In this document: positions 1 through 64,000 of the stretch, in pieces
Layout of the letters: each line of letters opens with the position of its first letter
Numbering within the stretch: position 1 is the stretch's first letter
Source: Auanema rhodensis
Lineage: Eukaryota; Animalia; Nematoda
Length of the DNA stretch: 64,000 bases
Direction of reading: 5' to 3'
NCBI GenBank assembly: GCA_964057225.1
Contig: OZ059898.1
Location: 14,818,001 to 14,882,000 of the forward strand
Translations under genes and position numbers: made by a program
Notes under the pieces: generated by a model
Databases searched by the model: none
What the model was told of the DNA's origin: nothing
The model's input: the letters and a program-made list of their open reading frames with translations, nothing else

Positions 1-147
1 ATTTACCTCGAGGAAGTGAGTAAGCAACAAGGGAAGTAACAACGATGAATCGGCCCCGTATTAACTTCTAACAAAAAGATTAAACGCAGAAAAGAGATTT
101 AGAAGAGAGCTGAATTCAAAATATGGAAATTCAGAAGAGAAGATGCC

Positions 148-151
148 AAAA
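148..151 (-). terminator. Pol III T4 terminator downstream of each tRNA copy (representative)
   Basis: Minus strand 3' trailer GCCATC-TTTT, 6 nt after the discriminator base. Present in essentially every unit, with more T4-6 runs further downstream. Confidence 0.8.
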
Positions 152-157
152 GATGGC

Positions 158-229
158 TTCCCATGCCGGGAATCGAACCCGGGCCGCGTGGGTGAAAACC
201 ACGAATCCTAACCACTAGACCACATGGGA
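158..229 (-). tRNA. tRNA-Glu-TTC: tRNA-Glu(UUC), first copy, representative of about 171 full-length copies
   Basis: Minus strand reads TCCCATGTGGTCTAGTGGTTAGGATTCGTGGTTTTCACCCACGCGGCCCGGGTTCGATTCCCGGCATGGGAA (72 nt). Acceptor stem TCCCATG/CATGGGA, anticodon arm CGTGG-TT-TTC-AC-CCACG, T arm CCGGG-TTCGATT-CCCGG, A box TGGTCTAGTGG, B box GGTTCGATTCC. No encoded CCA. Confidence 0.98.
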
Positions 230-3200
230 CACGTTAACTGTTCTTATGATACTACTTCTTCTATCATTTACCTCGAGGAAGTGAGTAAGCAACAAGGGAA
301 GTAACAACGATGAATCGGCCCCGTATTAACTTCTAACAAAAAGATTAAATGCAGAAAAGAGATTTAGAAGAGAGCTGAATTCAAAATATGAAAATTCAAA
401 AGAGAAGATGCCAAAAGATGGCTTCCCATGCCGGGAATCGAACCCGGGCTGCGTGGGTGAAAACCACGAATCCTAACCACTAGACCACATGGGACACGTT
501 AACTGTTCTTAGGATACTACTTCTTCTATCATTTACCTCGAGGAAGTGAGTAAGCAACAAGGGAAGTAACAACGATGAATCGGCCCCGTATTAACTTCTA
601 ACAAAACGGTTAAAAGCAGAAAAGAGATTTAGAAGAGAGCTGAATTCAAAATATGGAAATTCAGAAGAGAAGATGCCAAAAGATGGCTTCCCATGCCGGG
701 AATCGAACCCGGGCCGCGTGGGTGAAAACCACGAATCCTAACCACTAGACCACATGGGACACGTTAACTGCTCTTATGATACTACTTCTTCTATCATTTA
801 CCTCGAGGAAGTGAGTAAGCAACAAGGGAAGTAACAACGATGAATCGGCCCCGTATTAACTTCTAACAAAAAGATTAAACGCAGAAAAGAGATTTAGAAG
901 AGAGCTGAATTCAAAATATGGAAATTCAGAAGAGAAGATGCCAAAAGATGGCTTCCCATGCCGGGAATCGAACCCGGGCCGCGTGGGTGAAAACCACGAA
1001 TCCTAACCACTAGACCACATGGGACACGTTAACTGTTCTTAGGATACTACTTCTTCTATCATTTACCTCGAGGAAGTGAGTAAGCAACAAGGGAAGTAAC
1101 AACGATGAATCGGCCCCGTATTAACTTCTAACAAAAAGATTAAACGCAGAAAAGAGATTTAGAAGAGAGCTGAATTCAAAATATGGAAATTCAGAAGAGA
1201 AGATGCCAAAAGATGGCTTCCCATGCCGGGAATCGAACCCGGGCCGCGTGGGTGAAAACCACGAATCCTAACCACTAGACCACATGGGACACGTTAACTG
1301 TTCTTATGATACTACTTCTTCTATCATTTACCTCGAGGAAGTGAGTAAGCAACAAGGGAAGTAACAACGATGAATCGGCCCCGTATTAACTTCTAACAAA
1401 AAGATTAAATGCAGAAAAGAGATTTAGAAGAGAGCTGAATTCAAAATATGAAAATTCAAAAGAGAAGATGCCAAAAGATGGCTTCCCATGCCGGGAATCG
1501 AACCCGGGCCGCGTGGGTGAAAACCACGAATCCTAACCACTAGACCACATGGGACACGTTAACTGTTCTTAGGATACTACTTCTTCTATCATTTACCTCG
1601 AGGAAGTGAGTAAGCAACAAGGGAAGTAACAACGATGAATCGGCCCCGTATTAACTTCTAACAAAACAGTTAAAAGCAGAAAAGAGATTTAGAAGAGAGC
1701 TGAATTCAAAATATGAAAATTCAAAAGAGAAGATGCCAAAAGATGGCTTCCCATGCCGGGAATCGAACCCGGGCCGCGTGGGTGAAAACCACGAATCCTA
1801 ACCACTAGACCACATGGGACACGTTAACTGCTCTTATGATACTACTTCTTCTATCATTTACCTCGAGGAAGTGAGTAAGCAACAAGGGAAGTAACAACGA
1901 TGAATCGGCCCCGTATTAACTTCTAACAAAAAGATTAAATGCAGAAAAGAGATTTAGAAGAGAGCTGAATTCATAATATGGAAATTCAGAAGAGAAGATG
2001 CCAAAAGATGGCTTCCCATGCCGGGAATCGAACCCGGGCCGCGTGGGTGAAAACCACGAATCCTAACCACTAGACCACATGGGACACGTTAACTGTTCTT
2101 ATGATACTACTTCTTCTATCATTTACCTCGAGGAAGTGAGTAAGCAACAAGGGAAGTAACAATGATGAATTGGTCCCGTATTAACTTCTAACAAAACGAT
2201 TAAATGCAGAAAAGAGATTTAGAAGAGAGCTGAATTCAAAATATGGAAATTCAGAAGAGAAGATGCCAAAAGATGGCTTCCCATGCCGGGAATCGAACCC
2301 GGGCCGCGTGGGTGAAAACCACGAATCCTAACCACTAGACCACATGGGACACGTTAACTGTTCTTATGATACTACTTCTTCTATCATTTACCTCGAGGAA
2401 GTGAGTAAGCAACAAGGGAAGTAACAATGATGAATTGGTCCCGTATTAACTTCTGACAAAAAGATTAAATGCAGAAAAGAGATTTAGAAGAGAGCTGAAT
2501 TCAAAATATGGAAATTCAGAAGAGAAGATGCCAAAAGATGGCTTCCCATGCCGGGAATCGAACCCGGGCCGCGTGGGTGAAAACCACGAATCCTAACCAC
2601 TAGACCACATGGGACACGTTAACTGCTCTTATGATACTACTTCTTCTATCATTTACCTCGAGGAAGTGAGTAAGCAACAAGGGAAGTAACAATGATGAAT
2701 TGGTCCCGTATTAACTTCTGACAAAAAGATTAAATGCAGAAAAGAGATTTAGAAGAGAGCTGAATTCAAAATATGGAAATTCAGAAGAGAAGATGCCAAA
2801 AGATGGCTTCCCATGCCGGGAATCGAACCCGGGCCGCGTGGGTGAAAACCACGAATCCTAACCACTAGACCACATGGGACACGTTAACTGCTCTTATGAT
2901 ACTACTTCTTCTATCATTTACCTCGAGGAAGTGAGTAAGCAACAAGGGAAGTAACAACGATGAATCGGCCCCGTATTAACTTCTAACAAAAAGATTAAAC
3001 GCAGAAAAGAGATTTAGAAGAGAGCTGAATTCAAAATATGGAAATTCAGAAGAGAAGATGCCAAAAGATGGCTTCCCATGCCGGGAATCGAACCCGGGCC
3101 GCGTGGGTGAAAACCACGAATCCTAACCACTAGACCACATGGGACACGTTAACTGTTCTTATGATACTACTTCTTCTATCATTTACCTCGAGGAAGTGAG

Positions 3201-6200
3201 TAAGCAACAAGGGAAGTAACAACGATGAATCGGCCCCGTATTAACTTCTAACAAAAAGATTAAATGCAGAAAAGAGATTTAGAAGAGAGCTGAATTCAAA
3301 ATATGAAAATTCAAAAGAGAAGATGCCAAAAGATGGCTTCCCATGCCGGGAATCGAACCCGGGCCGCGTGGGTGAAAACCACGAATCCTAACCACTAGAC
3401 CACATGGGACACGTTAACTGTTCTTAGGATACTACTTCTTCTATCATTTACCTCGAGGAAGTGAGTAAGCAACAAGGGAAGTAACAACGATGAATCGGCC
3501 CCGTATTAACTTCTAACAAAACGGTTAAAAGCAGAAAAGAGATTTAGAAGAGAGCTGAATTCAAAATATGGAAATTCAGAAGAGAAGATGCCAAAAGATG
3601 GCTTCCCATGCCGGGAATCGAACCCGGGCCGCGTGGGTGAAAACCACGAATCCTAACCACTAGACCACATGGGACACGTTAACTGCTCTTATGATACTAC
3701 TTCTTCTATCATTTACCTCGAGGAAGTGAGTAAGCAACAAGGGAAGTAACAACGATGAATCGGCCCCGTATTAACTTCTAACAAAAAGATTAAACGCAGA
3801 AAAGAGATTTAGAAGAGAGCTGAATTCAAAATATGGAAATTCAGAAGAGAAGATGCCAAAAGATGGCTTCCCATGCCGGGAATCGAACCCGGGCCGCGTG
3901 GGTGAAAACCACGAATCCTAACCACTAGACCACATGGGACACGTTAACTGTTCTTATGATACTACTTCTTCTATCATTTACCTCGAGGAAGTGAGTAAGC
4001 AACAAGGGAAGTAACAACGATGAATCGGCCCCGTATTAACTTCTAACAAAAAGATTAAATGCAGAAAAGAGATTTAGAAGAGAGCTGAATTCAAAATATG
4101 AAAATTCAAAAGAGAAGATGCCAAAAGATGGCTTCCCATGCCGGGAATCGAACCCGGGCCGCGTGGGTGAAAACCACGAATCCTAACCACTAGACCACAT
4201 GGGACACGTTAACTGTTCTTAGGATACTACTTCTTCTATCATTTACCTCGAGGAAGTGAGTAAGCAACAAGGGAAGTAACAACGATGAATCGGCCCCGTA
4301 TTAACTTCTAACAAAACAGTTAAAAGCAGAAAAGAGATTTAGAAGAGAGCTGAATTCAAAATATGAAAATTCAAAAGAGAAGATGCCAAAAGATGGCTTC
4401 CCATGCCGGGAATCGAACCCGGGCCGCGTGGGTGAAAACCACGAATCCTAACCACTAGACCACATGGGACACGTTAACTGCTCTTATGATACTACTTCTT
4501 CTATCATTTACCTCGAGGAAGTGAGTAAGCAACAAGGGAAGTAACAACGATGAATCGGCCCCGTATTAACTTCTAACAAAAAGATTAAATGCAGAAAAGA
4601 GATTTAGAAGAGAGCTGAATTCATAATATGGAAATTCAGAAGAGAAGATGCCAAAAGATGGCTTCCCATGCCGGGAATCGAACCCGGGCCGCGTGGGTGA
4701 AAACCACGAATCCTAACCACTAGACCACATGGGACACGTTAACTGTTCTTATGATACTACTTCTTCTATCATTTACCTCGAGGAAGTGAGTAAGCAACAA
4801 GGGAAGTAACAACGATGAATCGGCCCCGTATTAACTTCTAACAAAAAGATTAAATGCAGAAAAGAGATTTAGAAGAGAGCTGAATTCAAATAATGAAAAT
4901 TCAAAAGAGAAGATGCCAAAAGATGGCTTCCCATGCCGGGAATCGAACCCGGGCCGCGTGGGTGAAAACCACGAATCCTAACCACTAGACCACATGGGAC
5001 ACGTTAACTGTTCTTATGATACTACTTCTTCTATAATTTACCTCGAGGAAGTGAGTAAGCAACAAGGGAAGTAACAACGATGAATCGGCCCCGTATTAAC
5101 TTCTAACAAAACGGTTAAAAGCAGAAAAGAGATTTAGAAGAGAGCTGAATTCAAAATATGAAAATTCAAAAGAGAAGATGCCAAAAGATGGCTTCCCATG
5201 CCGGGAATCGAACCCGGGCCGCGTGGGTGAAAACCACGAATCCTAACCACTAGACCACATGGGACACGTTAACTGTTCTTATGATACTACTTCTTCTATC
5301 ATTTACCTCGAGGAAGTGAGTAAGCAACAAGGGAAGTAACAACGATGAATCGGCCCCGTATTAACTTCTAACAAAAAGATTAAATGCAGAAAAGAGATTT
5401 AGAAGAGAGCTGAATTCAAAATATGAAAATTCAAAAGAGAAGATGCCAAAAGATGGCTTCCCATGCCGGGAATCGAACCCGGGCCGCGTGGGTGAAAACC
5501 ACGAATCCTAACCACTAGACCACATGGGACACGTTAACTGTTCTTAGGATACTACTTCTTCTATCATTTACCTCGAGGAAGTGAGTAAGCAACAAGGGAA
5601 GTAACAACGATGAATCGGCCCCGTATTAACTTCTAACAAAACAGTTAAAAGCAGAAAAGAGATTTAGAAGAGAGCTGAATTCAAAATATGAAAATTCAAA
5701 AGAGAAGATGCCAAAAGATGGCTTCCCATGCCGGGAATCGAACCCGGGCCGCGTGGGTGAAAACCACGAATCCTAACCACTAGACCACATGGGACACGTT
5801 AACTGCTCTTATGATACTACTTCTTCTATCATTTACCTCGAGGAAGTGAGTAAGCAACAAGGGAAGTAACAACGATGAATCGGCCCCGTATTAACTTCTA
5901 ACAAAAAGATTAAATGCAGAAAAGAGATTTAGAAGAGAGCTGAATTCATAATATGGAAATTCAGAAGAGAAGATGCCAAAAGATGGCTTCCCATGCCGGG
6001 AATCGAACCCGGGCCGCGTGGGTGAAAACCACGAATCCTAACCACTAGACCACATGGGACACGTTAACTGTTCTTATGATACTACTTCTTCTATCATTTA
6101 CCTCGAGGAAGTGAGTAAGCAACAAGGGAAGTAACAACGATGAATCGGCCCCGTATTAACTTCTAACAAAAAGATTAAATGCAGAAAAGAGATTTAGAAG

Positions 6201-6805
6201 AGAGCTGAATTCAAATAATGAAAATTCAAAAGAGAAGATGCCAAAAGATGGCTTCCCATGCCGGGAATCGAACCCGGGCCGCGTGGGTGAAAACCACGAA
6301 TCCTAACCACTAGACCACATGGGACACGTTAACTGTTCTTATGATACTACTTCTTCTATAATTTACCTCGAGGAAGTGAGTAAGCAACAAGGGAAGTAAC
6401 AACGATGAATCGGCCCCGTATTAACTTCTAACAAAACGGTTAAAAGCAGAAAAGAGATTTAGAAGAGAGCTGAATTCAAAATATGAAAATTCAAAAGAGA
6501 AGATGCCAAAAGATGGCTTCCCATGCCGGGAATCGAACCCGGGCCGCGTGGGTGAAAACCACGAATCCTAACCACTAGACCACATGGGACACGTTAACTG
6601 CTCTTATGATACTACTTCTTCTATCATTTACCTCGAGGAAGTGAGTAAGCAACAAGGGAAGTAACAACGATGAATCGGCCCCGTATTAACTTCTAACAAA
6701 AAGATTAAATGCAGAAAAGAGATTTAGAAGAGAGCTGAATTCAAAATATGGAAATTCAGAAGAGAAGATGCCAAAAGATGGCTTCCCATGCCGGGAATCG
6801 AACCC

Positions 6806-6829
6806 GGGTCTGAGACGTTTCGTCGTCTC
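6806..6829. repeat. MULE left TIR
   Basis: GGGTCTGAGACGTTTCGTCGTCTC. Matches the reverse complement of 9406-9429 (GGGTGGCGGACGTTTCGTCGTCTC) at 20/24, with a perfect 16-bp inner core. Confidence 0.9.
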
Positions 6830-7053
6830 CTATTTTTACAACCTCTCCCAAGCAAGCCTAACGGTCGTAAATTATACCACACGTGTTGTACTCTCAGTTT
6901 TTGGTCGTTTAGACTTCTAAAAATTACCCAAAAACTTAAACAGTTCATAAAAAATCAAGGTTTCTAATCTAAACGGCAAGGAGGTTTTTGTGTTAGAAAA
7001 AAAAGATATGGTTCAAAAAATTTATTAGAGTTTAGTTTTTCGAGTTAAATGAT

Positions 7054-9081
7054 TCAAAAATAAGATTTTCTGGTGTTAAACTTCGCCATCTCCTCGACAT
7101 ATGCTATTATTTCTTCTTGATTAGGCAGTCGGTTATTGGAGATGCTCCTAAAGTTTTCAAACTGAACCTCAATCCGTTGTTGCCTCTCAATTACGTTTTT
7201 TCTTTTTTTCCTGGCAGGCTCAACATTCGATGACAAAGCGATCAGGACATGATTAGCCATCAAATTTTCACCATGAAAAAAAGTAATTAATTCAGAAAGA
7301 GGAGGATGAGAGCAAGATAAAATAGTCTTCATTTTACGGTGAAAAGATTCAACATTATTAGATGTACGAAACTGTTTTATGTCCCATTTGCTCCAATAAT
7401 GTCGCAAAGGTCCTTCAATCCATGTTTCATTCACATAACTGATCATTTGAAGACAAGAAGAATATGATGGATGATCAGAAGAAACGGGAGAATTGAGTAA
7501 CCCGGACCGTGAGATAAGATCAGTTTGAAGGAAGAGCAAGCCCAGCAGCCGACCATGCCATTGTTTGATTTCAATGGATTGTTTCTCTGCTTGTGTCAAA
7601 CCCAGTTGAAGAAACCGTCTGTTCAAGCTCTGAGCATAATGAAATGCACATCCTTGAACAGAATTAAAAATAGTTTCAGCTTCCCTTATTACAGCGATCT
7701 CAAAATCACAGATAAAAATAAGGTTTTCAACTATGCAACCAACGTTGGAGAGAGCTAGTGCAATATGTTGAAGAAGCCTTCTATAAGTGAACCTACTCTT
7801 ATTTTTCAAAATGGAATAGAAAAGAGGTACAGTTGTTCCATTTCTGCAACCGCCCATGATGGTATATGTTTGTTCCATATCCAAAGGCTGGTATTTGAAA
7901 CAACCGTCCCCAAGCAAATGAGTTAAACCATTCTGAACAGCTAGTTCCAAACAAAATGTATCAAAATACAAATGAAACTCGCTGTCATGAAAATGCAAGA
8001 ACGTACGACCATTGATAGTTTTAGACAAAGACAGAGGAACATTGGTCATGGATGTTCTTAAGTCTTTACGAGAACTTAAAGCCCTTGTAATAGCTCTACG
8101 TCTACTATCATAGCCACCATGAAACCAAGCAGAGGAAACTTCTTGCTTTTCATGCTCTTCTAACTCAGATTCATGAAATATTTTTTTTATTTCATTGACA
8201 AATAACGAATAAGCTTTCATCTCAAAACATGAGTCTGAACTTTTGATATTCTGAGTTAGAGAGTATGTGATATTTTTGCATTTGTTAATAGAAAACAAAA
8301 ATGGATCACAATGATGGTTTTGAGCAACAGGATTTTCGAGAAATACATTATTTTCTACTTTGATAGAAGTGTATTTACCCAAATGTTTACAACCCGTGCA
8401 ACGATAAATAGAATAAGTTTTTTGAGAACTTTTACTACTGAATTGGTAGCGATACAGCAAGTTTTCAAATTTATATTCTAAACAGGGGTGTACACCCTGC
8501 TTAGAAGGCGCAATGAGAGCGGCGTATGAGTTAGGATTTGCAGATTGCGAAGAAAATGAAGAAGAAGGAGAGGGAACAGAAGAAGAAGGAGAGGGAACAG
8601 AAGAAGAAGGAGAGAGAACAGGTAAAGAAGGAGAGGAAACAGAAGGAGGAGAAGAAGAAAGAGAAGATGACAGTGAAGAATGAACGGCAGAAGAAGAAGA
8701 AGAAGAAGGCTGAATAGAAAGATGTGAAGTAGAAGAAGAGAACAGTGGAGCGCTGTTGACAGTAGGAACAGTAACTGTAGCAACAGATTCAACTGAAGAA
8801 GATGCCGCAGATGAATTTGCTAGAGAAAGAGCAGAAGCAAAATTAACATTTTGCTGCCTCAATGGAGGGATATTGAAAGATGGAAGAGTGAAATTCAAAA
8901 ATGAGAGTGAAGTTACATCATTTGAATAAACTTCAAGATTCTGAGTATTTACCGAAGAATTATTAAAAAAGATAGTTATGTTCTCCGAAGGAACATTATC
9001 AAAAGGCTGAGAAACAAGAACAAATTTACCCTGAGCGTTAATCATCAGAGAAAATGGACAGAAAGTAGAAGGAAAAATCAT
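7054..9081 (-). CDS. MULE transposase: Ser/Pro-rich N-terminus, FLYWCH/WRKY-like Zn-binding domain, DDE catalytic domain. The true start may involve an upstream exon.
   Basis: 675-aa ORF. YRCTGC...NHHC Zn motif. Catalytic motifs LLGDGCF (D1), ICDFE (D2), GCAFH (CxxH) and RTSNNVESFH (E), all typical of MULE transposases. Confidence 0.92.
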   Translation of the reverse strand: MIFPSTFCPFSLMINAQGKFVLVSQPFDNVPSENITIFFNNSSVNTQNLEVYSNDVTSLSFLNFTLPSFNIPPLRQQNVNFASALSLANSSAASSSVESVATVTVPTVNSAPLFSSSTSHLSIQPSSSSSSAVHSSLSSSLSSSPPSVSSPSLPVLSPSSSVPSPSSSVPSPSSSFSSQSANPNSYAALIAPSKQGVHPCLEYKFENLLYRYQFSSKSSQKTYSIYRCTGCKHLGKYTSIKVENNVFLENPVAQNHHCDPFLFSINKCKNITYSLTQNIKSSDSCFEMKAYSLFVNEIKKIFHESELEEHEKQEVSSAWFHGGYDSRRRAITRALSSRKDLRTSMTNVPLSLSKTINGRTFLHFHDSEFHLYFDTFCLELAVQNGLTHLLGDGCFKYQPLDMEQTYTIMGGCRNGTTVPLFYSILKNKSRFTYRRLLQHIALALSNVGCIVENLIFICDFEIAVIREAETIFNSVQGCAFHYAQSLNRRFLQLGLTQAEKQSIEIKQWHGRLLGLLFLQTDLISRSGLLNSPVSSDHPSYSSCLQMISYVNETWIEGPLRHYWSKWDIKQFRTSNNVESFHRKMKTILSCSHPPLSELITFFHGENLMANHVLIALSSNVEPARKKRKNVIERQQRIEVQFENFRSISNNRLPNQEEIIAYVEEMAKFNTRKSYF
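8555..8715 (-). repeat. Low-complexity GAA-rich coding repeat, including a 21-bp unit encoding SSSVPSP
   Basis: gaagaaggagagggaacagaa repeated about 3 times, plus (gaa)n runs. Encodes the poly-Ser/Pro tract of the transposase. Confidence 0.8.
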
Positions 9082-9405
9082 GATGAACGAGAAAAGATGA
9101 GAAAGTGTGAATAAGCAAACTTATCGAAAGAAAAGATAAACTAACAACTATTACAATGAACTCACGTAACTGTTGACTTGAAACTGTTTGATGATAGCCT
9201 GGTTGATAGAACTGTATGTTTATTTTAATTTCTGCTTTTTTCAATTTATAATTTGATGGCACTTCAAGGTATGTAGCCACTTATATCTGACTTCTATAGA
9301 TTTATAGCTTTAATAGCACCCCGAGTTACATGAACACTGACACTTGTCAGCACATTATCATAAAGTTTGCCCTCTAATGATCAGCCTGAACTAGTTCACA
9401 AACTA

Positions 9406-9429
9406 GAGACGACGAAACGTCCGCCACCC
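9406..9429. repeat. MULE right TIR
   Basis: GAGACGACGAAACGTCCGCCACCC, the inverted counterpart of 6806-6829. Confidence 0.9.
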
Positions 9430-12400
9430 ATCGAACCCGGGCCGCGTGGGTGAAAACCACGAATCCTAACCACTAGACCACATGGGACACGTTAACTGTT
9501 CTTATGATACTACTTCTTCTATCATTTACCTCGAGGAAGTGAGTAAGCAACAAGGGAAGTAACAACGATGAATCGGCCCCGTATTAACTTCTAACAAAAC
9601 GGTTAAAAACAGAAAAGAGATTTAGAAGAGAGCTGAATTCAAAATATGAAAATTCAAAAGAGAAGATGCCAAAAGATGGCTTCCCATGCCGGGAATCGAA
9701 CCCGGGCCGCGTGGGTGAAAACCACGAATCCTAACCACTAGACCACATGGGACACGTTAACTGTTCTTATGATACTACTTCTTCTATCATTTACCTCGAG
9801 GAAGTGAGTAAGCAACAAGGGAAGTAACAACGATGAATCGGCCCCGTATTAACTTCTAACAAAAAGATTAAATGCAGAAAAGAGATTTAGAAGAGAGCTG
9901 AATTCAAAATATGAAAATTCAAAAGAGAAGATGCCAAAAGATGGCTTCCCATGCCTGGAATCGAACCCGGGCCGCGTGGGTGAAAACCACGAATCCTAAC
10001 CACTAGACCACATGGGACACGTTAACTGTTCTTATGATACTACTTCTTCTATCATTTACCTCGAGGAAGTGAGTAAGCAACAAGGGAAGTAACAACGATG
10101 AATCGGCCCCGTATTAACTTCTAACAAAAAGATTAAATGCGGAAAAGAGATTTAGAAGAGAGCTGAATTCAAAATATGGAAATTCAGAAGAGAAGATGCC
10201 AAAAGATGGCTTCCCATGCCGGGAATCGAACCCGGGCCGCGTGGGTGAAAACCACGAATCCTAACCACTAGACCACATGGGACACGTTAACTGTTCTTAT
10301 GATACTACTTCTTCTATCATTTACCTCGAGGAAGTGAGTAAGCAAGAAGGGAAGTAACAATGATGAATTGGTCCCGTATTAACTTCTAACAAAACGATTA
10401 AATGCAGAAAAGAGATTTAGAAGAGAGCTGAATTCAAAATATGGAAATTCAGAAGAGAAGATGCCAAAAGATGGCTTCCCATGCCGGGAATCGAACCCGG
10501 GCCGCGTGGGTGAAAACCACGAATCCTAACCACTAGACCACATGGGACACGTTAACTGTTCTTATGATACTACTTCTTCTGTCATTTACCTCGAGGAAGT
10601 GAGTAAGCAACAAGGGAAGTAACAATGATGAATTGGTCCCGTATTAACTTCTGACAAAAAGATTAAATGCAGAAAAGAGATTTAGAAGAGAGCTGAATTC
10701 AAAATATGGAAATTCAGAAGAGAAGATGCCAAAAGATGGCTTCCCATGCCGGGAATCGAACCCGGGCCGCGTGGGTGAAAACCACGAATCCTAACCACTA
10801 GACCACATGGGACACGTTAACTGTTCTTATGATACTACTTCTTCTATCATTTATCTCGAGGAAGTGAGTAAGCAACAAGGGAAGTAACAACGATGAATCG
10901 GCCCCGTATTAACTTCTAACAAAAAGATTAAATGCAGAAAAGAGATTTAGAAGAGAGCTGAATTCAAAATATGGAAATTCAGAAGAGAAGATGCCAAAAG
11001 ATGGCTTCCCATGCCTGGAATCGAACCCGGGCCGCGTGGGTGAAAACCACGAATCCTAACCACTAGACCACATGGGACACGTTAACTGTTCTTATGATAC
11101 TACTTCTTCTATCATTTACCTCGAGGAAGTGAGTAAGCAACAAGGGAAGTAACAACGATGAATCGGCCCCGTATTAACTTCTAACAAAAAGATTAAATGC
11201 GGAAAAGAGATTTAGAAGAGAGCTGAATTCAAAATATGGAAATTCAGAAGAGAAGATGCCAAAAGATGGCTTCCCATGCCGGGAATCGAACCCGGGCCGC
11301 GTGGGTGAAAACCACGAATCCTAACCACTAGACCACATGGGACACGTTAACTGTTCTTATGATACTACTTCTTCTATCATTTACCTCGAGGAAGTGAGTA
11401 AGCAAGAAGGGAAGTAACAATGATGAATTGGTCCCGTATTAACTTCTAACAAAACGATTAAATGCAGAAAAGAGATTTAGAAGAGAGCTGAATTCAAAAT
11501 ATGGAAATTCAGAAGAGAAGATGCCAAAAGATGGCTTCCCATGCCGGGAATCGAACCCGGGCCGCGTGGGTGAAAACCACGAATCCTAACCACTAGACCA
11601 CATGGGACACGTTAACTGTTCTTATGATACTACTTCTTCTGTCATTTACCTCGAGGAAGTGAGTAAGCAACAAGGGAAGTAACAATGATGAATTGGTCCC
11701 GTATTAACTTCTGACAAAAAGATTAAATGCAGAAAAGAGATTTAGAAGAGAGCTGAATTCAAAATATGGAAATTCAGAAGAGAAGATGCCAAAAGATGGC
11801 TTCCCATGCCGGGAATCGAACCCGGGCCGCGTGGGTGAAAACCACGAATCCTAACCACTAGACCACATGGGACACGTTAACTGCTCTTATTATACTACTT
11901 CTTCTATCATTTACCTCGAGGAAGTGAGTAAGCAACAAGGGAAGTAACAACGATGAATCGGCCCCGTATTAACTTCTAACAAAAAGATTAAACGCAGAAA
12001 AGAGATTTAGAAGAGAGCTGAATTCAAAATATGGAAATTCAGAAGAGAAGATGCCAAAAGATGGCTTCCCATGCCGGGAATCGAACCCGGGCCGCGTGGG
12101 TGAAAACCACGAATCCTAACCACTAGACCACATGGGACACGTTAACTGTTCTTATGATACTACTTCTTCTATCATTTACCTCGAGGAAGTGAGTAAGCAA
12201 CAAGGGAAGTAACAACGATGAATCGGCCCCGTATTAACTTCTAACAAAACGGTTAAAAGCAGAAAAGAGATTTAGAAGAGAGCTGAATTCAAAATATGAA
12301 AATTCAAAAGAGAAGATGCCAAAAGATGGCTTCCCATGCCGGGAATCGAACCCGGGCCGCGTGGGTGAAAACCACGAATCCTAACCACTAGACCACATGG

Positions 12401-12895
12401 GACACGTTAACTGTTCTTATGATACTACTTCATCTATCATTTACCTCGAGGAAGTGAGTAAGCAACAAGAGAAGTAACAATGATGAATTGGTCCCGTATT
12501 AACTTCTAACAAAAAGATTAAATACAGAAAAGAGATTTAGAAGAGAGCTGAATTCAAAATATGGAAATTCAGAAGAGAAGATGCCAAAAGATGGCTTCCC
12601 ATGCCGGGAATCGAACCCGGGCCGCGTGGGTGAAAACCACGAATCCTAACCACTAGACCACATGGGACACGTTAACTGTTCTTATGATACTACTTCTTCT
12701 ATCATTTATCTCGAGGAAGTGAGTAAGCAACAAGGGAAGTAACAACGATGAATCGGCCCCGTATTATCTTCTAACAAAACGATTAAATGCAGAAAAGAGA
12801 TTTAGAAGAGAGCTGAATTCAAAATATGGAAATTCAGAAGAGAAGATGCCAAAAGATGGCTTTCCATGCCGGGAATCGAACCCGGGCCGCGTGGG
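9430..12895 (-). repeat. tRNA-Glu(UUC) array, segment 2 (12 full genes at 9681+265n)
   Basis: Same 265-bp unit. tRNA starts at 9681 ... 12596, with a split copy at 12861. Confidence 0.98.
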
Positions 12896-13232
12896 CGTTC
12901 CGTTATGCTCTCACATCGATCCTATAGACCAATAAAGCCTACAAGATGAGTGTGATAGTATTCCAGATGTAGCGGTAGATAAAGAGCATAATGGATAAAC
13001 ATAAGACTCGAGAAAGAAAGGTTTATTATGTCTACATGATTACAATAAGTTATATAAGTCTACATAAAGATATAAAGTGAAAGAGAGCTAAGAAAGGAAG
13101 ACCAACCATCCATAGTCATTCCATAAGGCAAAGCTGAAGTCTGTGTTCCATATGAAGGGCGTGTCGTCCTCTCTCAGCCTCATGTCGTCTGATTCTAATC
13201 CGCCTGCTACGTATTGATTTCCGACTGGAACG
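12896..13232 (-). repeat. 3' LTR of the non-autonomous element
   Basis: CGTTCC...GGAACG, 337 bp, direct repeat of 15804-16140. Minus-strand AATAAA at 13022-13027 and TATATAA near 13049-13055. Confidence 0.92.
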
Positions 13233-13246
13233 TGCCATTTTTTTCG
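13233..13246 (-). other. Putative polypurine tract
   Basis: Minus strand CGAAAAAAATGGCA directly precedes the 3' LTR. Confidence 0.5.
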
Positions 13247-13928
13247 AGTCTATGTCGCGTCCTCGCGAATAGCAAAATATGTGGCTTGTTTCAATCGTAG
13301 CAGAAGGTTTAGTTTTAAAAAATAAAAATTATAATGTTAACATAAAAATAGTAAAGATAAATTACAATATAGTGTTAAACAATATTATCTGAAAATAATT
13401 TAATAAAAATTATTTGAAAATACATGAATATTAAGGAATAAAACAATCTTTTAGAATACCAGGGCTATATTTTGTCAGCGAGAGTGCGCAAAATAGCTTT
13501 TTAGGCACGACGCTGCATGTCTAACTTGTTTGAGTATAGAGAAACAAGAGTCATGCTATATTATCGATGGAGCTAGCATGTTTCTTCAGCGTATTCAAAG
13601 CGAATTGTAATAATAAAAAAAATTGAATTAAATCCCATATAATTTCCGGAATTGAATCATTAACTACTTGATAAGGACTGTTGCTCAGATGAATATGCAA
13701 TATAATGTCTCTTATCTTTCATTTCTTCTTTATTTACGGGAAATTATTTGAAATTGATGAAGTTTTATAATCATATATGCTTTGAAACTGAAATGCTTTT
13801 TGATTATTAGCTTACATCTCGTCTTACTCAAGTTTTTCAATGATATAATAATATTAATAGCTCTGGTTTTTTAAAGAGAGTTGATACAAAATTTTACAAT
13901 AATTCTATCAATCTCGAAATTATTTCTT

Positions 13929-14393
13929 TCATCGTCTTCTTCTTGGTGGTAGCCAATTTTGGTCCGATGGGTCTTCTGGTTCTGTTTCTTCAGTAGAGTC
14001 ATAGTTATCGTTACTATTTATGACTTTTATGATCTCAATATCGCTGTCGTCGTCCGTGTCATAAGTCGTTGTATTTGATCGCGTGTTTTGAGCGATTGTA
14101 TGGTCCATTTTGCGTTTTTTTTTAGCAGTAACTGGTGTTTGTTCTTCCACTATGATGGATGTTTCTTCTCCTCCTGGTGGTACGTAATCCTCGTCGCTTA
14201 ATCGTTCAGTAGGTGAATAAGTGCCTGCACGAGGAGTAAAGAATTTGTCGGTTTTGTGCTCGGCTTTCTGTTCGTCTTCGATTATAGCGATGCTCTGCGC
14301 GCGAGCTCGGCTTCTGGTGAGTGGAGCTGAGTCTCGCAGATCAAAATCAGTTCGTGTACTGAGAGGTACAGCTGATCGGAATCGCTTATCCAC
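13929..14393 (-). CDS. Possible coding remnant or accessory ORF (charged, disordered, NLS-like)
   Basis: 154-aa frame with a GTG start. The frame stays open for about 21 more codons upstream, with no ATG. Motifs PLTRSRAR, KKKRK, DDDSDIEII, PPRRRR. It is the only long frame in the AT-rich interior and is co-oriented with the PBS. Confidence 0.45.
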   Translation of the reverse strand: MDKRFRSAVPLSTRTDFDLRDSAPLTRSRARAQSIAIIEDEQKAEHKTDKFFTPRAGTYSPTERLSDEDYVPPGGEETSIIVEEQTPVTAKKKRKMDHTIAQNTRSNTTTYDTDDDSDIEIIKVINSNDNYDSTEETEPEDPSDQNWLPPRRRR

Positions 14394-15790
14394 TTTGGTA
14401 GCGCTCTTGGTTTGGAAAAACCTTGAGTGTTTAGTAACGTGGGGGATTTTGAGACGTTAATGAGTGTTATGGATAAGGAGTTTTGGAAAAGGGGTGAGAA
14501 AGCTGTGAGTAACTGGTTTGTATAGTCGGCGTTAAGGAATGAATCTAAGTTGTGGCCATCAACAGAGATCCGCCTACTACCGTATGAAAATTTGGACTTT
14601 GTTCGCTTTCCAATTTAATATTCTTAAATGTATATAATTCAACCAGTTTGTATATGTTCAAAAATGTTCAGTGCTCACTTGATTGATGCCTGAGCAATCT
14701 CATTAGTCCTTATTCCCACTTTTTTTTCTTTTTTCTGACGATTCTGATCTTCTTGGACTCACGAGTGATCGAAAATGCCACGAAAATGGACTTTGGTAAA
14801 TGTTCAAAGGATTTTAGCGGTTTTCATAATGTACATTCGTAATAGCATTACTCTTTAAGGAAGCAATTTGGAAAACGAATGAGTACCGTAGTCCCATCAT
14901 GATCAGAAATCTAGTTTTAAAATTATGGCTAGGAATAGATGACTAAAGATTACAATAACTATATTTAAAGAATTATGGTGTTTAGGAATGAGTCTTATGC
15001 TTCAAAACAACAATAACGGTATGAGGAAGGTGACATATAGTAAGGGGAGAAAATCCAAACTGATATGCTTAAGCCAACACGACCTGATAGACAATCACTA
15101 ATAATAATTCAGTTCGTAAAATTGTACAGGATTTTTCGGACTATAGCGATCTTAAAATTCACTTTTCATAATATTCCTCCCATTTAGGTGAGGTTTCCCG
15201 TGTAAATTCAATGCGTTATCAAAATATTTTTGGATGTTAATGGCAAAAAGTTGTCTGAACAGAAATGTAACGCAAAATAAAATAGTCCTGATCGCAAAAT
15301 ATGAAATAATCTCAATTTGGTGCGCAAAATTGTTTCATCCACAAAAATAAAGAAATAACCGTGGCTATTCTTTCCTCGAAGCCAAAATCAATCCTTAAAA
15401 GGAGAAAGTGTGGGCATAAATCTCAAAAAAAAATTATCCTTGGGTGAATTTGTTCACTAATTCATCCTAGGGTCCTCAAAAATGCTTCGAGTTCGGGTAA
15501 CAGAGTATTCGATGTTAACAGCAAGGGTATAAAAATTGTTGGGTTCAGACAGACAGAAAATTGTGAACAAACGGGAAAATATAACTTCAGTTTCAAAAAA
15601 TATAAAATATCCATCTCCAAAAGGAGTGGTCCTTGCATCTGTTCCCTTTTAAACGTTGTTGGCCCCACCGTATTGTGTTAAGACATGGAGTAGATGGTTT
15701 AGAGATATAAGAGAATTCAGATTCAATGAATTGTATTAAAAATAACGAAATATAAGAGAAAATAGTCAAGAATCAAGATAAAATGTTCGA

Positions 15791-15803
15791 GGTGGAACCT
15801 CCA
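15791..15803 (-). other. Primer binding site complementary to the tRNA-Gln 3' end
   Basis: Minus strand TGGAGGTTCCACC abuts the 5' LTR. It is the complement of the metazoan tRNA-Gln 3' end ...GGTGGAACCT-CCA. Confidence 0.85.
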
Positions 15804-16140
15804 CGTTCCGTTATGCTCTCACGTCGATCCTATAGACCAATAAAGCCTACAAGATGAGTGTGATAGTATTCCAGATGTAGCGGTAGATAAAGAGCATAAT
15901 GGATAAACATAAGACTCGAGAAAGAAAGGTTTCTTATGTCTACATGATTACAATAAGTTATATAAGTCTACATAAAGATATAAAGTGAAAGAGAGCTAAG
16001 AAAGGAAGACCAACCATCCATAGTCATTCCATAAGGCAAAGCTGAAGTCTGTGTTCCATATGAAGGGCGTGTCGTCCTCTCTCAGCCTCATGTCGTCTGA
16101 TTCTAATCCGCCTGCTACGTATTGATTTCCGAATGGAACG
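15804..16140 (-). repeat. 5' LTR of the non-autonomous element
   Basis: 337-bp direct repeat of 12896-13232, with CGTTCC...GGAACG termini. Confidence 0.92.
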
Positions 16141-19100
16141 TGGGTGAAAACCACGAATCCTAACCACTAGACCACATGGGACACGTTAACTGTTCTTATG
16201 ATACTACTTCTTCTATCATTTACCTCGAGGAAGTGAGTAAGCAACAAGGGAAGTAACAACGATGAATCGGCCCCGTATTAACTTCTAACAAAACGATTAA
16301 ATGCAGAAAAGAGATTTAGAAGAGAGCTGAATTCAAAATATGGAAATTCAGAAGAGAAGATGCCAAAAGATGGCTTCCCATGCCGGGAATCGAACCCGGG
16401 CCGCGTGGGTGAAAACCACGAATCCTAACCACTAGACCACATGGGACACGTTAACTGTTCTTATGATACTACTTCTTCTATCATTTACCTCGAGGAAGTG
16501 AGTAAGCAACAAGGGAAGTAACAATGATGAATTGGTCCCGTATTAACTTCTAACAAAAAGATTAAATGCAGAAAAGAGATTTAGAAGAGAGCTGAATTCA
16601 AAATATGGAAATTCAGAAGAGAAGATGCCAAAAGATGGCTTCCCATGCCGGGAATCGAACCCGGGCCGCGTGGGTGAAAACCACGAATCCTAACCACTAG
16701 ACCACATGGGACACGTTAACTGTTCTTATGATACTACTTCTTCTATCATTTACCTCGAGGAAGTGAGTAAGCAACAAGTGAAGTAACAACGATGAATCGG
16801 CCCCGTATTAACTTCTAACAAAACGATTAAAAGCAGAAAAGAGATTTAGAAGAGAGCTGAATTCAAAATATGAAAATTCAGAAGAGAAGATGCCAAAAGA
16901 TGGCTTCCCATGCCGGGAATCGAACCCGGGCCGCGTGGGTGAAAACCACGAATCCTAACCACTAGACCACATGGGACACGTTAACTGTTCTTATGATACT
17001 ACTTCTTCTATCATTTACCTCGAGGAAGTGAGTAAGCAACAAGGGAAGTAACAACGATGAATCGGCCCCGTATTAACTTCTAACAAAACGATTAAATGCA
17101 GAAAAGAGATTTAGAAGAGAGCTGAATTCAAAATATGGAAATTCAGAAGAGAAGATGCCAAAAGATGGCTTCCCATGCCGGGAATCGAACCCGGGCCGCG
17201 TGGGTGAAAACCACGAATCCTAACCACTAGACCACATGGGACACGTTAACTGTTCTTATGATACTACTTCTTCTATCATTTACCTCGAGGAAGTGAGTAA
17301 GCAACAAGGGAAGTAACAACGATGAATCGGCCCCGTATTAACTTCTAACAAAACGATTAAAAGCAGAAAAGAGATTTAGAAGAGAGCTGAATTCAAAATA
17401 TGGAAATTCAGAAGAGAAGATGCCAAAAGATGGCTTCCCATGCCGGGAATCGAACCCGGGCCGCGTGGGTGAAAACCACGAATCCTAACCACTAGACCAC
17501 ATGGGACACGTTAACTGTTCTTATGATACTACTTCTTCTATCATTTACCTCGAGGAAGTGAGTAAGCAACAAGGGAAGTAACAACGATGAATCGGCCCCG
17601 TATTAACTTCTAACAAAACGATTAAATGCAGAAAAGAGATTTAGAAGAGAGCTGAATTCAAAATATGGAAATTCAGAAGAGAAGATGCCAAAAGATGGCT
17701 TCCCATGCCGGGAATCGAACCCGGGCCGCGTGGGTGAAAACCACGAATCCTAACCACTAGACCACATGGGACACGTTAACTGTTCTTATGATACTACTTC
17801 TTCTATCATTTACCTCGAGGAAGTGAGTAAGCAACAAGGGAAGTAACAACGATGAATCGGCCCCGTATTAACTTCTAACAAAACGATTAAAAGCAGAAAA
17901 GAGATTTAGAAGAGAGCTGAATTCAAAATATGAAAATTCAGAAGAGAAGATGCCAAAAGATGGCTTCCCATGCCGGGAATCGAACCCGGGCCGCGTGGGT
18001 GAAAACCACGAATCCTAACCACTAGACCACATGGGACACGTTAACTGTTCTTATGATACTACTTCTTCTATCATTTACCTCGAGGAAGTGAGTAAGCAAC
18101 AAGGGAAGTAACAACGATGAATCGGCCCCGTATTAACTTCTAACAAAACGATTAAAAGCAGAAAACAGATTTAGAAGAGAGTTGATTTCAAAATATGGAA
18201 ATTCAGAAGAGAAGATGCCAAAAGATGGCTTCCCATGCCGGGAATCGAACCCGGGCCGCGTGGGTGAAAACCACGAATCCTAACCACTAGACCACATGGG
18301 ACACGTTAACTGTTCTTATGATACTACTTCTTCTATCATTTACCTCGAGGAAGTGAGTAAGCAACAAGGGAAGTAACAACGATGAATCGGCCCCGTATTA
18401 ACTTCTAACAAAACGATTAAATGCAGAAAAGAGATTTAGAAGAGAGCTGAATTCAAAATATGGAAATTGAGAAGAGAAGATGCCAACAAAATATGGAAAT
18501 TGAGAAGAGAAGATGCCAAAAGATGGCTTCCCATGCCGGGAATCGAACCCGGGCCGCGTGGGTGAAAACCACGAATCCTAACCACTAGACCACATGGGAC
18601 ACGTTAACTGTTCTTATGATACTACTTCTTCTATCATTTACCTCGAGGAAGTGAGTAAGCAACAAGTGAAGTAACAACGATGAATCGGCCCCGTATTAAC
18701 TTCTAACAAAACGATTAAAAGCAGAAAAGAGATTTAGAAGAGAGTTGATTTCAAAATATGGAAATTCAGAAGAGAAGATGCCAAAAGATGGCTTCCCATG
18801 CCGGGAATCGAACCCGGGCCGCGTGGGTGAAAACCACGAATCCTAACCACTAGACCACATGGGACACGTTAACTGTTCTTATGATACTACTTCTTCTATC
18901 ATTTACCTCGAGGAAGTGAGTAAGCAACAAGGGAAGTAACAACGATGAATCGGCCCCGTATTAACTTCTAACAAAACGATTAAATGCAGAAAAGAGATTT
19001 AGAAGAGAGCTGAATTCAAAATATGGAAATTGAGAAGAGAAGATGCCAACAAAATATGGAAATTGAGAAGAGAAGATGCCAAAAGATGGCTTCCCATGCC

Positions 19101-22100
19101 GGGAATCGAACCCGGGCCGCGTGGGTGAAAACCACGAATCCTAACCACTAGACCACATGGGACACGTTAACTGTTCTTATGATACTACTTCTTCTATCAT
19201 TTACCTCGAGGAAGTGAGTAAGCAACAAGGGAAGTAACAACGATGAATCGGCCCCGTATTAACTTCTAACAAAACGATTAAATGCAGAAAAGAGATTTAG
19301 AAGAGAGCTGAATTCAAAATATGGAAATTCAGAAGAGAAGATGCCAAAAGATGGCTTCCCATGCCGGGAATCGAACCCGGGCCGCGTGGGTGAAAACCAC
19401 GAATCCTAACCACTAGACCACATGGGACACGTTAACTGTTCTTATGATACTACTTCTTCTATCATTTACCTCGAGGAAGTGAGTAAGCAACAAGGGAAGT
19501 AACAATGATGAATTGGTCCCGTATTAACTTCTAACAAAACGATTAAAAGCAGAAAAGAGATTTAGAAGAGAGCTGAATTCAAAATATGGAAATTCAGAAG
19601 AGAAGATGCCAAAAGATGGCTTCCCATGCCGGGAATCGAACCCGGGCCGCGTGGGTGAAAACCACGAATCCTAACCACTAGACCACATTGGACACGTTAA
19701 CTGTTCTTATGATACTACTTCTTCTATCATTTATCTCGAGGAAGTGAGTAAGCAACAAGGGAAGTAACAACGATGAATCGGCCCCGTATTAACTTCTAAC
19801 AAAACGATTAAAAGCAGAAAAGAGATTTAGAAGAGAGTTGATTTCAAAATATGGAAATTCAGATGAGAAGATGCCAAAAGATGGCTTCCCATGCCGGGAA
19901 TCGAACCCGGGCCGCGTGGGTGAAAACCACGAATCCTAACCACTAGACCACATGGGACACGTTAACTGTTCTAATGATACTACTTCTTCTATCATTTACC
20001 TGAAGGAAGTGAGTAAGCAACAAGGAAAGTAACAACGATGAATCGGCCCCGTATTAACTTCTAACAAAACGATTAAATGCAGAAAAGAGATTGAAAGTAG
20101 AGCTGATTTCAAAATATGGAAATTGAGAAGAGAAGATGCCAAAAGATGGCTTCCCATGCCGGGAATCGAACCCGGGCCGCGTGGGTGAAAACCACGAATC
20201 CTAACCACTAGACCACATGGGACACGTTAACTGTTCTAATGATACTACTTCTTCTATCATTTACCTGAAGGAAGTGAGTAAGCAACAAGGAAAGTAACAA
20301 CGATGAATCGGCCCCGTATTAACTTCTAACAAAACGATTAAATGCAGAAAAGAGATTGAAAATAGAGCTGATTTCAAAATATGGAAATTGAGAAGAGAAG
20401 ATGCCAAAAGATGGCTTCCCATGCCGGGAATCGAACCCGGGCCGCGTGGGTGAAAACCACGAATCCTAACCACTAGACCACATGGGACACGTTAACTGTC
20501 CTTATGATACTACTTCTTCTATCATTTATCTCCAGGAAGTGAGTAAGCAACAAGGGAAGTAACAACGATGAATCGGCCCCGTATTAACTTCTAACAAAAA
20601 GATTAAATGCAGAAAAGAGATTTAGAAGAGAGCTGAATTCAAAATATGGAAATTCAGAAGAGAAGATGCCAAAAGATGGCTTCCCATGCCGGGAATCGAA
20701 CCCGGGCCGCGTGGGTGAAAACCACGAATCCTAACCACTAGACCACATGGGACACGTTAACTGTTCTTATGATACTACTTCTTCTATCATTTATCTCGAG
20801 GAAGTGAGTAAGCAACAAGGGAAGTAACAACGATGAATCGGCCCCGTATTAATTTCTAACAAAAAGATTAAATGCAGAAAAGAGATTTAGAAGAGAGCTG
20901 AATTCAAAATATGGAAATTCAGAAGAGAAGATGCCAAAAGATGGCTTCCCATGCCGGGAATCGAACCCGGGCCGCGTGGGTGAAAACCACGAATCCTAAC
21001 CACTAGACCACATGGGACACGTTAACTGTTCTAATGATACTACTTCTTCTATCATTTACCTGAAGGAAGTGAGTAAGCAACAAGGAAAGTAACAACGATG
21101 AATCGGCCCCGTATTAACTTCTAACAAAACGATTAAATGCAGAAAAGAGATTGAAAATAGAGCTGATTTCAAAATATGGAAATTGAGAAGAGAAGATGCC
21201 AAAAGATGGCTTCCCATGCCGGGAATCGAACCCGGGCCGCGTGGGTGAAAACCACGAATCCTAACCACTAGACCACATGGGACACGTTAACTGTCCTTAT
21301 GATACTACTTCTTCTATCATTTATCTCCAGGAAGTGAGTAAGCAACAAGGGAAGTAACAACGATGAATCGGCCCCGTATTAACTTCTAACAAAAAGATTA
21401 AATGCAGAAAAGAGATTTAGAAGAGAGCTGAATTCAAAATATGGAAATTCAGAAGAGAAGATGCCAAAAGATGGCTTCCCATGCCGGGAATCGAACCCGG
21501 GCCGCGTGGGTGAAAACCACGAATCCTAACCACTAGACCACATGGGACACGTTAACTGTTCTAATGATACTACTTCTTCTATCATTTACCTGAAGGAAGT
21601 GAGTAAGCAACAAGGAAAGTAACAACGATGAATCGGCCCCGTATTAACTTCTAACAAAACGATTAAATGCAGAAAAGAGATTGAAAATAGAGCTGATTTC
21701 AAAATATGGAAATTGAGAAGAGAAGATGCCAAAAGATGGCTTCCCATGCCGGGAATCGAACCCGGGCCGCGTGGGTGAAAACCACGAATCCTAACCACTA
21801 GACCACATGGGACACGTTAACTGTCCTTATGATACTACTTCTTCTATCATTTATCTCCAGGAAGTGAGTAAGCAACAAGGGAAGTAACAACGATGAATCG
21901 GCCCCGTATTAACTTCTAACAAAAAGATTAAATGCAGAAAAGAGATTTAGAAGAGAGCTGAATTCAAAATATGGAAATTCAGAAGAGAAGATGCCAAAAG
22001 ATGGCTTCCCATGCCGGGAATCGAACCCGGGCCGCGTGGGTGAAAACCACGAATCCTAACCACTAGACCACATGGGACACGTTAACTGTTCTTATGATAC

Positions 22101-25100
22101 TACTTCTTCTATCATTTATCTCGAGGAAGTGAGTAAGCAACAAGGGAAGTAACAACGATGAATCGGCCCCGTATTAATTTCTAACAAAAAGATTAAATGC
22201 AGAAAAGAGATTTAGAAGAGAGCTGAATTCAAAATATGGAAATTCAGAAGAGAAGATGCCAAAAGATGGCTTCCCATGCCGGGAATCGAACCCGGGCCGC
22301 GTGGGTGAAAACCACGAATCCTAACCACTAGACCACATGGGACACGTTAACTGTTCTAATGATACTACTTCTTCTATCATTTACCTGAAGGAAGTGAGTA
22401 AGCAACAAGGAAAGTAACAACGATGAATCGGCCCCGTATTAACTTCTAACAAAACGATTAAATGCAGAAAAGAGATTGAAAATAGAGCTGATTTCAAAAT
22501 ATGGAAATTGAGAAGAGAAGATGCCAAAAGATGGCTTCCCATGCCGGGAATCGAACCCGGGCCGCGTGGGTGAAAACCACGAATCCTAACCACTAGACCA
22601 CATGGGACACGTTAACTGTTCTAATGATACTACTTCTTCTATCATTTACCTGAAGGAAGTGAGTAAGCAACAAGGAAAGTAACAACGATGAATCGGCCCC
22701 GTATTAACTTCTAACAAAACGATTAAATGCAGAAAAGAGATTGAAAATAGAGCTGATTTCAAAATATGGAAATTGAGAAGAGAAGATGCCAAAAGATGGC
22801 TTCCCATGCCGGGAATCGAACCCGGGCCGCGTGGGTGAAAACCACGAATCCTAACCACTAGACCACATGGGACACGTTAACTGTTCTAATGATACTACTT
22901 CTTCTATCATTTACCTGAAGGAAGTGAGTAAGCAACAAGGAAAGTAACAACGATGAATCGGCCCCGTATTAACTTCTAACAAAACGATTAAATGCAGAAA
23001 AGAGATTGAAAATAGAGCTGATTTCAAAATATGGAAATTGAGAAGAGAAGATGCCAAAAGATGGCTTCCCATGCCGGGAATCGAACCCGGGCCGCGTGGG
23101 TGAAAACCACGAATCCTAACCACTAGACCACATGGGACACGTTAACTGTTCTAATGATACTACTTCTTCTATCATTTACCTGAAGGAAGTGAGTAAGCAA
23201 CAAGGAAAGTAACAACGATGAATCGGCCCCGTATTAACTTCTAACAAAACGATTAAATGCAGAAAAGAGATTGAAAGTAGAGCTGATTTCAAAATATGGA
23301 AATTGAGAAGAGAAGATGCCAAAAGATGGCTTCCCATGCCGGGAATCGAACCCGGGCCGCGTGGGTGAAAACCACGAATCCTAACCACTAGACCACATGG
23401 GACACGTTAACTGTTCTAATGATACTACTTCTTCTATCATTTACCTGAAGGAAGTGAGTAAGCAACAAGGAAAGTAACAACGATGAATCGGCCCCGTATT
23501 AACTTCTAACAAAACGATTAAATGCAGAAAAGAGATTGAAAGTAGAGCTGATTTCAAAATATGGAAATTGAGAAGAGAAGATGCCAAAAGATGGCTTCCC
23601 ATGCCGGGAATCGAACCCGGGCCGCGTGGGTGAAAACCACGAATCCTAACCACTAGACCACATGGGACACGTTAACTGTCCTTATGATACTACTTCTTCT
23701 ATCATTTATCTCCAGGAAGTGAGTAAGCAACAAGGGAAGTAACAACGATGAATCGGCCCCGTATTAACTTCTAACAAAAAGATTAAATGCAGAAAAGAGA
23801 TTTAGAAGAGAGCTGAATTCAAAATATGGAAATTCAGAAGAGAAGATGCCAAAAGATGGCTTCCCATGCCGGGAATCGAACCCGGGCCGCGTGGGTGAAA
23901 ACCACGAATCCTAACCACTAGACCACATGGGACACGTTAACTGTTCTTATGATACTACTTCTTCTATCATTTATCTCGAGGAAGTGAGTAAGCAACAAGG
24001 GAAGTAACAACGATGAATCGGCCCCGTATTAATTTCTAACAAAAAGATTAAATGCAGAAAAGAGATTTAGAAGAGAGCTGAATTCAAAATATGGAAATTC
24101 AGAAGAGAAGATGCCAAAAGATGGCTTCCCATGCCGGGAATCGAACCCGGGCCGCGTGGGTGAAAACCACGAATCCTAACCACTAGACCACATGGGACAC
24201 GTTAACTGTTCTAATGATACTACTTCTTCTATCATTTACCTGAAGGAAGTGAGTAAGCAACAAGGAAAGTAACAACGATGAATCGGCCCCGTATTAACTT
24301 CTAACAAAACGATTAAATGCAGAAAAGAGATTGAAAATAGAGCTGATTTCAAAATATGGAAATTGAGAAGAGAAGATGCCAAAAGATGGCTTCCCATGCC
24401 GGGAATCGAACCCGGGCCGCGTGGGTGAAAACCACGAATCCTAACCACTAGACCACATGGGACACGTTAACTGTTCTAATGATACTACTTCTTCTATCAT
24501 TTACCTGAAGGAAGTGAGTAAGCAACAAGGAAAGTAACAACGATGAATCGGCCCCGTATTAACTTCTAACAAAACGATTAAATGCAGAAAAGAGATTGAA
24601 AATAGAGCTGATTTCAAAATATGGAAATTGAGAAGAGAAGATGCCAAAAGATGGCTTCCCATGCCGGGAATCGAACCCGGGCCGCGTGGGTGAAAACCAC
24701 GAATCCTAACCACTAGACCACATGGGACACGTTAACTGTCCTTATGATACTACTTCTTCTATCATTTATCTCCAGGAAGTGAGTAAGCAACAAGGGAAGT
24801 AACAACGATGAATCGGCCCCGTATTAACTTCTAACAAAAAGATTAAATGCAGAAAAGAGATTTAGAAGAGAGCTGAATTCAAAATATGGAAATTCAGAAG
24901 AGAAGATGCCAAAAGATGGCTTCCCATGCCGGGAATCGAACCCGGGCCGCGTGGGTGAAAACCACGAATCCTAACCACTAGACCACATGGGACACGTTAA
25001 CTGTTCTTATGATACTACTTCTTCTATCATTTATCTCGAGGAAGTGAGTAAGCAACAAGGGAAGTAACAACGATGAATCGGCCCCGTATTAATTTCTAAC

Positions 25101-28100
25101 AAAAAGATTAAATGCAGAAAAGAGATTTAGAAGAGAGCTGAATTCAAAATATGGAAATTCAGAAGAGAAGATGCCAAAAGATGGCTTCCCATGCCGGGAA
25201 TCGAACCCGGGCCGCGTGGGTGAAAACCACGAATCCTAACCACTAGACCACATGGGACACGTTAACTGTTCTTATGATACTACTTCTTCTATCATTTATC
25301 TCGATGAAGTGAGTAAGCAACAAGGGAAGTAACAATGATGAATTGGTCCCGTATTAACTTCTAACAAAAAGATTAAATGCAGAAAAGAGATTTAGAAGAG
25401 AGCTGAATTCAAAATATGGAAATTCAGAAGAGAAGATGCCAAAAGATGGCTTCCCATGCCGGGAATCGAACCCGGGCCGCGTGGGTGAAAACCACGAATC
25501 CTAACCACTAGACCACATGGGACACGTTAACTGTTCTTATGATACTACTTCTTCTATCATTTATCTCGAGGAAGTGAGTGAGCAACAAGGGAAGTAACAA
25601 CGATGAATCGGCCCCGTATTAACTTCTAACAAAAAGATTAAATGCAGAAAAGAGATTTAGAAGAGAGCTGAATTCAAAATATGGAAATTCAGAAGAGAAG
25701 ATGCCAAAAGATGGCTTCCCATGCCGGGAATCGAACCCGGGCCGCGTGGGTGAAAACCACGAATCCTAACCACTAGACCACATGGGACACGTTAACTGTT
25801 CTTATGATACTACTTCTTCTATCATTTACCTCGAGGAAGTGAGTGAGCAACAAGGGAAGTAACAACGATGAATCGGCCCCGTATTAACTTCTAACAAAAC
25901 GATTAAAAGCAGAAAAGAGATTTAGAAGAGAGTTGATTTCAAAATATGGAAATTCAGAAGAGAAGATGCCAAAAGATGGCTTCCCATGCCGGGAATCGAA
26001 CCCGGGCCGCGTGGGTGAAAACCACGAATCCTAACCACTAGACCACATGGGACACGTTAACTGTTCTTATGATACTACTTCTTCTATCATTTACCTGAAG
26101 GAAGTGAGTAAGCAACAAGGGAAGTAACAACGATGAATCGGCCCCGTATTAACTTCTAACAAAACGATTAAATGCAGAAAAGAGATTTAGAAGAGAGCTG
26201 AATTCAAAATATGGAAATTGAGAAGAGAAGATGCCAAAAGATGGCTTCCCATGCCGGGAATCGAACCCGGGCCGCGTGGGTGAAAACCACGAATCCTAAC
26301 CACTAGACCACATTGGACACGTTAACTGTTCTTATGATACTACTTCTTCTATCATTTATCTCGAGGAAGTGAGTAAGCAACAAGGGAAGTAACAACGACG
26401 AATCGGCCCCGTATTAACTTCTAACAAAACGATTAAAAGCAGAAAAGAGATTTAGAAGAGAGTTGATTTCAAAATATGGAAATTCAGAAGAGAAGATGCC
26501 AAAAGATGGCTTCCCATGCCGGGAATCGAACCCGGGCCGCGTGGGTGAAAACCACGAATCCTAACCACTAGACCACATGGGACACGTTAACTGTTCTTAT
26601 GATACTACTTCTTCTATCATTTATCTCGAGGAAGTGAGTGAGCAACAAGGGAAGTAACAACGATGAATCGGCCCCGTATTAACTTCTAACAAAAAGATTA
26701 AATGCAGAAAAGAGATTTAGAAGAGAGCTGAATTCAAAATATGGAAATTCAGAAGAGAAGATGCCAAAAGATGGCTTCCCATGCCGGGAATCGAACCCGG
26801 GCCGCGTGGGTGAAAACCACGAATCCTAACCACTAGACCACATGGGACACGTTAACTGTTCTTATGATACTACTTCTTCTATCATTTACCTCGAGGAAGT
26901 GAGTGAGCAACAAGGGAAGTAACAACGATGAATCGGCCCCGTATTAACTTCTAACAAAACGATTAAAAGCAGAAAAGAGATTTAGAAGAGAGTTGATTTC
27001 AAAATATGGAAATTCAGAAGAGAAGATGCCAAAAGATGGCTTCCCATGCCGGGAATCGAACCCGGGCCGCGTGGGTGAAAACCACGAATCCTAACCACTA
27101 GACCACATGGGACACGTTAACTGTTCTTATGATACTACTTCTTCTATCATTTACCTGAAGGAAGTGAGTAAGCAACAAGGGAAGTAACAACGATGAATCG
27201 GCCCCGTATTAACTTCTAACAAAACGATTAAATGCAGAAAAGAGATTTAGAAGAGAGCTGAATTCAAAATATGGAAATTGAGAAGAGAAGATGCCAAAAG
27301 ATGGCTTCCCATGCCGGGAATCGAACCCGGGCCGCGTGGGTGAAAACCACGAATCCTAACCACTAGACCACATTGGACACGTTAACTGTTCTTATGATAC
27401 TACTTCTTCTATCATTTATCTCGAGGAAGTGAGTAAGCAACAAGGGAAGTAACAACGACGAATCGGCCCCGTATTAACTTCTAACAAAACGATTAAAAGC
27501 AGAAAAGAGATTTAGAAGAGAGTTGATTTCAAAATATGGAAATTCAGAAGAGAAGATGCCAAAAGATGGCTTCCCATGCCGGGAATCGAACCCGGGCCGC
27601 GTGGGTGAAAACCACGAATCCTAACCACTAGACCACATGGGACACGTTAACTGTTCTAATGATACTACTTCTTCTATCATTTACCTGAAGGAAGTGAGTA
27701 AGCAACAAGGAAAGTAACAACGATGAATCGGCCCCGTATTAACTTCTAACAAAACGATTAAATGCAGAAAAGAGATTGAAAATAGAGCTGATTTCAAAAT
27801 ATGGAAATTGAGAAGAGAAGATGCCAAAAGATGGCTTCCCATGCCGGGAATCGAACCCGGGCCGCGTGGGTGAAAACCACGAATCATAACCACTAGACCA
27901 CATGGGACACGTTAACTGTCCTTATGATACTACTTCTTCTATCATTTATCTCCAGGAAGTGAGTAAGCAACAAGGGAAGTAACAACGATGAATCGGCCCC
28001 GTATTAACTTCTAACAAAAAGATTAAATGCAGAAAAGAGATTTAGAAGAGAGCTGAATTCAAAATATGGAAATTCAGAAGAGAAGATGCCAAAAGATGGC

Positions 28101-31100
28101 TTCCCATGCCGGGAATCGAACCCGGGCCGCGTGGGTGAAAACCACGAATCCTAACCACTAGACCACATGGGACACGTTAACTGTTCTTATGATACTACTT
28201 CTTCTATCATTTATCTCGAGGAAGTGAGTGAGCAACAAGGGAAGTAACAACGATGAATCGGCCCCGTATTAACTTCTAACAAAAAGATTAAATGCAGAAA
28301 AGAGATTTAGAAGAGAGCTGAATTCAAAATATGGAAATTCAGAAGAGAAAATGCCAAAAGATGGCTTCCCATGCCGGGAATCGAACCCGGGCCGCGTGGG
28401 TGAAAACCACGAATCCTAACCACTAGACCACATGGGACACGTTAACTGTTCTTATGATACTACTTCTTCTATCATTTATCTCGAGGAAGTGAGTAAGCAA
28501 CAAGGGAAGTAACAACGATGAATCGGCCCCGTATTAACTTCTAACAAAAAGATTAAATGCAGAAAAGAGATTTAGAAGAGAGCTGAATTCAAAATATGGA
28601 AATTCAGAAGAGAAGATGCCAAAAGATGGCTTCCCATGCCGGGAATCGAACCCGGGCCGCGTGGGTGAAAACCACGAATCCTAACCACTAGACCACATTG
28701 GACACGTTAACTGTTCTTATGATACTACTTCTTCTATCATTTATCTCGAGGAAGTGAGTAAGCAACAAGGGAAGTAACAACGATGAATCGGCCCCGTATT
28801 AACTTCTAACAAATCGATTAAAAGCAGAAAAGAGATTTAGAAGAGAGTTGATTTCAAAATATGGAAATTCAGAAGAGAAGATGCCAAAAGATGGCTTCCC
28901 ATGCCGGGAATCGAACCCGGGCCGCGTGGGTGAAAACCACGAATCCTAACCACTAGACCACATGGGACACGTTAACTGTTCTAATGATACTACTTCTTCT
29001 ATCATTTACCTGAAGGAAGTGAGTAAGCAACAAGGAAAGTAACAACGATGAATCGGCCCCGTATTAACTTCTAACAAAACGATTAAAAGCAGAAAAGAGA
29101 TTTAGAAGAGAGTTGATTTCAAAATATGGAAATTCAGAAGAGAAGATGCCAAAAGATGGCTTCCCATGCCGGGAATCGAACCCGGGCCGCGTGGGTGAAA
29201 ACCACGAATCCTAACCACTAGACCACATTGGACACGTTAACTGTTCTTATGATACTACTTCTTCTATCATTTATCTCGAGGAAGTGAGTAAGCAACAAGG
29301 GAAGTAACAACGATGAATCGGCCCCGTATTAACTTCTAACAAAACGATTAAAAGCAGAAAAGAGATTTAGAAGAGAGTTGATTTCAAAATATGGAAATTC
29401 AGAAGAGAAGATGCCAAAAGATGGCTTCCCATGCCGGGAATCGAACCCGGGCCGCGTGGGTGAAAACCACGAATCCTAACCACTAGACCACATGGGACAC
29501 GTTAACTGTTCTAATGATACTACTTCTTCTATCATTTACCTGAAGGAAGTGAGTAAACAACAAGGAAAGTAACAACGATGAATCGGCCCCGTATTAACTT
29601 CTAAAAAAACGATTAAATGCAGAAAAGGGATTTAGAAGAGAGCTGAATTCAAAATATGGAAATTGAGAAGAGAAGATGCCAAAAGATGGCTTCCCATGCC
29701 GGGAATCGAACCCGGGCCGCGTGGGTGAAAACCACGAATCCTAACCACTAGACCACATGGGACACGTTAACTGTTCTTATGATACTACTTCTTCTATCAT
29801 TTACCTGAAGGAAGTGAGTAAGCAACAAGGGAAGTAACAACGATGAATCGGCCCCGTATTAACTTCTAACAAAACGATTAAAAGCAGAAAAGAGATTTAA
29901 AAGAGAGCTGATTTCAAAATATGGAAATTGAGAAGAGAAGATGCCAAAAGATGGCTTCCCATGCCGGGAATCGAACCCGGGCCGCGTGGGTGAAAACCAC
30001 GAATCCTAACCACTAGACCACATGGGACACGTTAACTGTTCTTATGATACTACTTCTTCTATCATTTACCTGAAGGAAGTGAGTAAGCAACAAGGGAAGT
30101 AACAACGATGAATCGGCCCCGTATTAACTTCTAACAAAACGATTAAATGCAGAAAAGAGATTTAGAAGAGAGCTGAATTCAAAATATGGAAATTGAGAAG
30201 AGAAGATGCCAAAAGATGGCTTCCCATGCCGGGAATCGAACCCGGGCCGCGTGGGTGAAAACCACGAATCCTAACCACTAGACCACATTGGACACGTTAA
30301 CTGTTCTTATGATACTACTTCTTCTATCATTTATCTCGAGGAAGTGAGTAAGCAACAAGGGAAGTAACAACGACGAATCGGCCCCGTATTAACTTCTAAC
30401 AAAACGATTAAAAGCAGAAAAGAGATTTAGAAGAGAGTTGATTTCAAAATATGGAAATTCAGAAGAGAAGATGCCAAAAGATGGCTTCCCATGCCGGGAA
30501 TCGAACCCGGGCCGCGTGGGTGAAAACCACGAATCCTAACCACTAGACCACATGGGACACGTTAACTGTTCTAATGATACTACTTCTTCTATCATTTACC
30601 TGAAGGAAGTGAGTAAACAACAAGGAAAGTAACAACGATGAATCGGCCCCGTATTAACTTCTAACAAAACGATTAAATGCAGAAAAGAGATTTAGAAGAG
30701 AGCTGAATTCAAAATATGGAAATTGAGAAGAGAAGATGCCAAAAGATGGCTTCCCATGCCGGGAATCGAACCCGGGCCGCGTGGGTGAAAACCACGAATC
30801 CTAACCACTAGACCACATGGGACACGTTAACTGTTCTTATGATACTACTTCTTCTATCATTTACCTGAAGGAAGTGAGTAAACAACAAGGAAAGTAACAA
30901 CGATGAATCGGCCCCGTATTAACTTCTAACAAAACGATTAAATGCAGAAAAGAGATTTAGAAGAGAGCTGAATTCAAAATATGGAAATTGAGAAGAGAAG
31001 ATGCCAAAAGATGGCTTCCCATGCCGGGAATCGAACCCGGGCCGCGTGGGTGAAAACCACGAATCCTAACCACTAGACCACATGGGACACGTTAACTGTT

Positions 31101-34100
31101 CTTATGATACTACTTCTTCTATCATTTACCTCGAGGAAGTGAGTAAGCAACAAGGGAAGTAACAACGATGAATCGGCCCCGTATTAACTTCTAACAAAAC
31201 GATTAAAAGCAGAAAAGAGATTTAGAAGAGAGCTGAATTCAAAATATGGAAATTCAGAAGAGAAGATGCCAAAAGATGACTTCCCATGCCGGGAATCGAA
31301 CCCGGGCCGCGTGGGTGAAAACCACGAATCCTAACCACTAGACCACATGGGACACGTTAACTGTTCTTATGATACTACTTCTTCTATCATTTACCTGAAG
31401 GAAGTGAGTAAACAACAAGGAAAGTAACAACGATGAATCGGCCCCGTATTAACTTCTAACAAAACGATTAAATGCAGAAAAGAGATTTAGAAGAGAGCTG
31501 AATTCAAAATATGGAAATTGAGAAGAGAAGATGCCAAAAGATGGCTTCCCATGCCGGGAATCGAACCCGGGCCGCGTGGGTGAAAACCACGAATCCTAAC
31601 CACTAGACCACATGGGACACGTTAACTGTTCTTATGATACTACTTCTTCTATCATTTACCTCGAGGAAGTGAGTAAGCAACAAGGGAAGTAACAACGATG
31701 AATCGGCCCCGTATTAACTTCTAACAAAAAGATTAAATGCAGAAAAGAGATTTAGAAGAGAGCTGAATTCAAAATATGGAAATTGAGAAGAGAAGATGCC
31801 AAAAGATGGCTTCCCATGCCGGGAATCGAACCCGGGCCGCGTGGGTGAAAACCACGAATCCTAACCACTAGACCACATGGGACACGTTAACTGTTCTTAT
31901 GATACTACTTCTTCTATCATTTACCTCGAGGAAGTGAGTAAGCAACAAGGGAAGTAACAACGATGAATCGGCCCCGTATTAACTTCTAACAAAAAGATTA
32001 AATGCAGAAAAGAGATTTAGAAGAGAGCTGAATTCAAAATATGGAAATTCAGAAGAGAAGATGCCAAAAGATGACTTCCCATGCCGGGAATCGAACCCGG
32101 GCCGCGTGGGTGAAAACCACGAATCCTAACCACTAGACCACATGGGACACGTTAACTGTTCTTATGATACTACTTCTTCTATCATTTACCTCGAGGAAGT
32201 GAGTAAGCAACAAGGGAAGTAACAACGATGAATCGGCCCCGTATTAACTTCTAACAAAAAGATTAAATGCAGAAAAGAGATTTAGAAGAGAGCTGAATTC
32301 AAAATATGGAAATTCAGAAGAGAAGATGCCAAAAGATGGCTTCCCATGCCGGGAATCGAACCCGGGCCGCGTGGGTGAAAACCACGAATCCTAACCACTA
32401 GACCACATGGGACACGTTAACTGTTCTTATGATACTACTTCTTCTATCATTTATCTCGAGGAAGTGAGTAAGCAACAAGGGAAGTAACAACGATGAATCG
32501 GCCCCGTATTAACTTCTAACAAAAAGATTAAATGCAGAAAAGAGATTTAGAAGAGAGCTGAATTCAAAATATGGAAATTCAGAAGAGAAGATGCCAAAAG
32601 ATGGCTTCCCATGCCGGGAATCGAACCCGGGCCGCGTGGGTGAAAACCACGAATCCTAACCACTAGACCACATGGGACACGTTAACTGTCCTTATGATAC
32701 TACTTCTTCTATCATTTACCTGAAGGAAGTGAGTAAACAACAAGGAAAGTAACAACGATGAATCGGACCCGTATTAACTTCTAACAAAACGATTAAATGC
32801 AGAAAAGAGATTTAGAAGAGAGCTGAATTCAAAATATGGAAATTGAGAAGAGAAGATGCCAAAAGATGGCTTCCCATGCCGGGAATCGAACCCGGGCCGC
32901 GTGGGTGAAAACCACGAATCCTAACCACTAGACCACATGGGACACGTTAACTGTTCTTATGATACTACTTCTTCTATCATTTACCTCGAGGAAGTGAGTA
33001 AGCAACAAGGGAAGTAACAACGATGAATCGGCCCCGTATTAACTTCTCACAAAACGATTAAATGCAGAAAAGAGATTTAGAAGAGAGCTGAATTCAAAAT
33101 ATGGAAATTGAGAAGAGAAGATGCCAAAAGATGGCTTCCCATGCCGGGAATCGAACCCGGGCCGCGTGGGTGAAAACCACGAATCCTAACCACTAGACCA
33201 CATGGGACACTTTAACTGTTCTTATGATACTACTTCTTCTATCATTTACCTCAAGGAAGTGAGTAAGCAACAAGGGAAGTAACAACGATGAATCGGCCCC
33301 GTATTAACTTCTAACAAAACGATTAAAAGCAGAAAAGAGATTTAGAAGAGAGTTGATTTCAAAATATGGAAATTCAGAAGAGAAGATGCCAAAAGATGGC
33401 TTCCCATGCCGGGAATCGAACCCGGGCCGCGTGGGTGAAAACCACGAATCCTAACCACTAGACCACATTGGACACGTTAACTGTTCTTATGATACTACTT
33501 CTTCTATCATTTATCTCGAGGAAGTGAGTAAGCAACAAGGGAAGTAACAACGATGAATCGGCCCCGTATTAACTTCTAACAAAACGATTAAAAGCAGAAA
33601 AGAGATTTAGAAGAGAGTTGATTTCAAAATATGGAAATTCAGAAGAGAAGATGCCAAAAGATGGCTTCCCATGCCGGGAATCGAACCCGGGCCGCGTGGG
33701 TGAAAACCACGAATCCTAACCACTAGACCACATGGGACACGTTAACTGTTCTAATGATACTACTTCTTCTATCATTTACCTGAAGGAAGTGAGTAAACAA
33801 CAAGGGAAGTAACAACGATGAATCGGCCCCGTATTAACTTCTAACAAAACGATTAAAAGCAGAAAAGAGATTTAGAAGAGAGCTGAATTCAAAATATGGA
33901 AATTCAGAAGAGAAGATGCCAAAAGATGGCTTCCCATGCCGGGAATCGAACCCGGGCCGCGTGGGTGAAAACCACGAATCCTAACCACTAGACCACATTG
34001 GACACGTTAACTGTTCTTATGATACTACTTCTTCTATCATTTATCTCGAGGAAGTGAGTAAGCAACAAGGGAAGTAACAACGATGAATCGGCCCCGTATT

Positions 34101-37100
34101 AACTTCTAACAAAAAGATTAAATGCAGAAAAGAGATTTAGAAGAGAGCTGAATTCAAAATATGGAAATTGAGAAGAGAAGATGCCAAAAGATGGCTTCCC
34201 ATGCCGGGAATCGAACCCGGGCCGCGTGGGTGAAAACCACGAATCCTAACCACTAGACCACATGGGACACGTTAACTGTTCTTATGATACTACTTCTTCT
34301 ATCATTTACCTCGAGGAAGTGAGTAAGCAACAAGGGAAGTAACAACGATGAATCGGCCCCGTATTAACTTCTAACAAAACGATTAAATGCAGAAAAGAGA
34401 TTTAGAAGAGAGCTGAATTCAAAATATGGAAATTGAGAAGAGAAGATGCCAAAAGATGGCTTCCCATGCCGGGAATCGAACCCGGGCCGCGTGGGTGAAA
34501 ACCACGAATCCTAACCACTAGACCACATGGGACACGTTAACTGTCCTTATGATACTACTTCTTCTATCATTTACCTGAAGGAAGTGAGTAAACAACAAGG
34601 AAAGTAACAACGATGAATCGGACCCGTATTAACTTCTAACAAAACGATTAAATGCAGAAAAGAGATTTAGAAGAGAGCTGAATTCAAAATATGGAAATTG
34701 AGAAGAGAAGATGCCAAAAGATGGCTTCCCATGCCGGGAATCGAACCCGGGCCGCGTGGGTGAAAACCACGAATCCTAACCACTAGACCACATGGGACAC
34801 GTTAACTGTTCTTATGATACTACTTCTTCTATCATTTACCTCGAGGAAGTGAGTAAGCAACAAGGGAAGTAACAACGATGAATCGGCCCCGTATTAACTT
34901 CTAACAAAACGATTAAATGCAGAAAAGAGATTTAGAAGAGAGCTGAATTCAAAATATGGAAATTGAGAAGAGAAGATGCCAAAAGATGGCTTCCCATGCC
35001 GGGAATCGAACCCGGGCCGCGTGGGTGAAAACCACGAATCCTAACCACTAGACCACATGGGACACTTTAACTGTTCTTATGATACTACTTCTTCTATCAT
35101 TTACCTCAAGGAAGTGAGTAAGCAACAAGGGAAGTAACAACGATGAATCGGCCCCGTATTAACTTCTAACAAAACGATTAAAAGCAGAAAAGAGATTTAG
35201 AAGAGAGTTGATTTCAAAATATGGAAATTCAGAAGAGAAGATGCCAAAAGATGGCTTCCCATGCCGGGAATCGAACCCGGGCCGCGTGGGTGAAAACCAC
35301 GAATCCTAACCACTAGACCACATTGGACACGTTAACTGTTCTTATGATACTACTTCTTCTATCATTTATCTCGAGGAAGTGAGTAAGCAACAAGGGAAGT
35401 AACAACGATGAATCGGCCCCGTATTAACTTCTAACAAAACGATTAAAAGCAGAAAAGAGATTTAGAAGAGAGCTGAATTCAAAATATGGAAATTGAGAAG
35501 AGAAGATGCCAAAAGATGGCTTCCCATGCCGGGAATCGAACCCGGGCCGCGTGGGTGAAAACCACGAATCCTAACCACTAGACCACATTGGACACGTTAA
35601 CTGTTCTTATGATACTACTTCTTCTATCATTTATCTCGAGGAAGTGAGTAAGCAACAAGGGAAGTAACAACGATGAATCGGCCCCGTATTAACTTCTAAC
35701 AAAACGATTAAATGCAGAAAAGAGATTTAGAAGAGAGCTGAATTCAAAATATGGAAATTGAGAAGAGAAGATGCCAAAAGATGGCTTCCCATGCCGGGAA
35801 TCGAACCCGGGCCGCGTGGGTGAAAACCACGAATCCTAACCACTAGACCACATGGGACACTTTAACTGTTCTTATGATACTACTTCTTCTATCATTTACC
35901 TCGAGGAAGTGAGTAAGCAACAAGGGAAGTAACAACGATGAATCGGCCCCGTATTAACTTCTAACAAAAAGATTAAATGCAGAAAAGAGATTTAGAAGAG
36001 AGCTGAATTCAAAATATGGAAATTGAGAAGAGAAGATGCCAAAAGATGGCTTCCCATGCCGGGAATCGAACCCGGGCCGCGTGGGTGAAAACCACGAATC
36101 CTAACCACTAGACCACATGGGACACGTTAACTGTTCTTATGATACTACTTCTTCTATCATTTACCTCGAGGAAGTGAGTAAGCAACAAGGGAAGTAACAA
36201 CGATGAATCGGCCCCGTATTAACTTCTAACAAAAAGATTAAATGCAGAAAAGAGATTTAGAAGAGAGCTGAATTCAAAATATGGAAATTCAGAAGAGAAG
36301 ATGCCAAAAGATGACTTCCCATGCCGGGAATCGAACCCGGGCCGCGTGGGTGAAAACCACGAATCCTAACCACTAGACCACATGGGACACGTTAACTGTT
36401 CTTATGATACTACTTCTTCTATCATTTATCTCGAGGAAGTGAGTAAGCAACAAGGGAAGTAACAACGATGAATCGGCCCCGTATTAACTTCTAACAAAAA
36501 GATTAAATGCAGAAAAGAGATTTAGAAGAGAGCTGAATTCAAAATATGGAAATTCAGAAGAGAAGATGCCAAAAGATGGCTTCCCATGCCGGGAATCGAA
36601 CCCGGGCCGCGTGGGTGAAAACCACGAATCCTAACCACTAGACCACATGGGACACGTTAACTGTTCTTATGATACTACTTCTTCTATCATTTATCTCGAG
36701 GAAGTGAGTAAGCAACAAGGGAAGTAACAACGATGAATCGGCCCCGTATTAACTTCTAACAAAAAGATTAAATGCAGAAAAGAGATTTAGAAGAGAGCTG
36801 AATTCAAAATATGGAAATTCAGAAGAGAAGATGCCAAAAGATGGCTTCCCATGCCGGGAATCGAACCCGGGCCGCGTGGGTGAAAACCACGAATCCTAAC
36901 CACTAGACCACATGGGACACGTTAACTGTCCTTATGATACTACTTCTTCTATCATTTACCTGAAGGAAGTGAGTAAACAACAAGGAAAGTAACAACGATG
37001 AATCGGACCCGTATTAACTTCTAACAAAACGATTAAATGCAGAAAAGAGATTTAGAAGAGAGCTGAATTCAAAATATGGAAATTGAGAAGAGAAGATGCC

Positions 37101-38251
37101 AAAAGATGGCTTCCCATGCCGGGAATCGAACCCGGGCCGCGTGGGTGAAAACCACGAATCCTAACCACTAGACCACATGGGACACGTTAACTGTTCTTAT
37201 GATACTACTTCTTCTATCATTTACCTCGAGGAAGTGAGTAAGCAACAAGGGAAGTAACAACGATGAATCGGCCCCGTATTAACTTCTCACAAAACGATTA
37301 AATGCAGAAAAGAGATTTAGAAGAGAGCTGAATTCAAAATATGGAAATTGAGAAGAGAAGATGCCAAAAGATGGCTTCCCATGCCGGGAATCGAACCCGG
37401 GCCGCGTGGGTGAAAACCACGAATCCTAACCACTAGACCACATGGGACACTTTAACTGTTCTTATGATACTACTTCTTCTATCATTTACCTCAAGGAAGT
37501 GAGTAAGCAACAAGGGAAGTAACAACGATGAATCGGCCCCGTATTAACTTCTAACAAAACGATTAAAAGCAGAAAAGAGATTTAGAAGAGAGTTGATTTC
37601 AAAATATGGAAATTCAGAAGAGAAGATGCCAAAAGATGGCTTCCCATGCCGGGAATCGAACCCGGGCCGCGTGGGTGAAAACCACGAATCCTAACCACTA
37701 GACCACATTGGACACGTTAACTGTTCTTATGATACTACTTCTTCTATCATTTATCTCGAGGAAGTTAGTAAGCAACAAGGGAAGTAACAACGATGAATCG
37801 GCCCCGTATTAACTTCTAACAAAACGATTAAAAGCAGAAAAGAGATTTAGAAGAGAGTTGATTTCAAAATATGGAAATTCAGAAGAGAAGATGCCAAAAG
37901 ATGGCTTCCCATGCCGGGAATCGAACCCGGGCCGCGTGGGTGAAAACCACGAATCCTAACCACTAGACCACATGGGACACGTTAACTGTTCTAATGATAC
38001 TACTTCTTCTATCATTTACCTGAAGGAAGTGAGTAAACAACAAGGGAAGTAACAACGATGAATCGGACCCGTATTAACTTCTAACAAAACGATTAAATGC
38101 AGAAAAGAGATTTAGAAGAGAGCTGAATTCAAAATATGGAAATTGAGAAGAGAAGATGCCAAAAGATGGCTTCCCATGCCGGGAATCGAACCCGGGCCGC
38201 GTGGGTGAAAACCACGAATCCTAACCACTAGACCACATGGGACACGTTAAC
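16141..38251 (-). repeat. tRNA-Glu(UUC) array, segment 3 (83 full genes, 16375 to 38171; two units are 298 bp)
   Basis: Same unit. 38171-16375 = 82x265 + 2x33, matching two visible 33-bp internal duplications. Confidence 0.98.
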
Positions 38252-38594
38252 TGTTTTGAAGATAGAGGGCTCTTCAAATAGCCTCCCAGGTTCACACTTT
38301 CTATTCTATGCCCTGTTAACGTAAAATACTATTAGAGGAAGAAAGATTCATTCATATGCCATTCAGATATACATAATACAGAATATAAGGACTAGAAGAT
38401 ATATAATAAGACTAGATAAAGTACATAGAAGACTAGAGTGAATGTAATAAGACTAGATATACATCACTAATGAGACTAGAGATAGTCTTACTAAAGGACA
38501 AGGATAAAACGGTGGTTCAGACTAGATGAGTCATAAGATAAAGACAGCAACGAGGAGAGAGAAAAGCGACCGTCCGCGACGGTGGTATAAAACA
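38252..38594 (-). repeat. 3' LTR of the BEL element (minimal extent; may extend to about 39120)
   Basis: TGTTTT (38252-38257) ... AAAACA (38589-38594) is a perfect 6-bp inverted terminus. The inner boundary cannot be confirmed because the partner LTR is absent. Confidence 0.6.
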
Positions 38595-38701
38595 GAGTGC
38601 CCGTGAATCTCATCAGCCAACGTGATGAGATTGCATCGATTGAATGATGAATAATCGCATTCGCGATATTCCGGGCCAGGAGAGAGAAATCAGAACTGAT
38701 T

Positions 38702-39121
38702 TCATTCTGCTAATTCCTCCGCAAACTGCAGCTTGCATAATACACCAGGATGATCGTGGTCCAGTCCGCTTCCTTTGCACACATGACATATTTTCTTCAT
38801 CTTCTCCACACACGGTTTTCCAAAGTGGTTCCGCAAACACTTCAAGCACATGTTGATCAACTTGCAACGCTTGACGCGTTGTGCGGCAGTCTTGTAGACT
38901 GTGCATTTTCCCATGGTGTGGCCCTTTTTCCAACAGAGTTGACATTTCATGTCTTCTTCCATTTTTCTGTACTTCACTTTAGAGTTGTTCTGCTTCTTTG
39001 GTGCAGACGTATTCTGACTTTTGTTAGGCATCTTTGAGTTGCCGTTATCCTGGAGTTGATCAAGGGAATCGCTCCATTCTTTGATGTTATCAAGACTGAA
39101 ATAATGATGGTTTTTATACAT
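38702..39121 (-). CDS. Accessory ORF: basic protein with three BEL-Gag-like zinc knuckles
   Basis: 139 aa with an ATG start. CQLCWKKGHTMGKC, CLKCLRNHFGKPC and CHVC...HDHPGVLC have the same arrangement as the Gag knuckles CNLCLGNHSPTKC / CFKCFSKTHSAIGC / CHRCDKTHHESLC. Confidence 0.8.
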   Translation of the reverse strand: MYKNHHYFSLDNIKEWSDSLDQLQDNGNSKMPNKSQNTSAPKKQNNSKVKYRKMEEDMKCQLCWKKGHTMGKCTVYKTAAQRVKRCKLINMCLKCLRNHFGKPCVEKMKKICHVCKGSGLDHDHPGVLCKLQFAEELAE

Positions 39122-39127
39122 AGTATA

Positions 39128-39140
39128 CCTCCCCCCGGCG
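39128..39140 (-). other. Polypurine tract of the BEL element
   Basis: Minus strand CGCCGGGGGGAGG, a typical BEL/Pao PPT form, about 120 nt after the polyprotein stop. Confidence 0.6.
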
Positions 39141-39258
39141 AAATGATAAATTGTGTAGGACTGGTGTAAATCAAGTTGAACAATCGTTTGCTATGATAGG
39201 GAACTAAGAAATCGAGAAAATAAATCGAGGACTCACTGGGTATTGAACCCGTCATCAA

Positions 39259-42200
39259 TCACTGAGAGTGCGTACCCTTAGCCACTGCGCTATGACTGGC
39301 TCGAACTACAATCTTGAACAACAAATGAATTGTGAAAAAAATGATGCGAAAAGGAATTGCGAAGATAATAAGTATTTGTATGGGTAAATATGCTAAGAGA
39401 GCGGGTGTACTTGACAACTGGAAGACGCGGTCAATTACGGCGGTTACAAAGCCGAGTACTGTGATCAAAACACTCAATAGTATTACAATCGTTTTAAGGT
39501 AGTCCGAGTAAAACGAAACAAGTGAGCTGATTAAGTGAGTGGGTACAAAAAAGCTCGGTATGGTAAACTCGACGTTCAGGAGACGGAATGAACTGTTTGT
39601 AATCTGATGAGTGGACTGTTCAAAACCTATGTATTCGTTCACGTAGTACAAGTTGCCTTTGAGATGTAATGTGGCGGAAGTACACGGATGAGTACACGTT
39701 ATAGACGGTGTTGAAAAATTGCTCTGTATGCGAATAGAGTTGTTGTAACCTTGAGAATTGCATGTAAGCAGAAGTTCTTCATCGTCGCACGAAATTCGAA
39801 TGTGGGATGATGTACTGATGCAAGTAATGATTGTTGTTGCTCCAGTAACACAGTCAAAACATCCAACTAGGTCTTTGGATTTTAGTTCGCAAATAGTAGG
39901 ACTATTGTCGTATTCATAAGTGACATCTGAGATATTTGTCCACATTTTAATGTCAACAGCGCTTATGGGATGAGCAAAAATGAGATTGTTTTTTGGGATC
40001 ATGGTCAGAGATGGAAGAGATAATGGTAGGGTGTAGTTATTAGTATAGAGCTTGTTAGGATTGTTGTCCTGACAATAGCAATTTTCGACTGTTTCGGCTG
40101 GTCTGCATGAACATGTGTCTGTTGCAGTACATTCGGAGAAGGGGTCGGCGGTTTTAACTTTTCCGCACGAGTATGAAAATGTAGCAGAGTGAGGTAAAAC
40201 TGCAATTCTCGAGTTGGAAGTAATGTATCGTCTATGGAGGATTTCATTATCAGAATATGTTATTCTCCCAAGAGTAATATGGTACCCGTTAATGATTTTT
40301 GTAGAGTGTGGTAAAAAGGGGACGTGCGAGATCGTTTCAGTTTTGTTCTCAATAGCTGTATGGATGGTAATCTGGAGAAAAACCCTAGGTGTCCATCGTG
40401 AGCAGTAGAAAACTTCGTGGGTGATATTGTCATTGGGAACATGAAAGTTGCGATAGAAGAGACAACCAGAAGTTGGCAACGCACAACCGCATGATAGAAA
40501 TCCACAGCTTTCTGAACAATAGCTGGTACCTGGATATTGGTTGGCTAATGAGAGTTCTGAGATTGATGTATTGGGTCGAACGTTCGCACAAAACGATCCT
40601 ACACAAGAGCCCATATGGGGACACCGTTTTGCGGATTCAGTTTTTACGATGGTGTGACGTGTAAAAAATAAGGATACTTTTGTGCACAGTATACGTGTAT
40701 ACATAAGTTTGATGCGCAGGTGTGAGTTCGTGAGGGGATTGGCGTATGATCGGTTTGAATGTGAAGTTGTAAAACATACCTCATTATCGTAAGTATGGAG
40801 GGTGGTGGAGCTGCTGACTTGGTTGACTTGGTGGGTAGGTGATAAGTTCGAGACGGAGTTGCCTGGAACATGTGATATACTCGGAGGAACAATAGTACAT
40901 GCATTAACTACAAGAGATTCAATCAAAAAAATGACGATTATTGCAACAAAAAGATACCCGACTCGGTGAACTAATCGGTCACGTTGTCGTGATCGTTGTG
41001 AGGGTGTAGACTTCTGCCATCGAGGTAGCTTGTGAGAACTGAGCGGGACGTACTCGAGTACCGATCGTTCTTCCTGAATAGAGATATGAGATCTTATATG
41101 AGAGGGGAGACATTGAGTGATCATACGCCAAACGGAAAAAAGGGTGTATTGTGCAATATGAAAAAATTTTTTAGAACAAATTCGGATGACTATGATGCTT
41201 AAAAGAATGCTAAATAGAATGAGCCATATGATGAGTGCGGTCGCCGAGAGTGCTGCGTATGGGAAACAAGATGGGTTGTGGAGTAGTTCAAGACAGAACA
41301 GACATTGAATCATATCGCAAAACGGAGTTGCTGGACAATCAAGTTGATGCAATGCAAATGTGTCATTTTTATCGATAATATGTCGTGAGATGAATGTGTG
41401 GTCATGCAATACAACATGAGCCGGAAATACTATGGTGAAGTTGGGAGTATTTGGGTTGTACTCTACACATGTTTCCCGGGCACAAACTCGGATGGGATGT
41501 CCAGTACCGCAGTTTGATATGCCTACTCCTCCTTTGATGCAAGAGAACTGGCAGATGTTGGTTGCGGACATTGGATTGACGAGAATACCCAGTATCATGG
41601 CTATGAAAAAATGTGTGTAACTGGGGAGACGTCGTCGTTTTCGAGGTTGTGGTTTATTTTCACCTTCATCATCTGCAATGGTGATCACGTCGATGTCATC
41701 ATCATCGTTGATAGTGATAACGTTTGGGTCTATCACGTTTTCAGTTGTATTGGGTCCGGTCGATGTGCTGGTTTCCACAACGGTGGATGATACTTCGTTA
41801 TCGAGTAAAATGACCTCTGGAGTTTCTTTAAACGTGACAGTTTTGTCTGATTTGTGTGGGGACTGCGTATGCCTGTTTTCCGTATGATGCTCGTTGTCGG
41901 AAGGAATTTCAAGGGGAATCAGGCGATTGATGGGTCTAAATAGTTTGTGTCCATCAGATGTACGGACTTCTGCAACTCTCACAGATTCCGTGTTCTGTAT
42001 GCTTGTTATTAAACCCATTTTCCACTGGTTTCGTTTCGTATTGTCATCTGACATTAGCACTACTGTGCCTACTTTTGGTGTAGCTGTGGAGAAATGTCCT
42101 TGCTTGTGATCCAACATGTGTGTTGCTCGAAGGGCGACGACATATTCATTATGCCATCGTTGCCAAAACTTGTCAAGTGTTTTCTGAATGTTGTTTAACC

Positions 42201-45200
42201 GATCTATGCAGTCTCGCCTGGATCGTAAATGAGTGGGCAGTTCACTGAGTACTATGTCGGGAATTGTAACTGATGTGTTCGTTTGTAGAAAGTCGATCGG
42301 TCGAATGGGAGATAGATCGGTTGTGGTATTAAAGGTGTATGTTAATGGTCGAGTATTTACAATTTGTTCAACCTCTGTCACAATCGTTGAAAACATGTGG
42401 GCTTTACATGATGTTGTTAGACTAGTTCTAAGAGCCGATTTCATGATACCGACCATCCTCTCGTAAAAACCACCTTTCCAAGGTGCCAACGGAGTGATGA
42501 ACTTCCAAGTTACCTTGTGATGCGTCAGATACGTGTCGACGTTTGGATCTTGTATGAGAGCAAAGATTTTCTGACAGAGGGTAAAATTAGACCCGTTATC
42601 GCTCCAGATGAGATCAGGAGAACCTCTTCGAGAGATGAATCTGCGAAGTGCTAACAAGGTTTCGGATGCGGATAGGTCTTGTACCACTTCAAGATGGATA
42701 GCGCGTGTGGCCATACAGGTGACAAGCATAATCCATCTTTTCTCTGTGATGTGACGTGTGTCATCGTGTATGTTGAAGGGACCAGCAAGATCAATGCCGC
42801 AATTTTGAAAGGGGTTACTGCGTTGTACTCTCTCAGGAGGAAGTGAGGACATGTTGGGGTATTTGAATGGTCGTCCATGAAGTTTTTTACAAACCGCGCA
42901 TTGTTTCAAAATGTTCTGTACCTTGCGGGGAAGTCTTGGTAACCAAAATCGTCGTCGTATTTCGGAACGTAAATGATTACCACCGGCGTGGAAAAGTTTG
43001 GTGTGCATGTCTCTTATCATGATAGAAGCAAATGGGTGATTATCCGGTATGAAAATAGGATGTATACAATCCTCCTCAGCTTCCATGTGTTCCAGTCTAC
43101 CTTTGCATCGAATGACACCCAATTCATCGTGATAGAGGCCAAGGTGTTTCCATCTCTTGTCTTCTATATCTACTGTACTCTGTACATCAATATAAGTAAC
43201 TCTCTCTGCCTCCTTATATTCTTCAGCTGATATTGTTGAAGGGTTTAGAGCGATCTCGTTGTCGTTGTTGATGCGATGGAGACGTCGTTGTTGTAAGAGT
43301 TGTATAAACCGAAGTACGTATGCGGTTGTTCGTATGAGACATGTTAATCGCGAGCTTTGATATCGGAAAATTGATGGATCGTCGACAAATGTAGTGATGG
43401 AGGTACTAGCGATCAGTACTTGTGAGTCGTCCTCTACATAAGTATAGGGTCTGGTCATCTCCCATTCTTTGTCGTGCGTTTGTAAGAATTTCGGTCCTGT
43501 GAACCATGTGGATTTGTCAATGTTTTCCCTTGTAAGTCCACGCGTTGCGTGATCAGCTGGGTTGTGGTCTGTATCGACGTGGTAAATAAAGAAATTATAA
43601 CTGTCTTTGACTTTATCAATGATAACGCGACACGATCTAACTCGGTTATCGACGAATATTCCTGCATCAGGATTTGGTTTGCATACCCACGCAAGTGATA
43701 TTTCCGAATCTGAGAAGATTCGTACGATCGATATGTTCAATTTACTTTCTTGTAACAGAAACTCAATGATGTGACATCCGATAAAAAATGAAAGTAGTTC
43801 AAGTCTAGGAATAGTGAGCGGTTGCTTTTTATTTTTATCTGTTTTCTGCGATTTGCTTTTGTTCTGTGGTGCTAATCGCTGTTTCGCCATGAGGAAGTGT
43901 ACTCCGGTAACATGAGATTCTTGGTCTAGTGTACGTAGATATCCTACCGCACCGTATCCGATAGTACTAGCATCTACAAAAATGCAGAGTTCGTTCACGT
44001 GGTCATTGCGAATGTTTCGAGGTACTTGGTATCGGTATCCATGAACCGAACTGCATATCTGTTTCCATTCACGTTGCAGGTCGGGAGAGATTGGTTCATC
44101 CCATGCGTAACCGAGTGTCCACAGTTTTTGTAAAAAGTGTCGTGATAATAAGATTAAAGGACTCAACCATCCTACTGGATCAAATGTTTTGTGCGCTGTA
44201 CTGAGTACCAGTCGCTTGGTTATACTGTCACCTGTATAGTCCATTTGAAGTGCAAGACTGAATGTGTCTAGGTGTGAGTCCCAATAAATTCCCAAAACTT
44301 TTTGCAGTACCTTCTCTGCTTTGTCATGTTTTGGAATGCTTTTCATAGTGTTCTTGTCATTAGTACAAAATTCTCTCAAGTTCATCTTCATATCGTTGAA
44401 CGCAGACTTACACTGTGTGTATAACATTACTCCTTGTGAGGTCTCATCAAAGGTGAGAATGAGATTGTCTACATAAAGATTATCTATGATACAACTCGTA
44501 AGTTGTGTGTCTGAATGGGATTTCAGCCCAAATTGGATTGCGCCAGCGAGGAGGAATGGAGAAGCATTGACTCCGAATGGTACTCTGTTAAATCGGAACA
44601 CCCGTATATTATCCTGTTCAGGTGGTAACGTAAGATCGTGAAGCCAAAGGAATCGAGTGGCGTCTTTTTCGGTGTTATTAAGATGTACCATGTGAAAGGC
44701 CTTCTCAACGTCACTGATGATCATGTATTTTCCAAACCTGCTTCGTAACAATAGACCTGTTAGATTTGGTAAGATTGTGGGACCCTGATGTATAACATCA
44801 TTCAATGATAGTTCTCCTCGTCGATGAGAGGATGCATCAAGTACTATACGTACTTTGGTAGTGTTACTCGACAACTTAACTACCGCTTGATGCGGTATAT
44901 AATACGTTGGGGAGCTATCAGGGTGAATAGGTGCGTCTTCAATGATATTACTCTTCAATTGTTGTTGAAAAATTTCATTGTATTTTGCCCACATTTCGGG
45001 ATTGCTCTTTGCGTGATTGAATTGCTGTCGCAGTCTAGCTAATGCGATACTGTAGTTATCGGCCAGTGCGTGTTTGTTTTCCTTCCACGGAAAGGATACG
45101 TGTACGCCTTCCCATGTCTTTCTTACTTGTTCATTGAACTGGCTCAGTACCCCTTGTTGTTCTGCTTCGATTGATATGTTGTCTCGAATCCCAATAGATT

Positions 45201-48135
45201 CCATGGACCACATTTTTGTGAGATCAACATCGTCATGTATTTTTGTTGTGCATGTGATTACATTATCCGCGTATGTGGGGTTGTTGTTATCTAAGTCATA
45301 CCTTCCCGATAACGTATATCCAAAGAAAGTGGGGTGAGCGACTAGATTGCAATCTGGCAATTGCATAATTGGTTCATCATAGATGGTACTCGCATGGACT
45401 TCAGCAATGCCCAAGATGATATCAATCTCTATAGGATCATTCAATTTGCGAGATAAGTAGCCAATGTTCTGGCGTATAAAACGCTGATCGGCATTTGTCA
45501 GTCTTAATGGTTGTATGGCTGAAAGAACCTTATCCATTATAACGCATGGGGCAGATATGCACGCTCCATCGTTATTGTAGAGATCGAGCATAATAGCTTG
45601 CGTGTCTTTAAGAAGAAATTGTTCCCCCGCGGTTTCCATTCTCATTCGTACATCTTCATCGAATGGTAATCCCAAGCGGTTGATCAACTCTCTACGTACG
45701 ATAGCTACTTGTGAACCCGAATCCAACAAGGCGTATACATGATGTGGATTATCGTGGCAATCAAATACTGTCACACTGACTACTCCAACGTGGTTTCTTC
45801 TGAATTCAAAGGCCTTGTCATTGACTGGTCCTGATGTATTTGAAATGTGGTCGTAAGGGTAAGCGAGTGCAGTAGCAGTCGAGATATGTTGGCGTGGGGA
45901 GTGAGCTCTGTATTGTTTTCGTTGTGGGTAAGGTGATCTGCTCCGTGAATATGAGGGTGATTTGCTTCTCGATGAGTGTCTCATAGACGCACTGCGGTCT
46001 TTTCTGTTGTTTTCGTTGTTCCGATGAGGTGATCTTTTTGTATTAGCCTCAAAACTTCTGTACGTTTGTGGTGGATGCCGATTCATTCTATCCTTCGAGT
46101 GAGTTCTAGTCCTACTATTACTCCGGGATTGAGAATCGCGTTGACACAGAGACTCATGATGTGTTTTGTCACAGCGGTGACAATTCGGTGCGTGACATCC
46201 AATGGCTGAGTGTGTCTTCGAAAAACATTTGAAGCATAGCTGTTTGGATACAGCTATCTTCTTCCTTTCTTCTACCGATTGAATAGAATAACATTTGGTG
46301 GGAGAATGATTGCCAAGACAGAGATTGCATTTCTGGTTATTGAACTGTTCTCGCCGACTAGTGTGTAGTTGTCCTGCTGCAATATGAACAGTATTGCTAT
46401 TTCTCTGACTCATTGCATTTTTATCGGCTTCTTCAAGCTGCAATGCTTTTGCGGCTTCCGTGATGTATTCAATGATTGACGTAATTGTAGTATGTTGTTT
46501 CGATTTGTATATGCTGTTATAGATGTGTCGAGGTAATTTTGAGAAGAGTATGACGCGAAGCCCTGTGTGATCTACATTAGGACTGTATCGTATCCTCATC
46601 GATATGATTTGATCAGCTTTGCGGATCGTATGTAGTATCGAAGCACTATTGTCTAGTGCTGCCGGTAAGGCTCTCAGTGAATCGTATAGTTTAGAGTCTA
46701 ACATAGAGGGGTTCATGTACTCTTCCATGAGGATGGTCTTTGCCTTACTGTAACTCTCACCAATGCGTGGCAAGCACAGTAAACATTCTTCAGCTGGACC
46801 AGAAAGTCTGTCGAGCAAAATGGAAAACTTTTCAATCTCTGACAAGGGTTGAACATCAATAACTGCTGTGAACAACTCCCAAAATCCAAGAAAGTCTTCT
46901 GGATTACCGTTGAAATGTGGTACTTTAACTGTTGGAAGACGAGGCGTGAGTATTGATGTTTGTACAGTAGGTGGGATCGAAGATTGTCGTGCTATGTTCT
47001 GTTGCATAGTTGACCAATGATCGGGAACATTGTTTGTATGTTGTTCGACTGTAATTGGTCGAGAATCGTAGTGCGCGTGTCTCAATGGTGAGAGAGCTTT
47101 CCGCTTATTAGCTGCTCCAAGTGGGGTTCCAACATTGTCAGCATCAGCTCTAGCTCTTTCCAAGCTATGAGAACCAGTACTCAGATTGTTAAAAGAATGA
47201 ACAAGATCATTTTCTGATATCGGCATTAGGTCATCGTTCAAAAGAGTGGAGTTACTGTTTGGTTCAAGCATTGAAATATCGTGCTGAGGAGATGCGATCA
47301 TAACGTCACTATTGTTTGCTCGAGTAGTGTACACTCGTTTTTGAGTAGGTTGTCTTTGTGTGGAACCGATTTCATCAGAACTTGTGCTTTGTGTTCTGTG
47401 TCGTCGTGTTCTATCTGGTGTGATGTTCAAATGTTTTTGTATTCCAGAAAAGAAACTCATCTCTAAATTTTTTCTGGAGTATTTCATTCTGTTCATGTCA
47501 TTTTGCAATGTTGTTGAGTCATGTACTGTAGAGTCAAATGAACTCTGATAGTCATCGAGTTCATCTCGGCGAAGTTGGATAAGTTGAGTATATTCCTCAA
47601 CTTCGCCTGTGTTCACCATGAGATCTCTCTCATCACAATAGTCCAAAATGCCCTTGATCAGTTTTGCAACTGTGGGCGGATGTTCTTCGCCAATGTCTTT
47701 GGTGACAAGTTGGTCGATTTCATGAGATTTCATGGTCTTATGGGCTTGAGGGTGTTTGGCCAACATCCTTTTATAGCTACCTTGGTATAATTCCAACCAA
47801 GTTGCTGGGTAGTCCACATGGGTGCGTTCCTCGAGCATCACTCGATGTTCGTCTAACTGATCTCGAAGTGATCGGAAGACGTCCCCAACCGGGATGGCTT
47901 TATAATATATACGCATCAAGCTAGGCTTGTGCGTATGTATAAACTCTCGACATCTGTCGATGTCATCAACCGGGGGAAAGATGAATGCTTGATGGTACGG
48001 GAGGATGTCCTCCTTCACCGTGTTGAACAACTTCAACGCGTGAGTTATATTTCTTTTTAAACAACTTAACTGTCTTGCTAAGGCAGTCAGGTTACGAGTT
48101 TCCTTTTCCGATGGAGAAGAGGGACTCATAATCAT
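39259..48135 (-). CDS. BEL/Pao Gag-Pol-Env polyprotein (2958 aa)
   Basis: Gag LPTVKVPHFNG...FWELF (DUF1759-like) plus 3 Zn knuckles and an RS-rich tract. Protease ALLDSGSQ. RT RIVLDAS, SDVEKAF, RVPFGVNASPF, LYVDN. RNase H FVDAS, TIPRLEL, FSDS, NPADHATRG. Integrase HHCC, GIDLAGP, SDNGSNF, GGFYERMVG, FWQRWHNEY. Cys-rich envelope with transmembrane segments. Confidence 0.97.
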   Translation of the reverse strand: MIMSPSSPSEKETRNLTALARQLSCLKRNITHALKLFNTVKEDILPYHQAFIFPPVDDIDRCREFIHTHKPSLMRIYYKAIPVGDVFRSLRDQLDEHRVMLEERTHVDYPATWLELYQGSYKRMLAKHPQAHKTMKSHEIDQLVTKDIGEEHPPTVAKLIKGILDYCDERDLMVNTGEVEEYTQLIQLRRDELDDYQSSFDSTVHDSTTLQNDMNRMKYSRKNLEMSFFSGIQKHLNITPDRTRRHRTQSTSSDEIGSTQRQPTQKRVYTTRANNSDVMIASPQHDISMLEPNSNSTLLNDDLMPISENDLVHSFNNLSTGSHSLERARADADNVGTPLGAANKRKALSPLRHAHYDSRPITVEQHTNNVPDHWSTMQQNIARQSSIPPTVQTSILTPRLPTVKVPHFNGNPEDFLGFWELFTAVIDVQPLSEIEKFSILLDRLSGPAEECLLCLPRIGESYSKAKTILMEEYMNPSMLDSKLYDSLRALPAALDNSASILHTIRKADQIISMRIRYSPNVDHTGLRVILFSKLPRHIYNSIYKSKQHTTITSIIEYITEAAKALQLEEADKNAMSQRNSNTVHIAAGQLHTSRREQFNNQKCNLCLGNHSPTKCYSIQSVEERKKIAVSKQLCFKCFSKTHSAIGCHAPNCHRCDKTHHESLCQRDSQSRSNSRTRTHSKDRMNRHPPQTYRSFEANTKRSPHRNNENNRKDRSASMRHSSRSKSPSYSRSRSPYPQRKQYRAHSPRQHISTATALAYPYDHISNTSGPVNDKAFEFRRNHVGVVSVTVFDCHDNPHHVYALLDSGSQVAIVRRELINRLGLPFDEDVRMRMETAGEQFLLKDTQAIMLDLYNNDGACISAPCVIMDKVLSAIQPLRLTNADQRFIRQNIGYLSRKLNDPIEIDIILGIAEVHASTIYDEPIMQLPDCNLVAHPTFFGYTLSGRYDLDNNNPTYADNVITCTTKIHDDVDLTKMWSMESIGIRDNISIEAEQQGVLSQFNEQVRKTWEGVHVSFPWKENKHALADNYSIALARLRQQFNHAKSNPEMWAKYNEIFQQQLKSNIIEDAPIHPDSSPTYYIPHQAVVKLSSNTTKVRIVLDASSHRRGELSLNDVIHQGPTILPNLTGLLLRSRFGKYMIISDVEKAFHMVHLNNTEKDATRFLWLHDLTLPPEQDNIRVFRFNRVPFGVNASPFLLAGAIQFGLKSHSDTQLTSCIIDNLYVDNLILTFDETSQGVMLYTQCKSAFNDMKMNLREFCTNDKNTMKSIPKHDKAEKVLQKVLGIYWDSHLDTFSLALQMDYTGDSITKRLVLSTAHKTFDPVGWLSPLILLSRHFLQKLWTLGYAWDEPISPDLQREWKQICSSVHGYRYQVPRNIRNDHVNELCIFVDASTIGYGAVGYLRTLDQESHVTGVHFLMAKQRLAPQNKSKSQKTDKNKKQPLTIPRLELLSFFIGCHIIEFLLQESKLNISIVRIFSDSEISLAWVCKPNPDAGIFVDNRVRSCRVIIDKVKDSYNFFIYHVDTDHNPADHATRGLTRENIDKSTWFTGPKFLQTHDKEWEMTRPYTYVEDDSQVLIASTSITTFVDDPSIFRYQSSRLTCLIRTTAYVLRFIQLLQQRRLHRINNDNEIALNPSTISAEEYKEAERVTYIDVQSTVDIEDKRWKHLGLYHDELGVIRCKGRLEHMEAEEDCIHPIFIPDNHPFASIMIRDMHTKLFHAGGNHLRSEIRRRFWLPRLPRKVQNILKQCAVCKKLHGRPFKYPNMSSLPPERVQRSNPFQNCGIDLAGPFNIHDDTRHITEKRWIMLVTCMATRAIHLEVVQDLSASETLLALRRFISRRGSPDLIWSDNGSNFTLCQKIFALIQDPNVDTYLTHHKVTWKFITPLAPWKGGFYERMVGIMKSALRTSLTTSCKAHMFSTIVTEVEQIVNTRPLTYTFNTTTDLSPIRPIDFLQTNTSVTIPDIVLSELPTHLRSRRDCIDRLNNIQKTLDKFWQRWHNEYVVALRATHMLDHKQGHFSTATPKVGTVVLMSDDNTKRNQWKMGLITSIQNTESVRVAEVRTSDGHKLFRPINRLIPLEIPSDNEHHTENRHTQSPHKSDKTVTFKETPEVILLDNEVSSTVVETSTSTGPNTTENVIDPNVITINDDDDIDVITIADDEGENKPQPRKRRRLPSYTHFFIAMILGILVNPMSATNICQFSCIKGGVGISNCGTGHPIRVCARETCVEYNPNTPNFTIVFPAHVVLHDHTFISRHIIDKNDTFALHQLDCPATPFCDMIQCLFCLELLHNPSCFPYAALSATALIIWLILFSILLSIIVIRICSKKFFHIAQYTLFSVWRMITQCLPSHIRSHISIQEERSVLEYVPLSSHKLPRWQKSTPSQRSRQRDRLVHRVGYLFVAIIVIFLIESLVVNACTIVPPSISHVPGNSVSNLSPTHQVNQVSSSTTLHTYDNEVCFTTSHSNRSYANPLTNSHLRIKLMYTRILCTKVSLFFTRHTIVKTESAKRCPHMGSCVGSFCANVRPNTSISELSLANQYPGTSYCSESCGFLSCGCALPTSGCLFYRNFHVPNDNITHEVFYCSRWTPRVFLQITIHTAIENKTETISHVPFLPHSTKIINGYHITLGRITYSDNEILHRRYITSNSRIAVLPHSATFSYSCGKVKTADPFSECTATDTCSCRPAETVENCYCQDNNPNKLYTNNYTLPLSLPSLTMIPKNNLIFAHPISAVDIKMWTNISDVTYEYDNSPTICELKSKDLVGCFDCVTGATTIITCISTSSHIRISCDDEELLLTCNSQGYNNSIRIQSNFSTPSITCTHPCTSATLHLKGNLYYVNEYIGFEQSTHQITNSSFRLLNVEFTIPSFFVPTHLISSLVSFYSDYLKTIVILLSVLITVLGFVTAVIDRVFQLSSTPALLAYLPIQILIIFAIPFRIIFFTIHLLFKIVVRASHSAVAKGTHSQ
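39262..41620 (-). other. Env region of the polyprotein: Gn-like and Gc-like (phlebovirus G2, class II fusion) glycoproteins
   Basis: Signal-like FFIAMILGILVNPMSA, Cys-rich ectodomain, TM ALIIWLILFSILLSIIVI, second signal YLFVAIIVIFLIESLVVNA|C. KRCPHMGSC and CSESCGFLSCGCALPTSGCLFYR match the phlebovirus Gc fusion-loop pattern. C-terminal TM helices. Confidence 0.88.
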
Positions 48136-50556
48136 TTTGTTTAAAAAGAAATATTAATGTTCAAATTAATTTTGTGTTTAATCTAGCTAATTTGTTGATT
48201 GATTATTGAAAATCAACTGAAATAAAGTCCGAATATAATAGCTGTCGATAGAAGGAATAACAATATATAATATAAATAGGAGAAAAAAATGCGAAGATAA
48301 GAAAAGATATGCAAGTAATATAAGCAAATAAGATAAGCAAAATAGTTCACTATTAGAAGGTACAATGAATATTTAGTTGAATATTTGTTAACAGTTTTTT
48401 CTTTGGAGAGTTATACTGTTAGTTTTTTCGTGTAGTTGTTACTGTTTCGTTAAATTACGTGTGTGGAATCTTTTGTAAAAAAGTGTATGTTTTATCTTTT
48501 GAATATATATATATATTTTTTTTTTGTTAGTTAAGTTAGTATATTTTTAAATTTTTTAAAAATGGAGATTGTTCAGGCAAAGATAATTCAATAAGTTTCT
48601 TTCTCTGGTTAAAAAAAAGAAAAATTGGATGATTCACTAGATGAGAAAACAATTTAAGTTGAGAGATTACTGTAGGAAATAGAGAGAAAAAATTGAGTTT
48701 CCCAAAATCGATCAAAAATTGTGAGCAAACTAGCTTTGATGAATTCAGTAAAGTTTTCTGAGTAATTTGATACTAAATATGCTGTTGTTTTTTATCAAAA
48801 AATATAATATCAATATTAATATTAATTGGTTGAAATATAATAAGGATATCCAAAAAGTATTCAAAATATTATTGTTTGATTGATCAGAAAGTATGTGTAT
48901 GAAAAGGATGATTAATTTGAGACAAAAGATTTATTTCTGGACAGATGAACAAAGGAAATTGTATGAGATAACAGATGTGAATGAAATATAAACAATATAA
49001 AATGTGAAATAATAAAATTAAAATAAAACAAATTGAAATTATAAAATAACTTACCAACTTAATGTAAATATATAATTGATACCAGAGAGTATCAATTCAA
49101 ATTCAATAAGCGGTTAAAGTGTTAATGCGAACAAATGAAAACTAACTTGATTCTCCTTGAGGATCCTTGATGTCGATTGTCCTTGTATGGTGAATAGGTT
49201 AGCAGATGGCGTCGGGTGCTGTGGCTGGTTGTAGCGGCGGAATGAATGACCTGTCTGGCAGCTAGGCCGTGTGGGATGTTAAGAGGGAGGAGCTAATCTG
49301 CAAAAAGTATATGTAAGATTATTAAATGAGATAATTTAATGGATTTGAAACAAAACGAGTGGGTTAACTTCTCATAACATTTTAAAATGTTTTGATATTC
49401 CATGTCATTCGATGATGACCTAGATAATGTGTGAGAGATGTTTGCGTGGTGCTAATGGCGCCGCACCAGGTCAATGAACAGATGGCAACATCTTTTGTCT
49501 TTTTTCGCGTATCTTGTCAACATATTTGCTAAAATCGACTTTTTGGTGCAAAATGTTGGAAATATCGCATTTAACCTTTGCTGAGATTTATATTTTATGC
49601 TTTAACATGCGTAGGATGATAATTCGTAGCTCTTTCGTGTCTTATCATTATCTCATCTATGTAGGATGGGATATTATGATGTTTTGTGATTTTTCACAGA
49701 AATTTTCATCTGCGTAAGATTTTAACAATATAGTTAATGTATTTTGTCCTATAGAACGTGGGTGATGATCTTATATAAGATAAAATATATAAATTTTATG
49801 AATTTCATGATTTGGACTCTGACCTTTCTCATTGACCCGTTGGTCGTTACATATGACTCATATGGTTGGAAACAATAGATTTACAGACAATGGATGAATG
49901 AAGAAATTTAAAAACTATAAAACAAGCCGTAAATAGTAAAAACTCGGAACTCTTTCGCATTTTTTTTATATAAACAACACCTACCGAGAGTGCAAGGGTA
50001 CCAAACAAACATCAACAAGTAGGTCAACAGACGTTCCTTGTTGATAGGCTCCTTCCACACATGTTCACAAATAATCGTTGATCTCTAAGATACTGACTCC
50101 TTTACAGATGAGGAAACAGACAGCATTACTCATATAGCAAGGAGACATTGGTCTAAGATGCCTTTTAGTCACCTATTCAATTGATTCACAATTGTTAAAA
50201 TAACTTTTGCACTCGAAGTCTATCAAAACTGTTTACAATGATTATTGAAAGTCACGTAAAATATAAAAGATATAAAAAGGTCTCAAAATCAAAGAATAAA
50301 TGAATAAATAGCGTGTTTAGACGGTAGCTCTGCTATTGCGTAATTCATATCATTGTTTCTCACTGTCCTCAGTCAGTAGAAATAGGATCGCCATAAAATG
50401 TGTTTGCTGGTACTTTGTCTGCATTTTTCTCGTACTCTCGCATATTCTTCCTAGGAAAATACTGTGAAACATAATAAGGGGTGATCAATCCCAGCTGAGT
50501 CACTGCCGGCAAGTTAAAGGAAGTAGCCATTGGGTAATCCAATAGAGTTTATATAG

Positions 50557-50564
50557 CGAACGCA
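50557..50564 (-). other. Remnant of a PBS complementary to tRNA-Gly(UCC)
   Basis: Minus strand TGCGTTCG lies at the exact end of the element. From recall, nematode tRNA-Gly(UCC) ends ...CGAACGCA-CCA, so the full PBS would be TGG-TGCGTTCG with the TGG lost. Confidence 0.55.
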
Positions 50565-50565
50565 G

Positions 50566-53500
50566 AAAAGCAGAAAAGAGATTTAGAAGAGAGCTGAATT
50601 CAAAATATGGAAATTGAGAAGAGAAGATGCCAAAAGATGGCTTCCCATGCCGGGAATCGAACCCGGGCCGCGTGGGTGAAAACCACGAATCCTAACCACT
50701 AGACCACATGGGACACGTTAACTGTTCTTATGATACTACTTCTTCTATCATTTACCTCGAGGAAGTGAGTAAGCAACAAGGGAAGTAACAACGATGAATC
50801 GGCCCCGTATTAACTTCTCACAAAACGATTAAATGCAGAAAAGAGATTTAGAAGAGAGCTGAATTCAAAATATGGAAATTGAGAAGAGAAGATGCCAAAA
50901 GATGGCTTCCCATGCCGGGAATCGAACCCGGGCCGCGTGGGTGAAAACCACGAATCCTAACCACTAGACCACATGGGACACTTTAACTGTTCTTATGATA
51001 CTACTTCTTCTATCATTTACCTCAAGGAAGTGAGTAAGCAACAAGGGAAGTAACAACGATGAATCGGCCCCGTATTAACTTCTAACAAAACGATTAAAAG
51101 CAGAAAAGAGATTTAGAAGAGAGTTGATTTCAAAATATGGAAATTCAGAAGAGAAGATGCCAAAAGATGGCTTCCCATGCCGGGAATCGAACCCGGGCCG
51201 CGTGGGTGAAAACCACGAATCCTAACCACTAGACCACATTGGACACGTTAACTGTTCTTATGATACTACTTCTTCTATCATTTATCTCGAGGAAGTGAGT
51301 AAGCAACAAGGGAAGTAACAACGATGAATCGGCCCCGTATTAACTTCTAACAAAACGATTAAAAGCAGAAAAGAGATTTAGAAGAGAGTTGATTTCAAAA
51401 TATGGAAATTCAGAAGAGAAGATGCCAAAAGATGGCTTCCCATGCCGGGAATCGAACCCGGGCCGCGTGGGTGAAAACCACGAATCCTAACCACTAGACC
51501 ACATGGGACACGTTAACTGTTCTAATGATACTACTTCTTCTATCATTTACCTGAAGGAAGTGAGTAAACAACAAGGGAAGTAACAACGATGAATCGGCCC
51601 CGTATTAACTTCTAACAAAACGATTAAAAGCAGAAAAGAGATTTAGAAGAGAGCTGAATTCAAAATATGGAAATTGAGAAGAGAAGATGCCAAAAGATGG
51701 CTTCCCATGCCGGGAATCGAACCCGGGCCGCGTGGGTGAAAACCACGAATCCTAACCACTAGACCACATGGGACACGTTAACTGTTCTTATGATACTACT
51801 TCTTCTATCATTTACCTCGAGGAAGTGAGTAAGCAACAAGGGAAGTAACAACGATGAATCGGCCCCGTATTAACTTCTAACAAAACGATTAAATGCAGAA
51901 AAGAGATTTAGAAGAGAGCTGAATTCAAAATATGGAAATTGAGAAGAGAAGATGCCAAAAGATGGCTTCCCATGCCGGGAATCGAACCCGGGCCGCGTGG
52001 GTGAAAACCACGAATCCTAACCACTAGACCACATGGGACACGTTAACTGTTCTTATGATACTACTTCTTCTATCATTTACCTCGAGGAAGTGAGTAAGCA
52101 ACAAGGGAAGTAACAACGATGAATCGGCCCCGTATTAACTTCTAACAAAAAGATTAAATGCAGAAAAGAGATTTAGAAGAGAGCTGAATTCAAAATATGG
52201 AAATTCAGAAGAGAAGATGCCAAAAGATGACTTCCCATGCCGGGAATCGAACCCGGGCCGCGTGGGTGAAAACCACGAATCCTAACCACTAGACCACATG
52301 GGACACGTTAACTGTTCTTATGATACTACTTCTTCTATCATTTACCTCGAGGAAGTGAGTAAGCAACAAGGGAAGTAACAACGATGAATCGGCCCCGTAT
52401 TAACTTCTAACAAAACGATTAAATGCAGAAAAGAGATTTAGAAGAGAGCTGAATTCAAAATATGGAAATTGAGAAGAGAAGATGCCAAAAGATGGCTTCC
52501 CATGCCGGGAATCGAACCCGGGCCGCGTGGGTGAAAACCACGAATCCTAACCACTAGACCACATGGGACACGTTAACTGTTCTTATGATACTACTTCTTC
52601 TATCATTTACCTCGAGGAAGTGAGTAAGCAACAAGGGAAGTAACAACGATGAATCGGCCCCGTATTAACTTCTAACAAAAAGATTAAATGCAGAAAAGAG
52701 ATTTAGAAGAGAGCTGAATTCAAAATATGGAAATTCAGAAGAGAAGATGCCAAAAGATGACTTCCCATGCCGGGAATCGAACCCGGGCCGCGTGGGTGAA
52801 AACCACGAATCCTAACCACTAGACCACATGGGACACGTTAACTGTTCTTATGATACTACTTCTTCTATCATTTACCTCGAGGAAGTGAGTAAGCAACAAG
52901 GGAAGTAACAACGATGAATCGGCCCCGTATTAACTTCTAACAAAAAGATTAAATGCAGAAAAGAGATTTAGAAGAGAGCTGAATTCAAAATATGGAAATT
53001 CAGAAGAGAAGATGCCAAAAGATGACTTCCCATGCCGGGAATCGAACCCGGGCCGCGTGGGTGAAAACCACGAATCCTAACCACTAGACCACATGGGACA
53101 CGTTAACTGTTCTTATGATACTACTTCTTCTATCATTTACCTCGAGGAAGTGAGTAAGCAACAAGGGAAGTAACAACGATGAATCGGCCCCGTATTAACT
53201 TCTAACAAAAAGATTAAATGCAGAAAAGAGATTTAGAAGAGAGCTGAATTCAAAATATGGAAATTCAGAAGAGAAGATGCCAAAAGATGGCTTCCCATGC
53301 CGGGAATCGAACCCGGGCCGCGTGGGTGAAAACCACGAATCCTAACCACTAGACCACATGGGACACGTTAACTGTTCTTATGATACTACTTCTTCTATCA
53401 TTTATCTCGAGGAAGTGAGTAAGCAACAAGGGAAGTAACAACGATGAATCGGCCCCGTATTAACTTCTAACAAAAAGATTAAATGCAGAAAAGAGATTTA

Positions 53501-56500
53501 GAAGAGAGCTGAATTCAAAATATGGAAATTCAGAAGAGAAGATGCCAAAAGATGGCTTCCCATGCCGGGAATCGAACCCGGGCCGCGTGGGTGAAAACCA
53601 CGAATCCTAACCACTAGACCACATGGGACACGTTAACTGTCCTTATGATACTACTTCTTCTATCATTTACCTGAAGGAAGTGAGTAAACAACAAGGAAAG
53701 TAACAACGATGAATCGGACCCGTATTAACTTCTAACAAAACGATTAAATGCAGAAAAGAGATTTAGAAGAGAGCTGAATTCAAAATATGGAAATTGAGAA
53801 GAGAAGATGCCAAAAGATGGCTTCCCATGCCGGGAATCGAACCCGGGCCGCGTGGGTGAAAACCACGAATCCTAACCACTAGACCACATGGGACACGTTA
53901 ACTGTTCTTATGATACTACTTCTTCTATCATTTACCTCGAGGAAGTGAGTAAGCAACAAGGGAAGTAACAACGATGAATCGGCCCCGTATTAACTTCTCA
54001 CAAAACGATTAAATGCAGAAAAGAGATTTAGAAGAGAGCTGAATTCAAAATATGGAAATTGAGAAGAGAAGATGCCAAAAGATGGCTTCCCATGCCGGGA
54101 ATCGAACCCGGGCCGCGTGGGTGAAAACCACGAATCCTAACCACTAGACCACATGGGACACTTTAACTGTTCTTATGATACTACTTCTTCTATCATTTAC
54201 CTCAAGGAAGTGAGTAAGCAACAAGGGAAGTAACAACGATGAATCGGCCCCGTATTAACTTCTAACAAAACGATTAAAAGCAGAAAAGAGATTTAGAAGA
54301 GAGTTGATTTCAAAATATGGAAATTCAGAAGAGAAGATGCCAAAAGATGGCTTCCCATGCCGGGAATCGAACCCGGGCCGCGTGGGTGAAAACCACGAAT
54401 CCTAACCACTAGACCACATTGGACACGTTAACTGTTCTTATGATACTACTTCTTCTATCATTTATCTCGAGGAAGTGAGTAAGCAACAAGGGAAGTAACA
54501 ACGATGAATCGGCCCCGTATTAACTTCTAACAAAACGATTAAAAGCAGAAAAGAGATTTAGAAGAGAGTTGATTTCAAAATATGGAAATTCAGAAGAGAA
54601 GATGCCAAAAGATGGCTTCCCATGCCGGGAATCGAACCCGGGCCGCGTGGGTGAAAACCACGAATCCTAACCACTAGACCACATGGGACACGTTAACTGT
54701 TCTAATGATACTACTTCTTCTATCATTTACCTGAAGGAAGTGAGTAAACAACAAGGGAAGTAACAACGATGAATCGGCCCCGTATTAACTTCTAACAAAA
54801 CGATTAAAAGCAGAAAAGAGATTTAGAAGAGAGCTGAATTCAAAATATGGAAATTGAGAAGAGAAGATGCCAAAAGATGGCTTCCCATGCCGGGAATCGA
54901 ACCCGGGCCGCGTGGGTGAAAACCACGAATCCTAACCACTAGACCACATGGGACACGTTAACTGTTCTTATGATACTACTTCTTCTATCATTTACCTCGA
55001 GGAAGTGAGTAAGCAACAAGGGAAGTAACAACGATGAATCGGCCCCGTATTAACTTCTAACAAAACGATTAAATGCAGAAAAGAGATTTAGAAGAGAGCT
55101 GAATTCAAAATATGGAAATTGAGAAGAGAAGATGCCAAAAGATGGCTTCCCATGCCGGGAATCGAACCCGGGCCGCGTGGGTGAAAACCACGAATCCTAA
55201 CCACTAGACCACATGGGACACGTTAACTGTTCTTATGATACTACTTCTTCTATCATTTACCTCGAGGAAGTGAGTAAGCAACAAGGGAAGTAACAACGAT
55301 GAATCGGCCCCGTATTAACTTCTAACAAAACGATTAAATGCAGAAAAGAGATTTAGAAGAGAGCTGAATTCAAAATATGGAAATTGAGAAGAGAAGATGC
55401 CAAAAGATGGCTTCCCATGCCGGGAATCGAACCCGGGCCGCGTGGGTGAAAACCACGAATCCTAACCACTAGACCACATGGGACACGTTAACTGTTCTTA
55501 TGATACTACTTCTTCTATCATTTACCTCGAGGAAGTGAGTAAGCAACAAGGGAAGTAACAACGATGAATCGGACCCGTATTAACTTCTAACAAAACGATT
55601 AAATGCAGAAAAGAGATTTAGAAGAGAGCTGAATTCAAAATATGGAAATTGAGAAGAGAAGATGCCAAAAGATGGCTTCCCATGCCGGGAATCGAACCCG
55701 GGCCGCGTGGGTGAAAACCACGAATCCTAACCACTAGACCACATGGGACACGTTAACTGTTCTAATGATACTACTTCTTCTATCATTTACCTGAAGGAAG
55801 TGAGTAAACAACAAGGGAAGTAACAACGATGAATCGGCCCCGTATTAACTTCTAACAAAACGATTAAAAGCAGAAAAGAGATTTAGAAGAGAGCTGAATT
55901 CAAAATATGGAAATTGAGAAGAGAAGATGCCAAAAGATGGCTTCCCATGCCGGGAATCGAACCCGGGCCGCGTGGGTGAAAACCACGAATCCTAACCACT
56001 AGACCACATGGGACACGTTAACTGTCCTTATGATACTACTTCTTCTATCATTTACCTGAAGGAAGTGAGTAAACAACAAGGAAAGTAACAACGATGAATC
56101 GGACCCGTATTAACTTCTAACAAAACGATTAAATGCAGAAAAGAGATTTAGAAGAGAGCTGAATTCAAAATATGGAAATTGAGAAGAGAAGATGCCAAAA
56201 GATGGCTTCCCATGCCGGGAATCGAACCCGGGCCGCGTGGGTGAAAACCACGAATCCTAACCACTAGACCACATGGGACACGTTAACTGTTCTTATGATA
56301 CTACTTCTTCTATCATTTACCTCGAGGAAGTGAGTAAGCAACAAGGGAAGTAACAACGATGAATCGGCCCCGTATTAACTTCTAACAAAACGATTAAATG
56401 CAGAAAAGAGATTTAGAAGAGAGCTGAATTCAAAATATGGAAATTGAGAAGAGAAGATGCCAAAAGATGGCTTCCCATGCCGGGAATCGAACCCGGGCCG

Positions 56501-59500
56501 CGTGGGTGAAAACCACGAATCCTAACCACTAGACCACATGGGACACTTTAACTGTTCTTATGATACTACTTCTTCTATCATTTACCTCAAGGAAGTGAGT
56601 AAGCAACAAGGGAAGTAACAACGATGAATCGGCCCCGTATTAACTTCTAACAAAACGATTAAAAGCAGAAAAGAGATTTAGAAGAGAGTTGATTTCAAAA
56701 TATGGAAATTCAGAAGAGAAGATGCCAAAAGATGGCTTCCCATGCCGGGAATCGAACCCGGGCCGCGTGGGTGAAAACCACGAATCCTAACCACTAGACC
56801 ACATTGGACACGTTAACTGTTCTTATGATACTACTTCTTCTATCATTTATCTCGAGGAAGTGAGTAAGCAACAAGGGAAGTAACAACGACGAATCGGCCC
56901 CGTATTAACTTCTAACAAAACGATTAAAAGCAGAAAAGAGATTTAGAAGAGAGTTGATTTCAAAATATGGAAATTCAGAAGAGAAGATGCCAAAAGATGG
57001 CTTCCCATGCCGGGAATCGAACCCGGGCCGCGTGGGTGAAAACCACGAATCCTAACCACTAGACCACATGGGACACGTTAACTGTTCTAATGATACTACT
57101 TCTTCTATCATTTACCTGAAGGAAGTGAGTAAACAACAAGGAAAGTAACAACGATGAATCGGCCCCGTATTAACTTCTAACAAAACGATTAAAAGCAGAA
57201 AAGAGATTTAGAAGAGAGTTGATTTCAAAATATGGAAATTCAGAAGAGAAGATGCCAAAAGATGGCTTCCCATGCCGGGAATCGAACCCGGGCCGCGTGG
57301 GTGAAAACCACGAATCCTAACCACTAGACCACATGGGACACGTTAACTGTTCTTATGATACTACTTCTTCTATCATTTACCTCGAGGAAGTGAGTAAGCA
57401 ACAAGGGAAGTAACAACGATGAATCGGCCCCGTATTAACTTCTCACAAAACGATTAAATGCAGAAAAGAGATTTAGAAGAGAGCTGAATTCAAAATATGG
57501 AAATTGAGAAGAGAAGATGCCAAAAGATGGCTTCCCATGCCGGGAATCGAACCCGGGCCGCGTGGGTGAAAACCACGAATCCTAACCACTAGACCACATG
57601 GGACACTTTAACTGTTCTTATGATACTACTTCTTCTATCATTTACCTCAAGGAAGTGAGTAAGCAACAAGGGAAGTAACAACGATGAATCGGCCCCGTAT
57701 TAACTTCTAACAAAACGATTAAAAGCAGAAAAGAGATTTAGAAGAGAGTTGATTTCAAAATATGGAAATTCAGAAGAGAAGATGCCAAAAGATGGCTTCC
57801 CATGCCGGGAATCGAACCCGGGCCGCGTGGGTGAAAACCACGAATCCTAACCACTAGACCACATTGGACACGTTAACTGTTCTTATGATACTACTTCTTC
57901 TATCATTTATCTCGAGGAAGTGAGTAAGCAACAAGGGAAGTAACAACGATGAATCGGCCCCGTATTAACTTCTAACAAAACGATTAAAAGCAGAAAAGAG
58001 ATTTAGAAGAGAGCTGAATTCAAAATATGGAAATTGAGAAGAGAAGATGCCAAAAGATGGCTTCCCATGCCGGGAATCGAACCCGGGCCGCGTGGGTGAA
58101 AACCACGAATCCTAACCACTAGACCACATGGGACACTTTAACTGTTCTTATGATACTACTTCTTCTATCATTTACCTCAAGGAAGTGAGTAAGCAACAAG
58201 GGAAGTAACAACGATGAATCGGCCCCGTATTAACTTCTAACAAAACGATTAAAAGCAGAAAAGAGATTTAGAAGAGAGTTGATTTCAAAATATGGAAATT
58301 CAGAAGAGAAGATGCCAAAAGATGGCTTCCCATGCCGGGAATCGAACCCGGGCCGCGTGGGTGAAAACCACGAATCCTAACCACTAGACCACATTGGACA
58401 CGTTAACTGTTCTTATGATACTACTTCTTCTATCATTTATCTCGAGGAAGTGAGTAAGCAACAAGGGAAGTAACAACGATGAATCGGCCCCGTATTAACT
58501 TCTAACAAAACGATTAAAAGCAGAAAAGAGATTTAGAAGAGAGCTGAATTCAAAATATGGAAATTGAGAAGAGAAGATGCCAAAAGATGGCTTCCCATGC
58601 CGGGAATCGAACCCGGGCCGCGTGGGTGAAAACCACGAATCCTAACCACTAGACCACATTGGACACGTTAACTGTTCTTATGATACTACTTCTTCTATCA
58701 TTTATCTCGAGGAAGTGAGTAAGCAACAAGGGAAGTAACAACGATGAATCGGCCCCGTATTAACTTCTAACAAAACGATTAAATGCAGAAAAGAGATTTA
58801 GAAGAGAGCTGAATTCAAAATATGGAAATTGAGAAGAGAAGATGCCAAAAGATGGCTTCCCATGCCGGGAATCGAACCCGGGCCGCGTGGGTGAAAACCA
58901 CGAATCCTAACCACTAGACCACATGGGACACGTTAACTGTTCTTATGATACTACTTCTTCTATCATTTACCTCGAGGAAGTGAGTAAGCAACAAGGGAAG
59001 TAACAACGATGAATCGGCCCCGTATTAACTTCTCACAAAACGATTAAATGCAGAAAAGAGATTTAGAAGAGAGCTGAATTCAAAATATGGAAATTGAGAA
59101 GAGAAGATGCCAAAAGATGGCTTCCCATGCCGGGAATCGAACCCGGGCCGCGTGGGTGAAAACCACGAATCCTAACCACTAGACCACATGGGACACTTTA
59201 ACTGTTCTTATGATACTACTTCTTCTATCATTTACCTCAAGGAAGTGAGTAAGCAACAAGGGAAGTAACAACGATGAATCGGCCCCGTATTAACTTCTAA
59301 CAAAACGATTAAAAGCAGAAAAGAGATTTAGAAGAGAGTTGATTTCAAAATATGGAAATTCAGAAGAGAAGATGCCAAAAGATGGCTTCCCATGCCGGGA
59401 ATCGAACCCGGGCCGCGTGGGTGAAAACCACGAATCCTAACCACTAGACCACATGGGACACGTTAACTGTCCTTATGATACTACTTCTTCTATCATTTAC

Positions 59501-62500
59501 CTGAAGGAAGTGAGTAAACAACAAGGAAAGTAACAACGATGAATCGGCCCCGTATTAACTTCTAACAAAACGATTAAATGCAGAAAAGAGATTTAGAAGA
59601 GAGCTGAATTCAAAATATGGAAATTGAGAAGAGAAGATGCCAAAAGATGGCTTCCCATGCCGGGAATCGAACCCGGGCCGCGTGGGTGAAAACCACGAAT
59701 CCTAACCACTAGACCACATGGGACACGTTAACTGTTCTTATGATACTACTTCTTCTATCATTTACCTCGAGGAAGTGAGTAAGCAACAAGGGAAGTAACA
59801 ACGATGAATCGGCCCCGTATTAACTTCTAACAAAACGATTAAATGCAGAAAAGAGATTTAGAAGAGAGCTGAATTCAAAATATGGAAATTCAGAAGAGAA
59901 GATGCCAAACGATGGCTTCCCATGCCGGGAATCGAACCCGGGCCGCGTGGGTGAAAACCACGAATCCTAACCACTAGACCACATGGGACACGTTAACTGT
60001 CCTTATGATACTACTTCTTCTATCATTTACCTGAAGGAAGTGAGTAAACAACAAGGAAAGTAACAACGATGAATCGGACCCGTATTAACTTCTAACAAAA
60101 CGATTAAATGCAGAAAAGAGATTTAGAAGAGAGCTGAATTCAAAATATGGAAATTGAGAAGAGAAGATGCCAAAAGATGGCTTCCCATGCCGGGAATCGA
60201 ACCCGGGCCGCGTGGGTGAAAACCACGAATCCTAACCACTAGACCACATGGGACACTTTAACTGTTCTTATGATACTACTTCTTCTATCATTTACCTCAA
60301 GGAAGTGAGTAAGCAACAAGGGAAGTAACAACGATGAATCGGCCCCGTATTAACTTCTAACAAAACGATTAAAAGCAGAAAAGAGATTTAGAAGAGAGTT
60401 GATTTCAAAATATGGAAATTCAGAAGAGAAGATGCCAAAAGATGGCTTCCCATGCCGGGAATCGAACCCGGGCCGCGTGGGTGAAAACCACGAATCCTAA
60501 CCACTAGACCACATGGGACACGTTAACTGTTCTAATGATACTACTTCTTCTATCATTTACCTGAAGGAAGTGAGTAAACAACAAGGGAAGTAACAACGAT
60601 GAATCGGCCCCGTATTAACTTCTAACAAAACGATTAAAAGCAGAAAAGAGATTTAGAAGAGAGCTGAATTCAAAATATGGAAATTGAGAAGAGAAGATGC
60701 CAAAAGATGGCTTCCCATGCCGGGAATCGAACCCGGGCCGCGTGGGTGAAAACCACGAATCCTAACCACTAGACCACATGGGACACGTTAACTGTTCTAA
60801 TGATACTACTTCTTCTATCATTTACCTGAAGGAAGTGAGTAAACAACAAGGGAAGTAACAACGATGAATCGGCCCCGTATTAACTTCTAACAAAACGATT
60901 AAAAGCAGAAAAGAGATTTAGAAGAGAGCTGAATTCAAAATATGGAAATTGAGAAGAGAAGATGCCAAAAGATGGCTTCCCATGCCGGGAATCGAACCCG
61001 GGCCGCGTGGGTGAAAACCACGAATCCTAACCACTAGACCACATGGGACACGTTAACTGTCCTTATGATACTACTTCTTCTATCATTTACCTGAAGGAAG
61101 TGAGTAAACAACAAGGAAAGTAACAACGATGAATCGGCCCCGTATTAACTTCTAACAAAACGATTAAATGCAGAAAAGAGATTTAGAAGAGAGCTGAATT
61201 CAAAATATGGAAATTGAGAAGAGAAGATGCCAAAAGATGGCTTCCCATGCCGGGAATCGAACCCGGGCCGCGTGGGTGAAAACCACGAATCCTAACCACT
61301 AGACCACATGGGACACGTTAACTGTTCTTATGATACTACTTCTTCTATCATTTACCTCGAGGAAGTGAGTAAGCAACAAGGGAAGTAACAACGATGAATC
61401 GGCCCCGTATTAACTTCTAACAAAACGATTAAATGCAGAAAAGAGATTTAGAAGAGAGCTGAATTCAAAATATGGAAATTGAGAAGAGAAGATGCCAAAA
61501 GATGGCTTCCCATGCCGGGAATCGAACCCGGGCCGCGTGGGTGAAAACCACGAATCCTAACCACTAGACCACATGGGACACGTTAACTGTTCTTATGATA
61601 CTACTTCTTCTATCATTTACCTCGAGGAAGTGAGTAAGCAACAAGGGAAGTAACAACGATGAATCGGCCCCGTATTAACTTCTAACAAAACGATTAAATG
61701 CAGAAAAGAGATTTAGAAGAGAGCTGAATTCAAAATATGGAAATTGAGAAGAGAAGATGCCAAAAGATGGCTTCCCATGCCGGGAATCGAACCCGGGCCG
61801 CGTGGGTGAAAACCACGAATCCTAACCACTAGACCACATGGGACACGTTAACTGTTCTTATGATACTACTTCTTCTATCATTTACCTCGAGGAAGTGAGT
61901 AAGCAACAAGGGAAGTAACAACGATGAATCGGACCCGTATTAACTTCTAACAAAACGATTAAATGCAGAAAAGAGATTTAGAAGAGAGCTGAATTCAAAA
62001 TATGGAAATTGAGAAGAGAAGATGCCAAAAGATGGCTTCCCATGCCGGGAATCGAACCCGGGCCGCGTGGGTGAAAACCACGAATCCTAACCACTAGACC
62101 ACATGGGACACGTTAACTGTTCTAATGATACTACTTCTTCTATCATTTACCTGAAGGAAGTGAGTAAACAACAAGGGAAGTAACAACGATGAATCGGCCC
62201 CGTATTAACTTCTAACAAAACGATTAAATGCAGAAAAGAGATTTAGAAGAGAGCTGAATTCAAAATATGGAAATTGAGAAGAGAAGATGCCAAAAGATGG
62301 CTTCCCATGCCGGGAATCGAACCCGGGCCGCGTGGGTGAAAACCACGAATCCTAACCACTAGACCACATGGGACACGTTAACTGTTCTTATGATACTACT
62401 TCTTCTATCATTTACCTCGAGGAAGTGAGTAAGCAACAAGGGAAGTAACAACGATGAATCGGCCCCGTATTAACTTCTAACAAAACGATTAAATGCAGAA

Positions 62501-64000
62501 AAGAGATTTAGAAGAGAGCTGAATTCAAAATATGGAAATTGAGAAGAGAAGATGCCAAAAGATGGCTTCCCATGCCGGGAATCGAACCCGGGCCGCGTGG
62601 GTGAAAACCACGAATCCTAACCACTAGACCACATGGGACACGTTAACTGTTCTTATGATACTACTTCTTCTATCATTTACCTCGAGGAAGTGAGTAAGCA
62701 ACAAGGGAAGTAACAACGATGAATCGGACCCGTATTAACTTCTAACAAAACGATTAAATGCAGAAAAGAGATTTAGAAGAGAGCTGAATTCAAAATATGG
62801 AAATTGAGAAGAGAAGATGCCAAAAGATGGCTTCCCATGCCGGGAATCGAACCCGGGCCGCGTGGGTGAAAACCACGAATCCTAACCACTAGACCACATG
62901 GGACACGTTAACTGTTCTAATGATACTACTTCTTCTATCATTTACCTGAAGGAAGTGAGTAAACAACAAGGGAAGTAACAACGATGAATCGGCCCCGTAT
63001 TAACTTCTAACAAAACGATTAAAAGCAGAAAAGAGATTTAGAAGAGAGCTGAATTCAAAATATGGAAATTGAGAAGAGAAGATGCCAAAAGATGGCTTCC
63101 CATGCCGGGAATCGAACCCGGGCCGCGTGGGTGAAAACCACGAATCCTAACCACTAGACCACATGGGACACGTTAACTGTCCTTATGATACTACTTCTTC
63201 TATCATTTACCTGAAGGAAGTGAGTAAACAACAAGGAAAGTAACAACGATGAATCGGACCCGTATTAACTTCTAACAAAACGATTAAATGCAGAAAAGAG
63301 ATTTAGAAGAGAGCTGAATTCAAAATATGGAAATTGAGAAGAGAAGATGCCAAAAGATGGCTTCCCATGCCGGGAATCGAACCCGGGCCGCGTGGGTGAA
63401 AACCACGAATCCTAACCACTAGACCACATGGGACACGTTAACTGTTCTTATGATACTACTTCTTCTATCATTTACCTCGAGGAAGTGAGTAAGCAACAAG
63501 GGAAGTAACAACGATGAATCGGCCCCGTATTAACTTCTAACAAAACGATTAAATGCAGAAAAGAGATTTAGAAGAGAGCTGAATTCAAAATATGGAAATT
63601 GAGAAGAGAAGATGCCAAAAGATGGCTTCCCATGCCGGGAATCGAACCCGGGCCGCGTGGGTGAAAACCACGAATCCTAACCACTAGACCACATGGGACA
63701 CTTTAACTGTTCTTATGATACTACTTCTTCTATCATTTACCTCAAGGAAGTGAGTAAGCAACAAGGGAAGTAACAACGATGAATCGGCCCCGTATTAACT
63801 TCTAACAAAACGATTAAAAGCAGAAAAGAGATTTAGAAGAGAGTTGATTTCAAAATATGGAAATTCAGAAGAGAAGATGCCAAAAGATGGCTTCCCATGC
63901 CGGGAATCGAACCCGGGCCGCGTGGGTGAAAACCACGAATCCTAACCACTAGACCACATTGGACACGTTAACTGTTCTTATGATACTACTTCTTCTATCA
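50566..64000 (-). repeat. tRNA-Glu(UUC) array, segment 4 (51 full genes at 50642+265n), continuing beyond the window
   Basis: Same unit. First tRNA 50642-50713, last 63892-63963. Confidence 0.98.

What the first reader, a model, noticed from the sequence alone, without database searches (positions are those of the whole stretch)
1..64000. Satellite-scale array of intact tRNA-Glu(UUC) genes (>=173 copies, unbounded on both sides)
Seen: a 265-bp unit with one complete Pol III gene (A box, B box, T4 terminator), all on one strand. The 72-bp gene is much more invariant than the spacer, which has many segregating variants. Known: tandem tRNA arrays exist (e.g. Entamoeba tRNA-STR arrays), but >170 copies of one isodecoder far exceeds usual translational need. 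Inference: the array may work as a structural chromosomal element (TFIIIC/condensin platform, boundary, centromere- or pairing-like satellite) or as a source of tRNA-Glu fragments, while still being selected for tRNA or promoter integrity.
Basis: partly seen in the sequence, partly recalled or inferred. Interest (0 to 1): 0.75.

Follow-up and report, generated by a model that had tools for sequence, protein, structure and literature searches.

The report
Long tandem tRNA-Glu gene array, nematode
The window holds a real head-to-tail array of about 173 copies of one glutamate tRNA gene, probably from a strongylid-type roundworm, whose gene bodies are kept far more uniform than the spacers; giant single-tRNA arrays have already been reported in a strongylid, so it is a new example of a known oddity.

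Summary
Observation confirmed, with corrections. A 265-bp unit carrying one tRNA-Glu(UUC) gene on the minus strand fills 45.8 kb (72%) of the window. There are 171 intact genes and 2 genes split by transposons. The array runs off both window ends.

149 genes are identical. 18 carry one acceptor-stem mismatch (C4A), and 4 carry other single changes. Variable sites number 4 of 72 in the gene against 51 of 193 in the spacer (p=7e-5). The deficit also holds outside the A and B promoter boxes (4/50, p=0.004). That points to constraint on the tRNA itself, not only on TFIIIC binding.

Recurring multi-unit blocks show growth by unequal crossing-over. The retroelement polymerase nests among strongylid nematode sequences.

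A strongylid, Nippostrongylus brasiliensis, is already reported to have ~150-copy tRNA-Trp and ~90-copy tRNA-Ser arrays and 7,800-10,900 predicted tRNA genes.

Best reading: an amplified, selection-maintained Pol III gene array. The structural-element and tRNA-fragment ideas remain untested.

The parts
1..6808 (-). Array segment A: 25 intact tRNA-Glu(UUC) genes in 265-bp units. It ends with the 3' 26 nt of a gene split by insertion 1.
158..229 (-). Example gene (main sequence, 149 copies). A-box region at 212-222, B box at 169-179, anticodon UUC.
   Evidence: 64.1 bits, full cloverleaf
148..151 (-). TTTT Pol III terminator, 7-10 nt after the 3' end of the example gene. The same run is intact in 170/171 copies.
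6809..9429 (-). Insertion 1: MULE-like DNA transposon inside the T arm of a tRNA gene. Perfect 16-bp terminal inverted repeat at 6814-6829 / 9406-9421. Target-site duplication ATCGAACCC(GGG), 9-12 bp. 675-aa ORF at 7054-9081.
   Evidence: (PF10551 MULE, 26.1 bits, just under the 27.6 cut-off)
9430..12895 (-). Array segment B: 12 intact genes, bounded by the two halves of split genes.
12896..16138 (.). Insertion 2: 3.2-kb LTR element without recognisable pol, inside a tRNA gene (variable-region/anticodon-stem side). 335-bp LTRs at 12896-13230 and 15804-16138 with 3 mismatches (99.1%). Target duplication within CGTGGG.
   Evidence: Pfam blank for the 154-aa ORF
16139..38255 (-). Array segment C: 83 intact genes. 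It includes two 298-bp units with a 33-bp duplication (18454-18519 and 19017-19082).
38256..50569 (-). Insertion 3: 12.3-kb block starting 13 nt upstream of a tRNA gene. It holds a BEL/Pao retrovirus-like element with one uninterrupted 2958-aa gag-pol-env ORF (39259-48135). No LTR pair was found. The array phase jumps from 85 to 193 across the block.
   Evidence: (Peptidase_A17 1e-38, Phlebovirus_G2 3e-63, integrase, RT)
50570..64000 (-). Array segment D: 51 intact genes. It shares unit haplotype blocks with segment C.

Best explanation
This is a genuine, very long tandem array of RNA polymerase III tRNA-Glu(UUC) genes in the nuclear genome of a nematode, most likely a strongylid or close relative.

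Origin and growth: one tRNA gene with its 193-bp flank was amplified head to tail. The array grows, shrinks and is homogenised by unequal crossing-over and multi-unit segmental duplication.

Selection: variants arise everywhere in the unit. Those that alter the 72-nt tRNA body rarely spread, because copies that make a defective tRNA are selected against once they reach appreciable frequency.

Function: the array is therefore best read as an amplified gene battery, like 5S rDNA or spliced-leader arrays. It supplies, or can supply, tRNA for GAA codons. It is one instance of a lineage-wide habit of amplifying tRNA genes.

Shown versus inferred: the anatomy, the polymorphism pattern and the block duplications are shown. 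Transcription, the share of cellular tRNA-Glu that comes from the array, and the host species are inferred.
For: - 171 intact genes with a full cloverleaf, matching B box, A-box region and TTTT terminator.
- There is no encoded CCA: the gene is followed by GCCATC.
- Variable columns number 4/72 in the gene against 51/193 in the spacer, p=7.5e-5.
- The gene is the least variable 72-bp window of the unit. Spacer variation resumes at -4 and +2.
- The depletion holds outside the promoter boxes: 4/50, p=0.004.
- The deficit lies in variants that have spread. For variants in 3 or more copies it is 1 gene column against 34 spacer columns. Rare variants differ less: 3/72 against 19/193, p=0.21.
- The gene is G+C-richer than the spacer (58% against 37%), so it is not an obvious mutational cold spot.
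- 67 distinct unit sequences occur among 165 full units. Blocks of 4-7 units recur, including on both sides of insertion 3.
- The longest exact internal repeat is only 1,581 bp.
- Three transposon insertions are present; two of them have clean target duplications.
- The retroelement pol nests inside a strongylid clade, SH-aLRT 98-99.
- Precedent exists in N. brasiliensis: ~150 copies of a ~200-bp tRNA-Trp unit and 90 copies of a tRNA-Ser unit (PMC5765664), and 7,853-10,882 predicted tRNA genes (PMC13455165).
- GAA is the most used codon of the 2958-aa ORF.
- Part of the tRNA matches a filarial tRNA-Glu(UUC) fragment at 34 of 36 positions (PMC6903752; compared by eye).
Against: - No expression, Pol III occupancy or read-depth data could be consulted.
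- Selection on any one of ~170 copies must be very weak, so the constraint has to act at the level of variant spread.
- A defective-looking variant (C4A, which breaks the C4-G69 pair) has nevertheless reached 18 copies (10.5%) from a single origin.
- Two genes are destroyed by transposons and remain in place.
- Tandem tRNA clusters in Arabidopsis are largely silenced (PMC12308677, abstract), so an intact promoter does not prove activity.
- The host is inferred only from a mobile element at ~40% protein identity.
- The genome-wide tRNA complement of the source organism is unknown.
Confidence: 0.6

Rival explanations
1. Essentially selfish or neutral satellite DNA that happens to be seeded by a tRNA gene. 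The array is mostly silent and contributes little tRNA. The gene region is uniform for reasons other than selection on this array's product, for example ectopic gene conversion from dispersed tRNA-Glu genes that share only the 72-nt gene.
For: - The organisation is satellite-like, with higher-order blocks.
- Transposons accumulate, and split genes are not purged.
- The C4A mismatch variant has reached 10.5%.
- Rare variants are not significantly fewer in the gene.
- Silenced tandem tRNA clusters are known in Arabidopsis (PMC12308677), and a 92-kb tRNA satellite is known in maize (PMC10335936).
Against: - The low-variation zone coincides with the gene borders to within 2-4 nt.
- All 171 unsplit copies keep cloverleaf scores far above threshold. 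The lowest score displayed was 56.4 bits against a threshold of 29; the C4A copies were not shown.
- The terminator is intact in 170/171 copies.
- Ectopic conversion is possible but would have to be frequent across 170 copies.
Confidence: 0.2
2. One reading: the array works mainly as a chromosomal architecture element, with dense TFIIIC/Pol III sites acting as a condensin platform, boundary, or pairing- or centromere-like element. tRNA output is secondary.
For: - One B box every 265 bp over more than 45 kb would be an exceptional TFIIIC-site density.
- A human tRNA tandem repeat has been proposed as a boundary element (PMC4041453, abstract).
- Nothing in the sequence excludes this role in addition to tRNA supply.
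Against: - Constraint is not limited to the A and B boxes. The other 50 gene positions are also depleted of variants (4/50 against 51/193, p=0.004), which a pure TFIIIC platform would not need.
- Arrays of other tRNAs in a strongylid suggest a general amplification process rather than a dedicated element.
- No chromatin data are available.
Confidence: 0.08
3. The array exists to produce large amounts of tRNA-Glu-derived small RNAs (halves or fragments), for example for secretion by a parasite.
For: A filarial nematode releases abundant 5' tRNA fragments, with tRNA-Glu(UUC) among the listed species (PMC6903752). High copy number would give high output.
Against: - In that study tRNA-Glu(UUC) is only 14th in the published table of abundant fragments.
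- Arrays of Trp and Ser genes in a strongylid argue against a Glu-specific fragment role.
- The whole tRNA body is constrained, not one half.
Confidence: 0.04
4. Assembly artefact: a shorter array was over-expanded or mis-joined by the assembler.
For: - Tandem arrays are error-prone in assembly.
- The phase jump across insertion 3 (85 to 193), together with the missing LTRs, could mark a mis-join.
Against: - 67 distinct unit sequences occur in a non-periodic order.
- No exact internal repeat is longer than 1,581 bp, so long accurate reads can be placed uniquely.
- There is no indel noise in the 265-bp spacing.
- Two transposon insertions have target-site duplications.
Confidence: 0.03

Closest known systems
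Very long tandem repeats of single tRNA genes ('VeCTRs') in the strongylid nematode Nippostrongylus brasiliensis (Eccles et al. 2018, PMC5765664)
   Same: - Head-to-tail units of a few hundred bp.
- Each unit holds one conserved tRNA gene plus a species-specific spacer.
- About 90-150 copies per array.
- The phylogenetic neighbourhood agrees: the window's retroelement pol nests among strongylid sequences.
- N. brasiliensis assemblies are reported with 7,853-10,882 tRNA genes (PMC13455165).
   Different: - The reported arrays are tRNA-Trp (~200-bp unit) and tRNA-Ser (80-bp spacer), not tRNA-Glu(UUC) with a 193-bp spacer.
- The source species of this window is not identified.
- That paper gives no gene-versus-spacer polymorphism analysis and does not describe transposon insertions in the arrays (as far as searches show).
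5S rDNA / SL1 tandem arrays of nematodes
   Same: A tandem battery of a small Pol III (or Pol II) RNA gene, homogenised by unequal exchange, with the gene conserved and the spacer variable. This is what the array works like.
   Different: The gene is different. Those arrays are universal and known to be essential and transcribed; expression of this array is not shown. (The comparison rests on established knowledge plus the mention.)
Entamoeba tRNA gene arrays (PMC2652664)
   Same: tRNA genes organised in long tandem arrays that make up a noticeable part of the genome. A structural role has been speculated.
   Different: Entamoeba units hold up to 5 different tRNA genes, with microsatellite-like short tandem repeats between them (abstract). 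Here each unit holds one gene, and no short tandem repeat occurs in the spacer. The hosts are unrelated.
Plant tandem tRNA clusters and tRNA satellite: Arabidopsis Ser/Tyr, Pro and Cys clusters; maize tRNASAT 92-kb array (PMC12308677, PMC10701932, PMC10335936)
   Same: Tandemly repeated tRNA gene units of a few hundred bp, in tens to hundreds of copies.
   Different: The plant clusters lie in heterochromatin and are mostly silenced. No chromatin information exists here. The origins are independent.
Human 1q23.3 tRNA variable-number tandem repeat (PMC4041453)
   Same: A copy-number-variable tandem repeat that carries tRNA genes and has been proposed as a boundary element.
   Different: It has a 7.3-kb unit, 9-43 copies and a CTCF-binding motif. 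Here the unit is 265 bp, a single gene repeats more than 170 times, and nematodes are generally held to lack CTCF (own knowledge).

Membership tests
Eukaryotic nuclear (type 2 Pol III) tRNA gene | Cloverleaf fold and tRNA covariance score above threshold, with a defined anticodon | tested here: met
   ARAGORN finds 171 tRNA-Glu(ttc) genes. Rfam RF00005 gives 64.1 bits for the main sequence and 56.4 for a C62A copy, against a threshold of 29.
Eukaryotic nuclear (type 2 Pol III) tRNA gene | Internal A box (TRGCNNAGTGG) and B box (GGTTCGANTCC) | tested here: met
   The B box GGTTCGATTCC is exact. The A-box region TGGTCTAGTGG differs from the textbook consensus at one position. Both were read, and no variant falls in either box in any of the 171 copies. 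The consensus strings are from my own knowledge.
Eukaryotic nuclear (type 2 Pol III) tRNA gene | Run of four or more T shortly downstream; 3' CCA not encoded | tested here: met
   The trailer GCCATCTTTTGGC occurs in 170/171 copies, and one copy has GTTT. The gene is followed by GCC, not CCA.
Eukaryotic nuclear (type 2 Pol III) tRNA gene | Transcribed, processed and aminoacylated | not testable with these tools
   No RNA or ChIP data are available. The polymorphism pattern is only indirect evidence.
Strongylid-type giant single-tRNA tandem array (Eccles et al. 2018) | One tRNA gene plus a lineage-specific spacer per short unit, head to tail, about 100 or more copies | tested here: met
   265-bp unit, 171 intact and 2 split copies, one strand. 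No match to the unit or to the gene's 3' 43 nt in metagenome contigs.
Strongylid-type giant single-tRNA tandem array (Eccles et al. 2018) | Host is a strongylid nematode | tested here: inconclusive
   The only evidence is a mobile element. Best pol hits are 37-41% identical to Cylicocyclus, Haemonchus, Ancylostoma and Necator. In the tree the window's pol sits inside the strongylid clade, SH-aLRT 98-99. The tree used 28 named hits chosen from 120. No host gene lies in the window.
Classical satellite DNA | Long tandem array with higher-order or block structure and concerted evolution | tested here: met
   67 unit haplotypes with recurring 4-7-unit blocks. Mean difference between units is 5-7 of 265 nt.
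Classical satellite DNA | Non-genic monomer evolving without gene-type constraint | tested here: not met
   The monomer holds a complete gene whose 72 nt are the least variable part of the unit.
Entamoeba-type tRNA/STR arrays | Short tandem repeats between genes; often several different tRNA genes per unit | tested here: not met
   TRF reports no short-period repeat inside the unit. Each unit has one gene.
tRNA-derived SINE | Dispersed copies with tRNA-related head, tail and target-site duplications | tested here: not met
   Copies are strictly head to tail at 265 bp, without flanking duplications or A-rich tails. The tRNA part is a full gene, not a degenerate head.

The most novel reading that the evidence does not exclude
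The array is a dedicated chromosomal element of a holocentric nematode. It would be a >45-kb block with a TFIIIC/Pol III site every 265 bp that organises chromatin (condensin loading, a domain boundary, nuclear-pore or nucleolar tethering, or a germline-specific or eliminated region). The tRNA body would be kept intact because transcription through a foldable, processable product is needed for that role. This would make giant tRNA arrays a new class of functional satellite in strongylids.
Probability: 0.08. Interest if true: 0.75.

Novelty: new member of a known kind. Interest (0 to 1): 0.4.

Why it matters
Giant single-tRNA arrays are a poorly studied feature that long-read assemblies are only now exposing in strongylid nematodes, a group that includes major parasites of livestock and people. 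This window adds a tRNA-Glu(UUC) example.

To my knowledge from the papers searched, it also gives the first internal evidence that such an array is under gene-type constraint: the variant deficit is confined to the 72-nt gene and extends beyond the promoter boxes.

The array offers natural markers that would let a simple tRNA-sequencing experiment measure whether, and how much, it is expressed. These markers are the C4A isodecoder at 10.5% of copies and the leader and trailer variants.

If the arrays are active, they bear on how tRNA supply, codon usage and Pol III load evolve. If they are silent, they are a clean animal counterpart to the silenced plant tRNA clusters.

Tried and rejected
- **MULE-like ORF.** Two word searches (whole protein, and residues 195-675) found no relatives.
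- **Metagenome scans.** Two scans found nothing. One used the trailer-gene junction (39 nt) and one the 3' 43 nt of the gene.
- **Other collections.** Bacterial/archaeal genome, viral, phage, plasmid and E. coli collections were not searched, because the locus is eukaryotic.
- **Second RNA gene in the spacer.** Rejected. A permissive Rfam scan of three units found only tRNA. The spacer folds no better than shuffles on either strand, z = -0.03 and +0.28.
- **Coding potential of the array.** Rejected. Only mechanical 70-aa GTG ORFs occur.
- **tRNA-targeted transposition.** Considered because all three insertions lie in or within 13 nt of a gene. With three events this is not significant: about 0.06 by my own arithmetic (102/265 cubed).
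- **LTRs of the BEL/Pao element.** Searched at two stringencies and by blastn; none found.
- **Transcription-associated mutation signature in the flanks.** There are too few sites to test.
- **Literature.** Searches for a described tRNA-Glu array in nematodes found only the N. brasiliensis Trp and Ser arrays.
Full report
**1. What is in the window**

Tandem Repeats Finder reports a 265-bp period over 1-38255 and 50566-64000. ARAGORN finds 171 tRNA-Glu genes with anticodon UUC, all on the minus strand. Rfam's tRNA model finds the same 171, the main sequence scoring 64.1 bits against a gathering score of 29.

A Hamming scan with the 72-nt gene finds no copy on the plus strand. It also finds one further, truncated copy. 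The array runs into both ends of the window.

The gene has these features:
- a perfect B box (GGTTCGATTCC);
- an A-box region reading TGGTCTAGTGG;
- no encoded CCA;
- a TTTT run 7-10 nt after its 3' end, intact in 170 of 171 copies.

**2.

The array is interrupted three times. Together the insertions take 18,178 bp, or 28% of the window. What remains is 45.8 kb, equal to 172.9 units.

*Insertion 1 (6809-9429).* It sits inside the T arm of a gene.
- It has a perfect 16-bp terminal inverted repeat and a 9-12-bp target duplication, ATCGAACCC(GGG).
- Its 675-aa ORF has a weak MULE transposase match, 26.1 bits against a cut-off of 27.6.
- Two word searches found no relatives of that ORF.

*Insertion 2 (12896-16138).* It also splits a gene.
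- It carries 335-bp LTRs that differ at 3 positions.
- No polymerase was recognised in it.

*Insertion 3 (38256-50569).* It begins 13 nt upstream of a gene.
- It contains a BEL/Pao retrovirus-like element with one uninterrupted 2958-aa gag-pol-env reading frame. That frame includes a phlebovirus-G2-type envelope domain.
- No LTR pair was found.
- The array register jumps from phase 85 to phase 193 across it. So a deletion, a rearrangement or a mis-join accompanied it.

Two units are 298 bp long because of a 33-bp duplication.

I only describe the retroelement.

**3. Variation**

Among the 171 intact genes:

| Sequence | Copies | Effect |
|---|---|---|
| Main sequence | 149 | - |
| C4A | 18 | breaks the C4-G69 acceptor pair |
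| C62A | 2 | breaks a T-stem pair; 56.4 bits |
| G45A | 1 | - |
| G22T | 1 | - |

All C4A copies with a full unit (17 of the 18) carry the same linked spacer variant, so the change arose once and spread.

Across 165 full units, variable columns compare as follows:

| Class of variant | Gene (72 columns) | Spacer (193 columns) | Fisher p |
|---|---|---|---|
| All variable columns | 4 | 51 | 7.5e-5 |
| In 3-8 copies | 0 | 13 | 0.023 |
| In 9 or more copies | 1 | 21 | 0.011 |
| Rare (1-2 copies) | 3 | 19 | 0.21 |

- The gene is the least variable 72-bp window of the circularised unit. No window wholly inside the spacer has fewer than 17 variable columns. Variation resumes at -4 and +2.
- The gene is G+C-richer than the spacer, 58% against 37%.

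The contrast between spread and rare variants is what one expects if new mutations arise everywhere but gene variants are hindered from spreading.

**4. tRNA constraint or promoter constraint**

If the array mattered only as a TFIIIC platform, only the 22 box positions would need to stay fixed.

The 50 gene positions outside the boxes have 4 variable columns, against 51 of 193 in the spacer (p=0.004). Constraint therefore covers the whole tRNA body. That favours selection on a functional tRNA, or at least on a foldable and processable transcript, over a purely architectural role.

**5. How the array evolves, and whether it is an artefact**

- There are 67 distinct unit sequences among the 165 full units.
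- Blocks of 4-7 units recur nearby and at a distance, including on both sides of insertion 3. This is the signature of unequal crossing-over and segmental duplication.
- The longest exact internal repeat is 1,581 bp, so accurate long reads can be placed uniquely.
- Two of the transposon insertions have clean target duplications.

An assembly over-expansion is therefore unlikely. It cannot be excluded without reads.

**6. Nothing else is hidden in the unit**

- A permissive Rfam scan of three units finds only tRNA.
- The spacer folds no better than shuffled sequence on either strand.
- There is no meaningful ORF.
- The stretch -21 to -40 upstream of the gene and the 13-nt trailer are the least diverse parts of the spacer, with nucleotide diversity 0.003 and 0.006 against about 0.04 elsewhere. 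This would fit upstream and terminator elements, but it was not tested further.

**7. Source organism**

The window holds no host protein gene.
- The best relatives of the retroelement polymerase are from strongylid nematodes (Cylicocyclus, Haemonchus, Ancylostoma, Necator) at 37-41% identity. Caenorhabditis follows at about 31-33% and arthropods at 27-31%.
- In a maximum-likelihood tree the window's sequence sits inside the strongylid clade, SH-aLRT 98-99. The tree used 28 named hits chosen from 120; unnamed metagenome rows and near-duplicates were left out.
- A published filarial tRNA-Glu(UUC) fragment matches the gene at 34 of 36 positions, by my eye (PMC6903752).

The window is thus most likely from a strongylid or closely related rhabditid nematode. 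It is not human sequence.

**8. Comparison with what is known**

- Eccles et al. [quoted passage not shown] One array has close to 150 copies of a ~200-bp unit with tRNA-Trp. Another has 90 copies of tRNA-Ser with an 80-bp spacer. The authors noted that C. elegans has nothing comparable.
- A 2026 paper lists 7,853 and 10,882 predicted tRNA genes in two N. brasiliensis assemblies (PMC13455165).
- Maize has a 92-kb tRNA satellite (PMC10335936).
- Arabidopsis has tandem tRNA clusters that are mostly silenced (PMC12308677).
- Entamoeba has multi-gene arrays containing short tandem repeats (PMC2652664).
- Humans have a 7.3-kb tRNA repeat proposed as a boundary element (PMC4041453).

The present array fits the strongylid type in anatomy. 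It fails the Entamoeba type, because it has no short tandem repeats and only one gene per unit. It is not a SINE. It behaves like 5S rDNA in its evolution.

**9. Verdict**

The array is real and large, and its gene bodies are under constraint. It is best explained as an amplified Pol III gene battery maintained by unequal exchange plus selection against the spread of defective tRNA variants, in a lineage where such amplification is already documented.

'Far exceeds translational need' is not established:
- GAA is the commonest codon of the one long ORF here, 33.5 per thousand and 2.75 times GAG. This is transposon codon usage, so it is only a hint.
- By my own recollection, GAA is also the most used codon in C. 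elegans.

The structural and tRNA-fragment readings are neither supported nor excluded. The box/non-box test weighs against a purely structural role.

Novelty is modest: a new isoacceptor example of a known kind, with a useful internal polymorphism analysis and natural markers for an expression test.

Noticed in passing
window 38256-50569 (ORF 39259-48135, minus strand): BEL/Pao retrovirus-like element with a single uninterrupted 2958-aa gag-pol-env frame, including a Phlebovirus-G2-type envelope domain. No LTR pair was detectable, and the tRNA array register shifts from phase 85 to 193 across the block. This suggests a deletion, a rearrangement or a mis-join.
   Followed up: partly
window 38613-39258 (minus strand), e.g. 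ORF 38702-39121: Short ORFs with CCHC zinc-knuckle-like motifs lie downstream of the envelope end of the big ORF. They have no Pfam hit. They may be a fragment of a second retroelement's gag, which could explain the missing LTR.
   Followed up: no
window 6809-9429 (ORF 7054-9081, minus strand): The MULE-like transposon's 675-aa protein has a Ser-rich N-terminal half and only a sub-threshold MULE match. Two word searches found no relatives. It appears to be an orphan transposase lineage. It is inserted in the tRNA T arm with a 9-12-bp target duplication.
   Followed up: partly
window 12896-16138: Small LTR element with 335-bp LTRs that are 99.1% identical, which implies a recent insertion. No recognisable pol was found, only a 154-aa ORF without family hits. 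It is probably a non-autonomous element.
   Followed up: partly
window 18454-18519 and 19017-19082: The same 33-bp duplication in the 3'-trailer side of the spacer occurs in two units that lie two units apart, giving 298-bp units. This is a small example of a variant copied by a two-unit duplication.
   Followed up: no
every unit; e.g. window 250-269 (-21 to -40 upstream of the gene at 158-229): The stretch AAATGATAGAAGAAGTAGTA, 21-40 nt upstream of the tRNA, is almost invariant (diversity 0.003 against about 0.04 in the rest of the spacer). So is the 13-nt trailer with the T run. It may be an upstream Pol III control element.
   Followed up: no
window 19621-63963 (18 genes, listed): The C4A variant breaks an acceptor-stem pair and arose once. 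It is scattered through the right two-thirds of the array and absent from the first 19.6 kb. It is a natural marker for measuring the array's expression.
   Followed up: yes
window 50551-50580: At the right junction of insertion 3 the motif GCAGAAAA occurs twice in tandem where the array resumes. It has no counterpart at the left junction, so it is not a simple target-site duplication.
   Followed up: no

What the first reader, a model, noticed from the sequence alone, without database searches (positions are those of the whole stretch)
6783..50570. Three unrelated transposon classes all hit the tRNA gene itself, all co-oriented: a candidate tRNA-targeting transposon community
Seen: the MULE TSD is tRNA nt 50-58 (B box), the LTR-element TSD is nt 38-41 (anticodon arm), and the BEL junction is 9 bp upstream of nt 1. 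None falls in the other ~180 bp of spacer, and all three read on the tRNA strand. If sites were random, three hits in ~82/265 bp would have p of about 0.03, but n is only 3. Known: tRNA targeting is established for Ty1/Ty3, Dictyostelium TRE elements and Dada transposons. I do not know of it for MULE or BEL/Pao elements. Inference: the redundant array is a safe harbour, like rDNA for R2, reached by Pol III-factor tethering or open chromatin.
Basis: partly seen in the sequence, partly recalled or inferred. Interest (0 to 1): 0.85.

Follow-up and report, generated by a model that had tools for sequence, protein, structure and literature searches.

The report
Three transposons inside a tRNA array
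A nematode-like tandem array of about 174 tRNA-Glu genes carries three young mobile-element insertions that do sit in or beside a tRNA gene and point the same way, but three events, one of them rearranged, cannot show that these elements aim at tRNA genes.

Summary
The window is one 265-bp tandem array of tRNA-Glu(TTC): 171 intact genes, all on the minus strand, with three interruptions. It is not human. Both transposon proteins have their best matches in rhabditid nematodes.

A 2.6-kb MULE (6806-9429) has a 9-bp TSD covering tRNA nt 50-58. A 3.2-kb non-autonomous LTR element (12896-16140) has a 4-bp TSD covering nt 38-41. Removing either one in silico restores a callable tRNA-Glu gene.

The third interruption (38256-50565) holds an intact 2958-aa gag-pol-env reading frame of the nematode belpaovirus (BEL/Pao, Atlas-like) type. 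It has no LTR pair and no TSD. One junction lies 9-13 bp upstream of a tRNA; the other lies in the spacer, 115-118 bp upstream.

All three elements read on the tRNA strand.

Both clean sites fall in the GC-richest 25 bp of the unit. Eight loci of the nearest relatives (29-39% identity) show no tRNA association. No other copies of these families could be found. Dedicated tRNA targeting therefore remains an untested lead. The likelier reading is tolerated insertion into a redundant array, possibly with a generic site bias.

The parts
1..64000 (-). Tandem array of tRNA-Glu(TTC) genes. The unit is 265 bp: a 72-bp gene plus a 193-bp AT-rich spacer, with a TTTT run 7 bp downstream of the gene. 171 genes are intact and 3 units are interrupted. 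The array runs off both ends of the window.
   Evidence: ARAGORN, TRF, consensus unit and variant patterns.
6806..9429 (-). MULE (MuDR-superfamily) DNA transposon, 2624 bp. The TIRs are at 6806-6829 and 9406-9429.
   Evidence: TIR found. Removing the element and one TSD copy restores tRNA-Glu.
6797..6805 (.). Left copy of the 9-bp TSD ATCGAACCC, which is tRNA nt 58-50. The right copy is at 9430-9438.
7054..9081 (-). Uninterrupted 675-aa transposase ORF. D392, D459, C478xxH481 and E578 are conserved with nematode MULE transposases. A Ser/Pro-rich N-terminal region is encoded by a 21-bp tandem repeat at 8558-8708.
   Evidence: Pfam MULE 26.1 bits, just under the 27.6 cut-off. phmmer E = 1.7e-65 to proteins named MULE transposase. 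Alignment A1. Repeat.
12896..16140 (-). Non-autonomous LTR element, 3245 bp. The 337-bp LTRs are at 12896-13232 (3' LTR) and 15804-16140 (5' LTR), with 3 differences between them. The termini are CGTTCC...GGAACG, not TG...CA. The longest ORF is 154 aa and has no family match.
   Evidence: Removing the element and one TSD copy restores tRNA-Glu.
12892..12895 (.). Left copy of the 4-bp TSD TGGG, which is tRNA nt 41-38. The right copy is at 16141-16144.
15785..15803 (-). Primer-binding site TGGAGGTTCCACCTCGAAC directly after the 5' LTR. It fixes the element's orientation as minus. From my memory of tRNA-Gln, 13 nt are complementary to a tRNA-Gln-type 3' end.
   Evidence: The tRNA-Gln assignment is recalled, not tested.
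38256..50565 (-). 12.3-kb interruption with mismatched flanks. The left junction is 9-13 bp upstream of a tRNA and the right junction is 115-118 bp upstream, in the spacer. It has no TSD and no LTR pair.
39259..48135 (-). Uninterrupted 2958-aa gag-pol-env ORF of the nematode belpaovirus (BEL/Pao) type.
- DUF1759 gag at aa 408-548.
- RT at aa 1135-1253, with YVDN at aa 1221.
- Peptidase_A17 at aa 1306-1477.
- Integrase zinc domain at aa 1706-1751.
- DUF5641 at aa 1979-2075.
- Phlebovirus_G2 at aa 2441-2722 (window 39970-40815).

The C-terminus ends level with the Haemonchus placei relative.
38702..39121 (-). 139-aa ORF just after env with gag-type zinc knuckles. It is 24-35% identical to the gag region (aa ~330-480) of BEL/Pao proteins. 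It is not homologous to the extra ORF that the two Ancylostoma relatives tested carry at this position.
38256..38701 (-). 3'-terminal non-coding 446 bp ending in ...ACA against the array. It contains CTAGTCT-type sub-repeats. It could be a 3' LTR, but no second copy exists in the window.
48136..50565 (-). 2.4-kb AT-rich non-coding stretch (GC about 0.30) upstream of the ORF. It has no LTR, no ORF of 80 aa or more, no RNA-family match and no internal structure. Its origin is unknown.

Best explanation
These are three independent, recent insertions of ordinary nematode mobile elements into a very large, redundant tRNA-Glu array. Losing single gene copies there costs nothing.

The elements are an apparently autonomous MULE, a non-autonomous LTR element and a belpaovirus-like gag-pol-env element. 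The MULE and the LTR element inserted by their normal chemistry: staggered cuts of 9 bp and 4 bp, giving clean TSDs. The belpaovirus-like copy was later rearranged, or was never a simple integration: one LTR-bearing end and about 105 bp of array are missing.

Where the elements sit within the 265-bp unit, and their shared orientation, reflect chance. A generic preference for the GC-rich, probably nucleosome-free gene part of the unit may add to this. No evidence points to machinery in these families that recognises tRNA genes.

Shown: the anatomy, TSDs, orientation, youth of the insertions, and the lack of tRNA association in relatives. Inferred: tolerance of the array, and the generic bias.
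For: - Clean TSDs, and restoration of a callable tRNA-Glu after in-silico excision.
- The insertions are young: the LTRs differ at 3 of 337 positions, and the 675-aa and 2958-aa ORFs are uninterrupted.
- 171 of 174 units in the window are still intact.
- The third event has no TSD or LTR pair, and its flanks are mismatched.
- Fair null probabilities are 0.06-0.18 for position alone.
- The gene is 58% GC against 37% for the spacer. Both clean TSDs lie in the GC-richest stretch (unit index 10-35). GC-weighted nulls give 0.34-0.52 per event.
- One C. nassatus MULE relative with definable ends sits in a GC-rich 8-mer within AT-rich, non-tRNA DNA.
- None of 8 relatives' loci has a tRNA gene nearby, and 4 reconstructed empty sites are not tRNA genes.
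Against: - Taken at face value, position and orientation together give p of 0.004-0.018 under a uniform null. That is suggestive.
- The belpaovirus-like 3' end lies at about -10. From my knowledge of yeast tRNA genes, not tested here, this is roughly where Pol III starts and where Ty3 integrates.
- The relatives tested are distant (29-39% identity), so their behaviour says little about these particular families.
- The generic-bias component has no direct support. No chromatin data exist, and no insertion-site profile is known for these families.
Confidence: 0.6

Rival explanations
1. At least one of the three families truly targets tRNA genes. The MULE might recognise the B-box/T-arm sequence, as Dada transposases recognise sites inside small-RNA genes. 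Or the integrase of the belpaovirus-like or small LTR element might be tethered to the Pol III machinery, as in Ty3.
For: - The MULE TSD is the most conserved part of tRNA genes, nt 50-58.
- One belpaovirus-like junction lies 9-13 bp upstream of nt 1.
- All three elements read on the tRNA strand.
- Mismatched flanks like those of the third event are also reported for true array-targeting Dada copies (PMC3706591).
Against: - There is only one copy per family.
- Relatives show no tRNA association.
- The MULE fails Dada's defining features: Dada has a 6-7 bp TSD and no TIRs.
- From established knowledge, tethered LTR elements land outside the gene body, whereas the small LTR element is at nt 38-41.
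- The belpaovirus-like copy's other junction is in the spacer.
- The two Dada papers read mention no tRNA targeting by MuDR or BEL/Pao elements.
Confidence: 0.2
2. A shared, family-independent cause. Active tRNA genes in the array are nucleosome-free and bound by Pol III factors, while one nucleosome fills the 193-bp spacer. Any transposase or integrase would then reach the gene and its start site more easily.
For: - The 72-bp gene plus 193-bp spacer fits one nucleosome per spacer (inference).
- All three candidate sites lie in or within 13 bp of the gene.
- It needs no new property in three different enzyme types.
Against: - No chromatin data exist.
- It does not explain the shared orientation.
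- It cannot be separated from a plain GC or sequence preference, or from chance, at n = 3.
- It is unknown whether most copies of such a large array are active at all.
Confidence: 0.17
3. Assembly artefact: the insertions, or the third one's mismatched flanks, come from mis-joined long reads in a repetitive array.
For: The third interruption has no TSD and shifts the array phase by about 105 bp.
Against: - Two insertions have exact TSDs and restore the gene when removed. A mis-join would not produce that.
- The array variants on both sides of gap 3 appear to be of the same types.
Confidence: 0.03

Closest known systems
Dada DNA transposons (Kojima and Jurka 2013, PMC3706591; Kojima 2022, PMC8869645)
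   Same: A DDE transposon sitting inside a tRNA gene of a multicopy family. The transposase has the C/DxxH motif that Dada shares with MuDR. Copies in arrays often have flanks that do not match each other.
   Different: Dada makes 6-7 bp TSDs and has no TIRs, only sub-terminal repeats. [quoted passage not shown] Here the TSD is 9 bp, the TIRs are 24 nt, the site is the B box, only one copy is known, and the nearest relatives are MULE-annotated proteins.
MuDR/MULE superfamily (Mutator-like elements), nematode branch
   Same: TIRs, a 9-bp TSD, a D..D..CxxH..E transposase, and best hits to MULE-domain proteins of Cylicocyclus, Diploscapter, Cooperia and Ancylostoma.
   Different: It is only 29-33% identical to any known protein. 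The Pfam score is just under the curated cut-off. It has a Ser/Pro-rich repeat at the N-terminus.
Nematode endogenous belpaoviruses: Atlas virus of Ancylostoma ceylanicum and C. elegans Cer13 (Merchant et al. 2022, PMC9094657)
   Same: A single gag-pol-env polyprotein (2958 aa here, 2828 aa in Atlas) with Pao peptidase, the YVDN reverse-transcriptase motif, integrase plus DUF5641, and a phlebovirus Gc-like envelope domain.
   Different: Atlas and the relatives read here have identical or near-identical 191-356-nt LTRs and at most about 640 nt between the 5' LTR and the ORF. This copy has no LTR pair, a 2.4-kb AT-rich stretch upstream, a roughly 230-aa longer N-terminus, and a gag-like zinc-knuckle ORF after env. 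Its pol is only 36-39% identical to the nearest relative.
Ty3 (yeast) and DGLT-A (Dictyostelium) LTR retrotransposons that integrate at or just upstream of the Pol III start site
   Same: One end of the belpaovirus-like element lies 9-13 bp upstream of the mature tRNA 5' end, which is the region those elements use.
   Different: Those are Ty3/gypsy elements of compact genomes. They have TSDs and many copies at the same offset. Here there is a single junction, no TSD, the other flank lies in the spacer, and four relatives are not near tRNA genes.
R2 and Pokey in rDNA (array 'safe harbour' elements)
   Same: Mobile elements living inside a redundant tandem array of a Pol I/III-type gene.
   Different: R2 and Pokey occupy one defined site in many units. 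Here three different elements each occupy one unit, at three different sites.

Membership tests
MuDR/MULE superfamily (gap-1 element) | Terminal inverted repeats | tested here: met
   24-nt TIRs with a perfect 16-nt core: 2 matches against 0.04 expected by chance.
MuDR/MULE superfamily (gap-1 element) | TSD of about 8-11 bp | tested here: met
   9-bp TSD ATCGAACCC. Removing the element and one copy restores tRNA-Glu.
MuDR/MULE superfamily (gap-1 element) | DDE transposase with CxxH after the second D | tested here: met
   D392, D459, C478xxH481 and E578 fall in invariant or nearly invariant (90% or more) columns of alignment A1 with 9 nematode relatives.
MuDR/MULE superfamily (gap-1 element) | Pfam MULE domain above the curated cut-off | tested here: inconclusive
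   26.1 bits against a cut-off of 27.6. However, E = 1.7e-65 to proteins named MULE transposase, and the relatives' gene products read carry PF10551.
Dada superfamily | 6-7 bp TSD | tested here: not met
   The TSD is 9 bp. The criterion is from PMC3706591.
Dada superfamily | No TIRs; short sub-terminal inverted repeats instead | tested here: not met
   Terminal 24-nt inverted repeats are present.
Dada superfamily | The same site inside a small-RNA gene recurs in many copies | not testable with these tools
   Only one copy is available, and no other copies were found.
BEL/Pao, nematode env-bearing belpaoviruses (gap-3 element) | Pao peptidase (A17), RT, integrase with DUF5641 | tested here: met
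   Pfam: A17 133 bits, DUF5641 57 bits, Integrase_H2C2 32 bits. RVT_1 scores 26 bits, below its cut-off.
BEL/Pao, nematode env-bearing belpaoviruses (gap-3 element) | YVDN in place of YxDD in RT | tested here: met
   YVDN at aa 1221. The criterion is from PMC9094657.
BEL/Pao, nematode env-bearing belpaoviruses (gap-3 element) | Phlebovirus Gc-like envelope fused to pol | tested here: met
   Phlebovirus_G2 214 bits at aa 2441-2722. The C-terminus ends level with H. placei P0001.
BEL/Pao, nematode env-bearing belpaoviruses (gap-3 element) | A pair of LTRs and a 4-6 bp TSD | tested here: not met
   No direct repeat of 20 nt or more joins the two ends, and blastn with word size 7 finds nothing longer than 10 nt. 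The flanks lie at different array phases. This concerns this copy, not the family.
LTR retrotransposon (gap-2 element) | LTR pair, short TSD, and a PBS after the 5' LTR | tested here: met
   337-bp LTRs about 99% identical (3 differences), a 4-bp TSD, and TGG... directly after the LTR on the minus strand.
LTR retrotransposon (gap-2 element) | gag/pol coding capacity that would assign a superfamily | tested here: not met
   The longest ORF is 154 aa. There is no Pfam hit and no tblastn hit from 120 BEL/Pao proteins. The element is therefore non-autonomous and its superfamily is unknown.
tRNA-gene-targeting elements in general (Ty3, Ty1, DGLT-A, TRE, Dada) | Most independent copies lie at a fixed offset from, or at a fixed site in, tRNA genes | not testable with these tools
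   No further copies of any of the three families could be retrieved.
tRNA-gene-targeting elements in general (Ty3, Ty1, DGLT-A, TRE, Dada) | Nearest relatives share the association | tested here: not met
   None of 8 loci has a tRNA gene within the flanks held, which are 6-10 kb except at L004, where the contig is little more than the element. The empty sites of L002, L003, L005 and L006 are not tRNA genes. The relatives are distant, so this is weak evidence.

The most novel reading that the evidence does not exclude
At least one of these families is a dedicated tRNA-gene-targeting element. The likeliest candidates are the MULE, through the B-box/T-arm sequence, and the belpaovirus-like element, at the Pol III start site. 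Either would be the first such case that I know of for the MuDR or the BEL/Pao superfamily, and it would be in an animal with very large tRNA arrays.
Probability: 0.17. Interest if true: 0.75.

Novelty: new member of a known kind. Interest (0 to 1): 0.35.

Why it matters
Target-specific integration into multicopy RNA genes lets mobile elements persist with little harm to the host, and it is of interest for safe-site gene delivery. It is well documented for non-LTR elements, a few Ty-type LTR elements and Dada. A MULE or a belpaovirus that aims at tRNA genes would add a new enzyme class to that list.

What the evidence shows here is more modest. A very large tRNA-Glu array in a nematode-like genome is being hit by several currently or recently active elements, one of which is an envelope-bearing belpaovirus-like element with an intact reading frame. 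The array is a convenient natural 'target plasmid': a census of insertions across such arrays would give insertion-site profiles for many families at once.

Tried and rejected
1. Finding other copies of the three families.
- Exact look-ups of both large ORFs found nothing.
- The word-indexed search with the MULE protein came back blank, probably swamped by its Ser-rich repeat.
- The exhaustive search found nothing above 33% identity.
- The pol search found nothing above 39%.
- DNA scans for the MULE TIR and the array spacer in metagenomes, and for the tRNA in prokaryote genomes, found nothing.

2. LTRs for the belpaovirus-like element. Neither the repeat finder nor blastn with word size 7 found any. 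The 2.4-kb upstream stretch has no internal structure either.

3. A tRNA-like look of the sequence at the end of the env ORF (about 39300-39226). Rfam at E up to 1 found nothing in the whole interruption, so I dropped it.

4. Whether the zinc-knuckle ORF after env is the extra ORF that relatives carry in that position. It is not homologous to those of L002 and L003, and it matches only gag regions. Whether it belongs to the element or is a fragment of a second BEL-like element stays open.

5. Dada membership for the MULE: rejected on TSD length and TIRs.

6. A PBS like that of the relatives (TGGTGCATCGGCC). Only a weak look-alike (TGGTGCGGCGCC) is visible near 49470 on the minus strand in the sequence read. 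It was not pursued.

7. TIR/TSD ends for the MULE relatives L001, L007 and L008: none were found, so their empty sites could not be rebuilt.

8. My first TIR/TSD scan missed the window's own MULE because its seed was too strict. I fixed this before using the scan on relatives.
Full report
**What the window is**

ARAGORN finds 171 tRNA-Glu(TTC) genes, all on the minus strand, spaced 265 bp apart. Tandem Repeats Finder sees one 265-bp array that runs off both ends of the window. The consensus unit is a 72-bp gene (58% GC) plus a 193-bp spacer (37% GC), with a TTTT run 7 bp after the gene.

Unit variants occur in recurring short orders such as A-H-K-E-D and G-I-O. That is the mark of local unequal exchange.

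The array is interrupted three times. The contig is not human. Both large transposon proteins have their best matches in rhabditid nematodes: Haemonchus, Cylicocyclus, Ancylostoma, Necator, Diploscapter and Cooperia. The identities are low enough (29-39%) that the source species or its close kin are evidently not in the protein collections.

**Interruption 1: the MULE**

Tracking the phase of the array against the consensus places the element at 6806-9429.
- Its ends are 24-nt inverted repeats, GGGT-NNNN-GACGTTTCGTCGTCTC. The 16-nt core is perfect: two matches in the window against 0.04 expected by chance.
- It is flanked by a 9-bp duplication, ATCGAACCC.
- A 12-bp overlap of the array on the two sides resolves into a 9-bp TSD plus a shared GGG that belongs to the TIR. 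Only that reading puts the two TIRs in register.
- The 675-aa ORF (7054-9081, minus strand) scores 26.1 bits on Pfam MULE, just under the cut-off.
- It matches nematode proteins annotated as MULE transposases at E = 1.7e-65.
- It keeps D392, D459, C478xxH481 and E578 in invariant or nearly invariant columns of the alignment.

It is a MULE, not a Dada. Dada makes 6-7 bp TSDs and lacks TIRs (PMC3706591).

**Interruption 2: the small LTR element**

The element is 12896-16140.
- Its 337-bp LTRs differ at three positions.
- It has a 4-bp TSD, TGGG, which is tRNA nt 41-38.
- Its termini are CGTTCC...GGAACG rather than TG...CA.
- On the minus strand the LTR is followed at once by TGGAGGTTCCACC.... 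A primer-binding site must begin with TGG. The plus-strand alternative begins with TGC. So the element reads on the tRNA strand.
- From memory, those 13 nt complement the 3' end of tRNA-Gln. I did not test that.
- The interior has no ORF over 154 aa, no Pfam hit and no similarity to 120 BEL/Pao proteins. The element is non-autonomous and its superfamily is unknown. 'Three unrelated classes' is therefore unproven for this one.

**Control for interruptions 1 and 2**

Deleting either element plus one TSD copy gives a sequence in which ARAGORN again calls an intact tRNA-Glu(TTC). These are two clean, conventional insertions into the gene body.

**Interruption 3: the belpaovirus-like element**

The 12.3-kb stretch (38256-50565) carries one uninterrupted 2958-aa ORF on the minus strand, 39259-48135.
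- Its domains are gag (DUF1759), protease, RT, Pao peptidase A17, integrase, DUF5641 and a Phlebovirus_G2 envelope domain at 214 bits.
- The RT motif is YVDN. That motif and the single gag-pol-env polyprotein are the hallmarks of nematode endogenous belpaoviruses such as Atlas virus (PMC9094657).
- The ORF aligns to the Haemonchus placei relative right to its last residues, so the envelope end is complete.

This copy is not a simple integration.
- No direct repeat joins its two ends.
- On the left the array stops 9-13 bp upstream of tRNA nt 1. Four bases, TGTT/AACA, could belong to either side.
- On the right the array resumes 115-118 bp upstream of a tRNA, inside the spacer.
- About 105 bp of the unit is missing and there is no TSD.

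Relatives read for comparison have 191-356-nt LTRs that are 98-100% identical, and at most about 640 nt between the LTR and the ORF. Where the ends are clear (L005), the termini are TGT...ACA with a 5-bp TSD.

Here the 3' end does finish in ...ACA against the array, so the -9 junction may well be an original integration junction. The 5' side is 2.4 kb of AT-rich, structureless DNA with no LTR.

Between env and the 3' end lies a 139-aa ORF with gag-type zinc knuckles. It is not homologous to the extra ORF that the two Ancylostoma relatives tested (L002, L003) carry at that position. I cannot say whether it belongs to the element or is a fragment of a second one.

**Is the pattern more than chance?**

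It rests on two choices made after seeing the data.
- The target was widened by 10 bp to take in the third event.
- The junction of the third event that fits was the one counted.

| Version of the test | Probability |
|---|---|
| At least two of three in the 72-bp gene | 0.18 |
| The two clean events both in the gene | 0.074 |
| Either junction of the third event allowed to count | 0.059 |
| Position plus orientation on the tRNA strand | 0.004-0.018 |

The last row is suggestive, but it is again post hoc.

A uniform null is also the wrong null. Both clean TSDs lie in the GC-richest 25 bp of the unit (index 10-35, local GC 0.67-0.93). Nulls weighted by the GC content of the target site give 0.34-0.52 per event for landing in the gene.

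**Do relatives aim at tRNA genes?**

I fetched four MULE loci: L001 and L006 from Cylicocyclus nassatus, L007 from Cooperia, and L008 from Ancylostoma caninum. I also fetched four belpaovirus-like loci: L002 and L003 from A. ceylanicum, L004 from H. placei, and L005 from C. nassatus. Flanks were 6-10 kb, except at L004, whose contig is little more than the element.
- ARAGORN finds no tRNA gene in any of them.
- A gene split by an insertion would escape ARAGORN. So I rebuilt the empty sites wherever the ends could be defined (L002, L003, L005, L006). None is a tRNA gene.
- These relatives are distant, so this weakens the hypothesis without refuting it.

**Mechanistic coherence**

The known cases fall into two kinds.
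- Factor tethering (Ty1, Ty3, DGLT-A, TRE) puts elements outside the gene body.
- Sequence recognition (Dada) hits a fixed site inside the gene in many copies.

The three sites here are the B box, the anticodon arm and about -10. A 'community' of targeting elements would need three separate mechanisms in three enzyme types. A shared cause is more economical. That could be an accessible, nucleosome-free gene with one nucleosome on the 193-bp spacer, or simply a preference for GC-rich DNA. Neither can be tested from sequence, and neither explains the shared orientation.

**Verdict**

The interpretation as dedicated tRNA targeting is an untested lead. I put about 0.17 on at least one family truly targeting tRNA genes.

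The best-supported account is tolerated, recent insertions of ordinary nematode elements into a highly redundant array, with position set by chance and perhaps a generic bias.

It is easy with the source assembly and could not be done with the collections available here.

Noticed in passing
window 1-64000: The tRNA-Glu(TTC) array is very large. At least 174 units fill the whole 64-kb window and run off both ends. Unit variants recur in short higher-order patterns (for example A-H-K-E-D, G-I-O, C-J-A), which points to ongoing local unequal exchange. I found no report of such arrays in nematodes with one literature query.
   Followed up: partly
window 18434-18519 and 18997-19082: Two units are 298 bp instead of 265 because of the same exact 33-bp tandem duplication in the spacer just downstream of the tRNA. 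They lie two units apart, so the variant has itself been copied within the array.
   Followed up: no
window 39259-48135 (minus strand): An uninterrupted 2958-aa gag-pol-env reading frame of the nematode belpaovirus type (YVDN reverse transcriptase, phlebovirus Gc-like envelope). It is only 36-39% identical in pol to any protein on record and has about 230 extra N-terminal residues compared with its relatives. It is a deep new branch of the Atlas/Cer13-like group.
   Followed up: partly
window 38702-39121 (minus strand): A 139-aa ORF with gag-like zinc knuckles lies directly after env. Relatives in Ancylostoma and Haemonchus also carry an extra ORF between env and the 3' LTR (305, 334 and 245 aa). 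Those of L002 and L003 are unrelated in sequence to this one; that of L004 gave no hit to the small ORF but was not used as a query itself.
   Followed up: partly
window 12896-13232 and 15804-16140: The LTRs of the small element end in CG...CG with a 6-nt terminal inverted repeat (CGTTCC/GGAACG) instead of the usual TG...CA. The PBS appears to match a tRNA-Gln 3' end, whereas the belpaovirus relatives read here use a tRNA-Gly-like PBS.
   Followed up: partly
L006 4845-4852 and 10481-10488 (Cylicocyclus nassatus): The one MULE relative with definable ends has an 8-bp TSD, GCCGGGAA. This is identical to tRNA-Glu nt 65-58 of the window's gene and abuts the window MULE's own TSD. Its flanks are not a tRNA gene. 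An 8-mer occurring in a 72-nt gene has a chance of about 0.002. This is unexplained. It could hint at a liking for this GC-rich motif, or it could be coincidence.
   Followed up: partly
L005 7193-8762 and 19488-21059 (Cylicocyclus nassatus): The belpaovirus-like element there (9269-19486, 191-bp identical LTRs, TSD CCAAG) sits between the arms of a 1.57-kb inverted repeat that is 98% identical. It may have inserted into another element with long inverted ends.
   Followed up: no
window 8558-8708: A 21-bp tandem repeat inside the MULE ORF encodes a Ser/Pro-rich stretch (SSSVPSP-type). It probably caused the blank result of the word-indexed protein search.
   Followed up: partly
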